64,000 nucleotides of DNA, taken from Candidatus Sericytochromatia bacterium (GTDB lineage: Bacteria; Cyanobacteriota; Sericytochromatia; S15B-MN24; UBA4093). The stretch spans positions 1 through 64,000 of the forward strand of contig JAKFBU010000014.1 of assembly GCA_036676985.1 (NCBI GenBank), given 5' to 3'. Of this stretch, positions 1-64,000 are shown in pieces; position 1 is the first letter of the stretch, and the number at the start of each line of letters is the position of its first letter. The notes under the pieces were generated by a model, which made no database searches, was not told the DNA's origin, and worked only from the letters and a program-made list of their open reading frames with translations. A program made the position numbers and the translations under genes.

Positions 1-15
1 CCCAAAAACACCAAT

Positions 16-42
16 CCCCGCCGAGCTTTCGCCTGGCGGGGG
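16..42 (-). terminator. Rho-independent terminator of the candidate large ncRNA
   Basis: Minus strand reads CCCCGCCAGGCGAAAGCTCGGCGGGG followed by ATTGGTGTTTTT. Confidence 0.65.
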
Positions 43-650
43 TTGCTGCTTCGCGCGCGGTCCGACGTCAATCCATCGGCGGGCAATGCCCCGGAGAGTG
101 CCCTCTCCTCGCAGCGCGTCGCGGGTTTCTCAAGCCGCGTTCCGGGAAGTTTCCTTCCCACCGAATCCTGCCGGCACCTCTTGCGAGGCCTCGACCTGAC
201 CCGTGGCACGTTACGGTGTGCGCCGTGCTACCGCCCCGGAGAGCCGTAGACGAGCAAGTTCCGGTCGCGAAACCTTTCCTTGCCTCTCCTGCCGTCCCGC
301 CGGATACTTGCGCGTCCGACGACCCAGGAGGGAGGGGCCTTCCGGTGTCGATCCACCGGTGCGCTTGCAACGCAGGGGACTTGCGCCCCCGGTACTTCCT
401 CGCGAGAGTGTGTCCACTCCCTTTCGGGTCCCTTAACGGTTCCCTCGATCTCGCTTCGCAGGTTCTACCCTGGTTATCTCGATCGAAGCCTCTTCTGCAG
501 TTTGGCCCTCTGGCTCTCCCCCGGTTGGTTCGAGACTGCCACCCTACCGGCCGGTTACCCAGCTTTCGAGCTTTACCCGGGATTCTCTCCGCCGCTTACG
601 CGTCGTTCCCCCTCACCGGGTGCCGTCGTGTCCTCCGGAACGCGACGACC
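16..650 (-). ncRNA. Candidate large ornate structured RNA (~630 nt), family not recognised
   Basis: No credible ORF. Many hairpins with GAAA/GCAA loops on the minus strand (144-159, 177-188, 301-318, 375-389, 419-428). Long-range helices 635-646/135-146 and 512-519/238-245. Bounded by a promoter and a terminator. Confidence 0.6.
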
Positions 651-655
651 TATTA

Positions 656-684
656 ACCATACCGCATCCCGCGGCGCTTGGCAA
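656..684 (-). promoter_or_regulatory. sigma70-type promoter for the candidate ncRNA
   Basis: TTGCCA-17 nt-TATGGT on the minus strand; same -35 hexamer as the tRNA-Pro promoter. Confidence 0.6.
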
Positions 685-772
685 GCTTTTGGTTAAAAAA
701 AGATTTTAGAAAGCTTATGATCGCTCAGCAGCGCCGGTGACCGAGGCCCGATCGCGTCAGTCACAACGCCGC

Positions 773-985
773 TTAAGCCTTCTTCAGGAACTCGGTCTTG
801 AGGACCAGACCCTTGACCTTCTCCGCATTGCACTCGATCTCGTGCTCGTTGTCGGTCAAGCGGATGTTCTTGATGAGGGTGCCGCGCTTCAAGGTCGTAT
901 TGGCGCCCTTCACCTTCAAGTCCTTGGTGAGGTGAACGGAGTCGCCGTCGTTGAGCACGTTGCCATTGCAGTCCTTCGTCGCCAT
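773..985 (-). CDS. PhnA/YjdM C-terminal-domain protein (alkylphosphonate utilization family), 70 aa
   Basis: KDCNGNVLNDGDSVHLTKDLKVKG...LKTEFLKKA signature; SD AGGAG upstream. Confidence 0.85.
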   Translation of the reverse strand: MATKDCNGNVLNDGDSVHLTKDLKVKGANTTLKRGTLIKNIRLTDNEHEIECNAEKVKGLVLKTEFLKKA

Positions 986-1012
986 TTGTTTCTCCTGGGG
1001 TATCGGAAAGCC

Positions 1013-1166
1013 AAAGATAAGATGGCCAGCAGTTAGAAGCCCTGCTGGCCATCTTATCTTACCGCATGCGCGGAGTCGGAGCGGCGGGATTTGGATTCCG
1101 GTCGAGGCACCCCAGGCCACCACAACACTTGGAACCCTGATCCACAAGCTGCTCTTGGCCGCTTGA
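1013..1166 (-). repeat. att-like repeat copy 1: tRNA-Pro 3' fragment plus double hairpin (1013-1090) and conserved flank (1091-1166)
   Basis: GCCAGCAGTTAGAAGCCCTGCTGGC...GGAGTCGGAGCGGCGGGAT matches 15846-15911. Confidence 0.9.
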
Positions 1167-1339
1167 TCCGCCGCCGACTCCTTCGGTCACCGGTGAACTT
1201 GGCCGCGACGGCTCCCTCGATCCCAAGCACGGTGACGTCCCAAGCAACGTCTAGACCTTGCCCACGAACTTGTGGTCGCCTCGCCTGGGTGTCGGCTACG
1301 CACGCATCGCCGTCAGTACCATCACGGCGTAGGACATGG

Positions 1340-1523
1340 TGAAACGCCCCCCAACGCGTCGATGGCCACCCCGATGTCCTCGAGCAATCCTTCGGCGGCC
1401 TTCTCCAAGCGCGCCATGTTGCCGTCGACGGGCGGCAAGCCCCCCGAAGGCGATCGCCCCCAGCTTCAAGAAGAGCAGGGCCAATTCCGAGCGGGGCACC
1501 TGGGTGGGGACTCGGCTCGTCAC
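1340..1523 (-). pseudogene. Truncated chromate transporter (ChrA) N-terminal fragment
   Basis: ELALLFLKLGAIAFGG resembles the ChrA N-terminus; similarity is lost right after; coupled to the doxX stop; left boundary approximate. Confidence 0.5.
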
Positions 1524-1960
1524 TTCATCTTCGACAGGATGAATCGATCCAGGGACCACGGCCCGGCTCCCACGCCGAGCAGGAAGAGGCTGCCCAGGAG
1601 CATGGAGTAGTCCGTTCGCATGGCATGCGCCATCTCCCAGAACCCTTCGTTCCGGAGGATGGGTAGCTTGGTCGTGACGATGGCCACCCCCATGATGGCG
1701 AGGGTGGGAAGCACCGCGAGCCTCGTGAACAGGCCCACGAGGATGGCGAGGCCGCAAAGGGTCTCGAAGGTCCCCACGAAGGGCCCCAGGAAGTCGGGGT
1801 TCGGGAGCCCGATCGTGATGAACCGCCCCGTGCCGCGGGTGGCGGGGAAGAGGAACTTCTGGATGCCCTCCGAGAGGAAGACGCCCCCGACCATGAGGCG
1901 GATGAGCAGGGTGGCCGGAGGAGCGGTGGTGAGGAGGATCTGCTTGAGGGGTTGGGTCAT
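1520..1960 (-). CDS. DoxX family membrane protein
   Basis: LLIRLMVGGVFLSEGIQK...GAGPWSLD pattern, four hydrophobic segments. Confidence 0.85.
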   Translation of the reverse strand: MTQPLKQILLTTAPPATLLIRLMVGGVFLSEGIQKFLFPATRGTGRFITIGLPNPDFLGPFVGTFETLCGLAILVGLFTRLAVLPTLAIMGVAIVTTKLPILRNEGFWEMAHAMRTDYSMLLGSLFLLGVGAGPWSLDRFILSKMK

Positions 1961-1982
1961 GTGATGCTCCTGGCTGGGCGTG

Positions 1983-3548
1983 CTAGTAGCTGTGCTTCAT
2001 GAGGTGGTGCAGGAACCCCGCGTAAGGCTCGGGCTTGCCCAGACGCTCGGTCGGGGTCGCGTCGATGCGGGAGGCCATCGCGATGAAGGACCGGACCTGC
2101 TCATGCATGAACCCGGCATCGAGCCGATCCAGGTAGCCGTTGTCGCCCACCGCGCAGAGGTAGTCGGGGGCGGGCACGAGGGCGATGTTCGGGATGCCCG
2201 CCTCGAAGAGCGGCTGACCCTCGCCGAAGTGAAACCCGTTGACGGGCCTCAGGGTGATGCTGCGGACCTTGGTGCGGCCAGCGAGCGAGTCCAGGTAGAT
2301 GCGATCCATCATCGGGTTGCCAGTGTACACCAGCTCGGTCTCCAGGCGACCGGTCTCGCGTGCGGTGCTGTGGTCGTCCGTATCCCGCCACTCCTTGCAA
2401 CCCAGGTGCTCGATGGTGAGGCCGGCGACCGCCCGCTTGTGGCCGTTCTTGCCGTCCCACAGCTCCGGGTGGTCATGGAGCCAGCGCGTGCTGGCTTGCT
2501 CGTGCCCATGTCCGAACTGGGGCAACTGGAAGTGGCCGGTGACGAAGGCGAAGACCAAGTCGCGCCGCCGGCTCTCCACGGGCTGGCGCGCGAAGTGCGA
2601 GGCCATCGCAAGCAGGCCGACCGCGCCGTTCTCCTCGGTGGCGTTGGGGCCATCGGTATGGGTGTTGACCAGGATGCTCTCGGTGCCCGACGAGCCCGGC
2701 AGGATGGCGTAGAGCGTATCGGTCGAGGCCGCGGCGTCGACCTCGGCATCGAGCACCATGCGGACCTTGGCCCGCGCGGCCGCGAGCCGCTTGAGACGAT
2801 CGCCCGTGGGGCCGTCGACCCAGAGGGCGGGACAATCCTTGAGCGCGGTCGTGAACGGAAGGTACTGTCCCCGGACGGTCGCGGGCGAGAGGTCCTTCCA
2901 GACCGCGATCACGCCCACCGCACCGGCAGCCTTGGCCCGCTCGAGATCCGGGCGCTTCAGCACGCTGCTCACGACCGGGCTGCTCACCCAGAAGGGGATG
3001 TCCTCGCTGGCCGGCATCGCGCTGCGCTTCTTGAAGAGCAGGAAGGAGGGCAGGCTCGAGACGGAGACCTCCACGAGCGCGATCTTGCCGGCGGCCCCGC
3101 GGAAATCCCCCGGAGCGGCTCCGCACGGCACCACCTCGGCGACCACCCCCTCGGCGCCCGTCGTCCCCGAATACGGAAAGTAGGCCGCCACCGGCAGCGA
3201 TTGGGGGCCCTTGGACGGGTCCGCGACCGTCAGGCTCCACCGACGGGGCTCCCACTTGGTGAAGGGGTGGCGATCCCGGTGGACCGCGAGCCCCATGCGC
3301 CGCACCTCCTGCTCGAGGAAATCGATCGAGTCCTGGTGCGCCTTCGACCCGGTCAGCCGGATCCCGAAGCGGTTGAGTGCCTCTTGCCAAGCCCACACCT
3401 GTGCCTGACTGGGGAGGGTGGCGGTGTCGGACATGGGTCGAGCCTCTACTGGCGCCGCCGCGGGCGAAACCCTCGTCGCGAGGGGGGCGACGAGATACAG
3501 CCCGGTGACGGTCGCTATGGTTCCAATCGTTGTCAGGACTCGGTTCAT
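1983..3548 (-). CDS. Exported PA-domain / M28-like peptidase family protein
   Basis: N-terminal hydrophobic segment; PA-domain GKIALV..AKAAGAVGVI; HTDGPNATEENG. Confidence 0.6.
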   Translation of the reverse strand: MNRVLTTIGTIATVTGLYLVAPLATRVSPAAAPVEARPMSDTATLPSQAQVWAWQEALNRFGIRLTGSKAHQDSIDFLEQEVRRMGLAVHRDRHPFTKWEPRRWSLTVADPSKGPQSLPVAAYFPYSGTTGAEGVVAEVVPCGAAPGDFRGAAGKIALVEVSVSSLPSFLLFKKRSAMPASEDIPFWVSSPVVSSVLKRPDLERAKAAGAVGVIAVWKDLSPATVRGQYLPFTTALKDCPALWVDGPTGDRLKRLAAARAKVRMVLDAEVDAAASTDTLYAILPGSSGTESILVNTHTDGPNATEENGAVGLLAMASHFARQPVESRRRDLVFAFVTGHFQLPQFGHGHEQASTRWLHDHPELWDGKNGHKRAVAGLTIEHLGCKEWRDTDDHSTARETGRLETELVYTGNPMMDRIYLDSLAGRTKVRSITLRPVNGFHFGEGQPLFEAGIPNIALVPAPDYLCAVGDNGYLDRLDAGFMHEQVRSFIAMASRIDATPTERLGKPEPYAGFLHHLMKHSY

Positions 3549-3560
3549 GAAAGCGGCCGC

Positions 3561-4979
3561 CTAGTGCTCGGTCGCCGCCGACAGGACGATCCGGGTGATC
3601 GTGCGGGTGCCCTTGGCCAGCTGATCCACGGTGATGTACTCGTCGTCGCCATGCACCGTCTCGAGTTGCTCGCGGCTGCAGACGATGGGCCCCAGGCCGT
3701 AGGCGCGGATGCCCCGCGCGCGGAAGTAGGCCGAGTCGGTGCCGCCCGTCGAGATCATGGGCGTGACCCGGATCGTGGGGTACTCGGCCCGGATGGCATT
3801 TTCCAGCACGCCGTAGAAGGCAGACTCGCGCGGGCTGCGCGTCGGCTCGGACGAGGAGAGGATCCGCACCGCGATGCCGGGGTCGGCCATGCGCTCGCGC
3901 AGCGCTGCGAGCACCTCGGCAGCCGTCGTGCCGGGCAGGTAGCGCACGTCTACCTGCGCGCTCGCGCGTCCGGGCACCACGTTCACCTTGCTGCCGCCCG
4001 ACAGCACCGTTGGATTGACCGTGGTGCCCAACAGCGACGCGAGCACGGGCTCGCTCGAGACGGCGGCCGGGCCCACGAGTCCGAGCATGCCAGGCCAGTC
4101 CAGGTGCTGCAGGACCCAGCGCCGGACGCCCGTCTCCCCCTCGCCGATCGCCGACAGCATCTCGCGGCTCTCGGGAATGAGGGTCAGCGGTAGCGGCCGC
4201 GAGGTGAGGCGCTCCAGGGCCCGGACCAGCCTCACGGGAGCCGCCTGCGGATTGGCGACCGAGCCATGCCCTGGCTTCCCTTCGGACGTGAGCTCGAGCC
4301 ACAGCACGCCGCGCTCGGCAGTCTGGATGCCCATCACCTCGGCGCCATTGGCGAAGCGCAGTCCGTAACTGCCCTCGTTGAGGATGTCCGAGGCTTGCAC
4401 CGCCTCGGGGTGATGCTCGAGCAGCCAGCGCGCGCCTGCCCAGCCGCCGGCTTCCTCATCGGCGACCGCGACGAGCAGGACGTCGCGCCGCAAGGCAACG
4501 CCCTGGCGTTTCAGCTCCAGGAAGGCCATCAGCTGCATGAGCCCCAGGCCCTTCATGTCGAGCGCGCCGCGCCCGTAGAGCCGACCGTCCTTGAGCACGC
4601 CGTCGAAAGGCGGTACGCTCCAGCGCGCGGCGTCTGCCGTGACGACGTCCACGTGGTGCAGCAACATGAGCGGCGGTTCGTGGCCGCTGCCCTTCAAGCG
4701 GGCCACCAGGCACTGGCGGCCAGGGGCCGAGTCGTAGACGTCCGAGGCGATGCCTTCTCTGGTGAGCCACTGGCGCAGCAGGGCGATCGCCTGGGTCTCG
4801 TTGCCCGGCGGGTTGGTGGTGTCGACCTTCAGGTAGGCCTGCAGCTTCTCGGTGGCCTCGGGACCACGGTCGGGAATTCGGCCGACACGGTCGTCGGCCA
4901 TCCCCTGGACCGGTTGCGCGAGCAGGAGGCTCGCGGCGAGCAAGAAGGCGGCTGCGCGGAAACGCAGGGAAACGAACAT
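3561..4979 (-). CDS. M20/M25/M40 family metallo-hydrolase with signal peptide
   Basis: HHVDVV, YGRGALDMKG, DEEAGG, GGTDSAYF and HGDDE motifs. Confidence 0.9.
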   Translation of the reverse strand: MFVSLRFRAAAFLLAASLLLAQPVQGMADDRVGRIPDRGPEATEKLQAYLKVDTTNPPGNETQAIALLRQWLTREGIASDVYDSAPGRQCLVARLKGSGHEPPLMLLHHVDVVTADAARWSVPPFDGVLKDGRLYGRGALDMKGLGLMQLMAFLELKRQGVALRRDVLLVAVADEEAGGWAGARWLLEHHPEAVQASDILNEGSYGLRFANGAEVMGIQTAERGVLWLELTSEGKPGHGSVANPQAAPVRLVRALERLTSRPLPLTLIPESREMLSAIGEGETGVRRWVLQHLDWPGMLGLVGPAAVSSEPVLASLLGTTVNPTVLSGGSKVNVVPGRASAQVDVRYLPGTTAAEVLAALRERMADPGIAVRILSSSEPTRSPRESAFYGVLENAIRAEYPTIRVTPMISTGGTDSAYFRARGIRAYGLGPIVCSREQLETVHGDDEYITVDQLAKGTRTITRIVLSAATEH

Positions 4980-5043
4980 GCCGGGCTCCTGGGCTGACGA
5001 GCGGATGGTCGCCCATCAGTCTACGACGTCACAAGCGCTCGAG

Positions 5044-5769
5044 CTAGATGTCGAGCGACACCTTGCCGTTGCGACGGAGGTTCTCGTAGCTCATCCAAAA
5101 CACCACCGCGCGCCCGTCGGAGTAGTGCACGCGAGTGGGCATCAAGGTGCGGCCGTCGATCCAGGCCTCGAGGGTACGGCACCCGTTGAGCAGCTTGGGG
5201 CCACCGACCAGGAGGTGGTATCCCGTCGGGGTCGAGTCGGCGGCGAGGACGGTGTTGGCGGGGTCCATAAGCTGCCCCAGCGTTTCGGGCACGAGAATCT
5301 GGTTGATGCGATAGCCGCGCACGGACATGACCTTGGGGTCGTCGAGCGACAAGGTGACCACCAGGGGGCTCAAGAGACCGCCCGGGCGGGCCTTGAGCGA
5401 GTTGCCGCCCGTGTAGAGCAGGCGCGAACCCTTGCCGTTACCTTCCTGGACCACGATCTTGACCGAGTTGCCCTTGCCGGCGATCTGGTACAGGCCGTTC
5501 GAGGTCTTGGTGTCCTGGCTCTGGAAGTAGCGCAGCGTCACCTCGTAGCCCGGCATACCGCGGAAGGCGGTGAGGGACTGGCCGATGAGCTGGCGGACCT
5601 GTTCCTGAATCTGGGGCGAGAGCGGGGCGCCGGGTGCCGTGGGCGGGGACGTCGGTCGGCTTACAGGGGGCTCGGTCGGCTCGGGAGTGACGACTCCCGT
5701 CTCGCCCAATCCGCACCCGCCGACCAACAATCCCAAGGCGAGAAGAACCCATGACATGCGCGTCTGCAT
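5044..5769 (-). CDS. Lipoprotein, possibly LolA-like fold
   Basis: Lipobox LVGGC, Pro-rich linker, C-terminal WID..TLMPTRV..Y.NL..N pattern. Confidence 0.6.
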   Translation of the reverse strand: MQTRMSWVLLALGLLVGGCGLGETGVVTPEPTEPPVSRPTSPPTAPGAPLSPQIQEQVRQLIGQSLTAFRGMPGYEVTLRYFQSQDTKTSNGLYQIAGKGNSVKIVVQEGNGKGSRLLYTGGNSLKARPGGLLSPLVVTLSLDDPKVMSVRGYRINQILVPETLGQLMDPANTVLAADSTPTGYHLLVGGPKLLNGCRTLEAWIDGRTLMPTRVHYSDGRAVVFWMSYENLRRNGKVSLDI

Positions 5770-5933
5770 ATCGCTTCACTCTCCCGTGACTTGCCGAACG
5801 GTCGTCCCCATGGAGACCGTCCCTGCTTTATCGTTATGATAAGGTTAAACTGTATTTAAGGCAAGTTAATTTTCCGACGGAGGCACCCCGCGCTGCCGAC
5901 CCATGCTTGGCGGGTGGCATCTCGAGAGGCGGG

Positions 5934-5949
5934 GTCGGAGCGGCGGGAT
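5934..5949 (-). repeat. att-like repeat copy 2 (partial; tRNA-Pro 3' fragment only)
   Basis: GTCGGAGCGGCGGGAT is identical to 15896-15911. Confidence 0.75.
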
Positions 5950-5997
5950 GGGCACCATGGGTTATGCCCCCGGAACCCCAATCGTGTGGGTGTCCGG

Positions 5998-7146
5998 TTA
6001 GAGCTGCTTTAGCACGACCTGGTCGATCCAGTAGCGAAGATACGTGTCCGTGATGGCATACTCATCGCCCCTACGGAGCTCGACCAGCTCCTTTTCCTTG
6101 AGACGGGCCAATGCGCCCTGCACGGAGGAGGCCGGTCCAAGCTGGTGATCGCGGCGGTAGCCCTCGGAAAATAGGTTGCCGGAGCCTTTGGATAGTGCGA
6201 TCAATAGCGACTTTTGTCGTGCCGAGAGCTCGTCCCATAAGATCGTGTAGCGGGCATCCTCTGCCGCGACGATCCGGGAAAGCGCCTCGTTGACTGTCTC
6301 TTCCGTCGGCTCGATGCCGCGCGCCTGACAGAGCGCCCATGTGAAGTGGGCGAGTTGCTGGGTATCGTTGGGATGACAGGCCGTGATCACGAGGATACGT
6401 TCGATCGCTTCATCGGAGATGTGCTTGCCGGTCGACTCGAACCGCTGGCGGAGGAAGGTGGCAAAGTCCGCGGGGCGGAAGGGATGCAGCGGAACGGTCT
6501 TCGCGGACTTGTACATCGGCTCGTTGATGTTGTTGAACAAATCGTTCATGAGGTGGAACTTGCTTCCCAGATAGACGTGTGAAACGTCGGTCTGGTGCTG
6601 GAATATCGTGCGCATCCGAGCGATCAGGTGCTTGTCGATAGCGACGATCTCCTGGAACTCGTCGAGGATGAGGACGACGCGCTTGTTCTTGTCCTTGGCG
6701 ATCTTGGCGGGCATTGCCAAGAGGACTTCGAGGTCGCGGTCCAAGTCGGCTTCCGAGCGCCCTGGTGCGAGCTCGAGGGTGGGAGTCCCGTCCGCGCCCA
6801 TGGAGAGCTTTGGGGTGACGGAAAGGCCCCGGAACGTCTCGGCCAGACCCTTGAGCTTCTGTTGATAGGGTGAAAGCAGACCGGAATACAGAGCCCTAGC
6901 CAGTGCTTGCACGAAGCTCGCCTTGGTGGGCGTCCCGAAAAGATCGAGGTAGGCCACCAGGACGCCTTGTTTCCTGAGTCGATCGATGACGGTTAGAATC
7001 AGCGAGGTCTTGCCGAGGCGTCGCGGTGACATCACGACCACGTTTTGGCCGCTCCGCAAGTCTTGCTCGAGTTCGGCGAGCTCTTCGGTCCGGTTGGTGA
7101 AGTGATCGCCCGAGACCAGCTCGCCGTAGCGAAAGGGATTATCCAT
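5998..7146 (-). CDS. P-loop ATPase (archaeal-ATPase/AAA type) with C-terminal winged helix
   Basis: NPFRYG..FTNRTEEL, Walker A SPRRLGKTS, Walker B LILDEFQ; SD before the ATG at 7146. Confidence 0.85.
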   Translation of the reverse strand: MDNPFRYGELVSGDHFTNRTEELAELEQDLRSGQNVVVMSPRRLGKTSLILTVIDRLRKQGVLVAYLDLFGTPTKASFVQALARALYSGLLSPYQQKLKGLAETFRGLSVTPKLSMGADGTPTLELAPGRSEADLDRDLEVLLAMPAKIAKDKNKRVVLILDEFQEIVAIDKHLIARMRTIFQHQTDVSHVYLGSKFHLMNDLFNNINEPMYKSAKTVPLHPFRPADFATFLRQRFESTGKHISDEAIERILVITACHPNDTQQLAHFTWALCQARGIEPTEETVNEALSRIVAAEDARYTILWDELSARQKSLLIALSKGSGNLFSEGYRRDHQLGPASSVQGALARLKEKELVELRRGDEYAITDTYLRYWIDQVVLKQL

Positions 7147-7230
7147 CGGTCTCCCCTTTACTTGATCCTTGGTTACGTTCCTTTTCGTAACCAATAATAG
7201 CGTAATGGTAGGCGAGAGGGAAGACAAACG

Positions 7231-7375
7231 AAAGACGGCCAGCAGTTAGAAGCCCTGCTGGCCGTCTTATCTTACCGCTTGCGCGGACTCGGGGCGGCGG
7301 GATTAGGATTCCAGTAGGGGCACCCAGCGCCCCAAGGCGTGGAACGTGAACCATCCGGCACTCTTGCTTCCAAAG
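7231..7375 (-). repeat. att-like repeat copy 3 with flank
   Basis: AAAGACGGCCAGCAGTTAGAAGCCCTGCTGGCCGTCTT...TCGGGGCGGCGGGAT followed by CCAGTAGGGGCACCC. Confidence 0.9.
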
Positions 7376-7429
7376 TGGTCTAAGCCAACTTGACAAGAGC
7401 CATCCAGAGCAGCCTCACCCTCCAACCGA

Positions 7430-8419
7430 TCAAAATTCGAAGACCTCCAGCGGAACGAGCGATGTATCTCCGTTCTCGCCGTCAGGTCGGATCGCGTAGA
7501 CATGGTGGGAGTAATAGTCGCCTGGCTGGTAGCGGAGGCGGCCCTTAGGGCCCAACGTGAAGATGTAGACCGTCGTTTCGCCTGTGATCGGATCATCAAA
7601 CGGCGCCATGAGTACCCCGGGCCGCCAGCGCGCGGTCAGGCCCTGTTGCCCGCCCAAAAACGGATAGCCATACTTTTCTCTCATCTGCCAGTCGACGAGG
7701 AAGCCATTGAGCTGCGTGGTCCAAGGATAGGACATGCCGGAATGGGAATTCATCGTCACCGTGACCCAGCCGACGACCGGATCCTTGAACGAGAGATTCA
7801 TCGCGTAGAACTCGTACAGGAATTGCATCACGTCCGCTCGCGTCGGCATGTCGGTCGGGCCGCCCACCAGCGGGACCACGGGGCCGAGTCCGAACGTTCC
7901 CGGTCCCGGGACCTGAAAGATGACACCTTCCGGCCCCGATAGCGCGAAACTGCCACTGGCTTGCATCCAGCCATCCTGACCTCTCGTGAGGACCCCCAGC
8001 GTTTCGGACGTAATGGCACCGACCACACTTGCGGTGGCGGGCATTTCGACCTGCAGTCTGACTGGAAGGCCAGGGGTCGCCTCCACCACGAATCCGGTCC
8101 CGTTCTCGATGCCCTGCTCATCAGGTAGCAAGCGGAGCGTCACTTGGGCCGAATAGGAGGCCGCGGAGCGGGGCGCAAATAGGGTCAGAGCGCGGTCGGG
8201 CAGGTGCCACGCTCCGCCGTCGTTCGTCACCTCGAAGGGTTGCCCGGCGCCTACTTGGATAGGGGCGGGACGTTCCAACGAAATGGGGGAGGCCTCCGGT
8301 GTCGGAGTGGAACTAGGGGATGCTCCTTGGGAGACCTTGGTGATGGTGGATGGGGAGGTGCATGCGCTGACCATGAGGGTCGTCAGGAACAGAATGCGAG
8401 CAAATGTTCGTTTGAGCAT
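7430..8419 (-). CDS. Hypothetical lipoprotein
   Basis: Signal peptide with lipobox VSAC, then a Ser/Pro-rich linker; no family recognised. Confidence 0.6.
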   Translation of the reverse strand: MLKRTFARILFLTTLMVSACTSPSTITKVSQGASPSSTPTPEASPISLERPAPIQVGAGQPFEVTNDGGAWHLPDRALTLFAPRSAASYSAQVTLRLLPDEQGIENGTGFVVEATPGLPVRLQVEMPATASVVGAITSETLGVLTRGQDGWMQASGSFALSGPEGVIFQVPGPGTFGLGPVVPLVGGPTDMPTRADVMQFLYEFYAMNLSFKDPVVGWVTVTMNSHSGMSYPWTTQLNGFLVDWQMREKYGYPFLGGQQGLTARWRPGVLMAPFDDPITGETTVYIFTLGPKGRLRYQPGDYYSHHVYAIRPDGENGDTSLVPLEVFEF

Positions 8420-8508
8420 AGGAGGGTTGTACCCGCTGGTCAGCCAACCAATGCTTGCTCGATAGAAGCACGGATCGGGGTGTCTGAAAGCGGGACGGTT
8501 CTCCATGC

Positions 8509-8660
8509 AAAAAGAAAGACGGCTAGCAGTTAGAAGCCCTGCTGGCCGTCTTATCTATCCGCTTGCGGGGAGTCGGAGCGGCGGGATTCGGTTTCCAGTC
8601 GAGGCACCCCATGCGCCAAAGTCTGGAATGTGCTTCACGAGCTACTTTTGGCCTCAAAGC
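8509..8660 (-). repeat. att-like repeat copy 4 with flank
   Basis: Same hairpins; identity to the tRNA extends to GGGATTCG (8590); flank CCAGTCGAGGCACCCC. Confidence 0.9.
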
Positions 8661-8680
8661 TAGCTAGGCTTCTCAGCGAC

Positions 8681-9343
8681 TTAGTCACCACTGCACCCGC
8701 AGCAAGTGTCACGACCCGCTGCGCGGTCGAAGGCTTCCCGACCTTCGCCGACTATCCAGTAGAGGATGCCGAGAGCGGCCAGCGGGTCGGCCCACCACCA
8801 GCCCAGAAACTTGGTGACCAGCAAGCCGACCAAGAGCGTGGCGGACATGTAGGCACAGACCCAGGTGCAGCTGGCTTCCGCCTTGAGGGCTTCGCTGCCG
8901 ACGGACGTGCCGATGCGCTTCTTGGCGATGGCGATGACGGGCATGATGACGACCGACGCGACGGCAAGGCCGATGCCCAGAGGGCTCGGGTTGGACTCGG
9001 TACGGGTCCAGAGCGTTACGGCTGAACTGACGGCGATGATGGCGGCCAAGGCGTAGAAGACGACGCCTGCCCACCAGTTGGCTCGACGCTCGAGTTGCTC
9101 GACGCATTCTTCATCGGCACCACGGGCCTCTGTTACAAGACGCCACACCAGGACCGCTCCCAGCGCCCACTCGATGATGCTGTCCAGGCCGAAGGCCTCC
9201 AGCGAGACGCTGCGGTCGTGATACCCAGCCCACAAGGCCAGGAACATCTCGATGGTGTTGTACGCCATCGTGATGAGGACGAGGGTCAGGCCGACCGTCA
9301 GGTGCTTCTGGTGCTGGTTCTGGCTGGTAGTCGGGATGCTCAT
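8681..9343 (-). CDS. Cation transporter (CDF-like, membrane domain only)
   Basis: SVSLEAFGLDSIIE, SEALKAEA, GWWWADPLAAL; Cys-rich tail CCGC. Confidence 0.8.
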   Translation of the reverse strand: MSIPTTSQNQHQKHLTVGLTLVLITMAYNTIEMFLALWAGYHDRSVSLEAFGLDSIIEWALGAVLVWRLVTEARGADEECVEQLERRANWWAGVVFYALAAIIAVSSAVTLWTRTESNPSPLGIGLAVASVVIMPVIAIAKKRIGTSVGSEALKAEASCTWVCAYMSATLLVGLLVTKFLGWWWADPLAALGILYWIVGEGREAFDRAAGRDTCCGCSGD

Positions 9344-9368
9344 AAGGTCACGTCGAGGGCGAGAGCGG

Positions 9369-10487
9369 CTACGGATGGCGGGGTCCTGTCGAGCAGTCTG
9401 GAACAGGAACCGGCCCCTCGGGTTCTCCAGGGAAGAGCCGTTGCTTGAGCCAGAGCGAGACGTAGACTAGGGCCACTAGGGCGGGAACCTCGATGAGGGG
9501 GCCGACGACCGCCGCCAGGGCCTCGGAGGAAGCGATACCGAAGATGCCCACCGCCACCGCGATGGCCAACTCGAAGTTGTTCCCCGCCGCCGTGAAGGAC
9601 AGGGCCGCGGTCTCCTGGTAGTTGAAGCCCAGGGCCTTGCTCACGGCGAAGGCCAGGAAGAACATCACCAGGAAGTAGAGCACCAGCGGAATGGCGATGC
9701 GGACCACATCCATCGGCAGGCCCACGATCTTCTCACCCTGCATGCTGAACATCAGCACGATGGTGTAGAGCAATCCGACCAGGGCGGTCGGCCCCAGCTT
9801 GGGCATCAAGACGTTGTCGTACCAGTCCCGCCCCTTCAGGGACACCCCCACGTTACGGGTGATGGCCCCCAAGGCCAGCGGGATGCCCAGGAAGATGAGC
9901 ACGCTCTTGGCGATGGTCCACATCGAGACGTCCAGTGCCGTAGCGGCTCCGCCCAGCCAGACTGGTAGGACGGTCAGGAAGAAGTAGCCCAGCACCGAGT
10001 ACATCAGGATCTGGAAGACCGAGTTGAGCGCCACCATGATGGCCGCCGCCTCGCTGTCTCCCTTGGCAAGCATGTTCCAGAGCAGCACCATTGCGATGCA
10101 GCGGGCCAGGCCAATCATGATGAGGCCCGTTCGGTAGTGGGGCAGGTCGGGCAGCAGGACCCAGGCCAGGGTGAACATCACGACCGGCCCCAAGACCCAG
10201 TTGAAGAGCAGCGAGGCCCCGAAGAGCTTGCCCTTGGCGGCGAAGGTCCCCAGGGTTTCGTACCGGACCTTGGCGAGCACCGGGTACATCATCCAGAGCA
10301 GCCCCACGGCGATGGGCAACGACACGTCGGCCACCTTGATGGTGTCGAGCGCAGGGCCGATGCTGGGGAAGACCTTGCCGAGCAGGATGCCCAGCCCCAT
10401 GGCGACGAAGATCCAGACGGGCAGGAAGCGGTCAATGAGCGACAGCTTCCCGACGATGTTCTTGACCTGAACGGCTTCTGTGGCCAC
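9369..10487 (-). CDS. acr3: ACR3 family arsenite efflux transporter
   Basis: MMYPVLAKV, GLARCIAMV, GNNFELAIAVA, GPLIEVP. Confidence 0.95.
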   Translation of the reverse strand: MATEAVQVKNIVGKLSLIDRFLPVWIFVAMGLGILLGKVFPSIGPALDTIKVADVSLPIAVGLLWMMYPVLAKVRYETLGTFAAKGKLFGASLLFNWVLGPVVMFTLAWVLLPDLPHYRTGLIMIGLARCIAMVLLWNMLAKGDSEAAAIMVALNSVFQILMYSVLGYFFLTVLPVWLGGAATALDVSMWTIAKSVLIFLGIPLALGAITRNVGVSLKGRDWYDNVLMPKLGPTALVGLLYTIVLMFSMQGEKIVGLPMDVVRIAIPLVLYFLVMFFLAFAVSKALGFNYQETAALSFTAAGNNFELAIAVAVGIFGIASSEALAAVVGPLIEVPALVALVYVSLWLKQRLFPGEPEGPVPVPDCSTGPRHP

Positions 10488-10488
10488 G

Positions 10489-10815
10489 CTACAACTCCTC
10501 GAAGATGGCCATCGGCGCCTTGGCGGTGTCGGTGGCCTTGTAGTAGTTCCAGCGGCCCTGCTTGCGGGACGTCACCAGGCCCGCCTGTTGCAAAACCGCA
10601 AGGTGGTGCGAAAGGCTACCCTGGGGCATCCCGAGCGCGTTCATGAGGTCGCACACGCAGACCTCTTGGTCGTTGACCAGGTGGAGGAGTTTCAACCGGA
10701 CCTCGTCACCCAAGGCCTTGAACACACGTGCCTTCTCGGCCAGGTTTTGAGGGAAGTAAGCCGCCGTTGCCAACGGCTCGCAACACGTTTCGGACGGCTT
10801 GAGCTCCTGGTTCAT
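10489..10815 (-). CDS. arsR: ArsR/SmtB metalloregulator
   Basis: FKALGDEVRLKLL, EVCVCDL, SHHLAVL..AGLV. Confidence 0.9.
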   Translation of the reverse strand: MNQELKPSETCCEPLATAAYFPQNLAEKARVFKALGDEVRLKLLHLVNDQEVCVCDLMNALGMPQGSLSHHLAVLQQAGLVTSRKQGRWNYYKATDTAKAPMAIFEEL

Positions 10816-10825
10816 CAGATCCCCC

Positions 10826-10860
10826 TTGACGGATCAGGATGTATCGAATAACTTCGATGC
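10826..10860. promoter_or_regulatory. Divergent ars promoter with ArsR-type inverted repeat
   Basis: TTGACG at 10826; ATCGAA-taac-TTCGAT palindrome at 10843-10858. Confidence 0.6.
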
Positions 10861-10916
10861 ATCCGATTTTACTGATTTGATTTGTGACCGTCAAGCTGAA
10901 CCAAATGGAGGGCACC

Positions 10917-11414
10917 ATGTTCAAGATGCACGTTTCCCTGAATGTGGCCAACGTGGCCAGGACCGTCGACTTCTATCGCAAATTCTTCGGTACCGAGCCC
11001 GTGAAGCTCAAGCATGACTACGCCAAATTTGAACTCGCGGACCCCCCGTTGAACTTCACGATGAACGAGCGTCGGCCCGATGATTCGGGCGAACACGGAA
11101 AGCTGTCGCACTTGGGATTCCAAGTTGAAGGCCACGGCGACGTTGAGGCCGCTCGCAAGCGCTTTCGAGCGGCGGGCCTGATTTCTCTCGATGAAAAGGA
11201 CACCGTCTGTTGCTATGCCCGCCAGGATAAGGTTTGGGTCACTGACCCTGACGGCAACCGTTGGGAGGTCTTCTTCGTGACAGACGCTGATATCGACGCA
11301 GCAACCTTCCAGGGGGATGCCTGCTGTGTCCCGCTCGAAGCGGCCGACGGCGATGCTTGCTGTACACCTGAGACCAAAGAACTTGCGGTGGCCTCGAAGA
11401 AGGGTTGCTGCTGA
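10917..11414 (+). CDS. arsI: ArsI/CadI family glyoxalase-like protein (C-As lyase type)
   Basis: HVSLNV, LSHLGFQV, vicinal CCYARQDKVWVTDPDGNRWE. Confidence 0.85.
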   Translation: MFKMHVSLNVANVARTVDFYRKFFGTEPVKLKHDYAKFELADPPLNFTMNERRPDDSGEHGKLSHLGFQVEGHGDVEAARKRFRAAGLISLDEKDTVCCYARQDKVWVTDPDGNRWEVFFVTDADIDAATFQGDACCVPLEAADGDACCTPETKELAVASKKGCC

Positions 11415-11827
11415 TGATGAAGGTGCTTTTCGCCTGCGTTCACAACACGGGCCGTAGTCAGATGGCCGAGGCTTTCTTCAACCACATGGCCGACCCCGAC
11501 AAGGTTCGGGCGGTTTCGGGGGGGACAGAACCGGCCACCGGGATGAACACGACAGTCATCGAGGCCATGAAGGAAGTTGGAATCGACCTGGTGGCCGAAG
11601 GTCATCACCCGAAGTTGGCCGACCTGGAAGAGCTGTCGCCAGGGGACCGGGCCATCTCGATGGGGTGTGGCGTGCATCTGGCGTGCCCTGTCCAGCTGGC
11701 TGGACTTGAGGATTGGAGCCTGGATGATCCGAAGGGCCTGCCTATCGAGCGGGTCCGTGAGATACGGGATGCCATTAAGCAGCGGGTTGAGGACCTGGTT
11801 CACGAACTGGGTGTCCAGCAATCCTGA
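11414..11827 (+). CDS. arsC: Arsenate reductase, LMW-PTP family
   Basis: CVHNTGRSQMAE and DWSLDDP motifs. Confidence 0.9.
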   Translation: MMKVLFACVHNTGRSQMAEAFFNHMADPDKVRAVSGGTEPATGMNTTVIEAMKEVGIDLVAEGHHPKLADLEELSPGDRAISMGCGVHLACPVQLAGLEDWSLDDPKGLPIERVREIRDAIKQRVEDLVHELGVQQS

Positions 11828-11841
11828 CGCCCTGATCCCAG

Positions 11842-11921
11842 CAAAAAGAAAGACGGCCAGCAGTTAGAAGCCCTGCTGGCCGTCTTATCGATCCGCTTGC
11901 CCGGAGTCGGAGCGGCGGGAT
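11842..11921 (-). repeat. att-like repeat copy 5
   Basis: Full double hairpin plus tRNA 3' fragment; flank degenerate. Confidence 0.9.
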
Positions 11922-11969
11922 AGGTGCTCGGAGGTTTCCCCCTACACACGAGGCGGTCGAAAGATTTCC

Positions 11970-12117
11970 TTGACAGAGAGACAGAGGTGTGGCAGGATCC
12001 GGACGCTCCAACCCGAGGAGGTCCCGACCGCGATGTAAACCGAGACATACGGCTATACCCCCAGAACGCAGGCGCGCCGCAAGACGGTCGCAGCCGACGT
12101 GCAATGCGAGGACCCGT
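11970..12117 (+). promoter_or_regulatory. Promoter and leader of the ABC-F gene with an SD-preceded ATG-TAA minigene
   Basis: TTGACA-17-CAGGAT (11970-11998); GAGGAGG at 12015-12021; ATGTAA at 12033-12038. Confidence 0.5.
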
Positions 12118-13614
12118 ATGTCTCTCCTTTCCGCGAGCCGGACGACGTTCCGGCATCCGGCCATGCCGGAGAATCTCTTCTCGGACGTCACCTTCACCAT
12201 TTCGCCGGGCGATCGGATCGCCCTCGTCGGTCCCAACGGGGCTGGCAAAACGACGCTGCTCAAGCTCTTGACCGGTGCACTCTTGCCAACAGAGGGGGCC
12301 ATCGTGCGGCGGCGCGGCTTGCTCGTCGCGACGATGGACCAGGTCTCCGAAGCACCTTCCGATCGATCCCTCTTGGCCCATGTCGTGGAAGCAGAGCCGG
12401 ATGGCGCCGAATGGCGCGCCGCGATGGTGCTGGAGGGCCTGGGTCTGCCTGCCTCCATCCACGACGCGCCATGGGGCACGCTCTCCGCGGGCCAGCGCTC
12501 GCGCGGCATGCTCGCAGCGCTGCTCGTCGCCCCTGCGGATCTGCTCTTGCTCGACGAACCGACCAACCATCTTGACGCGGAGGGTCGCGACTGGCTTGAG
12601 GCATGGCTGCCACAACAGGACAGCGCCGTCGTGCTCGTCTCCCATGATCGAGCCTTTATCGAGGCCTCTGCCTCGCGGATCTTCGAGCTACGTCGCGGCA
12701 CCCTTACCCTTCACGAGGGTGACTACGCCAACTTCCGTGAGGCCAAGGCCCTTGCCGATCGTCAGGCATGGGCAGCCTTCGAGGGTCAGCAGCGCCGCCA
12801 GGAGGCGGCCACGCGGGCAGCGGCGAAGCGCACGGCTCTTGCACAGGACGTCGCGAAGGCCCCGAAAGGTCCAGGGCTTGGCGATAAGTCCTTTTACAAG
12901 GCCAAGGCCGCGAAAGTAGCGAAGTCGGCAAAGATCATCCAGGCACGGGCCGAACGAGAACCCGTGGCTCCAAAGCCGGTCCTCGACGATGCCATTCCCG
13001 TCTTGGACTGGGGGTTCGTGCGTCGATCGGGCGAAATGCCACTGGCGGTCAGGGGGCTCGCAAAAGCCTACGGCGATCACGCCCTCTTCGAGGAGATCAG
13101 CTTCGACCTTGGGCGTGGCGAGCGGCTGGCCGTCCTCGGACAGAACGGAGCGGGCAAGACGACCCTGATCCGCCTCCTACTCGGCCTCGAACCCGCGGAC
13201 GTCGGGGAGGTCGTTTGGGGACATGGCGCTCAGCCCGGCTGGTTCGGGCAGGAAGCGGAGCAACTCGACCCGGCGATTTCGGCGCTCGAAAATTTGCTTC
13301 AAGTCCGCCCTGACCAGGGGCGGGCCAGGCTTCTGCTCGCGTGTCTAAGGTTGCGCGGGGAGCGGGCATTTCAGCCGGTAGGCACCATGAGTGCAGGGGA
13401 GCGCGCCAAGGTCGCACTCGCCAAACTCTTACTCAGCGGCGCCAACGTGCTTCTACTCGACGAGCCCACGAACCACCTCGATCTCGATACCCGCGAGGCC
13501 ATTGAAGCGACCCTCGCAACGTATCCAGGGGCGATCGTGCTCGTGAGCCACGATCGACGCTTCATCGAGGCGATCGCCACGAGGACCCTCACGTTGGGGC
13601 CTCCTGAAAGGTAG
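12118..13614 (+). CDS. ABC-F ATPase, ribosomal-protection-like
   Basis: Two ABC domains (GPNGAGKTT, GQNGAGKTT; two LLDEPTNHLD), no TM segments, extended Lys/Ala-rich interdomain linker. Confidence 0.9.
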   Translation: MSLLSASRTTFRHPAMPENLFSDVTFTISPGDRIALVGPNGAGKTTLLKLLTGALLPTEGAIVRRRGLLVATMDQVSEAPSDRSLLAHVVEAEPDGAEWRAAMVLEGLGLPASIHDAPWGTLSAGQRSRGMLAALLVAPADLLLLDEPTNHLDAEGRDWLEAWLPQQDSAVVLVSHDRAFIEASASRIFELRRGTLTLHEGDYANFREAKALADRQAWAAFEGQQRRQEAATRAAAKRTALAQDVAKAPKGPGLGDKSFYKAKAAKVAKSAKIIQARAEREPVAPKPVLDDAIPVLDWGFVRRSGEMPLAVRGLAKAYGDHALFEEISFDLGRGERLAVLGQNGAGKTTLIRLLLGLEPADVGEVVWGHGAQPGWFGQEAEQLDPAISALENLLQVRPDQGRARLLLACLRLRGERAFQPVGTMSAGERAKVALAKLLLSGANVLLLDEPTNHLDLDTREAIEATLATYPGAIVLVSHDRRFIEAIATRTLTLGPPER

Positions 13615-13615
13615 G

Positions 13616-13690
13616 TCCGGGAGCAGCGGGATGCTTACTCCCGTGGAGGCACCCCTTGCCACCAATGCGCAGGCATTCATCCGCGAGCTG
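13616..13690 (-). repeat. att-like repeat copy 6 (partial; tRNA fragment plus flank, hairpins missing)
   Basis: GGAGCAGCGGGAT followed by CCCGTGGAGGCACCCCTTGCCAC. Confidence 0.75.
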
Positions 13691-14145
13691 CGACGTGATC
13701 GCTCGCCACTCGGAGCCGCGTTTTGGTAAGCCTGAGGGTCACTCATGGGGCTGACCGCAAGGAATGCGAGCGCATGGCCAAGCCCCACGGCCATGAGTTC
13801 GACGCGGAAATCGGCCACCCATGGGGCAGACGGTCCACGAACCGACGCGGGCAGACAACGCGTGGGCTTCGCCCGCTCGTTCGCGGTCGATCGTGAGCAA
13901 CTGCGGGGGGCATCTGTAGGCCACACCGGAGCCGGGAGAGCAAGGCCAGCTCCTCCTCCGAGCTCAACGCGTCTCCGAGCCAGGAGCTTCCGAGGCTCAC
14001 CCCGGCCACACGACCGAACTTGAACGCACCCTTCGGGAGAGGCTGTGCGGGGAAGGACGTCGCACCGCGCAGCGGCTCGTCCCGGATGCCGCGAACAAAA
14101 GCTTTTAACGGATGTACTTGCTGTCTGCCGCAGTAGGGGGACCGG

Positions 14146-14294
14146 CAAAAGAAAGATCGCCAGCAGTTAGAAGCCCTGCGGGCGATCTTAGCTATCCGCT
14201 TGCGCGGAGTCGGAGCGGCGGGATGGTTACTCCGAAACAGGCACGCCTTGCCACAAAGGCCCAAGATCTGGTCCACGAGCTGCTTCTGAGCTAG
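14146..14294 (-). repeat. att-like repeat copy 7 with flank
   Basis: Full double hairpin, tRNA fragment to 14224, flank ending CACGAGCTGCTTCTGAGCTAG. Confidence 0.9.
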
Positions 14295-14297
14295 CAG

Positions 14298-15785
14298 TCA
14301 GGGGCTAATGACTTCGATATGGAACCCATCCTCCCCGCGTCCCAGAACCGCTTGTTGCGCGCGCAACTTGAAGCCGGGCTGATCGACCTCAAGGCTTCCG
14401 GAGGCGGCCGAAGAGCCTGCAGGAAGTGGTATTCCATTTACCCGGATTGCGCTTGGCTCCAGATTTCGATATAGCTCGATCTTCAGTTCCTTGGGCATGC
14501 TGTGTCGGATCGCGATGACGTTCTCCATCGACAGCACAGGCTGCTTCGTCTTAGCGTGCGTGAACTCGAGAAGTTTACCTCGGGTAAGTCGGCGACCACC
14601 TGCCATGTCCCACGACTCGATCCACGAACCTCCCATCGAGACGAGGTGGGATGGCAGCTTCAGCGATAGACGCAGAGCTCCCTGGCTCCGGTACGCCGTC
14701 ATGACCTGCTCAATCTCTCGGGACTCCTCGGCGGCCTTGGCTTGAAACTGAGCCTTGTAGCGAGACAACTCTTGGTCGAAGTTAGCGTGATTCCCCAGTT
14801 GCTGAAGGATCTTTTCGGGGCGGTGTTGATAACCCACGGCCTCCGCGAGCAGTCCATCAAGAGAGTCCACGTAATCCGAGAAACGCCCTTTCCATTCTGG
14901 CATCAATCGGTCCAAGAGATGGCAGACCGCCGCACCCATAACGTAGTACCGCGAGCGATCCGCCTCTTGAGGCTTCTCAAGGGCCTCTTTCAGCCTGGAT
15001 GTCGTATAGGCGATGTGATTGGAAGTTCCCTTTGGGTGGTTTCTCTCGAAGAACTTGTCCGTCAGGTACTGGGCCGTGCCTTCCGTTACAGTCATGCCTT
15101 GCCGGTAATCAGCATATTTCTTCGGGATCATGCTTTCGTGCTTTTGACGAACCGCCAGGTAGAGCAGGGCTCCGGTCTTGAGCGAGTTCGGGTTGGTTTC
15201 CCCGATGAGACGTGCGAGAAGGGAGGCTTCGAGCTGTGTATAGGCGAAGTCTTCAGCGTCGAGAATGCGCTCGTCGCCACTCGCCATCCGGTGCATGAAG
15301 CTTTCTTGGACCGTGAAGTGGAAGGTTTCGTGGAACAGCGTCAGGAACTCGTGGATCGGATCCAAGGTTTCAGCCGTATTAGCTTGCGCCAGTTGTTTCA
15401 CGATGAAGACGCGTTCGCCATCGACATTCTTCTCGACCCAGACGTTATCCGTCGCGAGCCCCAAGCGTCGTATGGTCTCGCCTTCAAGTCGCGTGACGCC
15501 AGCCAACGACGGAACAGGCTGCCCATTGAGCTTAATGGAAGAGCTCCCTCGGGAAGCGTTCAACAGGTAGTAGGCATCCCCATTCCCGTAGATCAGAGTG
15601 AAAGCAGTGGGATCGTACCCAGGCCAAATCGGCTCTTCTTTCGCTTTTTCCAGGTAGCCAACGAGGCGAGTTAGGATCGCTGCGTCATTCGATGCTGTTC
15701 CTACAGCCGCATGGATTGGTTGAGACCATGTGGAAAGCGAGAAAATGAGAGAAATTGCGAGGACCAATCGAATTTTGTTGCTCAT
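14298..15785 (-). CDS. Secreted protein, putative zinc metallopeptidase
   Basis: Signal peptide ending PIHA; HETFH (HExxH) with downstream EGTAQY. Confidence 0.65.
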   Translation of the reverse strand: MSNKIRLVLAISLIFSLSTWSQPIHAAVGTASNDAAILTRLVGYLEKAKEEPIWPGYDPTAFTLIYGNGDAYYLLNASRGSSSIKLNGQPVPSLAGVTRLEGETIRRLGLATDNVWVEKNVDGERVFIVKQLAQANTAETLDPIHEFLTLFHETFHFTVQESFMHRMASGDERILDAEDFAYTQLEASLLARLIGETNPNSLKTGALLYLAVRQKHESMIPKKYADYRQGMTVTEGTAQYLTDKFFERNHPKGTSNHIAYTTSRLKEALEKPQEADRSRYYVMGAAVCHLLDRLMPEWKGRFSDYVDSLDGLLAEAVGYQHRPEKILQQLGNHANFDQELSRYKAQFQAKAAEESREIEQVMTAYRSQGALRLSLKLPSHLVSMGGSWIESWDMAGGRRLTRGKLLEFTHAKTKQPVLSMENVIAIRHSMPKELKIELYRNLEPSAIRVNGIPLPAGSSAASGSLEVDQPGFKLRAQQAVLGRGEDGFHIEVISP

Positions 15786-15830
15786 CGAGGGCTCCATGCT
15801 TGAAGCTAGCCCTAGCTTCATACCCGATCG

Positions 15831-15876
15831 CAAAAAAGAAAGACCGCCAGCAGTTAGAAGCCCTGCTGGCGATCTT
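15831..15876 (-). terminator. Terminator-like hairpin downstream of tRNA-Pro (prototype of the repeat hairpin)
   Basis: Minus strand AAGATCGCCAGCAG-ggcttctaa-CTGCTGGCGGTCTT followed by TCTTTTTT. Confidence 0.8.
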
Positions 15877-15896
15877 ATCTATCCGCTTGCGCGGAG

Positions 15897-15970
15897 TCGG
15901 AGCGGCGGGATTCGAACCCACGACCCCCACTACCCCAAAGTGGTGCGCTACCAAGCTGCGCTACGCCCCG
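15897..15970 (-). tRNA. tRNA-Pro(GGG), CCA not encoded
   Basis: CGGGGCG/CGCTCCG acceptor stem; anticodon arm CCACT-TTGGGGT-AGTGG; GGTTCGAATCC T-arm. Confidence 0.95.
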
Positions 15971-16021
15971 AAATGTTTGTTTAAGCTGGGGTAAATGCTT
16001 GGGTTGCCCAAGCAGGTACTC

Positions 16022-16050
16022 ACTATAACAAACCACCATGAGATTGGCAA
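16022..16050 (-). promoter_or_regulatory. sigma70-type promoter of tRNA-Pro
   Basis: TTGCCA-17-TATAGT with an extended -10 TG. Confidence 0.65.
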
Positions 16051-16150
16051 GTGGGAGCAAGCGACTCTTCTGCTTCCTCGCACCCGTTCCGCCTCGCTGG
16101 TCGGCGCAGGGCGGCTTCCTGACGGTGTTTTAAGAATTCTACCGGGCCGC

Positions 16151-16981
16151 CTACAACGGCCTCGGAATGGCCGGTCCACGTCCGACCCATGGCGTCGGGG
16201 TCGGCGACGGGGTGGGGGCGGGCGTCGGGGTGGCGTTGCGCTCGAGCGCGATGCTCAGGCGATCGCCGATGACCTCCGGCGAGGCCTCTTCGCCCTGGGT
16301 CGCGTAGCTCGCGAGGCTCTGGGCCGTCCGGGTCACGGTGCTCATGACGGTGCTGTTGGTGCCGCCCGTGCCGATCCGGGAATCGAACGTGGCCGCCGCC
16401 TGCTGGCTCGTGGTCTCGGAGAGGCCCGCGAGGACCTGCGCCAGCTTGGGACGCGGCACGCCCGCGAAGCCGGTGCCGTATGTCATTGTCCGGCTTTCCG
16501 AGAGGGACAGGGCGCCCGCGAGCGGGACGATGGTCGAGCCCGGGCTGATGACCCGCACGCCGGAAGCCGAAGGCTTGGTGGCCACGGCCACCAGGCCATA
16601 GATCTGCCCCTTGGCGTCGCGCACGATCACCTGGAGGATGGCGGTCTCGAGGGCGCGGGGCACGTACACGGCGAAGCGTCCGTCCGGACCCGTCTGGCTC
16701 TCGCGAACGATCCGACCGCTCGTCGGATCGATGACCTGCAGGGACTGGGTCGCGGGCAGCGTGACGGCCTGCGTCGTCGCCAGCACCGTCATGGGCGCGG
16801 GCGTGCTGTTGGTGAAGGGCGTGCTCGAGGTGAAGGGGATGCCGTTGGTGAAGGAGCCGGGGATGCCCACCCGCCCCGAGACCACCGGATCGCTCCCGAT
16901 CATCCCCGGCTGGACACCCGTCTGGCCAGCGCAGCCGACCAAGAGGCCCAGGCTGCACCCGATGAGTAACTTGCGCGTCAT
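16151..16981 (-). CDS. Hypothetical lipoprotein
   Basis: MTRKLLIGCSLGLLVGC lipobox; ATGA overlap with the upstream TPR gene. Confidence 0.7.
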   Translation of the reverse strand: MTRKLLIGCSLGLLVGCAGQTGVQPGMIGSDPVVSGRVGIPGSFTNGIPFTSSTPFTNSTPAPMTVLATTQAVTLPATQSLQVIDPTSGRIVRESQTGPDGRFAVYVPRALETAILQVIVRDAKGQIYGLVAVATKPSASGVRVISPGSTIVPLAGALSLSESRTMTYGTGFAGVPRPKLAQVLAGLSETTSQQAAATFDSRIGTGGTNSTVMSTVTRTAQSLASYATQGEEASPEVIGDRLSIALERNATPTPAPTPSPTPTPWVGRGPAIPRPL

Positions 16982-18333
16982 CGTCCTCCCCCCGTCGGGT
17001 GCTCCTCGGTGCGCAGCCCCCGCGGCGCGAGACGGGCCTCGAGGGCCTGTGCCTCGACGAGCTCGGGACGGGCCCCGAGCTGCTCGAAGGTTGCGATCGC
17101 CTGCGCCAGAAGGGCGCGGGCCTCGTCGCGATCGCGCCGCATGACGGCGACGTGCGCCTCTTCCAGCTGCGCCTTGGCGAGCTCGATGCGCGAGCCGCAG
17201 GCGTTCAGATACTTGTAGGCGATCTTGAGGGCCCTGGAGGCCTTGTCGGCATGTCCCTCGAGCCGCTCGAAGCGCGACAGGGTCGTGTGGGCCGCGCCCA
17301 GCTGCAGGGAGTTGCGCGTGCGGCGGGCCTCCTCGATGCCGAGGGCCAGGTGGTGGCGGGCGTCCTGGATCTCGCCCGCCACGTGCAGCGCCTGCGCGAT
17401 GCCGACGAGTCCCTCGGCCTTCAGCTCGACCGCCCCCGACACCTCCAGGAGGCGGAGGCCGCGCCGGAAGCCCTCGACGGACTCCGCGATCCGGCCGGCA
17501 CGCAGCCAGGTGTTGGCCAGGGCGCAGCGGGAGGCGCCCGACGTGAAGCGATCGCCCAGCTGGCAGCGTAGAGCCAGGGCGCGGGCATGGTGGTCCTCCG
17601 CGACGTCGAAGTCCCCCCGGTACGAGGCGAGGTTGCCGAGGTTGTTCTCGAGGGCCGCCTCCCGGTCGAGCCGCCCGAGCTCGCGGTAGATGCGGAGGCT
17701 GTCGCGGTAGCACCGCTCCGCCTCGTCCCACTCGCCGCGTTCGAAGTAGACGTTGCCCAGGTTGTTGAGGCTCGACGCCTCGCCCGCCCGATCCTTGAGC
17801 GCGATGCGCCGGCTCAGGGACTCCGTGTGTTCCCAGAGGGCATCCTCGAGCTTGCCCATGCGGTAGAAGTTGATGCCCCGCATGCTGTGCGCGAGGGCTT
17901 CCTGGGCGTTCTCGGGCTCCTTCTGGAGGGCGCGCTGGGCGTCGGTGCACCAGTCGAGGCTCGTGGCGTAGTCGCCGAGGCAGTGGTAGACCCAGGCCAG
18001 ATCCAGGAGCAGCTGGCCGCGGTCGGTCGCCTCCAGGGCCGAGCCGAGCTCGCGGATGGCCAGGCCGAAGTGCGTGCAGGCCCGCGAGAGCTCCCCGCGC
18101 GCCAGGGCTTGTTCGGCCATGAGCCGGGACACCACGCCGATGACCTGCGATCGCCGCGGGCCCTCGCGCCGCAGCGTGGCCTGCCGGAACGCCTGGCGCA
18201 GCGCGATGTTGACGTCGTCCGACGACAGCGGGCGCAGGGCGGCGCGCAGGGTCGTTTCCAGCGAGCGCACCTCGGGGTTCGCTTGGTCGAGGAAGTCAGT
18301 GATGAGTTGGCGGACGTGTGTAGGCACAGGCAA
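16978..18333 (-). CDS. Tetratricopeptide repeat protein
   Basis: Repeated SLNNLGNVY..RGEWDEA-type TPR units; start codon uncertain. Confidence 0.85.
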   Translation of the reverse strand: MPVPTHVRQLITDFLDQANPEVRSLETTLRAALRPLSSDDVNIALRQAFRQATLRREGPRRSQVIGVVSRLMAEQALARGELSRACTHFGLAIRELGSALEATDRGQLLLDLAWVYHCLGDYATSLDWCTDAQRALQKEPENAQEALAHSMRGINFYRMGKLEDALWEHTESLSRRIALKDRAGEASSLNNLGNVYFERGEWDEAERCYRDSLRIYRELGRLDREAALENNLGNLASYRGDFDVAEDHHARALALRCQLGDRFTSGASRCALANTWLRAGRIAESVEGFRRGLRLLEVSGAVELKAEGLVGIAQALHVAGEIQDARHHLALGIEEARRTRNSLQLGAAHTTLSRFERLEGHADKASRALKIAYKYLNACGSRIELAKAQLEEAHVAVMRRDRDEARALLAQAIATFEQLGARPELVEAQALEARLAPRGLRTEEHPTGGGR

Positions 18334-18447
18334 GACCGATTAGAAGGCAATACTAGGCCATTCTTACCGCTGCGCCGACCGGTAAAACGAGACGGACAGG
18401 GGTTTTCGGTTGATTGCGTAGCTTCTACGGGGCGTGGTTGCGGCGTT

Positions 18448-18894
18448 CTAGATGAAGAGATCCAGGAGCAGGCCTCGGATCTCGTTGACCGAGGCGGCCA
18501 GGTCGATGGCCTTGGCTTGACCCTTGAGGATGGCGTCCGTGAGCGCCTCGACCTTCTCGTCCAGGTCGCGCAGGATGATCAGCGTGCGATTGCGCCGATC
18601 CGTCCGCTTGTCCATGCGGCCGAGCTTGTCCTTGATCTCTTTCATGTAGCGGCGGATGGCGTCGCGATAGCTCGCCACCGAGGCCGGGGTCGGATGCTTG
18701 AGCAGCATCTCGGCCTGCTTGTCGACGAGGCTGACCAGCCCCTCCAGGTCTTGCCTGGACTGGGCACCGACGGAGGCCTCATACTGCTTGGCGAACGCCG
18801 GGTTCGGCGCGCCCAGCCGCTGCGCGGCCGCGGGGGCCGTGCCGGGCTTGACCTTGCTCGGGTCGTTGGGGTTGAGATCGGAAATGCGGACCAT
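18448..18894 (-). CDS. YaaR/DUF327 family protein
   Basis: YRDAIRRYM...LDEKVEALT...IRGLLLDL C-terminus. Confidence 0.75.
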   Translation of the reverse strand: MVRISDLNPNDPSKVKPGTAPAAAQRLGAPNPAFAKQYEASVGAQSRQDLEGLVSLVDKQAEMLLKHPTPASVASYRDAIRRYMKEIKDKLGRMDKRTDRRNRTLIILRDLDEKVEALTDAILKGQAKAIDLAASVNEIRGLLLDLFI

Positions 18895-19041
18895 GGGGGT
18901 GTTATACCCCCTTGAGCGGCGCCTCATACCGCTGGGCGTCACCCCAAGGTCGGCTTAAGGAATCGTTGCCAACGGAGCGCTTGTTCGGGTCGCGGAGAAT
19001 TTGCTACGATCGATCCCCCGCTTGAAGTCCCAGAGGTACGC

Positions 19042-20961
19042 ATGTCCCAGCTTTCGCTGATCTCGCCCTTGCTGCAGGGTCTCAACCCCGAGCAAGAGGC
19101 GGCCGTGACCACGATTAACGGGCCGGTGCTCGTCATCGCGGCGCCCGGATCCGGCAAGACGACGGTCCTGACGCGCCGCCTGGCCTACCTGCTCGAGAAC
19201 GGTGTCCGCCCCGAGCAGATCCTGGCCGTCACCTTCACCAAGAAGGCGGCGACCGAGATGATGCAGCGCGTCGCCAAGCAGATCGGCTCCAAGGACATCG
19301 CGCAGCGCCTCACGGTGGCGACCTTCAACTCGCTCGGCCTCAAGCTCCTGGAGGGCAACTACCGCCGGCTCGGCTTCACGGTCGACAAGCCGCACCTCTT
19401 GCTCGAGACCACCCAGCGCTCCTTGTTCGACGTCCTCTTGCGCGAGCACGACGCCATGGACATCAAGTACGAGGACCTGGGGGCCTACATCTCGCTGGCC
19501 AAGGCGACCCTGGCCGATCCGCGCCAGGTGCGGCGCATCTCCGCCGACGAGAACGACATGCGCATGGCGGATCTCTACAAGGCCTACCAGGCACGCCTGT
19601 TGCAGCAGAACCTCATCGACTTCGACGACCAGATCCGCCTGTCGGTGGACCTGCTGCTCAACGACGCCGCGGTGCGCGCCAAGGTCCAGGCGCAGTACAC
19701 CCATGTGCTCGTGGACGAGTACCAGGACACCAACAAGGCCCAGTACACACTCTTGCGCCTCCTGGCCGCCCCGCAGAACAACCTGTTCGCCGTGGGCGAC
19801 GACGCGCAGGGCATCTACGGCTTCCGGGCCGCGGACATCGACAACATCCTGAGCTTCAGCCGGGACTACGCCGACGCCCGGCAGATCTTCCTCGAGACCA
19901 ACTACCGCTCGACGCCGGGCATCGTGAAGCTCGCCAACAACCTCATCGGCTTCAACGCCAAGCAGATCGCCAAGACGATCAAGGCGGCGCGGAGCAAGGA
20001 TGGCCAGCGGATCCGCAACCTCAAGGTCCTCGACCAGTTCGCCGAGGCCAACGAGGTGGTGGAGTCCATCAAGGTGCTGCTCGAGGAGGGCACGAGCCCG
20101 GACGAGATCGCGATCCTGTACCGCACGCACGCCCAGTCCATGACCATCATCACGGCCCTGAACGAGGCGGAGATCCCGTTCGTCGTGAAGAAGTCCAAGA
20201 GCTTTTACGACCAGGCCGAAATTCAGGACGTGCTCAACTACCTGCGTCTGGCGACGCCCAAGCCGCACCCGCTGACGGAGGTGGCCTTCGAGTCGCTGAT
20301 CCGCCGGCTGGGCGTCTCGAAGGACGCCCTCTCCATCCTCAAGGTGGAGGCCGAGCGGCAGGGCGGCTCGCTGTGGGCCGCGGCGATGCTGGTGGATCGC
20401 CTGCCCCTGCAGAGCCTGCAGCAGCGGAACATGCTCGTGCACTGCGTGCGGATGGTGCAGTCGTGGCGGCATTTTCGGGGGCCGGTGGCGGAGCTGGTGC
20501 TCAAGATCCTGGCGGACACCAAGTACCGCGAGAGCCTGACGGGCAAGCGCGGCGAGCAGGCCCGCCAGAAGCTGGACTGTCTGTCGACGTTCCACGAGCA
20601 GATCGTGCGGTGGAACCCCAAGGGGCTCTACGACCTGTTCAACATCATCGACCAGCAGATGCGCCCCAAGAAGGCCAAGAAGTCCGAGGCCGTGCAGCTG
20701 CTGACGATCCACTCGAGCAAGGGGTTGGAGTGGGACGCGGTCTTCGTCATCGGGCTGGAAGAGGCGACCCTGCCGTACCAGGTGGCCATCGACGAGGGCA
20801 ACCTCGCCGAGGAGCGCCGGCTCTGCTACGTGGCCATCACGCGGGCGCGCCGCTTTCTGCAGCTGAGCCACTGCCACGAGCGGACGAACTTCGGACAGAA
20901 GAAGAGCGTGGTGCCGTCGCGGTTCATCGACGAGATGATGAGCGGGAAACCGGCGACCTAG
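19042..20961 (+). CDS. UvrD/PcrA family SF1 DNA helicase
   Basis: APGSGKTT, VDEYQDTN, VGDDAQGIYGFR, NYRST, TIHSSKGLEW, EERRLCYVAITRA. Confidence 0.95.
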   Translation: MSQLSLISPLLQGLNPEQEAAVTTINGPVLVIAAPGSGKTTVLTRRLAYLLENGVRPEQILAVTFTKKAATEMMQRVAKQIGSKDIAQRLTVATFNSLGLKLLEGNYRRLGFTVDKPHLLLETTQRSLFDVLLREHDAMDIKYEDLGAYISLAKATLADPRQVRRISADENDMRMADLYKAYQARLLQQNLIDFDDQIRLSVDLLLNDAAVRAKVQAQYTHVLVDEYQDTNKAQYTLLRLLAAPQNNLFAVGDDAQGIYGFRAADIDNILSFSRDYADARQIFLETNYRSTPGIVKLANNLIGFNAKQIAKTIKAARSKDGQRIRNLKVLDQFAEANEVVESIKVLLEEGTSPDEIAILYRTHAQSMTIITALNEAEIPFVVKKSKSFYDQAEIQDVLNYLRLATPKPHPLTEVAFESLIRRLGVSKDALSILKVEAERQGGSLWAAAMLVDRLPLQSLQQRNMLVHCVRMVQSWRHFRGPVAELVLKILADTKYRESLTGKRGEQARQKLDCLSTFHEQIVRWNPKGLYDLFNIIDQQMRPKKAKKSEAVQLLTIHSSKGLEWDAVFVIGLEEATLPYQVAIDEGNLAEERRLCYVAITRARRFLQLSHCHERTNFGQKKSVVPSRFIDEMMSGKPAT

Positions 20962-21031
20962 CGATCGCCCGGGCCCACTGAACGTCCGCCGTTCGCTTGA
21001 CGCCCGGAGGGGCTTTCCTTACGCTGAGGGC

Positions 21032-22045
21032 ATGGAAATCGCCCTCACCATCTTCTGGATGCTCGTCACCATGGCCGGCATCATCGTCGCCTGCGAGGCC
21101 TTCACCAACTCCATCGAGTGGCTCGGCAAGAAGCTCAACCTCTCGGAGGGCGCGGTGGGGAGCGTGCTCGCCGCCGTGGGCACCGCCCTGCCCGAGACCA
21201 TCATTCCCATCATCGCCATCGTCAGCGCCTGGTACGCCGGTCAGACCAGCGGAGCCGAGATCGGCATCGGCGCCATCGTCGGCGCCCCCTTCATGCTCAG
21301 CACCCTTGCCCTCTTCGTGACCGGCACGGCGATCGTCGTCTTCGTCCGCCAGGGCCGCCGCGACGAGCACGTCCGGATCGATGCCGCCGTCATGAAGCGC
21401 GACCTCCGCTTCTTCCTCATCACCTACGCCTCGGTCGTCGTCGCCTCCTTCATCCCGAGCCACCTCGCCAAGGTCGCCCTCGGATTCGGACTCCTCGCCC
21501 TCTACGGCTACTACGTCTACCTGACCCTCCAGCACCCCGGCGAGCTCGGCGAGGAGATGGGGCCCCTCTACTTCGCCCGGGGCCACGAGGAGCCGCCCAC
21601 GGCCATCGTCGTGGCCCAGGTCGTCGCGGCCCTCATCGGCATCATGGTGGGCGCCCACTTCTTCGTGCACCACGTGGCGCACCTCTCGCACGTCCTCCAC
21701 ATCGACCCGCTCATCCTCTCGCTGGTGGTGACGCCCATCGCGACCGAGCTGCCCGAGAAGTTCAACAGCGTCCTCTGGGTGCGGGTCAAGAAGGATACGC
21801 TCGCCCTCGGCAACATCACCGGGGCCATGGTTTTCCAGAGCTGCATCCCGGTCGCCGTCGGCCTCTGGCTCACGTCCTGGGAGCTCGGCCCCGACACGCT
21901 CCTCAGCGCCTGCCTGGCCCTGCTCTCGGCCGGCCTCCTCTACTGGGAGGTGCATCGCAAGGACGGCGTGACGCCCTTCACCCTGATGCTCGGGGGCGCG
22001 TTCTACGCCGCGTTTCTCATCGGGGTCTTCGTGCTCAAAATATAG
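21032..22045 (+). CDS. Sodium:calcium antiporter (CaCA family)
   Basis: Two alpha repeats, GTALPE and ATELPE. Confidence 0.9.
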   Translation: MEIALTIFWMLVTMAGIIVACEAFTNSIEWLGKKLNLSEGAVGSVLAAVGTALPETIIPIIAIVSAWYAGQTSGAEIGIGAIVGAPFMLSTLALFVTGTAIVVFVRQGRRDEHVRIDAAVMKRDLRFFLITYASVVVASFIPSHLAKVALGFGLLALYGYYVYLTLQHPGELGEEMGPLYFARGHEEPPTAIVVAQVVAALIGIMVGAHFFVHHVAHLSHVLHIDPLILSLVVTPIATELPEKFNSVLWVRVKKDTLALGNITGAMVFQSCIPVAVGLWLTSWELGPDTLLSACLALLSAGLLYWEVHRKDGVTPFTLMLGGAFYAAFLIGVFVLKI

Positions 22046-22156
22046 GGGCCGAACCGGCGTCAGGCCCGTCATGCGCTTGCTTCGATGGTAGAATGAAGGC
22101 GGGTCCCGGACGGGCACCCGCTTTCATTCATTTGGCCCCCAGAAAGGCTGCGCGGC

Positions 22157-23473
22157 ATGAAGAGCTCCCGGATTCCTGGCTTCTATCGACTCAGCATCGA
22201 CGAGCGCATCGACAAGCTCGCCGAGACCTTCGACCTGACCCGCGAGGAGATCGACGCCCTCCGCTCGCAGGGCGCCCTCGAGGTCGCCCAGGCCGACAAG
22301 ATGATCGAGAACGCGGTCGGCATCTACTCGTTGCCCATCGGCGTGGCGCTCAACTTCCTCATCAACGAGAAGGAATACATCGTGCCCATGGCCATCGAGG
22401 AGCCCTCGGTGGTGGCCTCCTGCTCGTTCATGGCCAAGCTCGTGCGAGAGTCGGGCGGCTTCCGGGCCGGCAGCACCCGGCGCGTCATGATCGGCCAGAT
22501 CCAGGTGGTGGGCTGCTCGGACATGCGCGCAGCCAAGAACCGGGTCCTCGACTCCAAGACGGAGATCCTGGAGGCGGCCAACGCGCTGGCCCCCAACATG
22601 GTCAAGCGCGGCGGCGGGGCCATCGACCTCGAGGCGCGCCTGCTCAACGACAACCCGCTCGCCGAGTTCAGCCCCATGCTGGTGCTGCACCTCCTGATCG
22701 ACACCCAGGACGCCATGGGCGCCAACACCATCAACACGATGGTCGAGGGCATCGCGCCCATCATCGAGCAGCTCACGGGCGGCCGGGTCTACCTGCGGAT
22801 CCTCTCCAACTACACCGACACCTGCGTGGCCTGGGCCACCTGCAAGGTGCCGCCGCATGTCCTCGAGACCGAGGAGCACACGGGCGAAGAGGTCGTCGAG
22901 GGCATCGTGAAGGCCTACGAGTTCGCGGCCTCCGACATCTACCGTGCGGTGACGAACAACAAGGGCGTCATGAACGGCGTCGACGCGGTCGTGATGGCCA
23001 CGGGCAACGACTGGCGCGCCATCGAGGCGGGCGCTCATGCCTGGGCCGCCCGCGATGGGCAGTACGGCCCCATGGCCCACTGGTCCAAGGACGCGGAGGG
23101 CAATCTGATCGGCAAGCTGGAGCTGCCCATGCCCGTGGGCATCGTCGGCGGCTCCATCCAGATGCACCCCATGGCCCAGGTGGCCCTGAAGTTCCTGCGC
23201 GTGCGCACGGCGCGCGAGCTCGCAGAGGTCTGCGTGGCCGTCGGTCTGGCGCAGAACATGGCGGCCCTGCGGGCGCTTGCGACCGTGGGCATCCAGCGCG
23301 GCCACATGGCCCTGCATGCCCGCTCGGTGGCCGTCACGGCCGGCGCCCGCGGAGAGCTCGTCGAGCTCATCGCCCAGGCCATGGTCGAGGCCCAGGACAT
23401 CAAGGTGGCCCGCGCGGCCGCGCTGCTCAAGGAGTACGCGGCGGGCGGCCTGAGCACCTCGGAGCCGTCGTGA
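22157..23473 (+). CDS. mvaA: Class II HMG-CoA reductase
   Basis: EEPSVVA, DAMGANTIN, NKGVMNG, GNDWRAIEAG, GIQRGHMALH. Confidence 0.95.
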   Translation: MKSSRIPGFYRLSIDERIDKLAETFDLTREEIDALRSQGALEVAQADKMIENAVGIYSLPIGVALNFLINEKEYIVPMAIEEPSVVASCSFMAKLVRESGGFRAGSTRRVMIGQIQVVGCSDMRAAKNRVLDSKTEILEAANALAPNMVKRGGGAIDLEARLLNDNPLAEFSPMLVLHLLIDTQDAMGANTINTMVEGIAPIIEQLTGGRVYLRILSNYTDTCVAWATCKVPPHVLETEEHTGEEVVEGIVKAYEFAASDIYRAVTNNKGVMNGVDAVVMATGNDWRAIEAGAHAWAARDGQYGPMAHWSKDAEGNLIGKLELPMPVGIVGGSIQMHPMAQVALKFLRVRTARELAEVCVAVGLAQNMAALRALATVGIQRGHMALHARSVAVTAGARGELVELIAQAMVEAQDIKVARAAALLKEYAAGGLSTSEPS

Positions 23474-24450
23474 CCTCCACCCGCGCCCAGAGCGTCGTCG
23501 AGCGCGCCCCGGCCAAGATCATCCTGGTCGGCGAGCATGCGGTCGTTTACGGGCATGCGGCGATCGCCCTCCCCTTCCCGCCCCTCTCGGCCCGCGGTAC
23601 GGCCGTGCCGGCCGAGGAGGGCGTCGCCATCCGCTCGGACCGCTACTCGGGCATGGTGGCGCGCCTGAAAGAGGGCTACGAGGTGCCGACGCCCTTGAGG
23701 CCCGCGGCCGAGGCCGTGCGCGGCTCGCTGGAGGCCATCGAGCGGGCCGGGGGCACGATCCAGCCCTTCGACCTCTTCCTCGAGAGCGACATCCCGTCGG
23801 GAGCGGGGCTCGGCAGCAGCGCGGCCGTCGCGGTGGCCGCCGTGCGCGCGACCTTCAAGTTCCACGGGCGGGAGGTGCCACCGGCGCTGTTGCGCTTGCT
23901 TGCGACCCGGGCCGAGGCGATCGCCCACGGCACGTCGTCGGGCCTCGACCCGACCACCGTGGCCGCCCACGGCCCCATCCGCTTCATCCGCGAGCATGCG
24001 CCCGTCGATCTGAACGTGGTCCAGCCCTTCGGCCTGGTGGTCGCGAACTCGGGCGTGTCGGCCTCGACGGCCCGCATGGTCGCCCGGGTCAAGGAGCGCA
24101 AGGAGTCCTCGCCCGAGGCCGAGCGGCAGCTCGCGGAGCTCGGCGAGCTCGCCGAGCGCTCCGTGCGCCTTCTCGAGCACGCGGAGTACGCGGAGCTCGG
24201 CGAGGTCCTCGACACGGCGCATGGGCTCCTGGGGGCGCTCGGGGTCTCGACCGATCGACTCGACGCCATCGTGCAGGCCGCCCGCGACGCGGGCGCCTAC
24301 GGGGCCAAGCTCTCGGGGGCGGGCGGGGGCGGCTGCGCGATCGCCCTGGTTCCCATCGAACGCCTCATGCCCGTGGCCGACGCCATGCGGACAGCCGGTG
24401 CCGTCCAGGCCTGGCCGACCCAGTACCTCATCGAAAGCGACATCTCATGA
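23470..24450 (+). CDS. mvk: Mevalonate kinase
   Basis: PAKIILVGEHAVVYG, PSGAGLGSSAA, KLSGAGGGG; GTG start overlaps the mvaA stop. Confidence 0.9.
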   Translation: MTSTRAQSVVERAPAKIILVGEHAVVYGHAAIALPFPPLSARGTAVPAEEGVAIRSDRYSGMVARLKEGYEVPTPLRPAAEAVRGSLEAIERAGGTIQPFDLFLESDIPSGAGLGSSAAVAVAAVRATFKFHGREVPPALLRLLATRAEAIAHGTSSGLDPTTVAAHGPIRFIREHAPVDLNVVQPFGLVVANSGVSASTARMVARVKERKESSPEAERQLAELGELAERSVRLLEHAEYAELGEVLDTAHGLLGALGVSTDRLDAIVQAARDAGAYGAKLSGAGGGGCAIALVPIERLMPVADAMRTAGAVQAWPTQYLIESDIS

Positions 24451-25475
24451 GCTTCATCGAAGAACGCAAGCAAGACCACATCCGCCTCTGCCTGGAGGAG
24501 GACGTCCAGTCCCAGACGACGCGGACCGGCTTTTCGCGCTATCACTTCCTGCATCAGGCGCTGCCCGAGATCGACTTCGCCGAGGTCTCGACCGAGACCG
24601 TCTTCCTGGGCCGGCGCGTGGCCGCACCCTTGCTCATCTCCTCGATGACGGGCGGCCCGGAGCTCGGGCGCACCATCAACCGCAACCTGGCGCTCGCTGC
24701 CCAGCGCACCAACGTGCCCATGGCCCTCGGCTCGCAGCGGATCATCCTCGAGCATCCCGAGAGCCTGGAGAGCTTCCGGGTGCGGGACATCGCCCCGGAT
24801 GTGCTGCTGGTCGGCAACGTGGGGGCCGTCCAGCTCAACTACGGCGTGGACGTGGCCGCCCTCAAGCGCCTCAAGGACGCCGTGGGCGCCAACGCCATGT
24901 ACCTGCACCTCAACCCGCTGCAGGAGGTCATCCAGCCCGAAGGCGACACCAACTTCAAGGGCCTCTACGACAAGATCGCCGCTGTCTGCCGGGAGCTCGG
25001 CGTGCCGGTGCTCATCAAGGAGGTCGGCAACGGCATCGCGCCCGACACGGCGCGCCGCATGGCCGAAGCCGGGGTCGCGGCCATCGACGTCTCCGGAGCG
25101 GGCGGCACCTCGTGGTCCCGCATCGAGGGGAAGCGATCGCCCGACGTCCTCGCCCGCACCATGGGCGAGACCTTCGGGGACTGGGGCCTGCCGACCGCCG
25201 AGGCCCTGAGGCTCTGCCGCGCCGAGCTGCCCGCGATGCCCCTGGTGGCCTCGGGCGGCATCCGCTCGGGCGTGGACATGGCCAAGGCGCTCGTGCTCGG
25301 GGCCGACATGACGGCCCTCGCCATCCCCTTCCTGGAGGCCGCCACAGAGAGCGCAGAGGCGGTGCAGCTCGTGCTCGAGCGCCTCATCACCGAGCTCAAG
25401 ATCGCCATGTTCTGCCTCGGGTGCCGGACCATCGAGGAGCTCAAGGCCACCGATCGCCTCATGGAGGTGCGCTGA
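24447..25475 (+). CDS. fni: Type 2 isopentenyl-diphosphate delta-isomerase
   Basis: RKQDHI, MTGG, HLNPLQE, KEVGNG, GAGGTSW. Confidence 0.95.
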   Translation: MSFIEERKQDHIRLCLEEDVQSQTTRTGFSRYHFLHQALPEIDFAEVSTETVFLGRRVAAPLLISSMTGGPELGRTINRNLALAAQRTNVPMALGSQRIILEHPESLESFRVRDIAPDVLLVGNVGAVQLNYGVDVAALKRLKDAVGANAMYLHLNPLQEVIQPEGDTNFKGLYDKIAAVCRELGVPVLIKEVGNGIAPDTARRMAEAGVAAIDVSGAGGTSWSRIEGKRSPDVLARTMGETFGDWGLPTAEALRLCRAELPAMPLVASGGIRSGVDMAKALVLGADMTALAIPFLEAATESAEAVQLVLERLITELKIAMFCLGCRTIEELKATDRLMEVR

Positions 25476-26452
25476 TGCCCGGCACCGCGACGGCCCGCGC
25501 CCATTCCAACATCGCGCTGGTCAAGTACTGGGGCAAGCGTGACGCGGCCCTGAACCTGCCGACCAACGGCAGCCTCTCCATGACCCTGGACGGGATGCAC
25601 ACGACGACCACCGTGACCTGGGACCCGGCCCTCGGGGCGGACGAGGCGGTGGTGAACGGCAAGACCATCACGGGCGCCCCGCTCGCGAAGCTCGCGACCT
25701 TCCTGGACCTGGTCCGGGGCCTGGGAGCGTCGGGATTCGCGCGCCTGGAGTCCGTGAACAACTTCCCGACCGCCGCGGGCCTCGCGTCGTCGGCCTCGGG
25801 CTTCGCGGCCCTCGCCCTCGCCTCGACGGCGGCCGCCGGGCTGGACCTCGATCCGCGGGCGCTCTCCCTCCTCTCCCGGCAGGGCTCGGGGTCGGCCTCT
25901 CGTTCGATCTTCGGGGGCTTCGTAGAGTGGTTCAAGGGCGATCGCGCCGACGGCCAGGACTCGTATGCCGAGCCCATCCTGGCGCAAGACGAGTGGGACG
26001 TGCGCATGCTCGTGGCCATCCTCGAGCCCGCCCCCAAGCCCGTGTCGAGCCGCAGCGGCATGACGCTCACGACCCAGACCTCGCCCATGTACCCGGCGTG
26101 GCTCGAGACGGTGGGCGCGGACCTCGCCGCCATGCGCGCGGCCGTCCTCGCGCGGGACTTCGAGCGGGTGGGCGAGGTGGCGGAGGCCAACTGCCTCAAG
26201 ATGCACGCCACCATGATCACCACGCGGCCCACCATCCTCTACTGGCAGGCCCCGACGGTCTCCCTCATGCACCGGGTCATGGCGCTGCGGGCCGAGGGCC
26301 TTTCTTGCTACTTCACCATCGATGCCGGTCCGAACGTCAAGGTGCTCTGCCGGCCCGCCGACGAGGCCCGGCTCAAGGCCGAGCTCCAGGCGGTGCCCGG
26401 GGTCCAGGAGATCCTCACGTGCCGTCCCGGCCCAGGAGCCACGCTGATATGA
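25475..26452 (+). CDS. mvaD: Diphosphomevalonate decarboxylase
   Basis: NIALVKYWGKRD, GLASSASG, GSGSASRS, TIDAGPN. Confidence 0.95.
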   Translation: MPGTATARAHSNIALVKYWGKRDAALNLPTNGSLSMTLDGMHTTTTVTWDPALGADEAVVNGKTITGAPLAKLATFLDLVRGLGASGFARLESVNNFPTAAGLASSASGFAALALASTAAAGLDLDPRALSLLSRQGSGSASRSIFGGFVEWFKGDRADGQDSYAEPILAQDEWDVRMLVAILEPAPKPVSSRSGMTLTTQTSPMYPAWLETVGADLAAMRAAVLARDFERVGEVAEANCLKMHATMITTRPTILYWQAPTVSLMHRVMALRAEGLSCYFTIDAGPNVKVLCRPADEARLKAELQAVPGVQEILTCRPGPGATLI

Positions 26453-27549
26453 TCGTTCCCATCCTCGCCTCCGCGCCCGGCAAGCTCGTGCTCGCCGGGG
26501 AGTACGCCGTCCTGGAGCCCGGCGAGCCCGCCGTGGTCATGGCGGTGGACAACCGCCTCCACGCCCGGGTGCTGCCCGCCTCCGACTTCACCTTCAGCTC
26601 CGAGTCGCTCGGCATGAGCCACCGGCCCGTCTCGTACGAGCACGGCACGTGGTCGGTGGAGTCGGGTCCCGCCCCGCGGCTGCACTTCGCCAGGGCGGCC
26701 GTCAACACGACGCTCTCGTACCTGCGCGAGCAGGCCACGAGCATCGAGCCCTTCGCCTTGTCGCTAGAGGGCTCGCTCGAGAGCCCGGAGGGCCTCAAGT
26801 ACGGCTTCGGCAGCAGCGCTGCCGTCACGGTGGCCATCGTGGGCGCGCTGCTCGCGGCCTTCGGCCTGAGCCCGGATGCCGACCTGGTCTTCAAGCTCGC
26901 GACCATTGCCCACCACGGGGCTCAGGGCAGCGGCAGCGGCCTCGACGTCGCGGCCTCGACCTTCGGCTCGGCCATCCGCTACGTGGGCTTCAACCCGACC
27001 TGGCTCAAAGAGCAGCTTTCTCGGCCGCACGACCTGGCGGAGCTGGTGGACGCGGACTGGCCGTGGCTCGGCATCGAGCCCCTGAAGTGGCCGGAGGAGT
27101 TGCACCTGGGCGTGGGCTGGACGGGCAAGCCCGCCTCCACGGCCTACCTCATCAAGGCGGTCCAGGAGACGAGCTCCCAGCGGACGTCCGACTACGCGCG
27201 GTTTCTCATCGAGAGCCGGCAGGCCACCGGGGCCCTGGTGGCAGCCCTGCGCGACGGCGAATCCGCGGCCGCGGTCGAGGCCCTCCGGCGCTCGCGCCAG
27301 GCCGTGCTGCTGCTCCAGGCGGCCTCGGGCGTCGACATCGAGACGGACCTCCTGAAGGCGCTCGCGGACGGTGCGGAGGCGTGCGGCGGGGCGGGCAAGT
27401 CGTCCGGTGCGGGCGGGGGGGACTGCGGCGTGGCGCTCTTCGCGGACGCCGACGGGCTCGCGTGTGCCCACGCGAAGTGGCGCTCGGCAGGCGTGGAACC
27501 CCTCGAGGTGGGGCTTGCGCCCATGGGGTTGCAACTGATCCGCCTCTAG
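26449..27549 (+). CDS. Phosphomevalonate kinase
   Basis: APGKLVLAGEYAVL, KYGFGSSAA, KSSGAGGGDCG. Confidence 0.9.
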   Translation: MIVPILASAPGKLVLAGEYAVLEPGEPAVVMAVDNRLHARVLPASDFTFSSESLGMSHRPVSYEHGTWSVESGPAPRLHFARAAVNTTLSYLREQATSIEPFALSLEGSLESPEGLKYGFGSSAAVTVAIVGALLAAFGLSPDADLVFKLATIAHHGAQGSGSGLDVAASTFGSAIRYVGFNPTWLKEQLSRPHDLAELVDADWPWLGIEPLKWPEELHLGVGWTGKPASTAYLIKAVQETSSQRTSDYARFLIESRQATGALVAALRDGESAAAVEALRRSRQAVLLLQAASGVDIETDLLKALADGAEACGGAGKSSGAGGGDCGVALFADADGLACAHAKWRSAGVEPLEVGLAPMGLQLIRL

Positions 27550-27644
27550 CGCAGGCGAAGCGCGGGCCGGGACTATCGCGCACCGGTTGAGTAATGACAA
27601 CCGCGCCCGCTCATTTTACGATACGGCCATCGGAGGGACTGCCG

Positions 27645-28250
27645 ATGGCGAAGGTCGCTTGCGTCAAGGACTACTTGGAGTACGCGCGAATGATCGCCGC
27701 GCTCGTCCGCGAGGAGGGGCACGAGGCCCTCGCCATGGCGCCCCCGGTCGACTTCGATCGACTGCTCGACTTCGGGCCGCAGGTCCTCGTGATCGGGCTG
27801 TTCCGGCAGCGATGTGCCTTCAACCGTCCCATTCAGGACCTCCCAAAAGACGTGCTCGGCCTCGTGACGCTCCGGGAGCTAGAGGCTTACCCGGCGATCC
27901 GGACCCTGCCGCTCATCGTCCTGGGCAACGGCATCGAGGAGCACGAGGTCCCGACGACCATGAACTACGACCTGTACCTGTTCTTCCCCGACGACATGCA
28001 CCTCTTCCTGCCCAAGCTGGACGAGGTGGCCGCCAAGGTCAAGAGCCGCCGGACCATCAGCCCCCACGTGTGTCCCGCCTGCGGGAGCCGCCTGACCTTC
28101 ACGGGCAACCAAGATCAGGACCTGTTCTGTCCGCGCTGCGGCGTGGCCGTGGCCATCATCAACCGCGAGCGGTGCATCGCGCGGAACGCGGACGGCCTCG
28201 ATATCCCATGTTCGCTCGATCGGATCACGCCGCCGGGGCGGCGCCGCTAG
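27645..28250 (+). CDS. Receiver-like domain protein with C-terminal zinc ribbon
   Basis: CheY-like spacing without the phospho-Asp; CPACG...CPRCG. Confidence 0.5.
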   Translation: MAKVACVKDYLEYARMIAALVREEGHEALAMAPPVDFDRLLDFGPQVLVIGLFRQRCAFNRPIQDLPKDVLGLVTLRELEAYPAIRTLPLIVLGNGIEEHEVPTTMNYDLYLFFPDDMHLFLPKLDEVAAKVKSRRTISPHVCPACGSRLTFTGNQDQDLFCPRCGVAVAIINRERCIARNADGLDIPCSLDRITPPGRRR

Positions 28251-29140
28251 CCTGCCAGCGACGCCGAGGAAGCCTGCCTGGTCTGCCACAGCGAGGCGAG
28301 CCGACGCAGGGCGATCGCCGCGAGGGCGATCGCGCCGCATACCACCGTCTGGCTAGCTCCCACCGGGAACTCGCCGAAGAAGGCCAGCAGGTATCCCCCG
28401 GCCCCGCCGACGACGCCGAACAGCACCGCGAGGACCATGGCCCCGAAGGGGCTGCGGGCGACCGTCACGGCCGCCAACGCCGGCAGCACGCTGAAGGCGA
28501 AGACGGGCAAGGCTCCGAGCGCCCGGGTGCAGATCGAGACCATGAGGGCGATCGCACCCAGCAGCACCACGTTCAGCAGGGTCACGGGCAGGCCCCGGAC
28601 GCGCGCGCCATCGGGGTCGAAGCTCGCGAACAGGAAGCCGCGCCGCCACCAGAAGACGAGCAGGACGATCACGCCGCCCAACGCCAGGACCGAGACCGTG
28701 TCCGACGGTCGGACCAGCACCCCGGTGCCGAACAGGATGGCCTGGATGTCGTGCGCCTCCTGGGTGATGCGGGTCCCGATCATGAGGGTGCCCGCCGCGC
28801 CGAGCAGGTAGGCCATGCCGAGCAGACCCTCGCGGGTCAGGCGTCCGGCCGGCTTCTGGTAAAGCCAGCCGGCGGCGAAGAGGGTCATGACGAGCGCGCC
28901 GAGCCGTGGGTCGGCGAGCGTGGCCCCCATGCCCAGGTGGATCTGGGCGAAGAAGGCGAGCGCCACCCCGAAGCCCGCGGCCTGCGAGAGCGCCGCCGAG
29001 ATGAAGACCATGCGCCGCAGCACGATGAAGATGCCCAGGAGTCCGAGCGCTGCGCCCGCGCCCGCGCCGGTGAGGATGGGATCCCGGAACAGCTCCCAGC
29101 CCGCGATGAGATCCTGCAGGGACGGTGCGAAACTAGCCAT
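28247..29140 (-). CDS. Zn/Mn ABC transporter permease (ZnuB-like)
   Basis: LGIFIVLRRMVF, ILFG, SFDPDGARVRG. Confidence 0.9.
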   Translation of the reverse strand: MASFAPSLQDLIAGWELFRDPILTGAGAGAALGLLGIFIVLRRMVFISAALSQAAGFGVALAFFAQIHLGMGATLADPRLGALVMTLFAAGWLYQKPAGRLTREGLLGMAYLLGAAGTLMIGTRITQEAHDIQAILFGTGVLVRPSDTVSVLALGGVIVLLVFWWRRGFLFASFDPDGARVRGLPVTLLNVVLLGAIALMVSICTRALGALPVFAFSVLPALAAVTVARSPFGAMVLAVLFGVVGGAGGYLLAFFGEFPVGASQTVVCGAIALAAIALRRLASLWQTRQASSASLAG

Positions 29141-29912
29141 TGGACACCTCGTCAATCGGCGGGAAGGAGGGATCCTGGCTCGACAGCTCTCCGGTCAGGC
29201 CGGAGAACTGGCGGCGGAAGGTGGGATGGGCCACCACCTCCCGCACCGAGCCCATGGCAACCGTCGTGTGCTCGGCATCCACGAAGAGCACCCGGTCGGC
29301 CGCCTTGACGGCCGCCGGCAAGTGGTGGCTGACGATGAGGACCGCCGTGTCGAGCTTGCGCCGCAACTGGTCGATCTGCTCGATGGCCTCTCGCTCCGCG
29401 GGCAGATCCATGGCGGAGGTCGGCTCGTCCAGGAGCATGAGGCGCGGCGACGAGGCCAGGGCGCGGGCGATCAGCACCCGCTGTTTCTGCCCCTCGGACA
29501 GCTCCACGAAGGAGCGCTTGGCCAGGTGCGCGGTTTCCGTCAGCTCCAGGGCCTCCTGGATCTGTCGGCGCTGGGCGCGGCCGAGCCATGGCCTCAGGAA
29601 GGACTTGCCGCCCTCGACTCCTTCGGCCACGATGTCGAGCACCCGCATCGGGACGATCGGGTCGAGTGCCTGCTTCTGAGGCAGGTAGGTGATGCTCGCG
29701 CCAGGTTCCCGCAAGACCCGACCGCCCACCGGCGCTATGAGTCCGAGCAGCGTCTTGAGCAGGGTCGACTTGCCGGACCCGTTGCGCCCGGCGAGCACCC
29801 ACAGCTCGCCCGGGCGGATCCGGATGTCCAGGGGCGGGAGGATGGCCCTCCCCTTGTAGCCCACCTGCAGCCTTTCGGTGGCCAGGACGGACTGATCGGA
29901 CTGCATGGCCAT
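29133..29912 (-). CDS. Zn/Mn ABC transporter ATP-binding protein (ZnuC-like)
   Basis: GRNGSGKST, LSEGQKQRV, LLDEPT. Confidence 0.9.
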   Translation of the reverse strand: MAMQSDQSVLATERLQVGYKGRAILPPLDIRIRPGELWVLAGRNGSGKSTLLKTLLGLIAPVGGRVLREPGASITYLPQKQALDPIVPMRVLDIVAEGVEGGKSFLRPWLGRAQRRQIQEALELTETAHLAKRSFVELSEGQKQRVLIARALASSPRLMLLDEPTSAMDLPAEREAIEQIDQLRRKLDTAVLIVSHHLPAAVKAADRVLFVDAEHTTVAMGSVREVVAHPTFRRQFSGLTGELSSQDPSFPPIDEVSNG

Positions 29913-29914
29913 CT

Positions 29915-30448
29915 TTACTCCTTGTGCTCCGCTTCCTCGACCACCAGGCTCACGGAGGCAAGACCGCTCGGGCCGAAGTGCAGGTAGTAGCCGCCGACGC
30001 CGAGCTCCACCACGTGCCGCCCCTTGACGATGTCGCACTTGGCCGAACCGGTCGCGCTGGCTTCGATCTCGACGGTCTGGCCCTCGGCGTTCTTCACCTG
30101 GAACGGGACGTCCTGGTTCAGGAAGAAGAGGTAGTCCGTCGCCTCGGAACTGTTGAACATCACCTTGCCGACGCGCTGGCTGTCGCTGGCCACCAGCGAG
30201 ATGTCGTACCGGGTGTGGGACTCGTTGACGGTCGGGACGCTCTCGGTGGCTTCCAGGCTGGCGGCCGTGACCGCCTTGAACTGGCCCCCTTCTCCGAGGT
30301 GTTCGCAGCCCTCGACATCGGGGTCCTCCTGGGCGACGGCCGCCGGAGTGGGGCTCGGCGTGACGGCCGGACCCGCCTTCAGGTCGCAGCCGATGAGGGC
30401 AGTGGCGAGGGCGCCTGCGAGGAACGCGGCTGGCAGGATGAAACGCAT
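29915..30448 (-). CDS. Hypothetical lipoprotein in metal-uptake operon
   Basis: Lipobox LIGC; EGCEH motif. Confidence 0.65.
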   Translation of the reverse strand: MRFILPAAFLAGALATALIGCDLKAGPAVTPSPTPAAVAQEDPDVEGCEHLGEGGQFKAVTAASLEATESVPTVNESHTRYDISLVASDSQRVGKVMFNSSEATDYLFFLNQDVPFQVKNAEGQTVEIEASATGSAKCDIVKGRHVVELGVGGYYLHFGPSGLASVSLVVEEAEHKE

Positions 30449-30462
30449 GGGATGAGGTCCTT

Positions 30463-31293
30463 TCATTGGTTGGTCGTAACCGAGAAGCGGCTTTGCAGCA
30501 CGTTCTCGAGCAGTTGCGTGCGAACGCTGTCAGATGCGTTCAACGCGATCCGTCCGGGGGCGACAGCGAGGGTTTTCCAGTCGATCTGGTCCCAGAGACG
30601 CTCGGTCAGGGCGAACTGAGCGGCGACGTCCACCGTCTCCCCTTCCCGACGGCCGATGGTGACGGCGACCTTTTGGCTGAAGGTCGAGGGCGTGATCGTG
30701 AGGGCCCACTCGCGCACCTGCCCGCCGAGCCGCTGGCTGGTGGTCGGATCCACCACCGTCCCGGTCGCCTGCAAGGTCGAGAGTGCCAGCACGGCCCGCG
30801 ACCATTGGCCCCGCTCCAAGGCGTCGGCGCCGGCGGGCTTTTGCAACGAGACGCTCGCCGTACCGGTCAGCAAGGACAGGCCCTGGTCGGACGTGAGCGA
30901 CAGCACCGTCCGCGTCGTGCGCGTCCCCCCGGACAGCTCCGCCTGGACGTCCTCGTAGGGCACGAGCGCGCCGTCTTCCCGGTCGCAGTGCCCGTTGTGG
31001 CAGATAAGGTAGCCGGGTGGGGGCTTCGAGGGGTCGAAGGTTTCGCCACTGCCGCCCGTAGTGCCGGACGTCTCCTCGAAGGAGAGTCGCCCGGCCTTCA
31101 AGGAGAGGGAATCGATCGTGATCCGGTAGTCCCCGTCGGTCTTGAGACGTCCCTCGGCATCGAGGCGCGCGGCGGGCGGAGCGAAGGCCGCCGTGAAATC
31201 CGCCTGGCGCAACTTGCCGAAGGACGTTCCCGGCTGAAAGGTACAGCCGACGAGGCAAGTGGTCAAAAGTAGCAGGCGCAGGTTCGCGGTCAT
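30463..31293 (-). CDS. Hypothetical lipoprotein with CHNGHC motif
   Basis: Lipobox LVGC; PPPGYLICHNGHCD. Confidence 0.65.
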   Translation of the reverse strand: MTANLRLLLLTTCLVGCTFQPGTSFGKLRQADFTAAFAPPAARLDAEGRLKTDGDYRITIDSLSLKAGRLSFEETSGTTGGSGETFDPSKPPPGYLICHNGHCDREDGALVPYEDVQAELSGGTRTTRTVLSLTSDQGLSLLTGTASVSLQKPAGADALERGQWSRAVLALSTLQATGTVVDPTTSQRLGGQVREWALTITPSTFSQKVAVTIGRREGETVDVAAQFALTERLWDQIDWKTLAVAPGRIALNASDSVRTQLLENVLQSRFSVTTNQ

Positions 31294-32219
31294 GGGGTGG
31301 CATCCTTGGCGACGGCCTCGTAGACCTTGTCGGTCATGCGCTCCACGTAGCCCAGGTAGGTCTCCCCCCGCTCGAACGCCGCGCCGCCAGGAAGCTGGGC
31401 GAGGGTCGCCTTGGCCTTTTCGGCCAGCAGCTTGCCAATCCGGCTCGGGTAGTACTCCTCCTGCAGGATGACGTCCGCATGCACCTTGCGCATATGGCCG
31501 AGCAGCCACGCGACATGGCCCGGATCCGGCGAGATGCCCGGCTTGGGTTCGATGGTGCCGATTTCCATCAGGCCGAGCCAGTCCAGCAGGTAGGGAAGGG
31601 AGCGGTGATAGGTCACGACGTGCCGTTCGACCACCGGGAGATCGACAAAGCGCTTCGTCTCCCGGGTGGCCAGGGAGTCACAGGCCTTCGCGAGCGCGCT
31701 GGCCCGGCGGCGATACTCGGCGGAGTTCGCCGGGTCCAGGCTCGCGAGCCGATCCGCGATCCCGCGGGCGACCCGGCCGCCGTTGCGCGGATCGGTCAAG
31801 TAGTGGGGGTTGCCGCCCGGATGGATGTCCCCCATGCTGCGGTCGATCTTCTGTCGGGGGAGCTCCTTGAGCGGCACGAGCGTAGAGGAATCGAGGTAGC
31901 CGGGCGCGCCCGGCTGGATGGCGGCGTTGCGCGAGCCGGACAGCAGCACAGGCAGCCAGCCCGACTCCAGCTCGAGGCCATTGGCGACGAGTAGGTTGGC
32001 GCGGTTCAGCGAGAGGACCAGGTGGGGCCTGGCGTCCACGAAGTGCGGATCCTGGGTCGGGTAGGCGAGGGAAGTGACCTCCGCGTCCTTACCGCCCACC
32101 TCGCGGGCGATCGCCGCCAGCGTGGGCAGGGTGGCGACGATCTTGACCTTGGCCTCGGCCGCAAGGGGCCAGAGCATCAACACGCCCCCGAGGAGGGCGC
32201 CTAACAAACGATGGTGCAT
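31290..32219 (-). CDS. Metal ABC transporter substrate-binding protein (ZnuA/TroA-like)
   Basis: QDPHFV, GNPHYLTDP, TYHRSL, EPKPG. Confidence 0.9.
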   Translation of the reverse strand: MHHRLLGALLGGVLMLWPLAAEAKVKIVATLPTLAAIAREVGGKDAEVTSLAYPTQDPHFVDARPHLVLSLNRANLLVANGLELESGWLPVLLSGSRNAAIQPGAPGYLDSSTLVPLKELPRQKIDRSMGDIHPGGNPHYLTDPRNGGRVARGIADRLASLDPANSAEYRRRASALAKACDSLATRETKRFVDLPVVERHVVTYHRSLPYLLDWLGLMEIGTIEPKPGISPDPGHVAWLLGHMRKVHADVILQEEYYPSRIGKLLAEKAKATLAQLPGGAAFERGETYLGYVERMTDKVYEAVAKDATP

Positions 32220-32228
32220 GGATGGCTC

Positions 32229-33434
32229 CTAGAACTTGTGGGCGCCGTGCGCCCCGACGGCCACCTCGAAAGCGAGGAAGCCCGCGTAGATCGGTTGCGG
32301 CTGCCAGGCCGGGTAGTCCGCGCTACCCTGCAGGCGAAGCCGGGAGAACTCGGAAAGCGAGTAGGTGACGGCCGTGGTGACGCGTTGACGGGTGCCGGTC
32401 CACTCGGGGTCCAGGTAGTCGTTCGCGGTGCCCGTGACGGCCTCGTAGCGCGCCGCAGCCCGCCAGTTGGGGTCGAAGGTCCAGGAAAAGCTGGCGTAGC
32501 CGCCCTGGTCCGTCAGGACATTGCCTGGGACCTGACGCCGCCGGGCGATGGCCTCGGTGGTGAAGGCGGCGATGGGATAGCCGTCTCCCGCGATGGGGCG
32601 GTACTTGAGGTAAAGGTCGGTGCCGTAGATCTCGGAGCGGTTCGATCGTCCGGTCGGGTTGGGGCCAAAGGCTCCCGAGATCCCCCAGCTGAGGGACCAT
32701 TCGGGCGAGAACGGGAAGAATTGCTTTACGGCTCCAGTCAGTTGCAGGTCGTTCGGCCCGAGCACCCCCAGGTCGGTCGCCCCGTAGAAGCTGCGGGCCG
32801 TTCCCGCTCCGCCGGCCTCGGTCGCCGAGCCCACGACTTCGAGATACCAGGGCAAGGGGGAGAGCCAAGAGAGCTCCGTACCGAGCGCAAAGTTTCCTTC
32901 GGGGCCGAAGAACTTGCCGATGGCGAGGGCCTGGTCGATGAAGTCCCAGGAGTGGGGATGCGTCGAGTTGATCCGCCCGAACCGGGTCAGGAACTGGCCG
33001 CCGCGGGCCTGCAAGTTGGCCGGCAACGCGGTGGTCGTGGCGTAGATCTCCTCGATTTCGACGCCGAACGGCGTGAACACGAGGTTGCCGTCGAGGCGCG
33101 AGAACGGGTCGACCACCGCGCCGAGGCTGAGCTCAAGCTGCTGGAAGTTGAAACCGTTCCGGTTGGGGTCGTGAGCGCCGAGCTGGAGCGGCTTTTCCGC
33201 GCTGAAGGCCGCGAGGTTGGAATCCAGGATGAACGACAGGTCCGGGTTGAAGCTCTGGGCGACCGGCGGGGCCGGAGCGGCGGCCGGCTGATCGGCGTCA
33301 AGGGCCCGCTCGATGTCTTCGAGATCCTGATCGGGCGCTGGTGCCTGGTCCTGAGCCAGGACAGGGGTGGATACAAGGCCGGGCAAAAGGGCGATCGCCA
33401 GGATCGCCGCCATGCGGGCGGTAAGGGGTTTCAT
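32229..33434 (-). CDS. Outer-membrane beta-barrel protein associated with metal uptake
   Basis: Signal peptide, NPDLSFILD, FGRINSTHPHSW, C-terminal GAHGAHKF. Confidence 0.7.
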   Translation of the reverse strand: MKPLTARMAAILAIALLPGLVSTPVLAQDQAPAPDQDLEDIERALDADQPAAAPAPPVAQSFNPDLSFILDSNLAAFSAEKPLQLGAHDPNRNGFNFQQLELSLGAVVDPFSRLDGNLVFTPFGVEIEEIYATTTALPANLQARGGQFLTRFGRINSTHPHSWDFIDQALAIGKFFGPEGNFALGTELSWLSPLPWYLEVVGSATEAGGAGTARSFYGATDLGVLGPNDLQLTGAVKQFFPFSPEWSLSWGISGAFGPNPTGRSNRSEIYGTDLYLKYRPIAGDGYPIAAFTTEAIARRRQVPGNVLTDQGGYASFSWTFDPNWRAAARYEAVTGTANDYLDPEWTGTRQRVTTAVTYSLSEFSRLRLQGSADYPAWQPQPIYAGFLAFEVAVGAHGAHKF

Positions 33435-33496
33435 GGGGTGTCCTCTCTGGCCGAGCAGGACGAAGCGTCCTGTCCCGGATACGACGAAACGTCAGT

Positions 33497-33865
33497 CTAG
33501 GAGAGGACGGCAGGCGGTGCGCGGTTGCGGAGGAAGGGCAGCGCGATCGCCGGAGGGGCGCGCGGCTGAAGAGTGGGGAGCTCGAGCCCCGCGATCACGC
33601 CCACGTCGGCAGGCGGAACCTCGCCCGGGGCGATCGGATTGTGGGCCTTCCAGACGCAGATTGCACAGGTCTCCTCGGCATGGGCGGCCACCATGACGGT
33701 ATCGGCCTGTACGGCCTGGATGGCCGGCGCCTGGGAGCGGTCGGAGGCATGCACGTGCGCATGGCCGGACAGGCCCAGGAAGCACGCCACGACCAAGAGC
33801 AGCGCCCAGCGGAAGGTGCGCTGCCGGAAATGGTTCAGTTGGTGGGCGAGGGCGTGGACCGGCAT
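33497..33865 (-). CDS. DUF2946-like leader protein (TM, His, CxxC, C-terminal RAPP motifs)
   Basis: HAHVH, CAIC, PRAPP and NRAPP near the C-terminus; first gene of a metal-uptake operon. Confidence 0.7.
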   Translation of the reverse strand: MPVHALAHQLNHFRQRTFRWALLLVVACFLGLSGHAHVHASDRSQAPAIQAVQADTVMVAAHAEETCAICVWKAHNPIAPGEVPPADVGVIAGLELPTLQPRAPPAIALPFLRNRAPPAVLS

Positions 33866-33874
33866 AGGTGTTTC

Positions 33875-33914
33875 ACAGTAAGAGACGGCGGCCAGGTTGT
33901 CAATGCTGTAACAT
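33875..33914 (-). promoter_or_regulatory. Promoter giving a near-leaderless transcript of the DUF2946-like gene
   Basis: TTGACA-17-TACTGT, 9 nt before the ATG; imperfect palindrome ATGTT-AC-AGCAT abutting the -35. Confidence 0.55.
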
Positions 33915-33954
33915 CGCGGCCCCTCCGGCCATTGAGCGGCTCGGGGTGGTCCGA

Positions 33955-34188
33955 TCAGGCTCGGGAACGCGAAAGCACCAGGCTGTCCCGGGAGATGCGG
34001 GTAGCGCTCGCGCGATTGGGCAGGAAGCGCAACCGGACGACGCCCGGGCGGATCTCCTGCTCCTCGCGGATGAGCGTCGTGCACTTCATCTGCTGGGCCC
34101 AGGCGAAGAGCTCGCGGGTGGCGCGGTCGAGCTGCTCGTCGTGCTTGGGGTTGGTGTGGTCGATGACGACCTCGAAGACGGGTTTCAC
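33955..34188 (-). CDS. Small hypothetical protein
   Basis: GTGA overlap with the upstream ORF; host-like codon usage. Confidence 0.5.
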   Translation of the reverse strand: MKPVFEVVIDHTNPKHDEQLDRATRELFAWAQQMKCTTLIREEQEIRPGVVRLRFLPNRASATRISRDSLVLSRSRA

Positions 34189-34421
34189 GCCTGGGCCTGC
34201 TTCTTGAACTCGGCCTGGGCGGCGGCGATCTCGGCGGGGCTGAGGCCGCTCGGGTTCACTTGGCAGTTGCAGCCCATGACGGCCTGGTTGGCCTGCAGGT
34301 TGCCCATGCCCATGGCGGACAGGTCGATCTCGGTGCGGGTCACGGCTCCGCCGCCGCCCAGGGACGGGTTGGTGGCGAGCAAGGCCCGGATGTTCTGCAT
34401 GATGGGGTTGATGCCGGCCAT
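34185..34421 (-). CDS. Small hypothetical protein
   Basis: SD AAGGAG; host-like codon usage. Confidence 0.55.
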   Translation of the reverse strand: MAGINPIMQNIRALLATNPSLGGGGAVTRTEIDLSAMGMGNLQANQAVMGCNCQVNPSGLSPAEIAAAQAEFKKQAQA

Positions 34422-34567
34422 GGAGGGCTCCTTTCGCGGAAACGTAACTCCTTCCCTATCGCTCGGCGCCGGGTGAGACCTTCTTAAGGTGACATGGTGG
34501 ATACGTTAAAATTCTCCTATGGTCAGGGCGGAGTTACCCTGCCACCCTCCCCGCGAAAGGACGCCCC

Positions 34568-35431
34568 ATGCCGAAGACCCTGTTTTTTGACTGCTTTGCC
34601 GGCGCGGCCGGCGACATGCTGATTGGCTCTTTGCTCGACGCCGGCCTGGATGCCGACTGCTGGCAGGCCGAGCTCGCGAAAATCGCCCTGCCCGCCGGGA
34701 GCTACGCCCATACCATCCGCAAGGTCGACAAGAACGGCATCGCGGCGACCAAGTTCACGGTCTTCGTGGACGGTCGCGAGGCGGACGTCTGGCCGGAGGA
34801 GGAGCACCCGCACCTGCACGCGCCCGGGGAGATCCATGGGCACCACGAGCACGACCACCACCGCCACCATGGTCACGCGCACGAGCACGAGGCCCACGAC
34901 CATCCGCACGAGCACCGGGGACTGCCCGAGATCGAGGCGATCCTGGACAGCTCGGCGATCGCCCCCGAGGCCCGGGACCTCGCCAAGCGCATCTTCCGCA
35001 ACCTGGCGGTGGCGGAGGGCAAGGTCCACGGCGTGCCGCCCGAGGCGGTCCACTTTCACGAGGTCGGGGCCGTGGATGCCATCGTGGACGTGACGGGGGT
35101 CGCGATCGCCCTGACCATGCTGGCGCCCGAGCGGGTGGTGGTCTCGCCCATGGTCGTGGGCTCGGGCACTGTTCGCTGCGCGCACGGCGTCATGCCCGTA
35201 CCGGTGCCCGCGGTGGTGGAGCTCCTGAAGGCGGCCCGGGCCCCCATGCGGCCGAGCCACCTGAAGGGCGAGTGTCTGACGCCGACAGGAGCGGCCATCC
35301 TGACGACGGTGGCCTCGGAGTACGCGCCGTCGGTGGCCTTCCAGGTCATCGAGGCCTCTGGCTACGGGGCCGGGACGCGCAACCAGCCGGACGTGCCCAA
35401 CGTCGTGCGGGCGCTGATCGGCGAGGCCTAG
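34568..35431 (+). CDS. larC: LarC family nickel insertion protein (N-terminal part only)
   Basis: DCFAGAAGDM, His-rich tract, VHFHEVGAVDAIVD, TPTGAAIL, GYGAG. Confidence 0.85.
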   Translation: MPKTLFFDCFAGAAGDMLIGSLLDAGLDADCWQAELAKIALPAGSYAHTIRKVDKNGIAATKFTVFVDGREADVWPEEEHPHLHAPGEIHGHHEHDHHRHHGHAHEHEAHDHPHEHRGLPEIEAILDSSAIAPEARDLAKRIFRNLAVAEGKVHGVPPEAVHFHEVGAVDAIVDVTGVAIALTMLAPERVVVSPMVVGSGTVRCAHGVMPVPVPAVVELLKAARAPMRPSHLKGECLTPTGAAILTTVASEYAPSVAFQVIEASGYGAGTRNQPDVPNVVRALIGEA

Positions 35432-35515
35432 CGTACCTCGCGTGGTCTAGAGTCGTTCGCCGGGATGACGGCCATTTCGGGTTCCGAGAGACCTTAAAGA
35501 GAAGTCCAATCAATA

Positions 35516-35542
35516 AGCCCCCGTCCATCGGACGGGGGCTTT
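35516..35542. terminator. Hairpin between convergent genes; core shared with 37390-37418
   Basis: GCCCCCGTCC-ATC-GGACGGGGGC. Confidence 0.7.
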
Positions 35543-35551
35543 CAAACGGAC

Positions 35552-36838
35552 CTACATGTAGTAGTTGAGGATGTCCCAGAGCTTCTGGAAGGGCTTGGTG
35601 TAGAGGACCGAGTCCTTGAACTCGTAGACCACCGACGAGTGCTGCCAGTCCTTCTCGAAGAGCCGCGTGTTGAGCTCCTTGAGCAGGCGCGGGTCGGTGA
35701 TGGCGACGCCCAGCTCCTGGTTGTCGATGAGCGCGCGGGTGTCCCCGTTGACCGAGCCGATGAACGACCAGCGGCCGTCCACCGAGTAGTACTTGGTGTG
35801 GACGTGGGCATGGTCGGGCACGCCGTTGAAGAGCTTCGCCTGGCCGCCGGCCTTGAGGAGCTGGTTCAGGGCGTTGGCATGCAGGTTCTTGAAGAGCGCG
35901 TTGTCGCTCTTGCCGGGCACGATGACGCGCACGGACACGCCGCGGCGGGCAGCCGCCAGGAGTCGATCCATCAGCCCATCGTCCCAGAGGTACTGGTTCT
36001 CGATGACGATCTCGCGCTGCGCGACCTCAATCGCCTGGTAGATCGCCTGCTTGGCCTCGAAACGGCCCTCGGGCGGGCTCGTAACCAGCGTCTGGGTGCG
36101 GACGGTGCCGTAGCTGACGTTGGGCTTGAGGCCCTCGTAGCTGAGCGGCTTGCCCTTGGCCATCTGCCAGTCGCGGTTGAACTCCGCGTGCAGCTGAGCC
36201 GCCTCTTCGCCCCGGAAGTCGATCAGGAGGTCGTGGGTGATGGTGTCGAACTCGGCCTTGAGGTTCACGCCGCCCGTGAGGCCGCGATCGCCGTCCGCGA
36301 GGTAGAGCTTGCGGTGCGTGATGTTGATGCCGCGGCGCTTGTCGTCCTGGCGGATGAAGCGCGGGGCCCACATGCGGAACTCGACGCCCGCCTCGGCCAT
36401 GTCCTTGCCGAGCTTGGCGCCGCCCGTGAACTTGCTGCCCACGTAGTCGGCGAGGAACTTGACCTCGACCCCGCGCTTGGCCGCATCGACGACCAAAGGC
36501 ACGATCTGCTGGCCCATGGAGTCGTTGCCGAAGTTGAAGACCTCGATGTAGAGGGTCTTCTTGGCACTCGTGATGACGTCCTTGATGGCCGCCAGGTTCT
36601 CCCGGGCGTCGATGTTGAGCTCGGCCGAGCTGTTGGTGATCCAGGGCTGGGGGGCTGCGAGCGCCCGGCGGGGGACCGTGAACTCCTCGGTGGGCTCGTC
36701 ATGCTGGCCGAGCTCCAGGGCTCCGAAGTCGTCACGCGTCTGGCCACCCAGAGGAGCCGTACCCGGCAAGCCGCAACCCACCAGGGTCAGCGTGGCGCCG
36801 AGCGCGACCGCGAGCCAAGGACGTCTGAGCATGTGCAC
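35552..36838 (-). CDS. Phospholipase D / cardiolipin synthase-like lipoprotein
   Basis: Lipobox LVGC; two HKD motifs (HRKLYLAD, HTKYYSVD). Confidence 0.9.
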   Translation of the reverse strand: MHMLRRPWLAVALGATLTLVGCGLPGTAPLGGQTRDDFGALELGQHDEPTEEFTVPRRALAAPQPWITNSSAELNIDARENLAAIKDVITSAKKTLYIEVFNFGNDSMGQQIVPLVVDAAKRGVEVKFLADYVGSKFTGGAKLGKDMAEAGVEFRMWAPRFIRQDDKRRGINITHRKLYLADGDRGLTGGVNLKAEFDTITHDLLIDFRGEEAAQLHAEFNRDWQMAKGKPLSYEGLKPNVSYGTVRTQTLVTSPPEGRFEAKQAIYQAIEVAQREIVIENQYLWDDGLMDRLLAAARRGVSVRVIVPGKSDNALFKNLHANALNQLLKAGGQAKLFNGVPDHAHVHTKYYSVDGRWSFIGSVNGDTRALIDNQELGVAITDPRLLKELNTRLFEKDWQHSSVVYEFKDSVLYTKPFQKLWDILNYYM

Positions 36839-37112
36839 CCTCCCTGATACGACACGGGAGCCTTCGCTCCCTGAGCTGTTAACCGAAGCTTAACCGGACC
36901 TTGGGAGGGAGTCAAAGGGTTAGCGGTGACTCACCGGGCGAAAAAGCGTTATTTATTGAGCTTTTAAAAATTCCCTAACAATTCCCTACCGGTTTCGGCA
37001 CGGTGATTAAGGCTGGGTAAAACTTGGCCTTTGGCGCGCAAGGCGGGGTGGGATGGCCCGGATAACCCTCTCGAGCCTCCCGGCAGGAGGCGGGGAGTTT
37101 GGAGGTGTTCCG

Positions 37113-37367
37113 ATGGCAGGCAGCGTTTCGTCCGCTCAGAGCGGCTACCAGGTCAACTCGACGTTCGATCGGGCGGTCGTCGCCCAGAACGCCAACCGCG
37201 CCAAGCTCGAGAAGCTGCAGAACCCCGGGATGTGGGGTGCCATCAAGGACAAGATCACGTTCAAGAGCGACGATCGGCAGCGCGAGGTCGAGACCCTCAA
37301 GCGCGCCAACGAGCTCATCGCCCAGATGCTCGAGATGGTCGCCCGCGCCTACCAGGGCATGCGCTAG
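37113..37367 (+). CDS. Small hypothetical protein
   Basis: SD GGAGGT; host-like codon usage. Confidence 0.6.
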   Translation: MAGSVSSAQSGYQVNSTFDRAVVAQNANRAKLEKLQNPGMWGAIKDKITFKSDDRQREVETLKRANELIAQMLEMVARAYQGMR

Positions 37368-37384
37368 GCACCCTTTCAACCAGC

Positions 37385-37420
37385 AAAAAAGAGGCCCCGT
37401 CCATCGGACGGGGCCTCTTG
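37385..37420. terminator. Bidirectional terminator-like hairpin
   Basis: AAAAAAGAGGCCCCGTCC-ATC-GGACGGGGCCTCTT between convergent genes. Confidence 0.75.
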
Positions 37421-37430
37421 CTACGTTCGC

Positions 37431-37613
37431 TTAAAGCTTGACCTTGACCTCGCGGATCTGGTCGACCAGCATGTCGAAGCCGTGGATGAGGCGATCGCTG
37501 ACCGAGAGCATGCCGCACTGGCCGCGGTCGCCGTCGTAGGGACGCCACAGCGCGCAGTCCGTAACGCACTCCGCCTTCTGGTTCGCGTAGCTCATGAACG
37601 GGCAGATAGCCAT
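37431..37613 (-). CDS. Small Cys-rich hypothetical protein
   Basis: CPF..C...CALW..C pattern; SD-like GAGG. Confidence 0.6.
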   Translation of the reverse strand: MAICPFMSYANQKAECVTDCALWRPYDGDRGQCGMLSVSDRLIHGFDMLVDQIREVKVKL

Positions 37614-37748
37614 TTTCAGTAGCCTCTTCCTTTGTTATGATGCGTATGGTCGCCTGACTTCGTCAGAATAGCCGATGACGAGAACCCGGGTCAAGCCGGG
37701 GCTTTGTTTTGCCCCCCTTCCCGGATCCGTAACGAAGAGCCCCGCTCG

Positions 37749-40700
37749 ATGTCCGAGTCGCCGACAACTCCACAGGACCCCTTTTCGGACGAGCTTCTGG
37801 TCGAGCTGCTCGTCGGCTCCCGGCTGGCGTCCATGGAGCAGATCGCCGAGGCCCGCGCCCGGGTCTCCGCGGGCGGGACCAACCCCGGCATCCCCCATAC
37901 TTACGCCTTCGCGCCGGACCCCATCGCCACGGGCCTGGTGGCCATCGACCCCAACACCCTCGAGATCGCCGAGCGGATCGTCCTCGGCGACGCGCCCGCA
38001 CCGTCGGACATCGGCGAGTGGCCCGCGGCCACCAGCGGGGACGTGCTCATCCTCTCCCCCAAGGAGGGGAGCCTCGTCGGGGCGGTGACGGCGTCCCACT
38101 CGCGGACGCTGGGCCTGATTCCCACGCCGCGGGGTGGCTTCTTCTTCATGGGCGTGCCGCCCACCAACCCGGACAGCCCGCGGCTCGCGACCCTGCTTGC
38201 GCCGGTCATGGCCCCGAGCGCGCCCAAGACGCACCCCCTCGACCTCGGCGTGTCGCCGGGCGGCGAGTTCGTCGTGGCCGCCAACCGGGGAGCGGGCACC
38301 GTGCACGTGGTGGTCGCCAACACCTGCCAGCAGGCGGGAGCCATCATGCTCCGCGCGGCGGGCTCGCGCCGGGCCATCGGCATGGCGGTCGATCGCAAGA
38401 CGGCCTACCTGACGGACGGCATGACGCCGCGCCTGACGATCCTGGATCTGGTGGCCCTCAAGGTCCGCCACCAGCCGTTCCCGACCGGTCCGCTCGGCCC
38501 CGTCGCGCTGACGCCCGACGGCTCCCACCTGCTCATCGTCTTCTACAAGGCCGGCGACGAGCTCGGGCTCCTGACGGTCTCGGTGGCCGACCTGCGGGTC
38601 CGCCACCTCATGAACCTGCCCGCCCACAAGTTCGCCGAGGGCCCCGGCGAGGCCATCGTCGTCTCCCCGGACGGCTCGCTCGCCTACATCCTGGCGGCGG
38701 ACGACGCGGGCGCGCCGCGCCTCTTCGTGGTCGACGTCCCCAAGCGCAAGCTCTCGGCCGAGATCCCCCTCCTGGGCCTGCCCCTGGGGCTGGCGTTCCC
38801 GCCTCCGCCGGACTGGCTGCCGCCGCGCCCCACCCTCGAGGACATGGTCGTCCAGATGGGGATCGCGACCCGTGAGGAGATCCGCGCCCTCCAGATGCCG
38901 GAGGACGAGGTCAGCCCGCTCTGGGACCCGGGCATCAACCCGCTGATCGTCTCGCAGCTGCCGGAGCGCCTGATCCGGAGCATGGGCATGGTGCCCATGA
39001 TGCGCGACGCCACCCACCTGTCGGTGGCCATGATCAACCCCCGCGACGCCGCGTGCCAGCAGCTCGCGTTGCAGCTCGCGGGCGGCCTCCAGCTGCGCCT
39101 CATCCCCATCGAGGTCGAGGAGCTGGAGCGCTTCATGACCGAGCGCTATCCCACCCTGATGGCGAGCTTCCAGGCCATGAAGAACGCCACGCCCGTCACG
39201 CGCAGCGAGGGTGGGCCGGCTCCGGGTGGCCCCGCTCCCGGTGGTCCCGCCCCAGGCGGACCCATGCCGGGTGGCCCGCGCCCAGGCGGCCCCTCACCCG
39301 GCGGACCCATGCCCGGCGGCCCTCAGCCGGGAGGTCCCGCGCCGACGCGTCCGGCGGCGGCCCCGCAGCCGACTCCTGCTCCGGGTCCGCAGCCCGGAGG
39401 CCCGCGGCCTGGCCCCGCGCCCGCTCCCCAGCCGACGCCCGCGGCCGAGACGCCCGCGCCGAAACCCGTCCCTGCTCCGGCCCCCCGGTCCGTCGAGGCG
39501 GCACCGGCGGCCCCGGCTCCTTTGGCCGGCCCGGCAGCACCCTCGGTCGAGACCCTGGTCTCCGGGAACGGGCGGCGCGTGATCCTCATCGAGAACCTCA
39601 AGCGGCGCCTGACGGAGGTGGATCGCGATCGCCCCGACGTCTGGACCTTCAAGGACATCGTGGCGGGCTCGGCATGCTACCTGCCCAACCAGCGCATGCT
39701 CGTCTCCGACACCAGCGCCAACCGCATCGTCGAGATCGATCCCCTCTCCTCCCAGATCGTGTGGACCTACGGGGACGGCGGCCGCGGCCTCCGGGGCCCG
39801 CGCTGGGCCGGACGCCTCTCGAACGGCAACACGCTGGTGGTCGACACGGGCAACCACCGCATCCTCGAGGTGACGACCGCCGGTCAGCAGGTCTGGACCC
39901 ATGGCGAGGCGGGCCGCGCCGGCTGCACGGGACACGGCCTCTTCAAACCGCATGCGGCGGTGCGCACGGCGGACGGCACCACGCTTATCGCCGACTCCGG
40001 CAATCACCGGGTCATCGAGGTGGACCCCAAGGGCGCCATCGTCTGGCAGTACGGCAACCAGAACAACCGCCTGGGCGGCAATCAGGGAAGCGGTCCCAAC
40101 CAGCTGTCCGAGCCCTCATGGGCCTCGCGCACCCCGGACGGCACGACGCTCGTCGCCGACACGGGCAACGGGCGCGTCGTGGAGATCGACCCGGCCAAGA
40201 CCGTCGTCTGGCAATATCGGGCGCCCCTCGCCAAGGGCGGCACCCCCATCAAGGACCCGTTCGCGGCGACGCGCCTCGCCAACGGCAACACCCTCGTCCT
40301 CGGACGCCAGGGCGTCATCGAGGTGGACGCCGAGCTCAACATCGTCTGGGAACACCACGTGGTGACGACCACGGCGAGCACGGCCCCCCTGCCCGCCACC
40401 GGTCCGCTGCCGGCCGCCGGGCCGCTCGAGATGCTGCGCCAGGCCTCAGGCCCCGAGCTGACCAAGCGCGTCGAGGCGGCGCCTCAGACCCACCTGGGCA
40501 GCGAACTGCCGGCAAACTTCCCGGACAGCTTCATGCTGGCGGACCGGACGGGTGGACGGGTGGTCGAGATCGACCGCAAGATGCAGATCTTCTGGCAGTT
40601 CTCGGGCTTCTCGGGCGGGGCGGGCAACCGCCTGGTGGCTCCCAACTACGTCACGCGCCTGCCCAACGGGGGGACGCTCATCGCCGACACCGGCAACCAC

Positions 40701-41348
40701 CGGGTGATCGAAGTGCGCGACCAGAGCATCGTCTGGCAGTTCGGCAAGTCCGGCGAGGCCGGGGGCGGGCCGCGCCACGTCTCGCAGCCGCGGAGCGCCG
40801 AGCGCACGCCGCAGGGCACCATGCTGATCGCGGACTTCGGCAACCGCCGCGTGATCGAGGTGACGGTGGCCGGCGAGGTGCGCTGGGGACGCGAGGGCTT
40901 CAAGGGCCCGTGCTACGCGAGCCGCCTCTCGTCGGGCAACACGCTGGTCACAGATTGGGCGGATCACCAGGTGCTCGAGATCGACGCCAAGGGCGCCGTG
41001 GTCTGGTCATACGGCCAGAGCGGCTACAGCGGCTCGGGCGATAACCAGCTCTTCCACCCCGAGCACGCGGTGCGCCTGGAGAACGGGCACACGCTCATCT
41101 CGGATACGCAGAACCACCGGGTCATCGAGGTGGACGCCGAGCGTCGCATCGTGTGGCAATACGGCGGCGCGCCCGAGTACCTGGGCCGCAAGGGCCGCTT
41201 TGGCATGCAGTTCAACACGCCGGTCTATGCCTGGCGTCTGCCGGAAGGCACCACCGTCGTCACGCATGCGGGCAAGAACCACGTGATCGAGCTCGATGCG
41301 GAGCTCAACATTCTCTGGCACTTCACGCTAGCGCCGGATCGGCGCTAG
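37749..41348 (+). CDS. Multidomain protein: beta-propeller, GspE/PilB N-terminal-like domain, Pro/Gly linker, NHL-like propellers
   Basis: LPERLIRSMGMVP..LSVAMINPRD; many L.ADTGNHRVIEVD..VWQYG repeats; no signal peptide. Confidence 0.75.
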   Translation: MSESPTTPQDPFSDELLVELLVGSRLASMEQIAEARARVSAGGTNPGIPHTYAFAPDPIATGLVAIDPNTLEIAERIVLGDAPAPSDIGEWPAATSGDVLILSPKEGSLVGAVTASHSRTLGLIPTPRGGFFFMGVPPTNPDSPRLATLLAPVMAPSAPKTHPLDLGVSPGGEFVVAANRGAGTVHVVVANTCQQAGAIMLRAAGSRRAIGMAVDRKTAYLTDGMTPRLTILDLVALKVRHQPFPTGPLGPVALTPDGSHLLIVFYKAGDELGLLTVSVADLRVRHLMNLPAHKFAEGPGEAIVVSPDGSLAYILAADDAGAPRLFVVDVPKRKLSAEIPLLGLPLGLAFPPPPDWLPPRPTLEDMVVQMGIATREEIRALQMPEDEVSPLWDPGINPLIVSQLPERLIRSMGMVPMMRDATHLSVAMINPRDAACQQLALQLAGGLQLRLIPIEVEELERFMTERYPTLMASFQAMKNATPVTRSEGGPAPGGPAPGGPAPGGPMPGGPRPGGPSPGGPMPGGPQPGGPAPTRPAAAPQPTPAPGPQPGGPRPGPAPAPQPTPAAETPAPKPVPAPAPRSVEAAPAAPAPLAGPAAPSVETLVSGNGRRVILIENLKRRLTEVDRDRPDVWTFKDIVAGSACYLPNQRMLVSDTSANRIVEIDPLSSQIVWTYGDGGRGLRGPRWAGRLSNGNTLVVDTGNHRILEVTTAGQQVWTHGEAGRAGCTGHGLFKPHAAVRTADGTTLIADSGNHRVIEVDPKGAIVWQYGNQNNRLGGNQGSGPNQLSEPSWASRTPDGTTLVADTGNGRVVEIDPAKTVVWQYRAPLAKGGTPIKDPFAATRLANGNTLVLGRQGVIEVDAELNIVWEHHVVTTTASTAPLPATGPLPAAGPLEMLRQASGPELTKRVEAAPQTHLGSELPANFPDSFMLADRTGGRVVEIDRKMQIFWQFSGFSGGAGNRLVAPNYVTRLPNGGTLIADTGNHRVIEVRDQSIVWQFGKSGEAGGGPRHVSQPRSAERTPQGTMLIADFGNRRVIEVTVAGEVRWGREGFKGPCYASRLSSGNTLVTDWADHQVLEIDAKGAVVWSYGQSGYSGSGDNQLFHPEHAVRLENGHTLISDTQNHRVIEVDAERRIVWQYGGAPEYLGRKGRFGMQFNTPVYAWRLPEGTTVVTHAGKNHVIELDAELNILWHFTLAPDRR
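39209..39345 (+). repeat. Coding 15-bp tandem repeat, GGPxP x9
   Basis: GGPAPGGPAPGGPAPGGPMPGGPRPGGPSPGGPMPGGPQPGGPAP. Confidence 0.85.
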
Positions 41349-41567
41349 CTCGCTCAGCTCGACCAACGTCGACAGCAGCTCCAGATCTTCGGCGGGCGTG
41401 TCCTCGGCCACCACCGCCGCCACCTCCTGCGAGGAGCCCATCGGGCCCGTGTGGGCGCAGAGGCGCTGCGCGATGTCATTGCCGAAGCGGCCCATCGCCT
41501 CGTTGAGCAGGGCATCCAGGTCCCCGAAGCCGGCCGCGTTGAGGTCGTGCAGAAAGATCACCGTCAT
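41328..41567 (-). CDS. Small hypothetical protein
   Basis: SD GGAGG; follows the YaeQ-like gene. Confidence 0.45.
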   Translation of the reverse strand: MTVIFLHDLNAAGFGDLDALLNEAMGRFGNDIAQRLCAHTGPMGSSQEVAAVVAEDTPAEDLELLSTLVELSELAPIRR

Positions 41568-41632
41568 GGCATTTCCCTCCACGGCAGATTATTGGCGCCT
41601 CGGCAGGGAACGGCAAGAACCGGACGGTGCTT

Positions 41633-42109
41633 TTAGAAGTGGAAGACGTCGTAGCTGGCGTCGGGAATGATGACCTGCTCGGGGTCGAGCCACTCTTCGA
41701 CCGGCTGGACGAAGTTGTAGAGCGTCAGGTGGCGGTGGGTGTACTTGTAGTGGATGTTGCGCCGGAGGGTGGCGACCACCGCGTCGAGGTCGGGTTCCTG
41801 GAGCAGGAGGATGATCGGGGCATGGACGTGCCGGCACGTGTACTCCAGGCGCTGGAGGTTGAGGTCGTCCACGTTCACCCAGAAGGTCGGCTCGCCCGTG
41901 ACGTCGACGGCCACCAGGTCGCCTGGATACTTGAACCGTAGCTTGGCGTCGAACTCCAGCCCCTCGTGGTCCCGGTGGAAAAGCGCATAGGCGGCCGCCT
42001 TCAAGAGCAGGTGCCGCGTCGTCTCGTCCTTCTTCTTGTAGAGCACGATCTGGTCCCGGCGTCCGAACCGGAAGCGAACCTGCCCCTGTGCCTCGAGGTT
42101 GCCGATCAT
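41633..42109 (-). CDS. YaeQ-like protein
   Basis: ETTRHLLLKAAAYALF..GDLVAVD..GEPTFW pattern. Confidence 0.55.
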   Translation of the reverse strand: MIGNLEAQGQVRFRFGRRDQIVLYKKKDETTRHLLLKAAAYALFHRDHEGLEFDAKLRFKYPGDLVAVDVTGEPTFWVNVDDLNLQRLEYTCRHVHAPIILLLQEPDLDAVVATLRRNIHYKYTHRHLTLYNFVQPVEEWLDPEQVIIPDASYDVFHF

Positions 42110-42324
42110 GGCCCGATCATACCACGCACCCCCTCAGGAACCGTGACCGGATGCACGTTTTCGCCGAAATCCGCCGACCCGGCGAGCGCTCGGGCGGCCG
42201 CCGCCGCCGAGCGACACCGTGACGGTCTTAATCTAATCTTAACGAAAGTCGCTCCTCTTGAGGTCATATATTAATCGTAGCTTAGTATTGTCTTAAACTT
42301 GATGATCGAACCGAGGAGTCCGAC

Positions 42325-42891
42325 GTGACCATTCAAACAGTGACGACGACCCGCCTGGGCGCGCTTCCGACGGCGCTCATGCCGGTGTCCGGCGATACGG
42401 CGGTTCAACCGCTCGGCATGTCCCCCGATCAGCTCTCGCTCGGCAGCCCGGCCGATCGGGGCGCGCAGCCCGTGCGGGCCCAGGGCGGCATCCTCGACTG
42501 GTTCGTGGGCGTCATCGACGTCGTCTTCGGCCGCGGCCGCTACGACTACGGCTACGGCGACCCGTACGGCTATCCGGACTACCGACACTCCTACCCCATG
42601 CCGGGCCGGATTCCTCCCGAGACCTCGTATGGCCCCCAGATCATGCGGATCCTGGACGACTACGATCGTCAGCTGGAGATGCTCAACCAGCAGTACTACC
42701 GCATGAACAACCAGGCCTGGGCCCGCCGGGAGCGGAACCTGTGGGAGCAGACCAGCGAGCGGATCGTCCGCTCGTGGGGGTCGCGCGAGGAGAAGCTCGC
42801 CGCCCTGGGCCACGTGCACAACTCGTCGAGCATGCCGACGGCTGCCTTTCAGCAGTATGCACGGCAGGTCGGGGGCTTCCCCCGCTACTAA
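42325..42891 (+). CDS. Hypothetical protein
   Basis: SD GAGGAG before GTG; host-like codon usage. Confidence 0.6.
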   Translation: MTIQTVTTTRLGALPTALMPVSGDTAVQPLGMSPDQLSLGSPADRGAQPVRAQGGILDWFVGVIDVVFGRGRYDYGYGDPYGYPDYRHSYPMPGRIPPETSYGPQIMRILDDYDRQLEMLNQQYYRMNNQAWARRERNLWEQTSERIVRSWGSREEKLAALGHVHNSSSMPTAAFQQYARQVGGFPRY

Positions 42892-42946
42892 TCGGACGCC
42901 CTGAAGCTGGGAGCCCCCCGCGCGAGCGGGGGGCTCCTCTTGGTGG

Positions 42947-43327
42947 CTAGCCGCCGTATGGGTGGTCCGGATCCTCGTCCTCCGCCTCGGCGTTTCCGGG
43001 CGAGACGCCGGACTGCCGATGCTGCGCGGGATGCTCGTCCGGAAAGATCGGCACGAGGCTGTCGAGCGCCGACTGAGGCGTGTCCCGCAGCTCGGCCGGC
43101 ACGCCGTCCTCGGCCGGGGGCGGCTCGATGCCGCTCATCCATGCCAGGGAGTTGACCTTCGGCGCCTGCGTCTGGGCCTGCAGCGGCCGCGGCTCCTGCG
43201 GGGCGCCGACCACCCCCGGGCCGTTGCCGAGGGCCGTCGTGGAGCCGTTGTCGATCTGCTCGCGCACGTCGCGGTTCAGCTCCTGGAACTCCGGGGGAAG
43301 GTCCTGGGATCGACCGAGGTTCGCCAT
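42947..43327 (-). CDS. Hypothetical acidic/Pro-rich protein
   Basis: SD GAGGAGG; host-like codon usage. Confidence 0.6.
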   Translation of the reverse strand: MANLGRSQDLPPEFQELNRDVREQIDNGSTTALGNGPGVVGAPQEPRPLQAQTQAPKVNSLAWMSGIEPPPAEDGVPAELRDTPQSALDSLVPIFPDEHPAQHRQSGVSPGNAEAEDEDPDHPYGG

Positions 43328-43474
43328 CTTCCGCCTCCTCGCTTCAAGTGCCGAGACACCCCCACCTTACGCAGCCGCCGCGATGGGGGTCAATCGTCGT
43401 TCGCAGGCTCGTCGCCGTGACGTCCTCCGCGCCGGTCGTTATAATGGAGGGTCTACAAAGGAGGAGTTTCCCGA

Positions 43475-44584
43475 ATGGCCAATGCCGTCCAAGCTGCTGC
43501 GGAGAACATCGTCATCCACGGCACCGATTACGTCGAGTTCTACGTGGGCAATGCCAAGCAGGCTGCCTATTTCTACCAGAAAGCCTTCGGCTTCAACGTC
43601 GTGGCCTACGCCGGGCCTGAAACGGGCGTGCGCGATCGCGCGAGCTACGTGCTCCAGCAGAACAAGATCCGCTTCGTCCTGAGCACCGGCCTCACGCCCG
43701 ACCACCCCATCTCCGAGCACGTCAAGCAGCACGGTGACGGCGTCAAGGACGTCGCGCTGTGGGTCGAGGATGCGCGCAAGGCCTACGACCTCGCGGTCGC
43801 GCGCGGTGGCAAGGGCCTCATGGCCCCTACCGAGCAGCGTGACGAGCACGGCTCGGTCGTGCTCGCGTCGGTCGCCACCTACGGCGACACCGTCCACACC
43901 TTCGTGGAGCGCAAGGCCTACCTCGGCGCGTTCCTGCCCGGCTTCGCGCCCGCCCAGGGACTTGGCCAGCCCACGTCCGGCCTCGAGTACATCGACCACG
44001 TCGTCGGTAACGTCGGCTGGAACGAGATGAACACCTGGGTGGACTTCTACCGCCAGATCTTCGGTTTCCACCAGTTCGCCAACTTCGACGACAAGGACAT
44101 CAGCACCGAGTACTCGGCGCTTCGCTCCGTGGTGGTCGCCAACGACAACGGGCGGATCAAGTTCCCGCTCAACGAGCCGGCCGAGGGCAAGAAGAAGTCG
44201 CAGATCGAGGAGTACATCCAGTCCTACGGCTCGCCCGGCGTGCAGCACCTGGCGCTCATCACCAACGACATCGTGAGCACCGTCCGCCAACTGCGGGCCA
44301 ACGGCGTCGAGTTCCTCTCGACTCCCGCCTCGTACTACGAGGACCTGCTCGATCGCGTGGGCGCCATCCAGGAGGACATCGCGGTCCTCAAGGAGAACGG
44401 CATCCTGGTGGACGTGGACGACAAGGGCTACATGCTCCAGATCTTCACCAAGCCGCTCGAGGACCGGCCCACCGTGTTCTTCGAGATCATCCAGCGCCGC
44501 GGCTCGGAGAGCTTCGGAAAGGGCAACTTCAAGGCCCTCTTCGAGTCCATCGAGCGTGAGCAGGATCGACGTGGGAATCTGTAA
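43475..44584 (+). CDS. hppD: 4-hydroxyphenylpyruvate dioxygenase
   Basis: YIDHVVGNV, SQIEEY, GVQHLAL, FFEIIQR, FGKGNFKALF. Confidence 0.95.
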   Translation: MANAVQAAAENIVIHGTDYVEFYVGNAKQAAYFYQKAFGFNVVAYAGPETGVRDRASYVLQQNKIRFVLSTGLTPDHPISEHVKQHGDGVKDVALWVEDARKAYDLAVARGGKGLMAPTEQRDEHGSVVLASVATYGDTVHTFVERKAYLGAFLPGFAPAQGLGQPTSGLEYIDHVVGNVGWNEMNTWVDFYRQIFGFHQFANFDDKDISTEYSALRSVVVANDNGRIKFPLNEPAEGKKKSQIEEYIQSYGSPGVQHLALITNDIVSTVRQLRANGVEFLSTPASYYEDLLDRVGAIQEDIAVLKENGILVDVDDKGYMLQIFTKPLEDRPTVFFEIIQRRGSESFGKGNFKALFESIEREQDRRGNL

Positions 44585-44754
44585 GATCTCCGGCCGACTC
44601 TATCAAGTTTGGGCCGCTGATCGTCGATAACACCAGTGAAAGCCGCACTGGGCGGCCGTTCTCCGTGCCGTCCAGTGCTGTCTTGGTTGAAAGTCGGTTA
44701 TAATGCCGATATTAACCGCCTGTAATACGCTGGCGGACCGAAAGGGGGGATTGG

Positions 44755-44976
44755 ATGCTAAAGGAGGACATGATCGAACTGGAGGGGACCGTCATGGAGG
44801 CATTGCCCAATGCGATGTTCCGCGTCAACCTTCCGAACGGTCACACGGTTCTGGCTCACCTGGCCGGCAAGATGCGCAAGCACTTCATCAAAGTCTTGCC
44901 TGGCGACAAGGTCAAGGTGGAGCTGAGTCCCTATGACCTCACCCGTGGTCGGATCACCTTCCGACTCCGTGGCTAG
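44755..44976 (+). CDS. infA: Translation initiation factor IF-1
   Basis: [35 protein letters not shown]. Confidence 0.95.
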
Positions 44977-45019
44977 GAGGCCCGCATGAAACAAGGCCGC
45001 TGAGGGCGATCGCTTCCAC

Positions 45020-45766
45020 ATGGCGACGCCCTCTTTGCTCTCCCGCACCCGCGTGGTGCTGGTCCATCCCTTCTTCCCCGAGAACATCGGCTCTGTGGCC
45101 CGCGCCATGGACAACTCCGGCCTGAGCCGGATGGTGATCGCCGATCCGGGGCCGGCCCTGCCCGACCATCCCAACGCCCACAAACTCGCCTCTCATGCCA
45201 CCGGGATACTGGAGCATGCAGTCGTGGCGCCCTCCCTGGAGGCGGCCCTCGAAGGCGTCAGCCTGGCGGTCGGCACGACGCAGCATGTGCTCCAGGACGT
45301 GCCGATGATCCTGCCGCGTGAGGCCGCCCGGCTCGCGGCACGCCATGCGGCGGGGGGCGGCGAGGTGGCGCTCGTCTTCGGCAACGAGAAGAATGGCCTC
45401 ACGCGCGAGGCCATGCGCCGCTGCCACCAGATCGTCCGCATCCCGACCAATAGCGAGAACCCGTCGCTCAACCTCTCCCAGGCCGTCATGATCCTGGCCT
45501 ACGAGTGGCTCCTGGCGTCCATGGAGGCCGAGCCTGAGGCCGCCGAGACGCCGCTGACGGCGCTCGATCCCGAGGCCGCCCGGGTGGCGGCGGACCTTGC
45601 GGAGGCGTTGCAGGCAGGCGGCTTCTTCAAGCCGCACAACCGCTCGCAGAAGGAGGCCGTGATTCGGCGGGTCCTGTCGCGGGCGTTTCTGTTGCCCGAG
45701 GAGGTCTCCATGTTCCGGGGGCTGGCGCAGCGGCTCGGGCGATTACTCGAACGCGCGGATCGCTAG
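45020..45766 (+). CDS. TrmJ/TrmH family SPOUT RNA methyltransferase
   Basis: PENIGSVARAM, VFGNEKNGL, SLNLSQAV. Confidence 0.9.
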   Translation: MATPSLLSRTRVVLVHPFFPENIGSVARAMDNSGLSRMVIADPGPALPDHPNAHKLASHATGILEHAVVAPSLEAALEGVSLAVGTTQHVLQDVPMILPREAARLAARHAAGGGEVALVFGNEKNGLTREAMRRCHQIVRIPTNSENPSLNLSQAVMILAYEWLLASMEAEPEAAETPLTALDPEAARVAADLAEALQAGGFFKPHNRSQKEAVIRRVLSRAFLLPEEVSMFRGLAQRLGRLLERADR

Positions 45767-46644
45767 AGGTCGTCCCAGGACTCCGGCGGCGGCTCGATGA
45801 ACTCGAGCCGATTTTCGCTGCAAGGGTGGTCGAAGGCCAGCCGGGCCGCATGCAGGGCCATCGTCTCGCGGGGCGTCCCGTAGACCGGGTCTCCCCAGAC
45901 GGGATGGCCGATTTGCTGGAGGTGCACCCGGATCTGGTGGGTACGGCCGGTCTCGAGCCTCAGCCGCAGGAGGCTCCGGGCGTCGCCGCTCCGTTCGACC
46001 TCGTAGTGGGTGATGGCGGGCTTGCCGCTCGCGGTCACGATGACCCGGCTCGGCTCCGCCGGATCCCGTGCTAGGGGGAAGGTGAGGGTGCCCGAGCCTT
46101 CCAGGCGCCCCTCCACCCAGGCCAGGTACTCCCGCTCGAACTCGCGATCGTGGACGGCCCGGACGAGCCGTTTGTGGGCCCGGTCGGTCTTGGCGAAGAC
46201 GAGCAGGCCGCTGGTGTCCCGGTCGAGCCGGTGGACGATCCCGGGTCCGGCGACGCCGCCGATGCCGGGCCAGTCCGGTACGCTGTGGAGCAGGGCATTG
46301 ACGCAGCTGCCGCTCCACCAGCCGGGGCCGGGGTGGGTGGCCATGCCCGTCGGCTTGGCGACGACCACCAGGTGCCGGTCCTCGTGGCGGATGGGCAGCG
46401 GTAGATCTTCGGGGGGCGCCGGGTGTGGAGTCGGGGGCGGGGGGAAGACCTCGACCACTTGGCCGGGCGCGAGCCAGCGGGTGGCCTTGGAGCGATCGCC
46501 GTCCACGAGGATGCGGCCTGCCTTGACCCATTCGCGAATGGCGGGGCGGCCGACGTCCTCCAGGTGCGCCGAGACGAAGGCCTCGAGGGACACGGGGGGA
46601 TCGGCGGCGGGCGCGATGAAGCGGAGGGGCGGCGAATCGGTCAT
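45763..46644 (-). CDS. RluA/RluD family pseudouridine synthase
   Basis: S4-like N-terminus, GIVHRLDRDTSG, LETGRTHQIRVH. Confidence 0.95.
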   Translation of the reverse strand: MTDSPPLRFIAPAADPPVSLEAFVSAHLEDVGRPAIREWVKAGRILVDGDRSKATRWLAPGQVVEVFPPPPTPHPAPPEDLPLPIRHEDRHLVVVAKPTGMATHPGPGWWSGSCVNALLHSVPDWPGIGGVAGPGIVHRLDRDTSGLLVFAKTDRAHKRLVRAVHDREFEREYLAWVEGRLEGSGTLTFPLARDPAEPSRVIVTASGKPAITHYEVERSGDARSLLRLRLETGRTHQIRVHLQQIGHPVWGDPVYGTPRETMALHAARLAFDHPCSENRLEFIEPPPESWDDL

Positions 46645-46669
46645 GCGTCCACTTTACCGCATCGCGTCG

Positions 46670-46966
46670 CTAGGAGCGGCGGCTGTCCAGGACGGTGTCG
46701 AACCATTCGGCGCTGGGACGGGCGATGGCGAGGACGGCCTTCATCTTCGGGGCGAGGGCGGAGTCCTTGCCTGCCTCGCGCTGGTGGTCCAGGGATTCCC
46801 ATTCGGCGTAGGTCATGTACTTGCCGGATCCGTTGTTGGACCGGTGCAGGCGCACGCCGCAGAAGCCCGGCTTCGTCTTGAGCAGGTCGACGACGGCCGC
46901 GAAGGCGGTTTCGAACTTGTCTCCCGCGTTGGGCGGGACCTCGTAGGTGTTTACGCAGACGATCAT
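46670..46966 (-). CDS. Antibiotic biosynthesis monooxygenase (ABM) family protein
   Basis: PGFCGVRLHRS...YMTYAEWES. Confidence 0.8.
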   Translation of the reverse strand: MIVCVNTYEVPPNAGDKFETAFAAVVDLLKTKPGFCGVRLHRSNNGSGKYMTYAEWESLDHQREAGKDSALAPKMKAVLAIARPSAEWFDTVLDSRRS

Positions 46967-47025
46967 GCAGGCTCCGGCGGCTGAGAGGCTCCTGCATACA
47001 CTTTTACCCGGCTAGGGGTGGATAA

Positions 47026-47170
47026 GGAACCGTTTGCCTTTCGGCCAGGCTCAAGACAAACGGAATTGTTGTGGGGGCGCGAGCGGTATGCCCCTTGAAC
47101 TGAGTAGCGATCCCTTGAGGTCGACAACCATCCCGTTCACCCTGAGCCTGTCGAAGGGCGAACGGTTCCT
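47026..47170. repeat. Inverted pair of REP-like elements (CCTTCGACAGGCTCAGGG type)
   Basis: AGGAACCGTTTGCCTTTCGGCCAGGCTCAAG ... CCTGAGCCTGTCGAAGGGCGAACGGTTCCT. Confidence 0.7.
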
Positions 47171-47188
47171 CATTTGCACGACCCCTGA

Positions 47189-48262
47189 CTAGAGTTTCGG
47201 CAGATTGATCAGGCTCCCCACCGTCAAGGAGGGCTGCTGGGGCCGCGCGGGCGGCACGACCGCGTCCGTCGTAAAGCCCTCTCCATGCGGCTCGGGCTCT
47301 CCGAGCTCCTCGGGGGGCCGGCCGGAGACGGGCACCTGGTGCCCGATGGGACCCGGGCCGCCGTAGGGCGCGTAGCCCGGAGCCGCATGGCCCGGCGTGG
47401 TCATGAGGTCCCGCAGGAGCTTCATCTGCCCTTCCTGGTACTGGGCATGACCCGCGATGTTCTGGAAGAGCGCCCGGACCTCCGGGGGGATCGGGCAGCC
47501 CAGGCGGCGATCGTAGCTGGCCTTGTCCGACTGCTCGATCTCGATGCCCTGGGCGACGCGCTCGGCGAGGCTGCCCTCGACCGGCCGCGGGTTCCAGAGG
47601 AAGCTCGGATCCGCGTTCTCCTCGTTGAGGTGGTCGGCCAGGAGGCTCATGTGCTTCATGCGCCAGTAGGCGTTCTCGAAGAGGAAGTCCTTGGCCTCCC
47701 AGTCCTGCGCCTGGAAGAAGTGGCGCAGGTAGACCAGCAGATGGTTGTACTCCTCCTCGAAGGCCCCCTGGAGGAGCTCGACGAGGGCCGGGTCGGTAGG
47801 CGTGCCCTGCTTGGGGTAGCTGATCCGCTCTGCGACCATCTCGCGGACCTCGGCCTCGAAATCCGAGAACTGCCCCTTGTGGAACAGCTCGTCCATGATG
47901 ACCCGCTCGAGGATGCGCTGGGCACCCGGGTGATCGATGCGCTCGAGCTGCGAGCTGTAGTCGCGGACGGCCTCGTCCTCGGCCTCCACCCCGAGCCGCA
48001 TCATCTCGACCACCGAGTCGGCCTTGACGAGCACGTTGGGGCGCTCGAGCGTGACCGTGCCGCCCAGCTCCGCGATGAGGCCCGCAAAGTACTTCATGTG
48101 CCGCATCTCGGTCCGGGCGATGTTGATGATCTCCGCGCCCACCCCCGCCTCGCCGATGGCGTAGGCATGCGTCAGGTACTGGAAGATCGCCCCGTGCTCG
48201 AGGGCCACGTTGTGGTTGAAGAGGGCGATGATCTGCTCGGGATCTCGGACTTTACCTTCCAT
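47189..48262 (-). CDS. Tandem ferritin-like domain protein with C-terminal LTVGSL peptide
   Basis: EHGAIFQY, EMRH, DELFH; second degenerate four-helix domain; Pro-rich tail ending SLTVGSLINLPKL. Confidence 0.8.
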   Translation of the reverse strand: MEGKVRDPEQIIALFNHNVALEHGAIFQYLTHAYAIGEAGVGAEIINIARTEMRHMKYFAGLIAELGGTVTLERPNVLVKADSVVEMMRLGVEAEDEAVRDYSSQLERIDHPGAQRILERVIMDELFHKGQFSDFEAEVREMVAERISYPKQGTPTDPALVELLQGAFEEEYNHLLVYLRHFFQAQDWEAKDFLFENAYWRMKHMSLLADHLNEENADPSFLWNPRPVEGSLAERVAQGIEIEQSDKASYDRRLGCPIPPEVRALFQNIAGHAQYQEGQMKLLRDLMTTPGHAAPGYAPYGGPGPIGHQVPVSGRPPEELGEPEPHGEGFTTDAVVPPARPQQPSLTVGSLINLPKL

Positions 48263-48402
48263 GGCGACTCCTTCGACGAGGGAACGGCGGACATGGGCGA
48301 CCAAGCAAGCGTACCCCCAGTGTATCGCCATGTAAAGACGCGGGCGGGCATACCCCCCTGCCGAAGGGTCTGCTAGGATGGGATGCACCGTAGAGAAGGG
48401 AG

Positions 48403-49704
48403 ATGGCGATGGAGATGAGGTTTACCACCACCGAGGCGGATGGCCTGCGCATCCATGTGATGCCGACCGACAAGTTCAAGACCACCTCGGTCGTGCTGAA
48501 CGTCCTCTCGCCCCTCAAGGCCGAGACCGTCACGCTCAACGCCCTGGTGCCGGCCGTGCTGCAGCGCGGGACTCGCGCCCTGCCGAGCGTCAAGGCCTTG
48601 ACCGAGCGGCTCGACGACCTGTACGGCGCCTCTCTGGACAGCGTCATGTTCAAGGTCGGCGATCGCCAGGTCGCCCAGTTCGAGCTCGAGGTCCCCAACG
48701 AGCAGTACCTCGCCCACGCGCCGGCGCTCCTGGAAGAAGGCATCCAGCTCTTGGCGGACGTGCTGCTCGACCCGGTCCTGGACAACGGGACCTTTCGCGG
48801 CTCGTTCGTGGAACTCGAGAAGGAGGCCCTCCGCAAGCGCGTCGAGAGCCTCTTCAACAACAAGGCGCGCTACGCCTCCATGCGCTGCATCGAGGCCATG
48901 TGCCCCGACGAGGACTTCCGCCTCTTCTCCTACGGTCGCATCGAGGACCTTCCGGCCATCGACGCCAAGCGCCTCACGGACCACTACCGCGAGTGGCTCG
49001 CCACCAGCCCCATGGAGGCCTACGTGATCGGCGACGTGGACCCGGAGCGGGTGACGGCCCTGTTGCGCGATCGCCTCAAGCTCGGCGAGCGCCGCCTGGC
49101 CATCGTGCCCTCCACCGTCATCAAGCCCAAGGCGGAGGGCGGCCCCAAGGAGGTCGTCGATCGCTTCGAGGTCAACCAGGGCCAGCTCGTCATGGGCTTC
49201 CGGACGCCCGTGACCTTCTCGTCGGCGGACTACGCGCGCATGGTGGTCTACAACGGCGTGCTCGGGGCCTACGCCCACTCCAAGCTGTTCGTGAACGTGC
49301 GCGAGAAGGCGAGCCTCGCTTATTCCGCCTACTCGCGCTACGAGTCGCACAAGGGCCTCATGATGATCCAGGCGGGCATCAACATCGAGAACTACGAGCA
49401 GGCCGTGGCCATCATCCACGAGCAGCTGGAGGCGATCGCGCGCGGCGAGGTCTGCGAGGAGGAGCTCGTCCAGACCAAGGAGATGCTCAAGAACGACTAC
49501 CGCGAGATGGCCGACTCGCCCGGGGCCATGGCGCACTTCGCCTACGTCCAGGGCATCGAGCACGCGGATCGCCCGGTCGAGCAGGTGCTCGCCGAGATCG
49601 AGCGGGTCGGCCTCGACGACCTCAAGGCCATGGCGGCCCTCATCTCGCTCGACACGGTGTACTTCCTGAGGGACAAGGAGACGGTGGAGGCGACCCATGC
49701 TTAA
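48403..49704 (+). CDS. M16 peptidase-like subunit (YmfF-like, no HxxEH)
   Basis: TDKFKT, LDDLYGA, SKLFVNVREKASLAY. Confidence 0.85.
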   Translation: MAMEMRFTTTEADGLRIHVMPTDKFKTTSVVLNVLSPLKAETVTLNALVPAVLQRGTRALPSVKALTERLDDLYGASLDSVMFKVGDRQVAQFELEVPNEQYLAHAPALLEEGIQLLADVLLDPVLDNGTFRGSFVELEKEALRKRVESLFNNKARYASMRCIEAMCPDEDFRLFSYGRIEDLPAIDAKRLTDHYREWLATSPMEAYVIGDVDPERVTALLRDRLKLGERRLAIVPSTVIKPKAEGGPKEVVDRFEVNQGQLVMGFRTPVTFSSADYARMVVYNGVLGAYAHSKLFVNVREKASLAYSAYSRYESHKGLMMIQAGINIENYEQAVAIIHEQLEAIARGEVCEEELVQTKEMLKNDYREMADSPGAMAHFAYVQGIEHADRPVEQVLAEIERVGLDDLKAMAALISLDTVYFLRDKETVEATHA

Positions 49705-51001
49705 GACGACTTACGACACCCTCAAGGAGACGACCTACTTCGAGGTCCTGCCCAACGGGCTCACGGTCTACCTGGTGCCCAAGCCGGGATACGCCAAGAC
49801 CTACGCCATGTTCTCCACCCGCTACGGCTCCATCGACAACCACTTCAACATCGAGGGCCAGGATCGGATCAAGGTGGTGGACGGCATCGCCCACTTCCTC
49901 GAGCACAAGCTCTTCGAGGAGCCCGAAGGGGACGTGTTCATGACGTTCGCGACCCAGGGGGCCTCGGCGAACGCCTTCACGAGCCACACCCGCACGAGCT
50001 ACCTCTTCTCGGCCACCGGCGAGGTGGAGAAGAACCTCACGACCCTCCTGAACTTCGTGCAGCGCCCCTACCTCACCGACGCCAACGTCGAGAAGGAGAA
50101 GGGGATCATCGAGCAGGAGATCCGGATGTACGACGACCAGGCCTTCTGGCGTGGTTACCGGCAGCTGCTCGAGAACCTCTTCCACCGCCACCCCGTGCGC
50201 ATCGATATCGCGGGCACCATCGACTCGATCTACCAGATCAATGTCGACAGCTTGATGAAGTGCTATCGGACGTTTTATCATCCTACAAACATGGTGCTCG
50301 TGGTGGTCGGAGACTTCGATGCCGAGCGGATCATGCAGCTGGTGCGTGACAATCAGGCGGCCAAGGACTTCGGCTCCCAGGCGGCCATTGAGCGGCACTT
50401 CGAGGCGGAGCCCGCGACCATCGCGAACCGGCGCAGCGAACTGCGGCTCTCGGTCGCCAAGCCCCTGTGCATGCTCGGCTTCAAGGAGCGCGAGGTGGGC
50501 TTGCGCGGCCACGACCTGATCCGCCGGGACCTGACGACCCGCATCGTGATGGACACGGTGTTCGGCAAGAGCTCGGATCTCTATCAGGAGCTGGACGATG
50601 CGGGGCTCATCGATGCGAGCTTCGGCTACGACTACGAGTCGAACCCGGGCTACAGCTTCGCGTACGTCGGTGGCGAGACGGAGGCCCCCGATCAGCTCAT
50701 CGACCGGATCCGGGACGGCATCGAGCGCATCAAGCGCCAGGGCATCTCGGAGGCGGCGTTCAACCGGGCGCGCAACCGAAAGGTCGGGGAGTTCCTGAGG
50801 GTCTTCAACTCGCCCGAGCATCTGTCGTACGAGTTCACGCAGTACCTCTTCGAAGAGGCGGACCTGTTCCAGGTGCCGACGCTCATGGAGGGCATCTCGG
50901 CGGCCGACGGCCAGCTGCGCTTCGCGGAGCTGTTCGACCCCGAGGTGATGACGGTATCCTTGGTGACGCCGGTCGAAGCCAAGGAGACGGCGGCGGTTTA
51001 G
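49697..51001 (+). CDS. M16 zinc peptidase (YmfH-like)
   Basis: GIAHFLEHKLFE, NAFTS, EKGIIEQEI. Confidence 0.9.
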   Translation: MLKTTYDTLKETTYFEVLPNGLTVYLVPKPGYAKTYAMFSTRYGSIDNHFNIEGQDRIKVVDGIAHFLEHKLFEEPEGDVFMTFATQGASANAFTSHTRTSYLFSATGEVEKNLTTLLNFVQRPYLTDANVEKEKGIIEQEIRMYDDQAFWRGYRQLLENLFHRHPVRIDIAGTIDSIYQINVDSLMKCYRTFYHPTNMVLVVVGDFDAERIMQLVRDNQAAKDFGSQAAIERHFEAEPATIANRRSELRLSVAKPLCMLGFKEREVGLRGHDLIRRDLTTRIVMDTVFGKSSDLYQELDDAGLIDASFGYDYESNPGYSFAYVGGETEAPDQLIDRIRDGIERIKRQGISEAAFNRARNRKVGEFLRVFNSPEHLSYEFTQYLFEEADLFQVPTLMEGISAADGQLRFAELFDPEVMTVSLVTPVEAKETAAV

Positions 51002-51018
51002 CGGCCGTATTCCCTACG

Positions 51019-51158
51019 GATCTACCCCCCCACCCCCCCTGCTAGGGGGGGATTTTTGCCCCCTGGCGGGGGCAGATTCGTCAGGGGCATCTTCTAATTA
51101 TCCTGCACAGCAGGACTCCCTGTGCCCCCCCTAGCAGGGGGGGATGGGGGGTAGATCA
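51019..51158. repeat. Inverted pair of C/G-run REP-like elements
   Basis: GATCTAC(C)nA(C)nTGCTAG(G)n ... (C)nTAGCA(G)nAT(G)nTAGATC; related to 63434-63582. Confidence 0.7.
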
Positions 51159-51176
51159 GTAGGGATAAAGGTAGTA

Positions 51177-52472
51177 TCAGCTCACCAGCACCTGATGCGC
51201 CAGGTACTCGTTGATCCCCACGAACACCTTGATCTCGGCCGGATGTAGGTCGTAGATCAGGGTGTCCGGCACGCCCGCCATCTTGTGACCCAGCGACACG
51301 TCCACCAGGTCGGCCACGCCGAGCTCGTCCGCGAGCTTGGGCAGGTGGGCCCGGTGCCAGTGGTGGCGATCGGCGTTCAGGAGCAGGAGCGCCTTGTGGC
51401 GCTTGTCGAAGGACTGCTTGATCAGGGCCACGACGAACGGATTCTCGGTCGCCACGGGCACCAGGTCCCCGTCCATCCCGAAGATGGGATACTCGGCCTT
51501 CAAGCGGTTGACCTCGCGAATGTAGTCCGTGAGGTCGAAGTACGGCTGCTCCCAGGCCTCGGGCGTCGTCTTGACCACGTCGATGGGCGTGCAGAAGCCG
51601 AACTCGAAGCCGATGGGCATCATGACTCCCGCCGAGAGCAGGGCCTCGAAGGCATAGCGCTGGCGCACGGCCGCCACGTCGCAGGCCACCTCGGCGGCGA
51701 CGCGCGGGGTGTCGTGGCTCTCGGGGAAGGCTACCGACGGCGCGCAGCCCACCCACTTGCGGTAGTCCTTGAGGAACCAGCCCGCCTGATAGTCCCACCA
51801 CTTGCTGGAGTTGAAGACGACGTCGAAGCCGACCTCCGCGAGGGCCACGATGTCCCGGGCCGGGCACCCCAGCGTCTCGCCGAAGAAGACGGTCTCGGGA
51901 TAGCGCTCGCGGACGGCGGGCAGGAGGTACTGCCAGACCGCCAGGGGCACGTGGTAGGCCGCGTCGCAGCGGAAGCCGTCCACCCCGAGGCTCAGGTAGT
52001 GGCTCATCATCTCGAGCCAGTAGGCCCAGAGGGCGTCGTGGTGGGGGCCCAGATGGTCGATCTGGGCGAGGTCGCCCCAGGAGACCCATTCCCCGTTGTC
52101 CAGGCAGCCCGGGTGCTTGATGCTGCCGTCCGGCTCGTGCTCGTACCACTCGGGATGCTGCGTGACCAACTCGGCATCGAAGGCCGTGTGGTTGATGACC
52201 AGATCCATCATCACCTTGAGGCCACGGGCGTGAGCCTCGCGCAGGAAGTGCGACAACTGCACGTCGCCCGGGTCGGGTCCCTCCAGGTAGAGGTCCGCGT
52301 AGCGGTAGTAGTCCTTGACGGAGTACATGCTGCCCGAGTAGCCCGGGTAGTGCCAGGGGTTCACGTAGACCCAGTCGAAGCCCATGTCCCGGATGCGATC
52401 CAGGTGGTCGACCCAGCGGGCCATGCTGCCGACGAGCTTGGGGAAGAGGTTGTAGATGCGTGGGCTGGTCAT
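51177..52472 (-). CDS. Alpha-amylase (GH13) family glycosyl hydrolase
   Basis: MDLVINHT, DGFRCDAA, FFGETL, ESHDT. Confidence 0.9.
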   Translation of the reverse strand: MTSPRIYNLFPKLVGSMARWVDHLDRIRDMGFDWVYVNPWHYPGYSGSMYSVKDYYRYADLYLEGPDPGDVQLSHFLREAHARGLKVMMDLVINHTAFDAELVTQHPEWYEHEPDGSIKHPGCLDNGEWVSWGDLAQIDHLGPHHDALWAYWLEMMSHYLSLGVDGFRCDAAYHVPLAVWQYLLPAVRERYPETVFFGETLGCPARDIVALAEVGFDVVFNSSKWWDYQAGWFLKDYRKWVGCAPSVAFPESHDTPRVAAEVACDVAAVRQRYAFEALLSAGVMMPIGFEFGFCTPIDVVKTTPEAWEQPYFDLTDYIREVNRLKAEYPIFGMDGDLVPVATENPFVVALIKQSFDKRHKALLLLNADRHHWHRAHLPKLADELGVADLVDVSLGHKMAGVPDTLIYDLHPAEIKVFVGINEYLAHQVLVS

Positions 52473-52495
52473 GGCGCCATTATAGCGCCTGAGCG

Positions 52496-54097
52496 CTAGA
52501 ACTGCCTGAGGGTCCAGGGGCGGTCGGCGGGCAGCGGATCCGCCGGCTGGTGCTTGCCGAGCCGCATGGCGACCTCGCCATGCTCGGCGGCCACCTCGGC
52601 GCGTAGGCCGACGAAGGGGCCCATGCCGACGCCGATCCAGCCGCCGACGGCGAAGCGATCGCCGTGGCTGGACAAGAGGCGCGAGAGCTGGAAGGCGTCC
52701 TTGTCCTTGAAGAGCTTGGCGAGCTCGTCGTCCACCATCTGCGGGTCCAGCTGCTGCAGGCGCTTGAGGGCCTCGGGCTTGAGGGAGTAGGTTGCGACCA
52801 GCGGAGCTTCCTTGCGGTTGGCGGGCAGGAGCGGCGAGATCTTGCGGTCGAGCTGCTTCTCGTGCGCCTTCTGCTGCTTGATGCCGTCGCCGATCTCCAT
52901 GCGGACCGAGTAGTCGACGCCCTGGAGGCCGTTGGGACCGACGGTCACGGCGTAGCGGTGGCCCTTGCCGACGAGCTGGTCGCCCACCAGGCCGTAGGCG
53001 CCGCCGTGGAAGAGGAGGTTGCGATCGCTGTTCAGGGCGAAGGTCGTCTTGAGGTACTTGCCCCGGTCGAAGTCGAGCGTGCGCTCGATGCCCACGTCGA
53101 AGGCGGTGCTGACGCCCACGTGCGGCGTGAGGATCGAGTTGAAGAAGTCCAGGCCGGCCCCCGCCAGCTGCTGCCACTTCTCGACGTTGGTCGGGACCTG
53201 GCGGGCCGAGAGGTCGCCCTTCCAGTTGAAGCCGACGCCGTTCGAATGGCCGCTAAAGCCCATGGCGCCGTCCCGGCTGAAGGACAGGCCGCCCCAGACG
53301 TTGACGCTGCCGCCGACGCGTATGCCCTGGAAGAAGGAGGCCTGCGTCAGGTGGGTGCGGGCGAAGTCGCTCTTGAGCACGGGCGCCTCGACGGGGACCT
53401 TGGGGGTCTGGACCTTGCCCGTGAAGACCTGCTTGAGGGAGCTGAGGAAGGTCCCGCCTCCCAGAGCCCCCTTGACCGCGGTGCGGTCCTTGTAGAGCTG
53501 GGTCTTGAGCTGGGTGGCGAGGCGGGTCATCTCCTGGCCGTTGCGGGGGTTGAACTCGTAGACCAGGGTAGCGCGCTCGATGGCGTTGGTGTGGATGCCG
53601 GCCTGGGCCATGGCGCCCCCCTTGAGGGCCACCGGACCCGCCGTGAAGCCGCCGGAGAGGCCGATGCGCAGCTGGGCGGCGATGCCCGGGTCGATCTCGG
53701 TCGCGTAGACCAACTCCAGGACGCCTTTGGGGGTGCGACGCAGGGTGGCCTCGGTGGCGCCGTTGGCGAGCAGGGTCAGGCCGGGGACCGGCGTGGGCAG
53801 GTAGACGCCCGCCTTGATGGACAGGCCCACGGCCTCGCGCTTCTTGCCGTCCAGGCGCTTGCTGATGGAGGTGAGCCACTCGGGCCCCACGTCGCGCAGG
53901 TTCTCCTCGAGCGGCGAGCGGGTGATGAAGTCGGTCCAGCCGGAGCCGAGCACCAGCTTGAGGAGGGGGCGGCTCTTGGTGAGGGCCTTGGAGGTCTCCT
54001 GCTGGACCTCGCGCTGGACGGTCGACGCGCCGCGTCGGGCCGCCTTGACGGCTGCCTGACGCTCGATCTGTCGTCCGATGCCCGATCCGATGCTCAC
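52496..54097 (-). CDS. Hypothetical Gly-rich protein, 533 aa
   Basis: SD AGGAGG before GTG; host-like codon usage; no family recognised. Confidence 0.65.
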   Translation of the reverse strand: MSIGSGIGRQIERQAAVKAARRGASTVQREVQQETSKALTKSRPLLKLVLGSGWTDFITRSPLEENLRDVGPEWLTSISKRLDGKKREAVGLSIKAGVYLPTPVPGLTLLANGATEATLRRTPKGVLELVYATEIDPGIAAQLRIGLSGGFTAGPVALKGGAMAQAGIHTNAIERATLVYEFNPRNGQEMTRLATQLKTQLYKDRTAVKGALGGGTFLSSLKQVFTGKVQTPKVPVEAPVLKSDFARTHLTQASFFQGIRVGGSVNVWGGLSFSRDGAMGFSGHSNGVGFNWKGDLSARQVPTNVEKWQQLAGAGLDFFNSILTPHVGVSTAFDVGIERTLDFDRGKYLKTTFALNSDRNLLFHGGAYGLVGDQLVGKGHRYAVTVGPNGLQGVDYSVRMEIGDGIKQQKAHEKQLDRKISPLLPANRKEAPLVATYSLKPEALKRLQQLDPQMVDDELAKLFKDKDAFQLSRLLSSHGDRFAVGGWIGVGMGPFVGLRAEVAAEHGEVAMRLGKHQPADPLPADRPWTLRQF

Positions 54098-54226
54098 CCG
54101 TGCCTCCTGGTGCTTGAACAGCTTCTTAACGGGTTATCGGGCACCGGGGGCGAGAGATTCTTAGCTTCGGGTTATGGGGCGGTAAATTGTTGGCGGTATT
54201 GAGGCCTTCAGCCGGATGACACCACT

Positions 54227-54363
54227 CTGGACCCCCGCTTTCGCGAGGGTGACGTGAGCGCCGACATTCGTGTGGTAATAAGCGTAGCCCGAGGCATTGC
54301 CTTGAAGTTGTACTTCAGGCCCGAATGACCGCTCCCGTCACCCTCGCGAAAGCGGGGGTCCAG
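54227..54363. repeat. Inverted pair of REP-like elements (GTCACCCTCGCGAAAGCGGGGGTCCAG)
   Basis: 28-bp perfect inverted repeat with internal hairpins. Confidence 0.75.
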
Positions 54364-54398
54364 GTTCGGTCATCGTTGGAAAGTCGATCAGATGGTGA

Positions 54399-55511
54399 TT
54401 AGCGGTACACGCTGATGCCCACGTTCCAGCTCTTGTAGGCCATGTACCGCTCGAGCTCGGACAGCGACACGGTGATGTTGCCCGTGCGCGAGAGCGGATC
54501 GTTGAGATAGGCCTGGGTGGACGTGAGCTTGGTGACCAGCACGAAGTGCCCGCCGTCGAAGCCCGAGTACTGGCTGGTCGTGAAGCGGTGGTTGTAAGCG
54601 ACGGGGTTGCCCGCGAGGATGACGAGTCGGCCGTCCTGAAGGGCCTCGCGCACGCCGTCGAGGCCGTAGGTGCGATCGTAGAAGACGCCGCAGGCCGAGG
54701 CCCCGCGCTCGAGGTCCTCGAGACTGGAGAGCTGGAAGTCGTCCTCGGTGCCCATCATCGCGCGACGCGTCTTACGGACCAAAGCCTGGGGATCGCCAAA
54801 GCCGCTCAGGAGCGGCGGCAGGATGTTGTAGGCCTTGAGGACCATCGCGAGGCTCGCCGGACCGCAGTTCTGCGACCAGTTCGGCGCGCCGGGGTTCCAT
54901 TTGGCGTCGTACATCTGGGAGATGAAGAACTGGTTGGGATCGGACGGAATCGGCTGCCACGGTTGGGGCGCCGGCTCCAGGTCCGGCGTCTCGTAGCCGG
55001 GGTCATTCCACTGGGGATAGTCGTCGTCGTCCTCGCTCGCCGGCAGGACGAAGACCGACGCCGAGCGGGAGCGGCCGCTGCGGATCAGGGCGGACGTGTA
55101 GCCCTGACCGACCAGCATGCCGAACGAGTCGTAGACCTTGACGATGACCTCGGCGTCGCCCTCCGGCACGTCCTCGAAGTCGAGGTCCACCTTGCCCTGG
55201 GAGGTCCAGGTGCTGTACTTCGAGACCAAAAGGTCGTCACGCACGACGAAGACGCTGATGCGGCGATCCTCGTCATCCAGGGAGCTCGTGCGCAGAAGGG
55301 GGACGCGGATGCCCAGGCGCAGGGTCCCCGTGTCCAAGTAGTCCCACGCGGAGGGGGCGGTCATCGAGGCAGGAGCCGTCGCCTGGCTGAGCGGCAGCAC
55401 CGTACAGGCCTGCAGGCTCAGTGCCGAGGCGATGACCAGGGAGTGTAAGAGGCTTTTACGGCTCCAGAGCGACAAATCGGGCCCCTTTCCCCGAACGGCG
55501 TACGATCGCAC
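54399..55511 (-). CDS. Lipoprotein with C39-like peptidase domain
   Basis: Lipobox LQAC; NCGPASLAM, GHFVLV, YLNDP; start uncertain. Confidence 0.75.
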   Translation of the reverse strand: MRSYAVRGKGPDLSLWSRKSLLHSLVIASALSLQACTVLPLSQATAPASMTAPSAWDYLDTGTLRLGIRVPLLRTSSLDDEDRRISVFVVRDDLLVSKYSTWTSQGKVDLDFEDVPEGDAEVIVKVYDSFGMLVGQGYTSALIRSGRSRSASVFVLPASEDDDDYPQWNDPGYETPDLEPAPQPWQPIPSDPNQFFISQMYDAKWNPGAPNWSQNCGPASLAMVLKAYNILPPLLSGFGDPQALVRKTRRAMMGTEDDFQLSSLEDLERGASACGVFYDRTYGLDGVREALQDGRLVILAGNPVAYNHRFTTSQYSGFDGGHFVLVTKLTSTQAYLNDPLSRTGNITVSLSELERYMAYKSWNVGISVYR

Positions 55512-55882
55512 GCCCCTTTCATCCTAATGGGAGGCAGCCAAGCATGACAACAGAATCGGCGCGTCGAAGTATGAAAAGTTTGTTAAGTCTTGGTGAGGTC
55601 AGTCAAAAATGTGTCCGATCTTAATACGATCAGGCATTCGATGGTAGAGGAAGGGGACGGCCAGTGGGCAGGGCAACCCCGAGCACAGCAGCGCCGGGAG
55701 CCTCATCAGCAACAATACCGCGGGTTTCACCCGCCCTTGGCGGCAGTTCTGGGGGCAGGCCTTCATCCGGCCCGGCAACTGCCCGGCCGGAGCCCTGCAA
55801 GAGGCGCGATTGCTGGTAGAACCGGGCTGCGTGGGGTAGAATGCAAGCATCATTTGGTCATCAACACTACAAGGAAGGCGCC

Positions 55883-57058
55883 ATGCAGCGTTCCATTCCG
55901 CTCGAAGACGGCCGCGAAGCGCAGGTGCGCCGCGCCACCGTCGAGGACAGCCAGGCCATCTTCGACCTCTACGACGAGGTCTACCAGGGCGCCTACACCC
56001 TCGACATCGTCAACAAGGACGAACACCGCGATCGCGCCCTCGCCGATCCCAACTGCTACTGGCTCATCAACCTCTGCGACGGCAAGGTGGTCGGATCGGT
56101 CATCTTCGAGGTGGACGACGTCCATCGCGCCGGCAAGGTGTTCGCGGCGGTGGTCCACCCCGACTTCCGGCGCCACGAGCTCATGTACGTCACGATCTCG
56201 CAGGGCATCGACTCGCTGATGAACCGCGATCGCCTGGTGGACGTGATCTACGCGACCACCCGCACGGCGAGCATCGGCCCGAGCAAGCTCCTCAAGAAGC
56301 TGGGCTTCGTGAGCCTGGGCATCTTCCCGAACGTCCATCGCCTGGCAGAGTACGAGACCCACGGGCTTTCCGCTATCTTCCATCCCGACGCCTTCGGGAA
56401 GCGGCGCCGGCTGCCCCGCCTCATCCCCGAGGTGGAGGGCTTCTACCGGATCATCCGGCACACCTTCCACCTGGAGCCGGCCGAGATCTTCCCGTTGCTC
56501 GACGTGCCGCGCCTGCGCATCGTGCGCGGAGAGGCGGTCCTGAAGGCCTACCAGGAAGCCAAGGAGAGCAAGGAGCTGCTCTTCGACTTCTTCCCCTTCC
56601 ACGAGCCCAACTTCCTCTTCCAGACCGAGGACGGCGCCATCAAGGCCTTCATCAACTACGAGGGCAAGGACGGCCACGGCGTGGTCGTGGGCCTCAAGGC
56701 TTCTCTCTTGGACCTCAAGAACGCCCTCAAGGCCACCTTCCAGTCGGCCCAGAAGGTTGGCGTGGACTACCTCGAGATCCTGGTCGACGCCTACGAGCCC
56801 GACATGCAGCGGGCGGCCCTGTGGGCCCAGTTCCTGCCCTGCGCCTACTTCCCCAGTATGGAGGAGCAGGAGGACGGCACCCGTCGCGACTACCTGGTCT
56901 TCGCGCGCAGCACGCTGCCCCTCAACTTCTCGAACGTGCAGATGACGCCGCGCGATCGCCAGTTCCTCGACGTCTACCTCCAGAACACCGAGTACCGGAA
57001 CCTGGTGGTCCAGATGCACTTCGCGGACCCCCTGGACGAAGACGAGGCCCTGGTGTGA
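55883..57058 (+). CDS. GNAT-fold acyltransferase, probably with additional degenerate GNAT domain(s)
   Basis: VRRATVED, AVVHPDFRRH, KLGFVSLGIFPN. Confidence 0.7.
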   Translation: MQRSIPLEDGREAQVRRATVEDSQAIFDLYDEVYQGAYTLDIVNKDEHRDRALADPNCYWLINLCDGKVVGSVIFEVDDVHRAGKVFAAVVHPDFRRHELMYVTISQGIDSLMNRDRLVDVIYATTRTASIGPSKLLKKLGFVSLGIFPNVHRLAEYETHGLSAIFHPDAFGKRRRLPRLIPEVEGFYRIIRHTFHLEPAEIFPLLDVPRLRIVRGEAVLKAYQEAKESKELLFDFFPFHEPNFLFQTEDGAIKAFINYEGKDGHGVVVGLKASLLDLKNALKATFQSAQKVGVDYLEILVDAYEPDMQRAALWAQFLPCAYFPSMEEQEDGTRRDYLVFARSTLPLNFSNVQMTPRDRQFLDVYLQNTEYRNLVVQMHFADPLDEDEALV

Positions 57059-58380
57059 TCCCGGACATCCCCCTCGAGGCCCAGGAGACCCTCGCGCCGG
57101 ACGCCCTGGCGGAGCTGCAACGTTCCAAGCTCCAGCACCTCTTGCGCCTGGCCAAGGAGCGATCGCCCTTCTACGCCCGCCACCTGGCGGGCCTGGACCT
57201 CGACGGCGCCTGGTCGTTCGATGCCGTCGCCCCGCTCACCAAGGACCTCCTCGTCTCGCACTCGCCGCCCGAGAGTACCGAGCTGCTCACGGGCGAGCTG
57301 GCGGCCGCCTACGTCTTTCGGAGCGGCGGCACGACGGGTAGCCCCAAGTTCAGCCCCTTCAGCTACGACGAGTTCCGCCGCATCACGGGCATGTTCCTGC
57401 GGACCTACGGCGCGGCGGGCCTCCGGTCCACCGACCGCGTGGCCAACCTGTTCGCGGCGGGCAGCCTCTATGCCTCCTTCGTGTTCATCAACCGCCTGCT
57501 CGAGGAGATGGGCTGCGTGAGCTTCCCGTTCACGGGCAACGCACCGGCCGAGGTGGTGGGGCGCCACATGGAGCTCTTCCCCATCAACACGCTCATCGGC
57601 TTCCCGACGTGGCTCCTGGAGGTGGTGCAGCGCCTCTCGCCAGAGGCGCAGGCCAAGATCGAGAAGATCTTCTATGCCGGCGAGCACCTGTATCCCGAGG
57701 AGCACGCCTGGCTGCACGAACGCCTGCCCAACCTGAAGGTGCTCGCGTCCGCAGGCTACGGAGCGGTGGACACGGGCATCATGGGCTTCCAGTGCCCGCA
57801 CTCCACGGGTTCGGTCCACCACGTACACGCGGACCACATCCTGTTCGAGATCGTGGACCCCGTTACCCGGCGGCCGGTCGAGGGCGACGCCGAGGGCTCG
57901 ATCCTCATCACGACGCTGGACCGCTACTTGATGCCCATCATCCGCTACGAGATCGGCGATCGCGCCCGCTGGGTCACCGAGCCCTGCGCTTGCGGCCGGA
58001 CGTTACCGCGCTTCGCCCTTTTGGGCCGCAACGACGATCTGCGCATCGGCTACGCCACCGTCGCCTACGACGAGGTCATGCGCGCGGTGGTGGACCACCC
58101 CGAGCTCACGAGCACCGTGCAGATCGTCAAGGAGCGCGAGGACAAGCGCGATCGCCTCATCCTGCAGGCGGAGGTCCGTCCGGGGTTCGAGGGCGATCGC
58201 GAGACCCTCACCACGGCGCTCAAGGCCTCCCTGTTCCGACACAAGCCGGACCTCGCAAAGCTTGTCAGCACCGGTCATGTCCACGACGTGACGGTGGTCG
58301 TGCAGGAGCTCGGCCAGATCCCGCGCATGCCCGTCACGGGCAAGGTGCGGCGTACGGTGGATCGCACCCTCGAAGCCTAA
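57055..58380 (+). CDS. Phenylacetate-CoA ligase-like (PaaK/ANL) protein
   Basis: RSGGTTGSPK, GYGAVD, PIIRYEIGD, LGRND; GTGA overlap. Confidence 0.85.
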   Translation: MIPDIPLEAQETLAPDALAELQRSKLQHLLRLAKERSPFYARHLAGLDLDGAWSFDAVAPLTKDLLVSHSPPESTELLTGELAAAYVFRSGGTTGSPKFSPFSYDEFRRITGMFLRTYGAAGLRSTDRVANLFAAGSLYASFVFINRLLEEMGCVSFPFTGNAPAEVVGRHMELFPINTLIGFPTWLLEVVQRLSPEAQAKIEKIFYAGEHLYPEEHAWLHERLPNLKVLASAGYGAVDTGIMGFQCPHSTGSVHHVHADHILFEIVDPVTRRPVEGDAEGSILITTLDRYLMPIIRYEIGDRARWVTEPCACGRTLPRFALLGRNDDLRIGYATVAYDEVMRAVVDHPELTSTVQIVKEREDKRDRLILQAEVRPGFEGDRETLTTALKASLFRHKPDLAKLVSTGHVHDVTVVVQELGQIPRMPVTGKVRRTVDRTLEA

Positions 58381-58393
58381 GCCAGGAGGACCC

Positions 58394-59527
58394 ATGGCCC
58401 TTTTGACCGCCACCCCCGCGCTCGATCGCTACATGGCCCTGCCGGGCATCTACCGCACCTCGTCCGAGCACGACGCAGCCTTTCTGGCGGCCATGCGCGA
58501 GGCCCTCTCGTGGCACCTCGAGCACCACGCGACCTACCGCGAGCTTTGCCGCCAGGCGGACTTCGGACTGGAGGATCTTCAGACGATCGCCGACGTGCCC
58601 CGGGTGCCCCACGTCTTCGTCAACGTCTTCAAGACCCACGAGCTCCTCTCCATCGACCGCTCGGAGGTGGCCCTGAACCTCACGTCCAGCGGCACCACCG
58701 GCCAGAAGAGCCAGATCTTCTTCGACCGGGCCTCGCTCGCGCGCGGGCTCGCCATGGTGGACCGCGCACACGAGGAAATGGGCCTCTACCGCCCCGATCT
58801 GCCTACCAACTACGTGATCTTCGCCTACGACCCCAACGAGGCCAAGAACGTGGGCACGGCCTACACGGACTCGAACATCACCAAGTTCGCGCCCAAGAAG
58901 CGCTCGTATCACGCGCTGCGCTGGGACGAGGCCGCAGCGGCCTTCACCTTCCGAGAGGCCGAGACCCTGGCCGTCATCCAGTCCTACGCCGAAGAGGGCC
59001 TGCCCGTCCGCTTTCTGGGCTTCCCCGCCTTCCTGCACCGCCTGTTGAGCCGCCTGAAGGCCGAGGGCAAGCGCTACGAGCTGGGTCCCGACTCCTATGT
59101 CATGACGGGCGGCGGCTGGAAGAAGTCCGAGAGCGAGCGCATCGATTTCGAGGACTTCCTGGCCGAGGTGGAGGACGTGCTCGGCATCCCCGGGGGCAAC
59201 GTGCGAGACGGCTACGGCATGGTCGAGCACGGCGTGCCCTATCTCCAGTGCGAGCATCATCGCTTCCACGTGCCGACCTTCGCCCGGGCCTACGCCCGGG
59301 AGGTGGGAACGCTCGAGGTCCTGCCCCCGGGAGAGGTGGGCTTCCTGCACCTGGTGACGCCGTACAACCTGGCCATGCCGGCCCTCAGCCTGCTCACGAG
59401 CGATCTGGCCACCATCGAGACGGACTGCCCCTGTGGGCGCGAGACGCCGACCATCTCCCTGCAGGGCCGGGCCGGGACCCGCAAGAACAAGGGCTGCGCC
59501 ATCTCGGCCGCCCAGCTGCTGAAGTAA
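58394..59527 (+). CDS. LuxE-like acyl-protein synthetase
   Basis: LTSSGTTG, TGGGWK, DGYGMVE, GRAG...KGC. Confidence 0.85.
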   Translation: MALLTATPALDRYMALPGIYRTSSEHDAAFLAAMREALSWHLEHHATYRELCRQADFGLEDLQTIADVPRVPHVFVNVFKTHELLSIDRSEVALNLTSSGTTGQKSQIFFDRASLARGLAMVDRAHEEMGLYRPDLPTNYVIFAYDPNEAKNVGTAYTDSNITKFAPKKRSYHALRWDEAAAAFTFREAETLAVIQSYAEEGLPVRFLGFPAFLHRLLSRLKAEGKRYELGPDSYVMTGGGWKKSESERIDFEDFLAEVEDVLGIPGGNVRDGYGMVEHGVPYLQCEHHRFHVPTFARAYAREVGTLEVLPPGEVGFLHLVTPYNLAMPALSLLTSDLATIETDCPCGRETPTISLQGRAGTRKNKGCAISAAQLLK

Positions 59528-59537
59528 GGATCACGCC

Positions 59538-62207
59538 ATGCGCGAACACTACGTCTTTGGCCGAACCCTCACGGGCGAGTTGACCGACGAGCAGGCGCTC
59601 GACATCCTGCGGGAGGCGCACCGGCGCAAGGAGCGCATCGCCAAGGCCCCGATCGATCGCCTCCTCACCATCCTCGAGCGGGCCTCCAGACTCTGGGCGG
59701 ATCCGGCCTACGAAGGGCGACGCCTGGTCATGGAGCGCATCCCCGCGCAGATCGGCTTTTCGCCCGAGATGGTCGCCGAGGAGCTCAAGGGCCTGGAGAT
59801 GGCCCTTTCGCGCGCCTACCTGGAAAGGAAGCTCTCCGTGGAGCTCGGCTCGCGGGAGGCCCTGGAGATGTGGCAGGGCGGCAACGGGGCGGCCTTCAAG
59901 CGGGCGCTGCCGCGCGGCGTGACCCTTCACGTGTCGAGCGGGAACGTCTTCACGGGCGGCATCCTCAGCATGATCGAGGGTATCCTCACCAAGAACGTGA
60001 ACCTCTTGAAGGCCGCGAGCAAGGCCCCGCTCTTCCCCTTGCTCTTTGCCAAATCGCTCAAGGAGTCGGATCCCGAGGGCCTCATCGCGGACTCCATCGC
60101 CATCCTCTCCTGGTCCGGCGGCAAGAGTCAGTTGCATCGCGTCTTCCAGCAGCATTGCGACGCCATCGTCGTCTGGGGCGGCGAGGAGGTCGTGCGCGAG
60201 TACCGCGAAGGCCTTTCCCTCAAGACGCACCTGGTCGAGTATGGCCCCAAGGTCTCCTTTGCCGCCGTCTCCGCGGAGCGTCTGGACCACCCGGACGTGC
60301 CCGACCAGCTTGCGCGCTCCATCGCCCTGTGGGACCAGAATGCCTGCTCGAGCCCGCAGGTGCTGTACCTGGAGGATGCCTCCGCAGACGGAGCCCCCAC
60401 TGAGCATTTCGTCCGGGCACTCGCCCGGGCGCTCGACGCGGTGCAGGCCGAGCTGCCCCAAGGCCCGCTCGATAGGCAGGAGCGGGCCGAGGTGACCAAG
60501 GAGCGCGAGATGGCGCGCTTCGAGATGGCCATGGGCACCTCCCGCCTCGTGACGCCGGGCCAGGCCCCCTACTGGACGATCGTGGTCGAGCAGGACCCAG
60601 CCTTCAAGCTTTCGCCGCTCTTCCGGACGATCTACGTCAAGCGGGTGATGGACCTCCTGGAGCTGCCCGGTCACCTCGCCGAGTACGCGGATTATCTGCA
60701 GACGGCGGGCGTCTCGGCCCCCCCCGAGCGCCTCTTCCCCCTGGCGCAGCGCCTCTTGGACCAGGGCGTGCTGCGCGTAACACCGCTCGGCGAGATGAGC
60801 GGGGGCACGCCCGGCGAGCCGCACGACGGCCTCATCGCCCTCAACGAGCTCGTGAAGTGGGTCTCTTTGGGCTTCGCGGAGGCCGACAGGCGCTTCGACG
60901 GAGCCGAGTGGCTCACGGCCGATGAGCTTGCGGCCCTCTCGTGGGGCCGCCGCGAGCGGCTCGTCAAGGAGCTCGCGCCGCTGGCGCCCTACCATCGCGA
61001 TCGCCTGAAGGACGTGCACCTGGAATCGCCGGAAGACTGGGATCAGGTGCCCGTCATGGAGCGCGAGGACGTAGCGAAGCACACGCCCCCGCAGGGCACG
61101 GGCCTCTTCACGGGCGATCCCCAGGGCGGCCACTTCCTGCGCAGCGGCGGCTCGACGGCTTCGCCCAAGCTCTCGGTGTTCTCTTACGAGGATTACGAGG
61201 ACGACATGTGGCGCGCGGCGCGCGGGGCCTACGCCGTCGGCCTGCGCCGGGGCGATCGCGTGGCCAACCTCTTCTACTCGGGCGGCCTCTACGGCTCCTT
61301 CCTCTCGGTGAACCGGGCGCTGGAGATCGTGGGCTGCAACAACTTCCCGTTCACGAGTTCGGTGCCCCCCGAGCAGCTGCCGGAGTTCCTGCGGATCTAC
61401 GGTATCGATACCCTGATGGGCCTGCCTTCGTGGCTTCTGCGGGTCTTCGACGCCATCAAGGCCGATCCGTCGGGGATCCGCATCCGCAAGGTCTTCTACA
61501 CCGGAGAGCACCTCTATCCCTCCGAGCAGGAGTACCTCAAGGAGACGTTCGGGGTCGAGGTCATCGCCTCCATCGGCTACGGCACGGTGGACGCGGGCCC
61601 CATCGGCTTCCAGTGCCCGTACAGTCACGGCGGCGTGCACCATGTGCACACCGATCACCAGTTCGTGGAGATCGTCGACCGCCGGACCAAAGAGCGTGCG
61701 GGATCCGGTGGGATCGGCGAGGTGCTCATCACCAACCTCAATCGCCGCCTGATGCCCCTCATCCGCTACAAGATCGGGGACCTGGGCCGCTGGGTCGAGG
61801 GCGACTGCCCGTGCGGCCGCTCCATGCCCCGCTTCGAGCTCCTGGGCCGCAGCGACGACGTCCTCATCGTGGGGGGCCACAATATCCCCTACGCCGAGTT
61901 CCAGCTGGCCGCGAGCGGGATCCCGGGGCTGAGCTCCATGGTCCAGCTGGAGACGGGGGTCGAGGACCATCGCGATCGCCTCACCGTCCGCGCGGAGCTC
62001 GTGGGGGCCAAGGAGGACGCGGATACCGCGGCCCTCGCGCAGGTGCTCAAGGACGGCATCCTCGCCAAGGTCCCCGTGCTCCGGGACGCCTACCAGAAGG
62101 GGGTCCTTGCGAACCTCGATTTCGAGGTCCTGCCGGCGGGCGCCTTGCCGCGCCTGGAGCGGACGGGGAAGGTCCGGCGCATCATCGACACGCGGATCAA
62201 GGTGTAG
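59538..62207 (+). CDS. LuxC-like acyl-CoA reductase fused to a PaaK-like ligase domain
   Basis: PRGVTLHVSSGN, VWGGEE, YGPKVSF, DQNACSSPQ; C-terminal RSGGSTASPK, GYGTVD, PLIRYKIGD. Confidence 0.85.
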   Translation: MREHYVFGRTLTGELTDEQALDILREAHRRKERIAKAPIDRLLTILERASRLWADPAYEGRRLVMERIPAQIGFSPEMVAEELKGLEMALSRAYLERKLSVELGSREALEMWQGGNGAAFKRALPRGVTLHVSSGNVFTGGILSMIEGILTKNVNLLKAASKAPLFPLLFAKSLKESDPEGLIADSIAILSWSGGKSQLHRVFQQHCDAIVVWGGEEVVREYREGLSLKTHLVEYGPKVSFAAVSAERLDHPDVPDQLARSIALWDQNACSSPQVLYLEDASADGAPTEHFVRALARALDAVQAELPQGPLDRQERAEVTKEREMARFEMAMGTSRLVTPGQAPYWTIVVEQDPAFKLSPLFRTIYVKRVMDLLELPGHLAEYADYLQTAGVSAPPERLFPLAQRLLDQGVLRVTPLGEMSGGTPGEPHDGLIALNELVKWVSLGFAEADRRFDGAEWLTADELAALSWGRRERLVKELAPLAPYHRDRLKDVHLESPEDWDQVPVMEREDVAKHTPPQGTGLFTGDPQGGHFLRSGGSTASPKLSVFSYEDYEDDMWRAARGAYAVGLRRGDRVANLFYSGGLYGSFLSVNRALEIVGCNNFPFTSSVPPEQLPEFLRIYGIDTLMGLPSWLLRVFDAIKADPSGIRIRKVFYTGEHLYPSEQEYLKETFGVEVIASIGYGTVDAGPIGFQCPYSHGGVHHVHTDHQFVEIVDRRTKERAGSGGIGEVLITNLNRRLMPLIRYKIGDLGRWVEGDCPCGRSMPRFELLGRSDDVLIVGGHNIPYAEFQLAASGIPGLSSMVQLETGVEDHRDRLTVRAELVGAKEDADTAALAQVLKDGILAKVPVLRDAYQKGVLANLDFEVLPAGALPRLERTGKVRRIIDTRIKV

Positions 62208-62208
62208 C

Positions 62209-63432
62209 GTGGGGGGCTTGAGCCGGGACTTCCGCCTCCTCTGGCTGGGCCAGGCGTCCTCTGTCCTGGGAGACCGGGTGCACCAGCTCGCCGTTCTGTG
62301 GTGGGTGCTCAACCACTCGGGCTCTCCGGCCCTGGTGGGGGCCGTGATGGTCGCGACCAGCCTGCCCATGGTCCTCGTGGGGCCCTTCGCCGGGGCCGTC
62401 GCGGACCGGGTCGACCGGCGGCGGTTGATGCTCGCATGCGACGGCATCCGCCTGGTGCTCGCCGCCGTGATGGCATGGCTCGCGTTCCAGGGGCAGCTCA
62501 CGGTGCCCGTGGTGCTCGTGCTGTCGGTGCTGCTGTCGACCGTGGGTGCCTTGTTCACCCCGGCCTCCATGGCCATGGTGCCCGAGGTGGTTTCCGAGGA
62601 TCAGGTGTTGCGGGCCAACTCGTTACAGGAGCTCACGACCCAGGGGGCCGGAATCCTGGGGCCCGCGCTCGGTGGGGCGCTGGTGGCGGCCATCGGGGCA
62701 CAGGCGGCCTTCGGCTTGAATGCGCTGACGTTTTTGGCGTCGGCGTTGTTGCTCGCGGCCATGCGCTACCGTCCCGGGCCGTCGGCGGCCGCCGGTGAGT
62801 CGTACTGGCAGACGCTTGCGGGTGGTGCGGCCATCCTGAAGGAGCGGCCGGGGATCGCGTCGTTGCTCGGAGGGTTTGCGGTCGCGAACCTCTTTTTGGC
62901 ACCGATTCCCGTCTTGCTGCCGGTCTTCGCCAAGGACGTCTTTCGTTCGGGGGCTTCGGGCCTCGGTGTGCTGGAGGGGGCTCTGGGCGTGGGCATGGTT
63001 TTAGCCGCGCTGCTGCTCGCTCGGCGGGGTGACGTGGAGCGGAAGGTGGCCCTGATTACCGGGTCCTTCGTGCTGCAGGGGGCGATGCTGGTGCTCATGG
63101 CCGTGCGGCCGAACTTTTACGGTTTCGTGGTGGGCCTGGCCGTGCTCGGGGCGGCCTTGAGCGCGTTGAACATCGTGGTGGTGGCGGCTTTTCAGCGTTC
63201 GATACCCGGGGAGCAGTTGGGGCGGTTCATGGGGTTGCTCACGGCGATCGTGCTGGGGGTGATGCCGCTGTCCTTTGCGCTGGTGGGCGTGCTGGCGAGC
63301 CATGTGGCGCCTGAACGGCTGTTTTTGGCGAGCGGTGCGGCGCTCGTGCTAGTGGGGCTGGGGCTGTTCGTCATGCCCGGGGTGCGGGAGCTGGAAGGGG
63401 TTTCGACTGGGGCTGTGGCCCACTCCGAATAA
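62209..63432 (+). CDS. MFS transporter (DHA3/EntS-like exporter)
   Basis: FRLLWLGQ..S.LGD, GAVADRVDRRRLM, ~12 hydrophobic segments. Confidence 0.9.
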   Translation: MGGLSRDFRLLWLGQASSVLGDRVHQLAVLWWVLNHSGSPALVGAVMVATSLPMVLVGPFAGAVADRVDRRRLMLACDGIRLVLAAVMAWLAFQGQLTVPVVLVLSVLLSTVGALFTPASMAMVPEVVSEDQVLRANSLQELTTQGAGILGPALGGALVAAIGAQAAFGLNALTFLASALLLAAMRYRPGPSAAAGESYWQTLAGGAAILKERPGIASLLGGFAVANLFLAPIPVLLPVFAKDVFRSGASGLGVLEGALGVGMVLAALLLARRGDVERKVALITGSFVLQGAMLVLMAVRPNFYGFVVGLAVLGAALSALNIVVVAAFQRSIPGEQLGRFMGLLTAIVLGVMPLSFALVGVLASHVAPERLFLASGAALVLVGLGLFVMPGVRELEGVSTGAVAHSE

Positions 63433-63433
63433 C

Positions 63434-63582
63434 AAGGAGAACCCCCCCTACCCCCCCTCTAGAGGGGGGGAAGCCATCGGGAGTGGTTGTTTCTACCAAG
63501 ATCCTTGGGAGTCACCTGGCTTTCCACCCACCCATGATCCTTACACCCCCCCTCTAGAGGGGGGGCTGGGGGGGTTCTCCTT
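63434..63582. repeat. Inverted pair of C/G-run REP-like elements
   Basis: AAGGAGAA(C)nTA(C)nTCTAGA(G)n ... (C)nTCTAGA(G)nCT(G)nTTCTCCTT. Confidence 0.7.
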
Positions 63583-63596
63583 AGTCCGTAATCTTC

Positions 63597-64000
63597 CTAG
63601 TACAACCCCGCGTTCAGGGTGCCCAGGACGGTCAGGGAGGGGATGCCGTAGATCTGGCCGTTGAGCCGGACCGTCACCATGCCGGTGGTGGCTCCGTTGG
63701 GGACCAGCACGTAGAGAGACTGGCGATCGCCCGAGATGCCCGTCACGGTGCCGCCGGCCCCTCCGTTGAAGGTCACGACGTTGTTGGCGAGCGTCGTATC
63801 GAAGGTGAGGCCCTGCAGGGTGATCGTCTGGTTGACGTTGCAGGAGGTGGGCGTGACGGTCAAGGACGAGCCCGAGACCTTGGGGATGAACCGCTCGGAC
63901 GGACTCGTCTCGTAGGCGATGTTGGCCATGGGGTCGGCGTTGGCGACGAGCAGCGTGACGACGAGCCCCCGGACGTCCGTGAACTCGCTGTTGGTCACGT
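63597..64000 (-). CDS. 3' end of an IPT/TIG-domain protein (runs off the window)
   Basis: ITLQG..F......VTFNG....V..PNGATTG.VTV pattern. Confidence 0.7.
   Translation of the reverse strand, partial: VTNSEFTDVRGLVVTLLVANADPMANIAYETSPSERFIPKVSGSSLTVTPTSCNVNQTITLQGLTFDTTLANNVVTFNGGAGGTVTGISGDRQSLYVLVPNGATTGMVTVRLNGQIYGIPSLTVLGTLNAGLY

Follow-up and report, generated by a model that had tools for sequence, protein, structure and literature searches.

A candidate stand-alone structured RNA of about 645 nt encoded next to phnA in a Sericytochromatia genome

Introduction

To our knowledge, only a handful of bacterial non-coding RNAs longer than 500 nt are known, and those studied so far (RNase P RNA, group II introns, OLE, ROOL and GOLLD) have each proved either catalytic or able to form unexpected assemblies. 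OLE RNA is roughly 600 nt in size and has genes for OLE-associated proteins in its gene neighbourhood, and the raiA motif RNA is much smaller. Two reports place OLE RNA in Gram-positive extremophiles, where it is membrane-localised with partner proteins (PMC11332333, PMC12265935), and a third reports that it forms homo-oligomers (PMC12286853). The third report also describes ROOL and GOLLD as ornate RNAs of large size and unknown function that form ordered particles with no help from protein, and locates them in phage and prophage genomes, frequently close to tRNA islands (PMC12286853). In two further papers, the raiA motif RNA is portrayed as abundant, stand-alone, structured and self-folding, its function being unknown (PMC11706538, PMC12968392).

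Here we analyse an interval at the left end of a 64,000-nt stretch of DNA (the window) from a Candidatus Sericytochromatia bacterium (assembly GCA_036676985.1, contig JAKFBU010000014.1, positions 1–64,000). Our conclusion is that the interval probably encodes a genuine stand-alone structured non-coding RNA of ~645 nt with its own minus-strand transcription unit, and our best reading is that this RNA matches no known family and belongs to one not described so far. Like OLE, which it resembles in size and look, the candidate would be a stand-alone bacterial non-coding RNA rich in conserved stem-loops and of no known biochemical function; it differs in that the OLE model is unmatched here and the genome is 65–73% GC, with phnA, DoxX and peptidase genes nearby. 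It resembles ROOL and GOLLD in size and look, whereas its neighbours are of an ordinary chromosomal, housekeeping type, no match was found in 50,697 phage records, and the tRNA of the window lies 15.2 kb away. The raiA motif RNA is very widespread (>2,500 species), whereas the candidate was found in four closely related assemblies only and has no Rfam match. With RNase P RNA, tmRNA and group I/II introns it shares the size range, GNRA-capped hairpins, long-range helices and a purine-rich strand, yet it is unmatched by their models even at E up to 10.

Genomic setting

The upstream gene on the same strand (985–773) encodes a 70-aa PhnA/YjdM protein, beyond which lie genes for a DoxX protein, an M28-like peptidase (a 521-aa protein identified as such in the ESM Atlas) and an M20 peptidase. 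Genes elsewhere in the window specify a mevalonate pathway, UvrD, Znu-type transport and LuxC/LuxE-like enzymes. PhnA proteins 91–93% identical to that of the window are encoded on contigs of ~91 kb. The preliminary description had noted that ROOL and GOLLD often lie near tRNAs; this remark does not apply here, as the sole tRNA of the window is a tRNA-Pro at 15896–15970. Antisense control of phnA was also considered, on the basis of a 13/16 complementarity between 330–315 and the phnA ribosome-binding region, and was rejected, as 47 of 300 shuffled RNAs reached an equal value.

The DNA at 601–900 is comparatively AT-rich (GC 0.555–0.57, against 65–73% for the window overall). Within it, a promoter scan of 1–1500 listed a sigma-70-type site, TTGCCA-17-TATGGT, at 684–656 on the minus strand, as one of two sites in that region compared with 0.0 in 50 shuffles; the promoter noticed in the preliminary description is thereby confirmed. 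The stretch immediately 5' of its −35 hexamer (Table 1) may be similar to an UP element. A promoter-like match on the plus strand, at 693–721, falls within the same AT-rich DNA.

Searches for known families and wider homologues

Searching 1–700 against Rfam with cmscan, the check that had been suggested, returned no matches at gathering score, and for the whole window the 4227 Rfam families gave the tRNA-Pro (matched over 15897–15970) as sole match. When the threshold was relaxed to E up to 10 over 1–1200, seven matches appeared, all of 17–19 bits against cut-offs of 40–103, which is chance level. The OLE RNA model was unmatched in the window at gathering score and in 1–1200 at E up to 10, and the same two thresholds left the models of ROOL and GOLLD and those of RNase P and group I and group II introns unmatched. 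ARAGORN found no tmRNA. The model of HEARO, an IscB-type guide RNA, was likewise unmatched; the upstream neighbour is PhnA, and the downstream DNA lies beyond the contig end.

Searches at the nucleotide level were similarly negative. In distant mode, blastn of 1–700 found no match in plasmid records or in the 50,697 phage records, and no second copy was detected in the 64-kb window (best chance match 24 nt, E 0.036). Across one genome each of 185,579 species, six antisense-frame seeds hit 357 seed-matching stretches, none of which was confirmed. A PhnA-based genome scan yielded 80 loci of at most 85% identity, scattered over several phyla and without synteny, and neither nhmmer nor blastn of the RNA against these loci (1.24 Mb) found anything similar (best E 0.2 over 34 nt). 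A literature search covering article full texts returned no description of this RNA; the sole term match in PMC11109978 fell in the reference list.

These negatives bear on whether the locus might encode a highly divergent RNase P RNA, tmRNA or group I/II intron, or might supply the guide or scaffold RNA for a mobile element with its protein gene past the contig end. Its size and GNRA richness would be typical of such molecules, and it sits at a strain-variable border where assemblies break. Yet no Rfam model of any of these RNAs scores even at E up to 10, no tmRNA is recognised by ARAGORN, a strong hairpin and U tail separate the locus from the DNA on its left, that left flank differs between relatives (see below), and the 64-kb window holds no second copy. 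We rate this explanation as very improbable.

Coding potential and relatives

The interval carries open frames on both strands. On the plus strand, the frame 3–656 is open for 217 codons, and stops number 0–2 in the three plus-strand frames and 2–5 in the three frames of the RNA strand. Base composition sets these frames apart from genes: GC3 is 0.58–0.75 in the ORFs of the interval versus 0.89–0.91 in four neighbouring genes, and P0001, a plus-strand gene prediction, has a flat codon-position GC of 0.69/0.60/0.65. None of the three ORFs tested (3–656 plus, 68–370 minus and 280–696 plus) contained a Pfam family. The absence of a credible ORF over ~600 nt, as proposed from the sequence at the outset, is thus upheld by a codon-position GC unlike that of real genes and by the lack of Pfam families.

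Relatives were found by using these junk frames as queries against protein collections. Frame 3–656 matched P0001 (251 aa, two differences) and a second predicted protein, P0002, and frame 280–696 matched a third, P0003; these are the three translations matched among ~15 billion predicted proteins. The source contig of P0001 (18,931 nt) also encodes the M20 peptidase. Further relatives were found neither with P0003 as protein-collection query nor by phmmer of P0002 against 1.84 billion representatives, and exact look-up of ten alternative ORFs of the region retrieved none of them (0/10) from the protein collection. When aligned to the window by tblastn, P0002 follows window frame 1 over 1–444 and then frame 3 to 551, while P0003 follows frame 2 over 86–445 and then frame 1 to 693, and their frames cross window stop codons at 247–249, 197–199 and 434–436. 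Because the three predicted proteins switch frames and read through stops, it is the DNA that is conserved and not the reading frame. Both P0002 and P0003 shift frame equally at ~430–445, which indicates a single length difference, located in a small hairpin.

Taken at face value, the annotation would make the interval a plus-strand protein gene of the kind that gene callers predict (P0001, 251 aa). The 217-codon open frame and the presence of predicted proteins across the region in three assemblies speak for it. The open frame would be expected anyway from a pyrimidine-rich antisense strand, however, and the three predictions occupy different frames, each running across stop codons of the others, the codon-position GC is flat (0.69/0.60/0.65), and no Pfam family is present. 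A protein gene is hardly credible on these grounds, and the conserved coding frame that would have spoken against a non-coding RNA is absent, the relatives' ORFs using different frames across window stops.

Predicted fold and composition

The structure was obtained by single-sequence energy minimisation of the window sequence alone, and its parts are listed in Table 1. The minus strand folds with a minimum free energy of −314.1 kcal/mol, compared with −280.7 (sd 5.45) kcal/mol in dinucleotide shuffles (z −6.1; 0 of 20 as good). In a second run, which used 20 shuffles per sequence, z was −4.5 on the minus strand and −2.0 on the plus strand, and ten control segments of the window read on both strands (20 readings) ranged from z +1.4 to −2.9. 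Compared directly, the two strands reach −312.9 (minus) and −267.9 (plus) kcal/mol, a difference of 45 kcal/mol in the direction expected if G-U pairs matter. The RNA strand is also rich in purines (fraction 0.592), a value equalled in 1 of 1254 windows elsewhere. AUG depletion on this strand was not significant (1 observed versus 2.7 expected, P=0.2).

All five GNRA hairpins named in the preliminary description were found where it had placed them; one of them, CGGACGC-GCAA-GTATCCG, proved to be part of the long interrupted hairpin at 282–338. In total, the minus strand holds seven GNRA hairpins with at least 3 bp and four with at least 4 bp, versus two and none on the plus strand. For the longer class (at least 4 bp) the background density is 0.45 per 650 nt, and a count of four was reached in 0 of 1254 sliding windows elsewhere and in 4 of 1000 shuffles.

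The two long-range helices that had been proposed fared differently. The helix 519–512/245–238 forms part of the minimum-energy fold (pair probabilities 0.86–0.92), as had been suggested. For the outer helix 646–635/135–146, the 12-nt complementarity does exist (10 nt exact), but forcing the pairing costs ~27 kcal/mol and its ensemble probability is 0; as a dominant fold it was rejected. It also shares 3 nt with hairpin 160–143, the helix best backed by the relatives. As for the competing local partner proposed for the 5' end at 599–610, about six base pairs can be made out by reading of the sequence. The loop GAUCGA (353–348) includes the self-complementary GAUC/UCGA, and a kissing-loop role for it is speculation on our part.

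Table 1 Features of the candidate RNA gene and its predicted fold, listed in the direction of the proposed transcription.
Feature	Position	Strand	Basis or remark
AT-rich stretch	686–716	minus	immediately 5' of −35 hexamer
−35 hexamer TTGCCA	679–684	minus	promoter scan
−10 hexamer TATGGT	656–661	minus	promoter scan
Proposed RNA, ~645 nt	4–650	minus	promoter, fold, composition; limits coincide with conservation limits
5' terminal hairpin, 7 + 4 bp, loop CGGA	622–649	minus	mean pair probability 0.93 and 0.86
GUAA-capped hairpin, 5 bp	550–563	minus	GNRA scan, fold
Long-range helix closing central domain, 5' strand	512–519	minus	minimum-energy fold
Variable hairpin with sole length difference between window and P0002 and P0003	426–444	minus	frame change
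7-bp hairpin, loop GACA	404–421	minus	probability 1.00
Most conserved core	300–399	minus	codons unchanged in all three relatives
GCAA-capped hairpin, 6 bp	375–390	minus	GNRA scan, fold
6-bp hairpin, loop GAUCGA	342–359	minus	probability 0.99
Long interrupted hairpin, GCAA cap at 309–312	282–338	minus	inner 8-bp helix, probability 0.91
Long-range helix, 3' strand	238–245	minus	partner of 519–512
Long hairpin, 6 + 4 + 5 bp, GCAA cap	162–203	minus	probabilities 0.98–1.00
7-bp hairpin, GAAA cap, best supported helix	143–160	minus	compensatory change in P0002
Terminator stem, 7 bp G+C plus inner 3 bp with GAAA loop	16–41	minus	probability 1.00
U-rich tail	4–14	minus	pairing with A-rich tract 43–51 possible

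Substitutions in the relatives

Base changes were deduced as the minimal codon changes that account for the amino-acid differences, silent changes being invisible to this approach, and were mapped onto the fold, for which only the window sequence had been used. In P0002, positions 148 and 155 of hairpin 160–143 change together, from U-A to C-G, and the loop of the same hairpin changes from GAAA to GCGA, so that the GNRA motif is retained; this is the one clean compensatory pair. Changes at 179 (P0002, hairpin 162–203, A-U to G-U), 239 (P0002, long-range helix), 553 (P0003, hairpin 550–563, G-C to G-U) and 626 (P0003, 5' terminal hairpin, A-U to G-U) all yield G-U pairs if the minus strand is read but mismatches if the plus strand is, and a change in P0003 at 420 (hairpin 404–421) turns G-U into A-U. 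Conversely, four deduced changes break pairs in helices of probability at least 0.7 (242, 483, 252 and 176/177); that at 242, in P0002, breaks its pair unless 515, a silent codon position, has changed too. No changed codon falls within 300–399 or 500–549, the invariance of the 300–399 core referring to amino-acid-altering changes, which alone are visible.

Taken together, 34 substitutions were deduced (positions 269 and 473, changed in both relatives, being entered twice), comprising 17 that are unpaired, 9 that preserve pairs and 8 that break them. Over 5000 simulations matched to the data in numbers, transition share and visibility filter, 15.6 (sd 2.9) pair-breaking changes were expected (P=0.005).

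The chief alternative is that the interval has been conserved neutrally, the strains being near-identical; it would then be a non-functional GC-rich spacer or a decayed gene remnant, with hairpins arising from composition. The M20 peptidase of the neighbourhood is 97–100% identical in its 90% cluster, and since the relatives are that close, conservation alone says little. The spacer reading would also accommodate the narrow distribution of the element, the several deduced changes that break predicted pairs, and the GC-rich controls that reach z −2.9. It accounts less readily for the avoidance of pair-breaking substitutions (P=0.005), for a compensatory pair accompanied by a GNRA-to-GNRA loop change, for a purine content and GNRA count that are extreme for the window, and for the 45 kcal/mol strand asymmetry in folding. 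Two features of the boundaries, described below, weigh against it as well, namely a promoter spacer far more diverged than the RNA body and the sharp stop of similarity at the U tract. On balance we consider a spacer or remnant unlikely.

Limits of the transcription unit

The pattern of change in P0003 delimits the right-hand side of the unit. All codons over 679–693 are unchanged, leaving the −35 hexamer intact, and the −10 hexamer has a single change, at 657, with T1, A2 and T6 kept. Changed codons make up 6 of 14 over 652–693 versus 5 of 69 over 445–651, the RNA body (Fisher P=0.002).

At the left, a terminator had been proposed at 16–42. A strong hairpin followed by a U-rich tail is indeed present, with stem arms 41–35/22–16 and −23.1 kcal/mol for 46–1; it is not canonical, however, and a consensus terminator scan of 1–1500 returned no sites and did not list hairpin 41–16, because the U run (4–8) is not adjacent to the stem but some bases away. 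The RNA probably begins at 647–651 and ends within the U run 4–10.

The left flank was compared codon by codon, asking whether one DNA could encode the N-terminal parts of both P0001 and P0002. Compatible codons numbered 4 of 31 left of the U tract versus 134 of 140 inside the window, and shifts of −4 to +4 on the left flank kept compatibility at background. Similarity across the three close relatives therefore extends from the −35 hexamer on one side to just past the U tract on the other. As the left flank differs between relatives, the RNA gene adjoins strain-variable DNA, and the contig break (the contig, 64,049 nt long, extends at most 49 nt beyond the left edge of the window) fits this. 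A 16S rRNA leader was also considered and rejected: in a comparison by eye, the 34 P0001 residues left of the window did not resemble the reverse complement of a 16S start, and the left flank is unconserved.

The boundary data also address whether the element acts in cis within a longer messenger, either as a structured 3' extension of the phnA transcript or as the long leader of a gene past the left edge of the contig. Compatible with such a messenger, the consensus terminator scan found no terminator-like site in the stretch that separates the phnA stop (773) from the promoter, the terminator at 41–4 is non-canonical, and a downstream gene would be out of view with the contig ending within 49 nt. 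Against this, the element has a promoter of its own with a conserved −35 hexamer, the left flank is unconserved (4/31 compatible codons, shifts of −4 to +4 at background), nothing similar occurs at the 80 phnA loci of other bacteria, and the RNA matches the phnA ribosome-binding region no better than chance would allow (47/300 shuffles equal). Because similarity ends right after the U tract, the element is unlikely to be the leader of a downstream gene that is itself conserved, and read-through to a gene on the left, raised in the preliminary description as grounds for calling the element a long leader, is disfavoured for the same reason. Overall, a messenger segment appears improbable.

Discussion

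The preliminary description had read the interval as an uncharacterised large structured RNA, and the Rfam negatives, the lack of a conserved reading frame, the end of similarity at the U tract, the folding energy, the strand asymmetry, the purine content, the GNRA hairpins and the substitution pattern all support that reading. The promoter behind the AT-rich stretch would drive transcription of a minus-strand RNA of ~645 nt, and the hairpin with its U-rich tail would end the unit. The RNA would fold as a compact multi-domain particle in which a 5' hairpin is followed by a central domain, closed by helix 519–512/245–238 around the invariant core 300–399, and GNRA-capped hairpins form the 3' domain; GNRA loop–helix contacts would be expected to hold the particle together. 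Our best guess, drawn from the anatomy of the element only, is that such an RNA acts in trans as a folded particle and not via base-pairing to messengers; it may be a scaffold for proteins, a unit that assembles with itself or a ribozyme.

A bolder proposal, possible although we would not expect it to hold, is that the RNA is the first representative of a new class of ornate bacterial RNA unrelated to OLE, ROOL, GOLLD, raiA and the universal RNAs. It would then be a self-folding compact particle, either self-assembling (for example through the GAUCGA loop 353–348) or catalytic, and its gene would mark an edge of strain-variable DNA as tRNA and tmRNA genes do.

If the RNA is confined to one species, its general importance would be modest. 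If the candidate is genuine, structure determination would gain a new target, a large RNA unrelated to the known ones and found in an apparently uncultured bacterium with a GC-rich genome, and the case would serve as a reminder that spurious protein predictions in GC-rich genomes routinely hide such RNAs. The approach of finding non-coding relatives through the junk ORFs of gene callers may be reusable.

Gene predictions and possible alternative pairing at the proposed RNA locus

In the protein collections, three assemblies carry hypothetical proteins of 203–251 aa (P0001–P0003) that gene callers placed on the antisense strand of the proposed structured RNA. These translations are spurious predictions. 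On the RNA strand, either of the two copies of the 11-mer GCCCCGGAGAG can pair with GGAGAG, locally or at long range, and this sequence arrangement would therefore make alternative pairing possible. The RNA also holds a predicted hairpin whose six-nucleotide loop, GAUCGA, includes the self-complementary GAUC/UCGA and is a candidate kissing loop. No change in this hairpin was visible in the relatives.

Features of the RNA locus and of the rest of the window
Feature	Position	Strand	Description
GCCCCGGAGAG, first copy	88–98		11-mer
GCCCCGGAGAG, second copy	233–243		11-mer
GGAGAG, local partner	108–103	− (RNA strand)	
GGAGAG, long-range partner	519–514	− (RNA strand)	
Hairpin, loop GAUCGA	342–359	− (RNA strand)	predicted, pair probability 0.99
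Promoter-like site	693–721	+	TTAAAA-17-TATGAT, from promoter scan; inside the AT-rich spacer holding the RNA promoter
Inverted repeat	1014–1060		perfect, 19 bp, 9-nt loop; directly upstream of the phnA ribosome-binding site
Metabolic genes (both spans jointly)	22157–26452 and 58394–62207		mevalonate-pathway genes and LuxE/LuxC-like pair

Surroundings of the proposed RNA gene

The plus-strand promoter-like site probably just reflects the high AT content of its spacer. Beyond phnA, which encodes a PhnA/YjdM protein upstream of the RNA, the inverted repeat gave four matches when compared with Rfam, all of them at chance level. This repeat seems to be kept in a relative, as judged from sequence, because P0009, the relative's over-extended PhnA prediction, and the window's frame have a residue stretch in common across it; it could be a terminator of the upstream gene or a regulatory hairpin. 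From the repeat to the DoxX gene (~460 nt, 1061–1519), no open reading frame with the GC3 signature of this genome's coding sequences was found, and the frame at 1296–1757 matched no Pfam family; the region may be a decayed gene. Elsewhere in the window, one product of the mevalonate-pathway genes is HMG-CoA reductase; another, 743 aa long, includes a diphosphomevalonate decarboxylase part. The LuxE/LuxC-like pair consists of an acyl-protein synthetase and a reductase, and the reductase carries a fused AMP-binding domain.

At the left border of the RNA gene, the similarity of relatives ends directly past the U tract (window 1–4 and leftward), and at most 49 nt of the contig remain left of the window edge. 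Taken together, these two observations place the RNA gene at the border of strain-variable or repeated DNA, as is likewise the case for tRNA and tmRNA genes at island integration sites.

Follow-up and report, generated by a model that had tools for sequence, protein, structure and literature searches.

The window analysed here, the whole 64,000-nt stretch at the start of contig C14 in the genome (G000) of a Candidatus Sericytochromatia soil bacterium, raises the question of how small packets of accessory genes came to stand in a row at a tRNA gene. The 3' end of tRNA-Pro(GGG) recurs there in direct orientation and separates the packets from one another. A sequence-only reading of this DNA had proposed a family of integrase-less mini-cassettes with a common attP, inserted serially by an integrase in trans, with decayed remnants of larger islands as the alternative. 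On balance we think the former rather probable: att-bounded cassettes without an integrase would have entered the tRNA T-loop in succession, with the recombinase provided in trans, each insertion restoring the tRNA end and its terminator, while older sites decayed distally.

Anatomy of the repeat sites and their cargo

We searched for the last 15 nt of the tRNA (the core) with up to two mismatches. The search returned nine matches against 0.66 expected, and 100 shuffles gave a maximum of three. Seven of the nine lay inside the array: six were exact (ending at 1090, 5949, 8587, 11921, 14224 and 15911) and the copy ending at 7303 had one mismatch. The two outside it, at 25722 and 57318 with two mismatches each, are probably chance matches. 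With 12 of 15 bases matching, the copy ending at 13632 is degenerate; it was accepted as real because its flank fits the shared P arm model (E=7.7e-17). The tRNA is the single tRNA-Pro(GGG) called by both ARAGORN and Rfam, and seven further direct-orientation copies of its end accompany it, spaced 4859, 1354, 1284, 3334, 1711, 592 and 1687 bp apart from core to core. Motif search and repeat families thus bore out the eight copies and the unit sizes of the earlier reading. Rfam found no RNA family besides tRNA over the window.

All eight copies were invariant from the final two T-loop bases on and diverged just upstream. Such a sharp edge, which the earlier reading had also placed in the T-loop, is expected if only the sequence to the right of a crossover must rebuild the tRNA.

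Two flanking arms were shared among the sites. P' is a trailer of ~70 nt, made of a GCAA-capped hairpin and a terminator hairpin, and was present at six sites, the tRNA and the copies ending at 1090, 7303, 8587, 11921 and 14224. The type 1 P arm, of ~85-95 nt, was common to the copies ending at 1090, 7303, 8587, 13632 and 14224 and was similar to the tRNA anticodon and variable region. The P' and P arm models agreed with the five double hairpins and the five flanks on the other side that had been counted before. Strong nhmmer matches in the whole genome occurred only at this locus (P arm 5/5, P' 6/6), with one weaker hairpin match on the adjoining contig C18, so that one site family with two arms in common, confined to this tRNA, was found as claimed. 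A native trailer homologous to P' was present in the array-less genomes G003, G006, G011 and G013. The pairing of the P' terminator stem was kept by compensatory changes in 6 of 10 pairs across 27 sequences, and the GCAA loop of the small hairpin was conserved above covarying stems. Judged by this conservation, P' is a functional tRNA trailer.

We also considered that the P arm might mimic an acceptor stem, as RNAalifold paired its TGGGGTG with the core. These pairs never varied and showed no covariation, stems of at least 7 bp occurred in ~8% of random windows (385/5000), and the G-run is better explained as diverged tRNA anticodon/variable region. The mimic was therefore dropped.

The positions of all sites and units are given in Table 1.

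Table 1. Sites and units of the array, listed from the tRNA outward
Feature	Position	Strand	Support
tRNA-Pro(GGG), intact, array anchor	15896..15970	-	ARAGORN; Rfam tRNA 59.7 bits
Site 0: tRNA core (last 15 nt) and P'	15826..15911	-	P' model E=2.8e-25; repeat family D1
Unit 1: 511-aa protein, no known family, hydrophobic signal-like N-terminus	14298..15833	-	
Site 1: P arm type 1 (14225-14307), core (14210-14224), P' (14142-14209)	14142..14307	-	P arm E=6.9e-24, P' E=3.2e-22
Unit 2: without intact gene	13706..14141	.	two fragments match G008 DUF3370 gene region
Site 2: P arm type 1 and degenerate core (12/15), P' missing	13620..13705	-	P arm E=7.7e-17
Unit 3: ABC-F ATPase, ribosomal-protection-like, direction opposite to tRNA	11989..13614	+	Pfam ABC_tran; NF000355
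Site 3: P arm type 2 (~47 nt), core, P'	11836..11968	-	P' E=7e-24
Unit 4: metal/arsenic operon, five genes	8681..11821	-	profile scans
Unit 4 gene: 202-aa unknown	11213-11821	-	
Unit 4 gene: ArsI-like	10884-11414	+	
Unit 4 gene: ArsR	10489-10815	-	
Unit 4 gene: ACR3/SBF	9369-10487	-	
Unit 4 gene: CDF	8681-9343	-	
Site 4: P arm type 1, core, P'	8501..8666	-	P arm E=9.5e-21, P' E=9.8e-25
Unit 5: 358-aa protein, family search without match	7430..8506	-	
Site 5: P arm type 1, core with 1 mismatch, P'	7221..7380	-	
Unit 6: 409-aa STAND-type ATPase	5998..7227	-	ATPase_2, AAA_22, AAA_16
Site 6: core, 21-nt identity, diverged arm, P' absent	5929..5949	-	repeat family D4
Unit 7: 241-aa unknown, M20 peptidase, 521-aa unknown, DoxX	1520..5769	-	host-like GC (~0.70)
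Site 7: P arm type 1, core, P'	1005..1170	-	P arm E=1.1e-18, P' E=3.7e-22
Unit 8: small YjdM/PhnA zinc-ribbon gene	773..1004	-	TIGR00686
Island continuation beyond Unit 8	1..772	.	contig's first 123 nt = end of contig C18

Profile scans of the ORFs confirmed that the units carry unrelated accessory cargo. Unit 1 has a homologue at a distal array position in G008, with 81.6% nt identity. Its 511-aa product was considered as a novel recombinase and rejected, as it had no match in Pfam, NCBIfam, PHROG or PDB sequences and its N-terminus is signal-peptide-like; Atlas matches were unnamed clusters only, and the single-sequence AlphaFold model (pLDDT 34.5) was unusable. The Unit 2 fragments, at 13846-13909 and 13916-14068, matched L034 by blastn, where DUF3370 lies at L034:5632-7215. 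The ABC-F protein of Unit 3 scored 397 bits against the NF000355 cut-off of 380, and the arm of Site 3 also occurred at a G001 site. The YjdM/PhnA mini-cassette of Unit 8 was likewise present in G001, between sites 378 bp apart (blastn to L036; PF03831 in L036). Contig C18 carries ~17 kb of further island cargo, up to a nitronate monooxygenase gene.

Cassette-wise variation and distal decay among relatives

Homologous arrays were found at the same tRNA in six of nine other genomes of the family (Sericytochromatia, three genera) and in none of the 31 genomes of other families searched. They held other cassettes, or common cassettes in another order, and these different orders make the packets look like mobile cassettes. 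The cassette of the 511-aa protein brings its own P' and P arm; it is adjacent to the tRNA here and distal to ABC-F in G008. The order of YjdM and ABC-F is reversed between this genome and G001, and the LCM, pseudouridine-synthase, dioxygenase and DNA-alkylation-repair units are shuffled across G002, G004, G005 and G007. When the six tRNA-containing arrays were compared, no block of at least 200 nt linked their first units in any pair. The comparison of relatives suggested by the earlier reading therefore did reveal gain, loss and reordering of units. Breakpoints often fell at sites; in G004 and G007 many lay far from a recognisable site, with arm fragments only.

Gene orientation was mixed in the arrays of relatives, and the P' variants were genus-specific. 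Identity between G000 and G008 was 82-89% for cassettes and 72-81% for core genes, the latter from three core genes only. Genus g3 showed the orthologous UvrD-DUF327-tRNA context with zero core copies. G003 was tried as a clean empty site and set aside, since it has the upstream flank in common and not the downstream one.

Well-kept sites were restricted to the first ~10-18 kb from the tRNA in 6/6 arrays, and the distal cargo up to the conserved flank carried site fragments only. This gradient fits the earlier claim that the newest unit lies next to the tRNA.

A second array of the same design was found at tRNA-Gly(TCC), in this genome only; it has five copies and recombinase-free units of 0.8-2.7 kb. 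A site-pattern scan of public genome contigs returned one record, the G002 contig; the metagenome scan gave two matches, one of them informative, and the scan of viral contigs gave none.

Origin of the units and search for a recombinase

The window would hold that half of a ~33-kb variable island which lies nearer the tRNA and is best preserved. The island may have grown as small circularisable cassettes integrated site-specifically, time after time, at tRNA-Pro(GGG). A cassette would consist of the 15-nt tRNA 3' end with P', then the cargo of one gene or a small operon, then a P arm of ~50-95 nt that is probably a diverged copy of the anticodon-to-T-arm region of the tRNA. Crossover in the T-loop would join the 5' part of the host tRNA to the cassette-borne tRNA end and terminator. 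As the cassette brings its own tRNA end, the tRNA would stay intact and earlier cassettes would be displaced outward. The most plausible supplier of the recombinase would be an integrase-bearing element that shared the target and stayed only for a time, comparable to the 8-kb element of G005. After sites had come to lie in tandem, units could be excised, moved or deleted by that enzyme or by RecA, possibly to this day, and distal sites would decay by deletion.

No Phage_integrase, Resolvase or Recombinase domain was detected on contig C14, and transposase and recombinase Pfam families were absent from 22 ORFs (1-18.3 kb) and from 43 ORFs (16-64 kb), in agreement with the earlier statement that neither kind of enzyme is recognisable in the 64 kb. 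The ~17 kb of island on C18 also gave no recombinase. Pfam, NCBIfam and PHROGs scans of the unit ORFs showed no integrase or fragment of one, and no conjugation genes or remnants were found in the units. Five internal sites keep both arms even though their units lack integration and transfer genes.

The non-Xer tyrosine recombinases of this genome are one by tRNA-SeC (C62) and one at a tRNA-less site (C41). Both were rejected as the trans enzyme: the C62 integrase adjoins tRNA-SeC, and the C41 integrase, which is P4-like and has an arm-binding domain, lies near neither a tRNA nor a fragment of one and has relatives in just two of nine family genomes. Of the two G005 enzymes, the tyrosine recombinase has close relatives confined to genus g2 and the large serine recombinase is without a relative in G000. 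A 273-aa serine recombinase-like gene was found in 43 of 47 genomes of the class and is not array-specific, because array-less genomes have it too. No recombinase in this genome could be linked to the tRNA-Pro(GGG) sites, and no integrase was common to every array-bearing genome. The earlier idea of serially inserted mini-cassettes drew support from the anatomy and variation of the cassettes; an integrase acting in trans was not found for this genome. The suggested genome search yielded further copies at this locus only and no recombinase beside a type 1-arm unit; in no genome examined did such a unit carry an integrase, which leaves the family without a known autonomous member.

The excised-circle junctions that had been proposed as a check were not seen in Logan contigs, where joints had sides shorter than 30 nt. 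The joints 7267>15896 (X5), 14228>15834 (X4) and 13095>15902 (X2) were rejected as signs of excision or of an alternative order, their sides of 20-24 nt lying inside repeats.

The alternative named in the earlier reading, that the units are leftovers of larger integrase-bearing tRNA islands, stripped by deletion of the integrase and most genes, and were never mobile as small cassettes, with genome differences reflecting separate insertion and deletion histories, is unlikely but has real points in its favour. Classical recombinase-bearing tRNA islands of 8-16 kb do exist in the family (at tRNA-Pro and tRNA-Ser in G005 and at tRNA-Asn in G008), this genome has a broken integrase by tRNA-Met with a tRNA tail copy 10.8 kb away, and many array sites are in visible decay, having lost the core or P'. 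In the passages of PMC5704250 that we draw on, integrase-less att-bounded units are treated as decayed elements. However, both arms are intact around one gene in five units of the window and in at least 10 type 1-arm units of the genomes examined, with zero integrase fragments. The same small units and arms recur at other array positions in different genera, and complete sites bound units down to 378 bp. These observations weaken the remnant explanation.

We regard as quite improbable that the module of tRNA end, trailer and arm served simply as portable homology, with RecA or exchange after DNA uptake swapping, deleting and moving units without a site-specific enzyme. The repeats, 85-180 bp long with 80-96% identity, are long enough for RecA, and the same shuffling could result. 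Since P' is homologous to the native trailer, incoming DNA would have ~85 nt in common with its target; the genus-specific P' variants are what gene conversion would yield, and the failure to find a dedicated recombinase points the same way. Against this, identity stops abruptly on its left side, and whatever the arm type it does so at the same T-loop bases, a pattern typical of site-specific crossover. An origin for the first unit of each arm type does not follow from homology alone, and RecA would erode direct-repeat arrays rather than build them.

It is doubtful, and to us slightly more so, that the locus is an integron-like platform whose single-gene cassettes are captured, excised and reshuffled by a recombinase encoded elsewhere than in the island, which would act at the T-loop of tRNA-Pro(GGG) and, in this genome, also at that of tRNA-Gly(TCC). 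Its site would be the replacement tRNA end with terminator, and its enzyme might be host-encoded (Xer, or the class-wide 273-aa serine recombinase-like protein).

All genomes compared are short-read metagenome assemblies, so the order of cassettes is not fully secure, and every site is a break between Logan contigs in run X2, which makes that order dependent on how assemblers resolved the repeats. That the array itself arose from mis-joins or chimeric contigs and was never in one cell is hardly credible: the source genome is a 79-contig bin with 5% contamination in which eleven contigs end in tRNA genes, but the X2 array pieces have equal depth (32-37) and each ends within a site, the same design appears in seven independent assemblies and one more metagenome contig, and the ABC-F/511-aa junction of G008 runs through a deleted site in unique sequence.

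Comparison with known systems and significance

The nearest known counterpart is the tandem accretion of cis-mobilizable elements (CIMEs), of which the array would be a version with smaller and more numerous units. In the parts of PMC5704250 that treat them, CIMEs of the ICESt1/ICESt3 family are single decayed ICEs or IMEs beside a functional element; like the units here, they have attL- and attR-type bounds, lack integration and transfer genes, and stand in tandem at a tRNA 3' end, the regenerated target remaining beside the newest element. Direct repeats of the tRNA 3' end bound our units, the tRNA is regenerated intact, and both att sites are kept without integration or transfer genes. On an origin by ICE/IME decay, the units showed no integrase or conjugation remnants, and their distal sites are decaying. 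The differences from CIMEs, as far as that source describes them, are that at least eight units of 0.4-4.9 kb follow in a row, mostly single-gene, that two arms are conserved across unrelated cargo and three genera, and that the island is without a conjugation or integrase gene.

Tycheposons and Prochlorococcus islands share with this array the cyanobacterial phylum, the tRNA-adjacent position, partial tRNA copies between elements, the pushing inward of older elements by newer ones and niche-related cargo, as described in the sections used of bioRxiv 10.1101/2020.12.28.424599. There, the defining feature of tycheposons is a tyrosine or large serine recombinase of their own, in many cases accompanied by a replication module, and integrase-less partial tRNAs in Prochlorococcus islands are taken as remnants. 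By that account they differ from our array, whose regular unit is without a recombinase. No window unit carried its own; the 8-kb unit at tRNA-Pro of G005 alone has both recombinase types, and is followed by a 0.8-kb recombinase-less unit with the same arm type.

Integron cassettes are small and mostly single-gene, have one recombination site each and no recombinase, and lie with the newest by the insertion point; in the circular form the site is downstream of the cargo. The cassettes proposed here would resemble them in each of these respects. In contrast to integrons, this array has no adjacent integrase gene (zero Phage_integrase on the contig), attI or Pc promoter and is anchored by a tRNA. 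Its sites derive from the tRNA and are direct repeats, unlike attC sites, which are imperfect inverted repeats that recombine as folded single strands, the predicted pairing between P arm and core being without covariation; a terminator precedes each unit, and gene direction is mixed in relatives. The earlier label 'integron-like' therefore does not hold as more than an analogy.

The dif modules of Acinetobacter plasmids, in the descriptions we draw on, are also small accessory modules between recombination sites, without a recombinase, shuffled among replicons and thought to be moved by a host enzyme. Xer-binding pdif sites flank those modules, which are found mainly on plasmids; the array here occupies a single chromosomal locus, and its sites are directly oriented tRNA ends. 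Dispersed repeats of the REP/MITE kind have copies genome-wide; here the strong matches all fell in one array.

Islands linked to tRNAs are usually explained as graveyards of large integrase-bearing elements. Here, what repeats is one gene flanked by both attachment arms in full and lacking an enzyme, and this design was found in three genera and at two tRNAs in one genome. The cargo includes metal and arsenic handling, an ABC-F protein, a STAND ATPase and secreted proteins. If the units move by an enzyme in trans, this would be a second, integron-like route by which single accessory genes are collected and reshuffled, and, if true, would give a concrete model for the build-up of 'non-element' material in cyanobacterial tRNA islands.

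The tRNA-Pro anchor and the anatomy of its sites

ARAGORN identified tRNA-Pro(GGG) as the sole tRNA in the window, and Rfam supported it at 59.7 bits, with no other known RNA in positions 1-17000. The 15-mer that ends this tRNA had nine matches with at most two mismatches, against 0.66 expected and a maximum of three in 100 shuffles, and seven of the nine lay within the array of units anchored at the tRNA. All eight tRNA-end repeats of the sequence-only reading were found again, with identical unit spacings; the degenerate copy 13632 was backed by the fit of its flank to the shared arm model (E = 7.7e-17). With ORFs chosen heuristically, 12 of the 15 genes ran in the direction of the tRNA. Gene directions were mixed in the arrays of relatives, and therefore co-orientation with the tRNA is not a rule.

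Positions of sites, unit cargo and further features (C, contigs of the window's genome, G000, with C14 the window's contig; L, loci extracted from genomes; units numbered outward from the tRNA)
Feature	Position	Description
tRNA-Pro(GGG)	15896-15970, minus strand	exact 15-mer (end 15911); P'
Copy 14224	end 14224	exact 15-mer; type 1 arm; P'
Copy 13632	end 13632	12 of 15 core bases agree; type 1 arm
Copy 11921	end 11921	exact 15-mer; type 2 arm; P'
Copy 8587	end 8587	exact 15-mer; type 1 arm; P'
Copy 7303	end 7303	one mismatch; type 1 arm; P'
Copy 5949	end 5949	exact 15-mer; diverged arm; without P'
Copy 1090	end 1090	exact 15-mer; type 1 arm; P'
Unit 1		511-aa protein of no known family, signal-like N-terminus
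Unit 2		fragments only, matching the DUF3370 gene region of G008
Unit 3		ABC-F ATPase of ribosomal-protection-like kind, opposite strand
Unit 4		ArsI-like lyase, ArsR, ACR3, CDF transporter, one uncharacterised protein
Unit 5		358-aa protein of no assigned family
Unit 6		STAND-type ATPase
Unit 7		four genes of host-like GC: unassigned protein, M20 peptidase, unassigned protein, DoxX
Unit 8		small YjdM zinc-ribbon gene
Contig overlap	C14:1-123; C18:34013-34135	exact, 123 nt
Two tRNA-Pro(GGG) genes, G007	L032:12199-12276, 19025-19100	complete, identical
Phosphoenolpyruvate carboxylase unit, G008	L034:15559-18354	full gene, then P'-only site
Large serine recombinase, G005	L035:568-2364	598 aa
Serine recombinase-like gene	C61:8470-9288 (L053:2971-3792)	273 aa; adjoins mutS2
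tRNA-Met region	C76:145150-156072	broken integrase alongside; tail copy 10.8 kb downstream
tRNA-Lys(TTT) region	C27:293478-294235	tail copy, 1 mismatch, 0.68 kb downstream
tRNA-Gly(TCC) array	C39:184444-191182 (L048:645-7383)	five direct copies after the tRNA
GAAAC motifs	L048 ~760-830, ~3100-3170, ~3900-3970	in three tRNA-Gly units

Read in the direction of the tRNA, a site consists of a P arm (~85-95 nt in type 1, ~47 nt in type 2), the 15-nt core and a ~70-nt trailer, P', made up of a small GCAA-capped hairpin, a long hairpin rich in G+C and a T-run, in that order. Alignment of the eight copies showed an invariant block from the last two T-loop bases through the tRNA end, immediately upstream of which the copies depart from the tRNA sequence; the type 1 arm retains some resemblance to the anticodon and variable region. 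P' is not foreign: a native trailer of this design, matching the P' model, is present in genomes with the same tRNA and no extra copies, namely G003 and G006 (genus g3) and G011 and G013 (another family). Across 27 trailers, the terminator showed compensatory changes at 6 of 10 pairs, and the GCAA loop of the small hairpin was kept above covarying stems. Each unit, while adjoining the tRNA, would have supplied its last 15 nt, trailer and terminator, so that side would be under selection, and the arm across the crossover would be free to drift. This simplest reading places the crossover in the T-loop. The T-loop is a known crossover sublocation of tRNA-targeting integrases.

Extent of the island and arrays in related genomes

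Sites found in seven genomes served to build two profile models, one for the arm and one for core plus P', with which all 79 contigs of G000 were searched. All strong matches lay in the array (arm, 5 of 5; P', 6 of 6), the sole match outside it being a lone hairpin on contig C18, which sets the site family apart from dispersed repeats of the REP or MITE kind. The exact overlap between the window's start and the end of C18, through which the two contigs could be merged, means that the island continues on C18. It extends there ~17 kb outward from the tRNA, up to a nitronate monooxygenase gene, which G004 and G007 likewise have as their conserved far flank. This stretch holds a single site fragment and carries Rrf2 with a methyltransferase, APH, a pseudouridine synthase, and a metallo-beta-lactamase-fold protein with TetR, cargo with homologues within the arrays of other genomes. 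The entire island is ~33 kb; the half nearer the tRNA, which is the best preserved, lies in the window.

Among 40 relatives scanned, extra copies were present in six of the nine other family genomes (G001, G002, G004, G005, G007, and G008), representing three genera, and matches in the 31 genomes of other families were limited to the tRNA part of the query. Genus g3 kept the orthologous UvrD-DUF327-tRNA context, with no copies within 12 kb downstream of the tRNA. The arrays of relatives had 2 to 8 recognisable cores each plus further fragments, and a few lone P'-like hairpins occurred on other contigs of G002, G004, G005, and G008. Their cargo was varied and accessory: LCM methyltransferase, ArsR/AHSA1 pairs, a DNA-alkylation-repair protein, pseudouridine synthase, dioxygenase, glycosyltransferase, a HEPN/MNT pair, YhcG nuclease and two IS elements. 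In G008, the first unit after the tRNA carries phosphoenolpyruvate carboxylase, an odd location for a central metabolic gene. The two tRNA-Pro(GGG) genes in the G007 array lie ~6.8 kb apart, and the trailer of the inner one differs from that of the other.

Recombinases and a proposed mode of insertion

The sequence-only reading had recognised no recombinase or transposase in the 64 kb, and none of these families was found in 22 ORFs (1-18.3 kb), 43 ORFs (16-64 kb) or 19 ORFs on C18. Whole-genome scans for Phage_integrase, Resolvase and Recombinase domains gave no match on either C14 or C18. Genome-wide, G000 had five Phage_integrase matches: two Xer-like genes, one adjoining tRNA-SeC, a P4-like gene with an arm-binding domain and no tRNA nearby, and a broken gene beside tRNA-Met; none of the five was conserved across array-bearing genomes. 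The tRNA-Met region looks like a classical decayed island, and a tail copy was also seen near tRNA-Lys(TTT). The 273-aa protein with Resolvase and Recombinase domains was rejected as an array-specific enzyme: of 47 genomes of the class, 43 carry a single copy of its gene, with arrays or not. Sequence identity of the protein follows the phylogeny, from 92% to 37%, and it looks like a domesticated serine recombinase.

The tRNA-adjacent unit of G005 is 8 kb long and encodes two recombinases: a large serine recombinase, whose ORF crosses the entire tRNA-Pro gene in antisense, and a Xer-like tyrosine recombinase of 307 aa. The last ~40 residues of the former are encoded by the attachment junction, so excision would alter its C-terminus. 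The second unit (0.8 kb) has no recombinase and an arm type identical to that of the 8-kb unit. In genus g2, islands of the ordinary kind at tRNA-Ser and tRNA-Asn, 10-16 kb in size, carry relatives of the tyrosine recombinase. Integrase-bearing elements targeting tRNA ends therefore circulate in the family, and one uses the tRNA-Pro site itself; none of the recombinases found was assignable to type 1 or type 2 units.

The best-supported reading, to which we give somewhat more than even credence, is that att-bounded cassettes without a recombinase would be inserted one by one at the tRNA-Pro T-loop by an enzyme provided in trans, and that older sites would decay. Pure decay of larger islands we regard as unlikely.

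Cassette order, reads and a second array

The architecture at tRNA-Pro is real and differs cassette by cassette among relatives, in content and order, as the sequence-only reading had proposed to check. YjdM and ABC-F are in reversed order between G000 and its congener G001, and within genus g4, G004 and G007 carry four units in permuted order. Accompanied by the same arm and a P' remnant of its own, the 511-aa unit adjoins the tRNA in G000; in G008 it is found distal to ABC-F, and the ars unit lies on the other side. The first units of the six tRNA-including arrays had no block of at least 200 nt common to any two. Breakpoints fell at sites in many cases, mainly on the G000 side; in G004 and parts of G007 they lay away from sites and junctions had arm fragments only. 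We consider RecA-driven exchange on the repeats quite improbable. Cassettes shared by G000 and G008 were 82-89% identical, versus 72-81% for a small core sample of three genes, which hints at cassette exchange between genera.

Six sequencing runs contained 40-99% of sampled words. Logan contigs of run X2 were interrupted at every site, and the even depth of the resulting pieces (32-37) is consistent with a single array in a single population. The few joints, with sides of 20-24 nt lying in repeats, were uninformative, and consequently the Logan contigs gave no direct excision evidence and cassette order rests on the original assemblers. We consider an assembly artefact highly improbable. Eleven G000 contigs (C6, C9, C10, C26, C30, C39, C56, C59, C64, C67, and C68) begin or end in or at a tRNA gene, which suggests that many tRNAs in the population adjoin DNA that is repeated or varies among strains.

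Literature searches of limited coverage returned no description of comparable arrays. CIME in tandem accretion, as outlined in PMC5704250, is the closest described concept; integron cassettes, tycheposon-shaped islands (bioRxiv 10.1101/2020.12.28.424599) and dif modules are functional analogues.

A second array follows tRNA-Gly(TCC) in G000, each copy combining a tRNA segment of ~60 nt with a hairpin arm of its own and a terminator. Its units (1252, 1090, 800, 828, and 2694 bp) hold small genes of no assigned function and no recombinase; two cargo proteins are paralogues (43% identity) and the sites are 80-95% alike. Just past the terminator, three units share a motif of repeated GAAAC words that closes with an inverted repeat, ATGAAACA...TGTTTCAT; the motif may be an operator or promoter element. 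This array was found in none of the nine other family genomes. The array design thus extends beyond a single tRNA, and its tRNA-Gly version looks recent in the G000 lineage.
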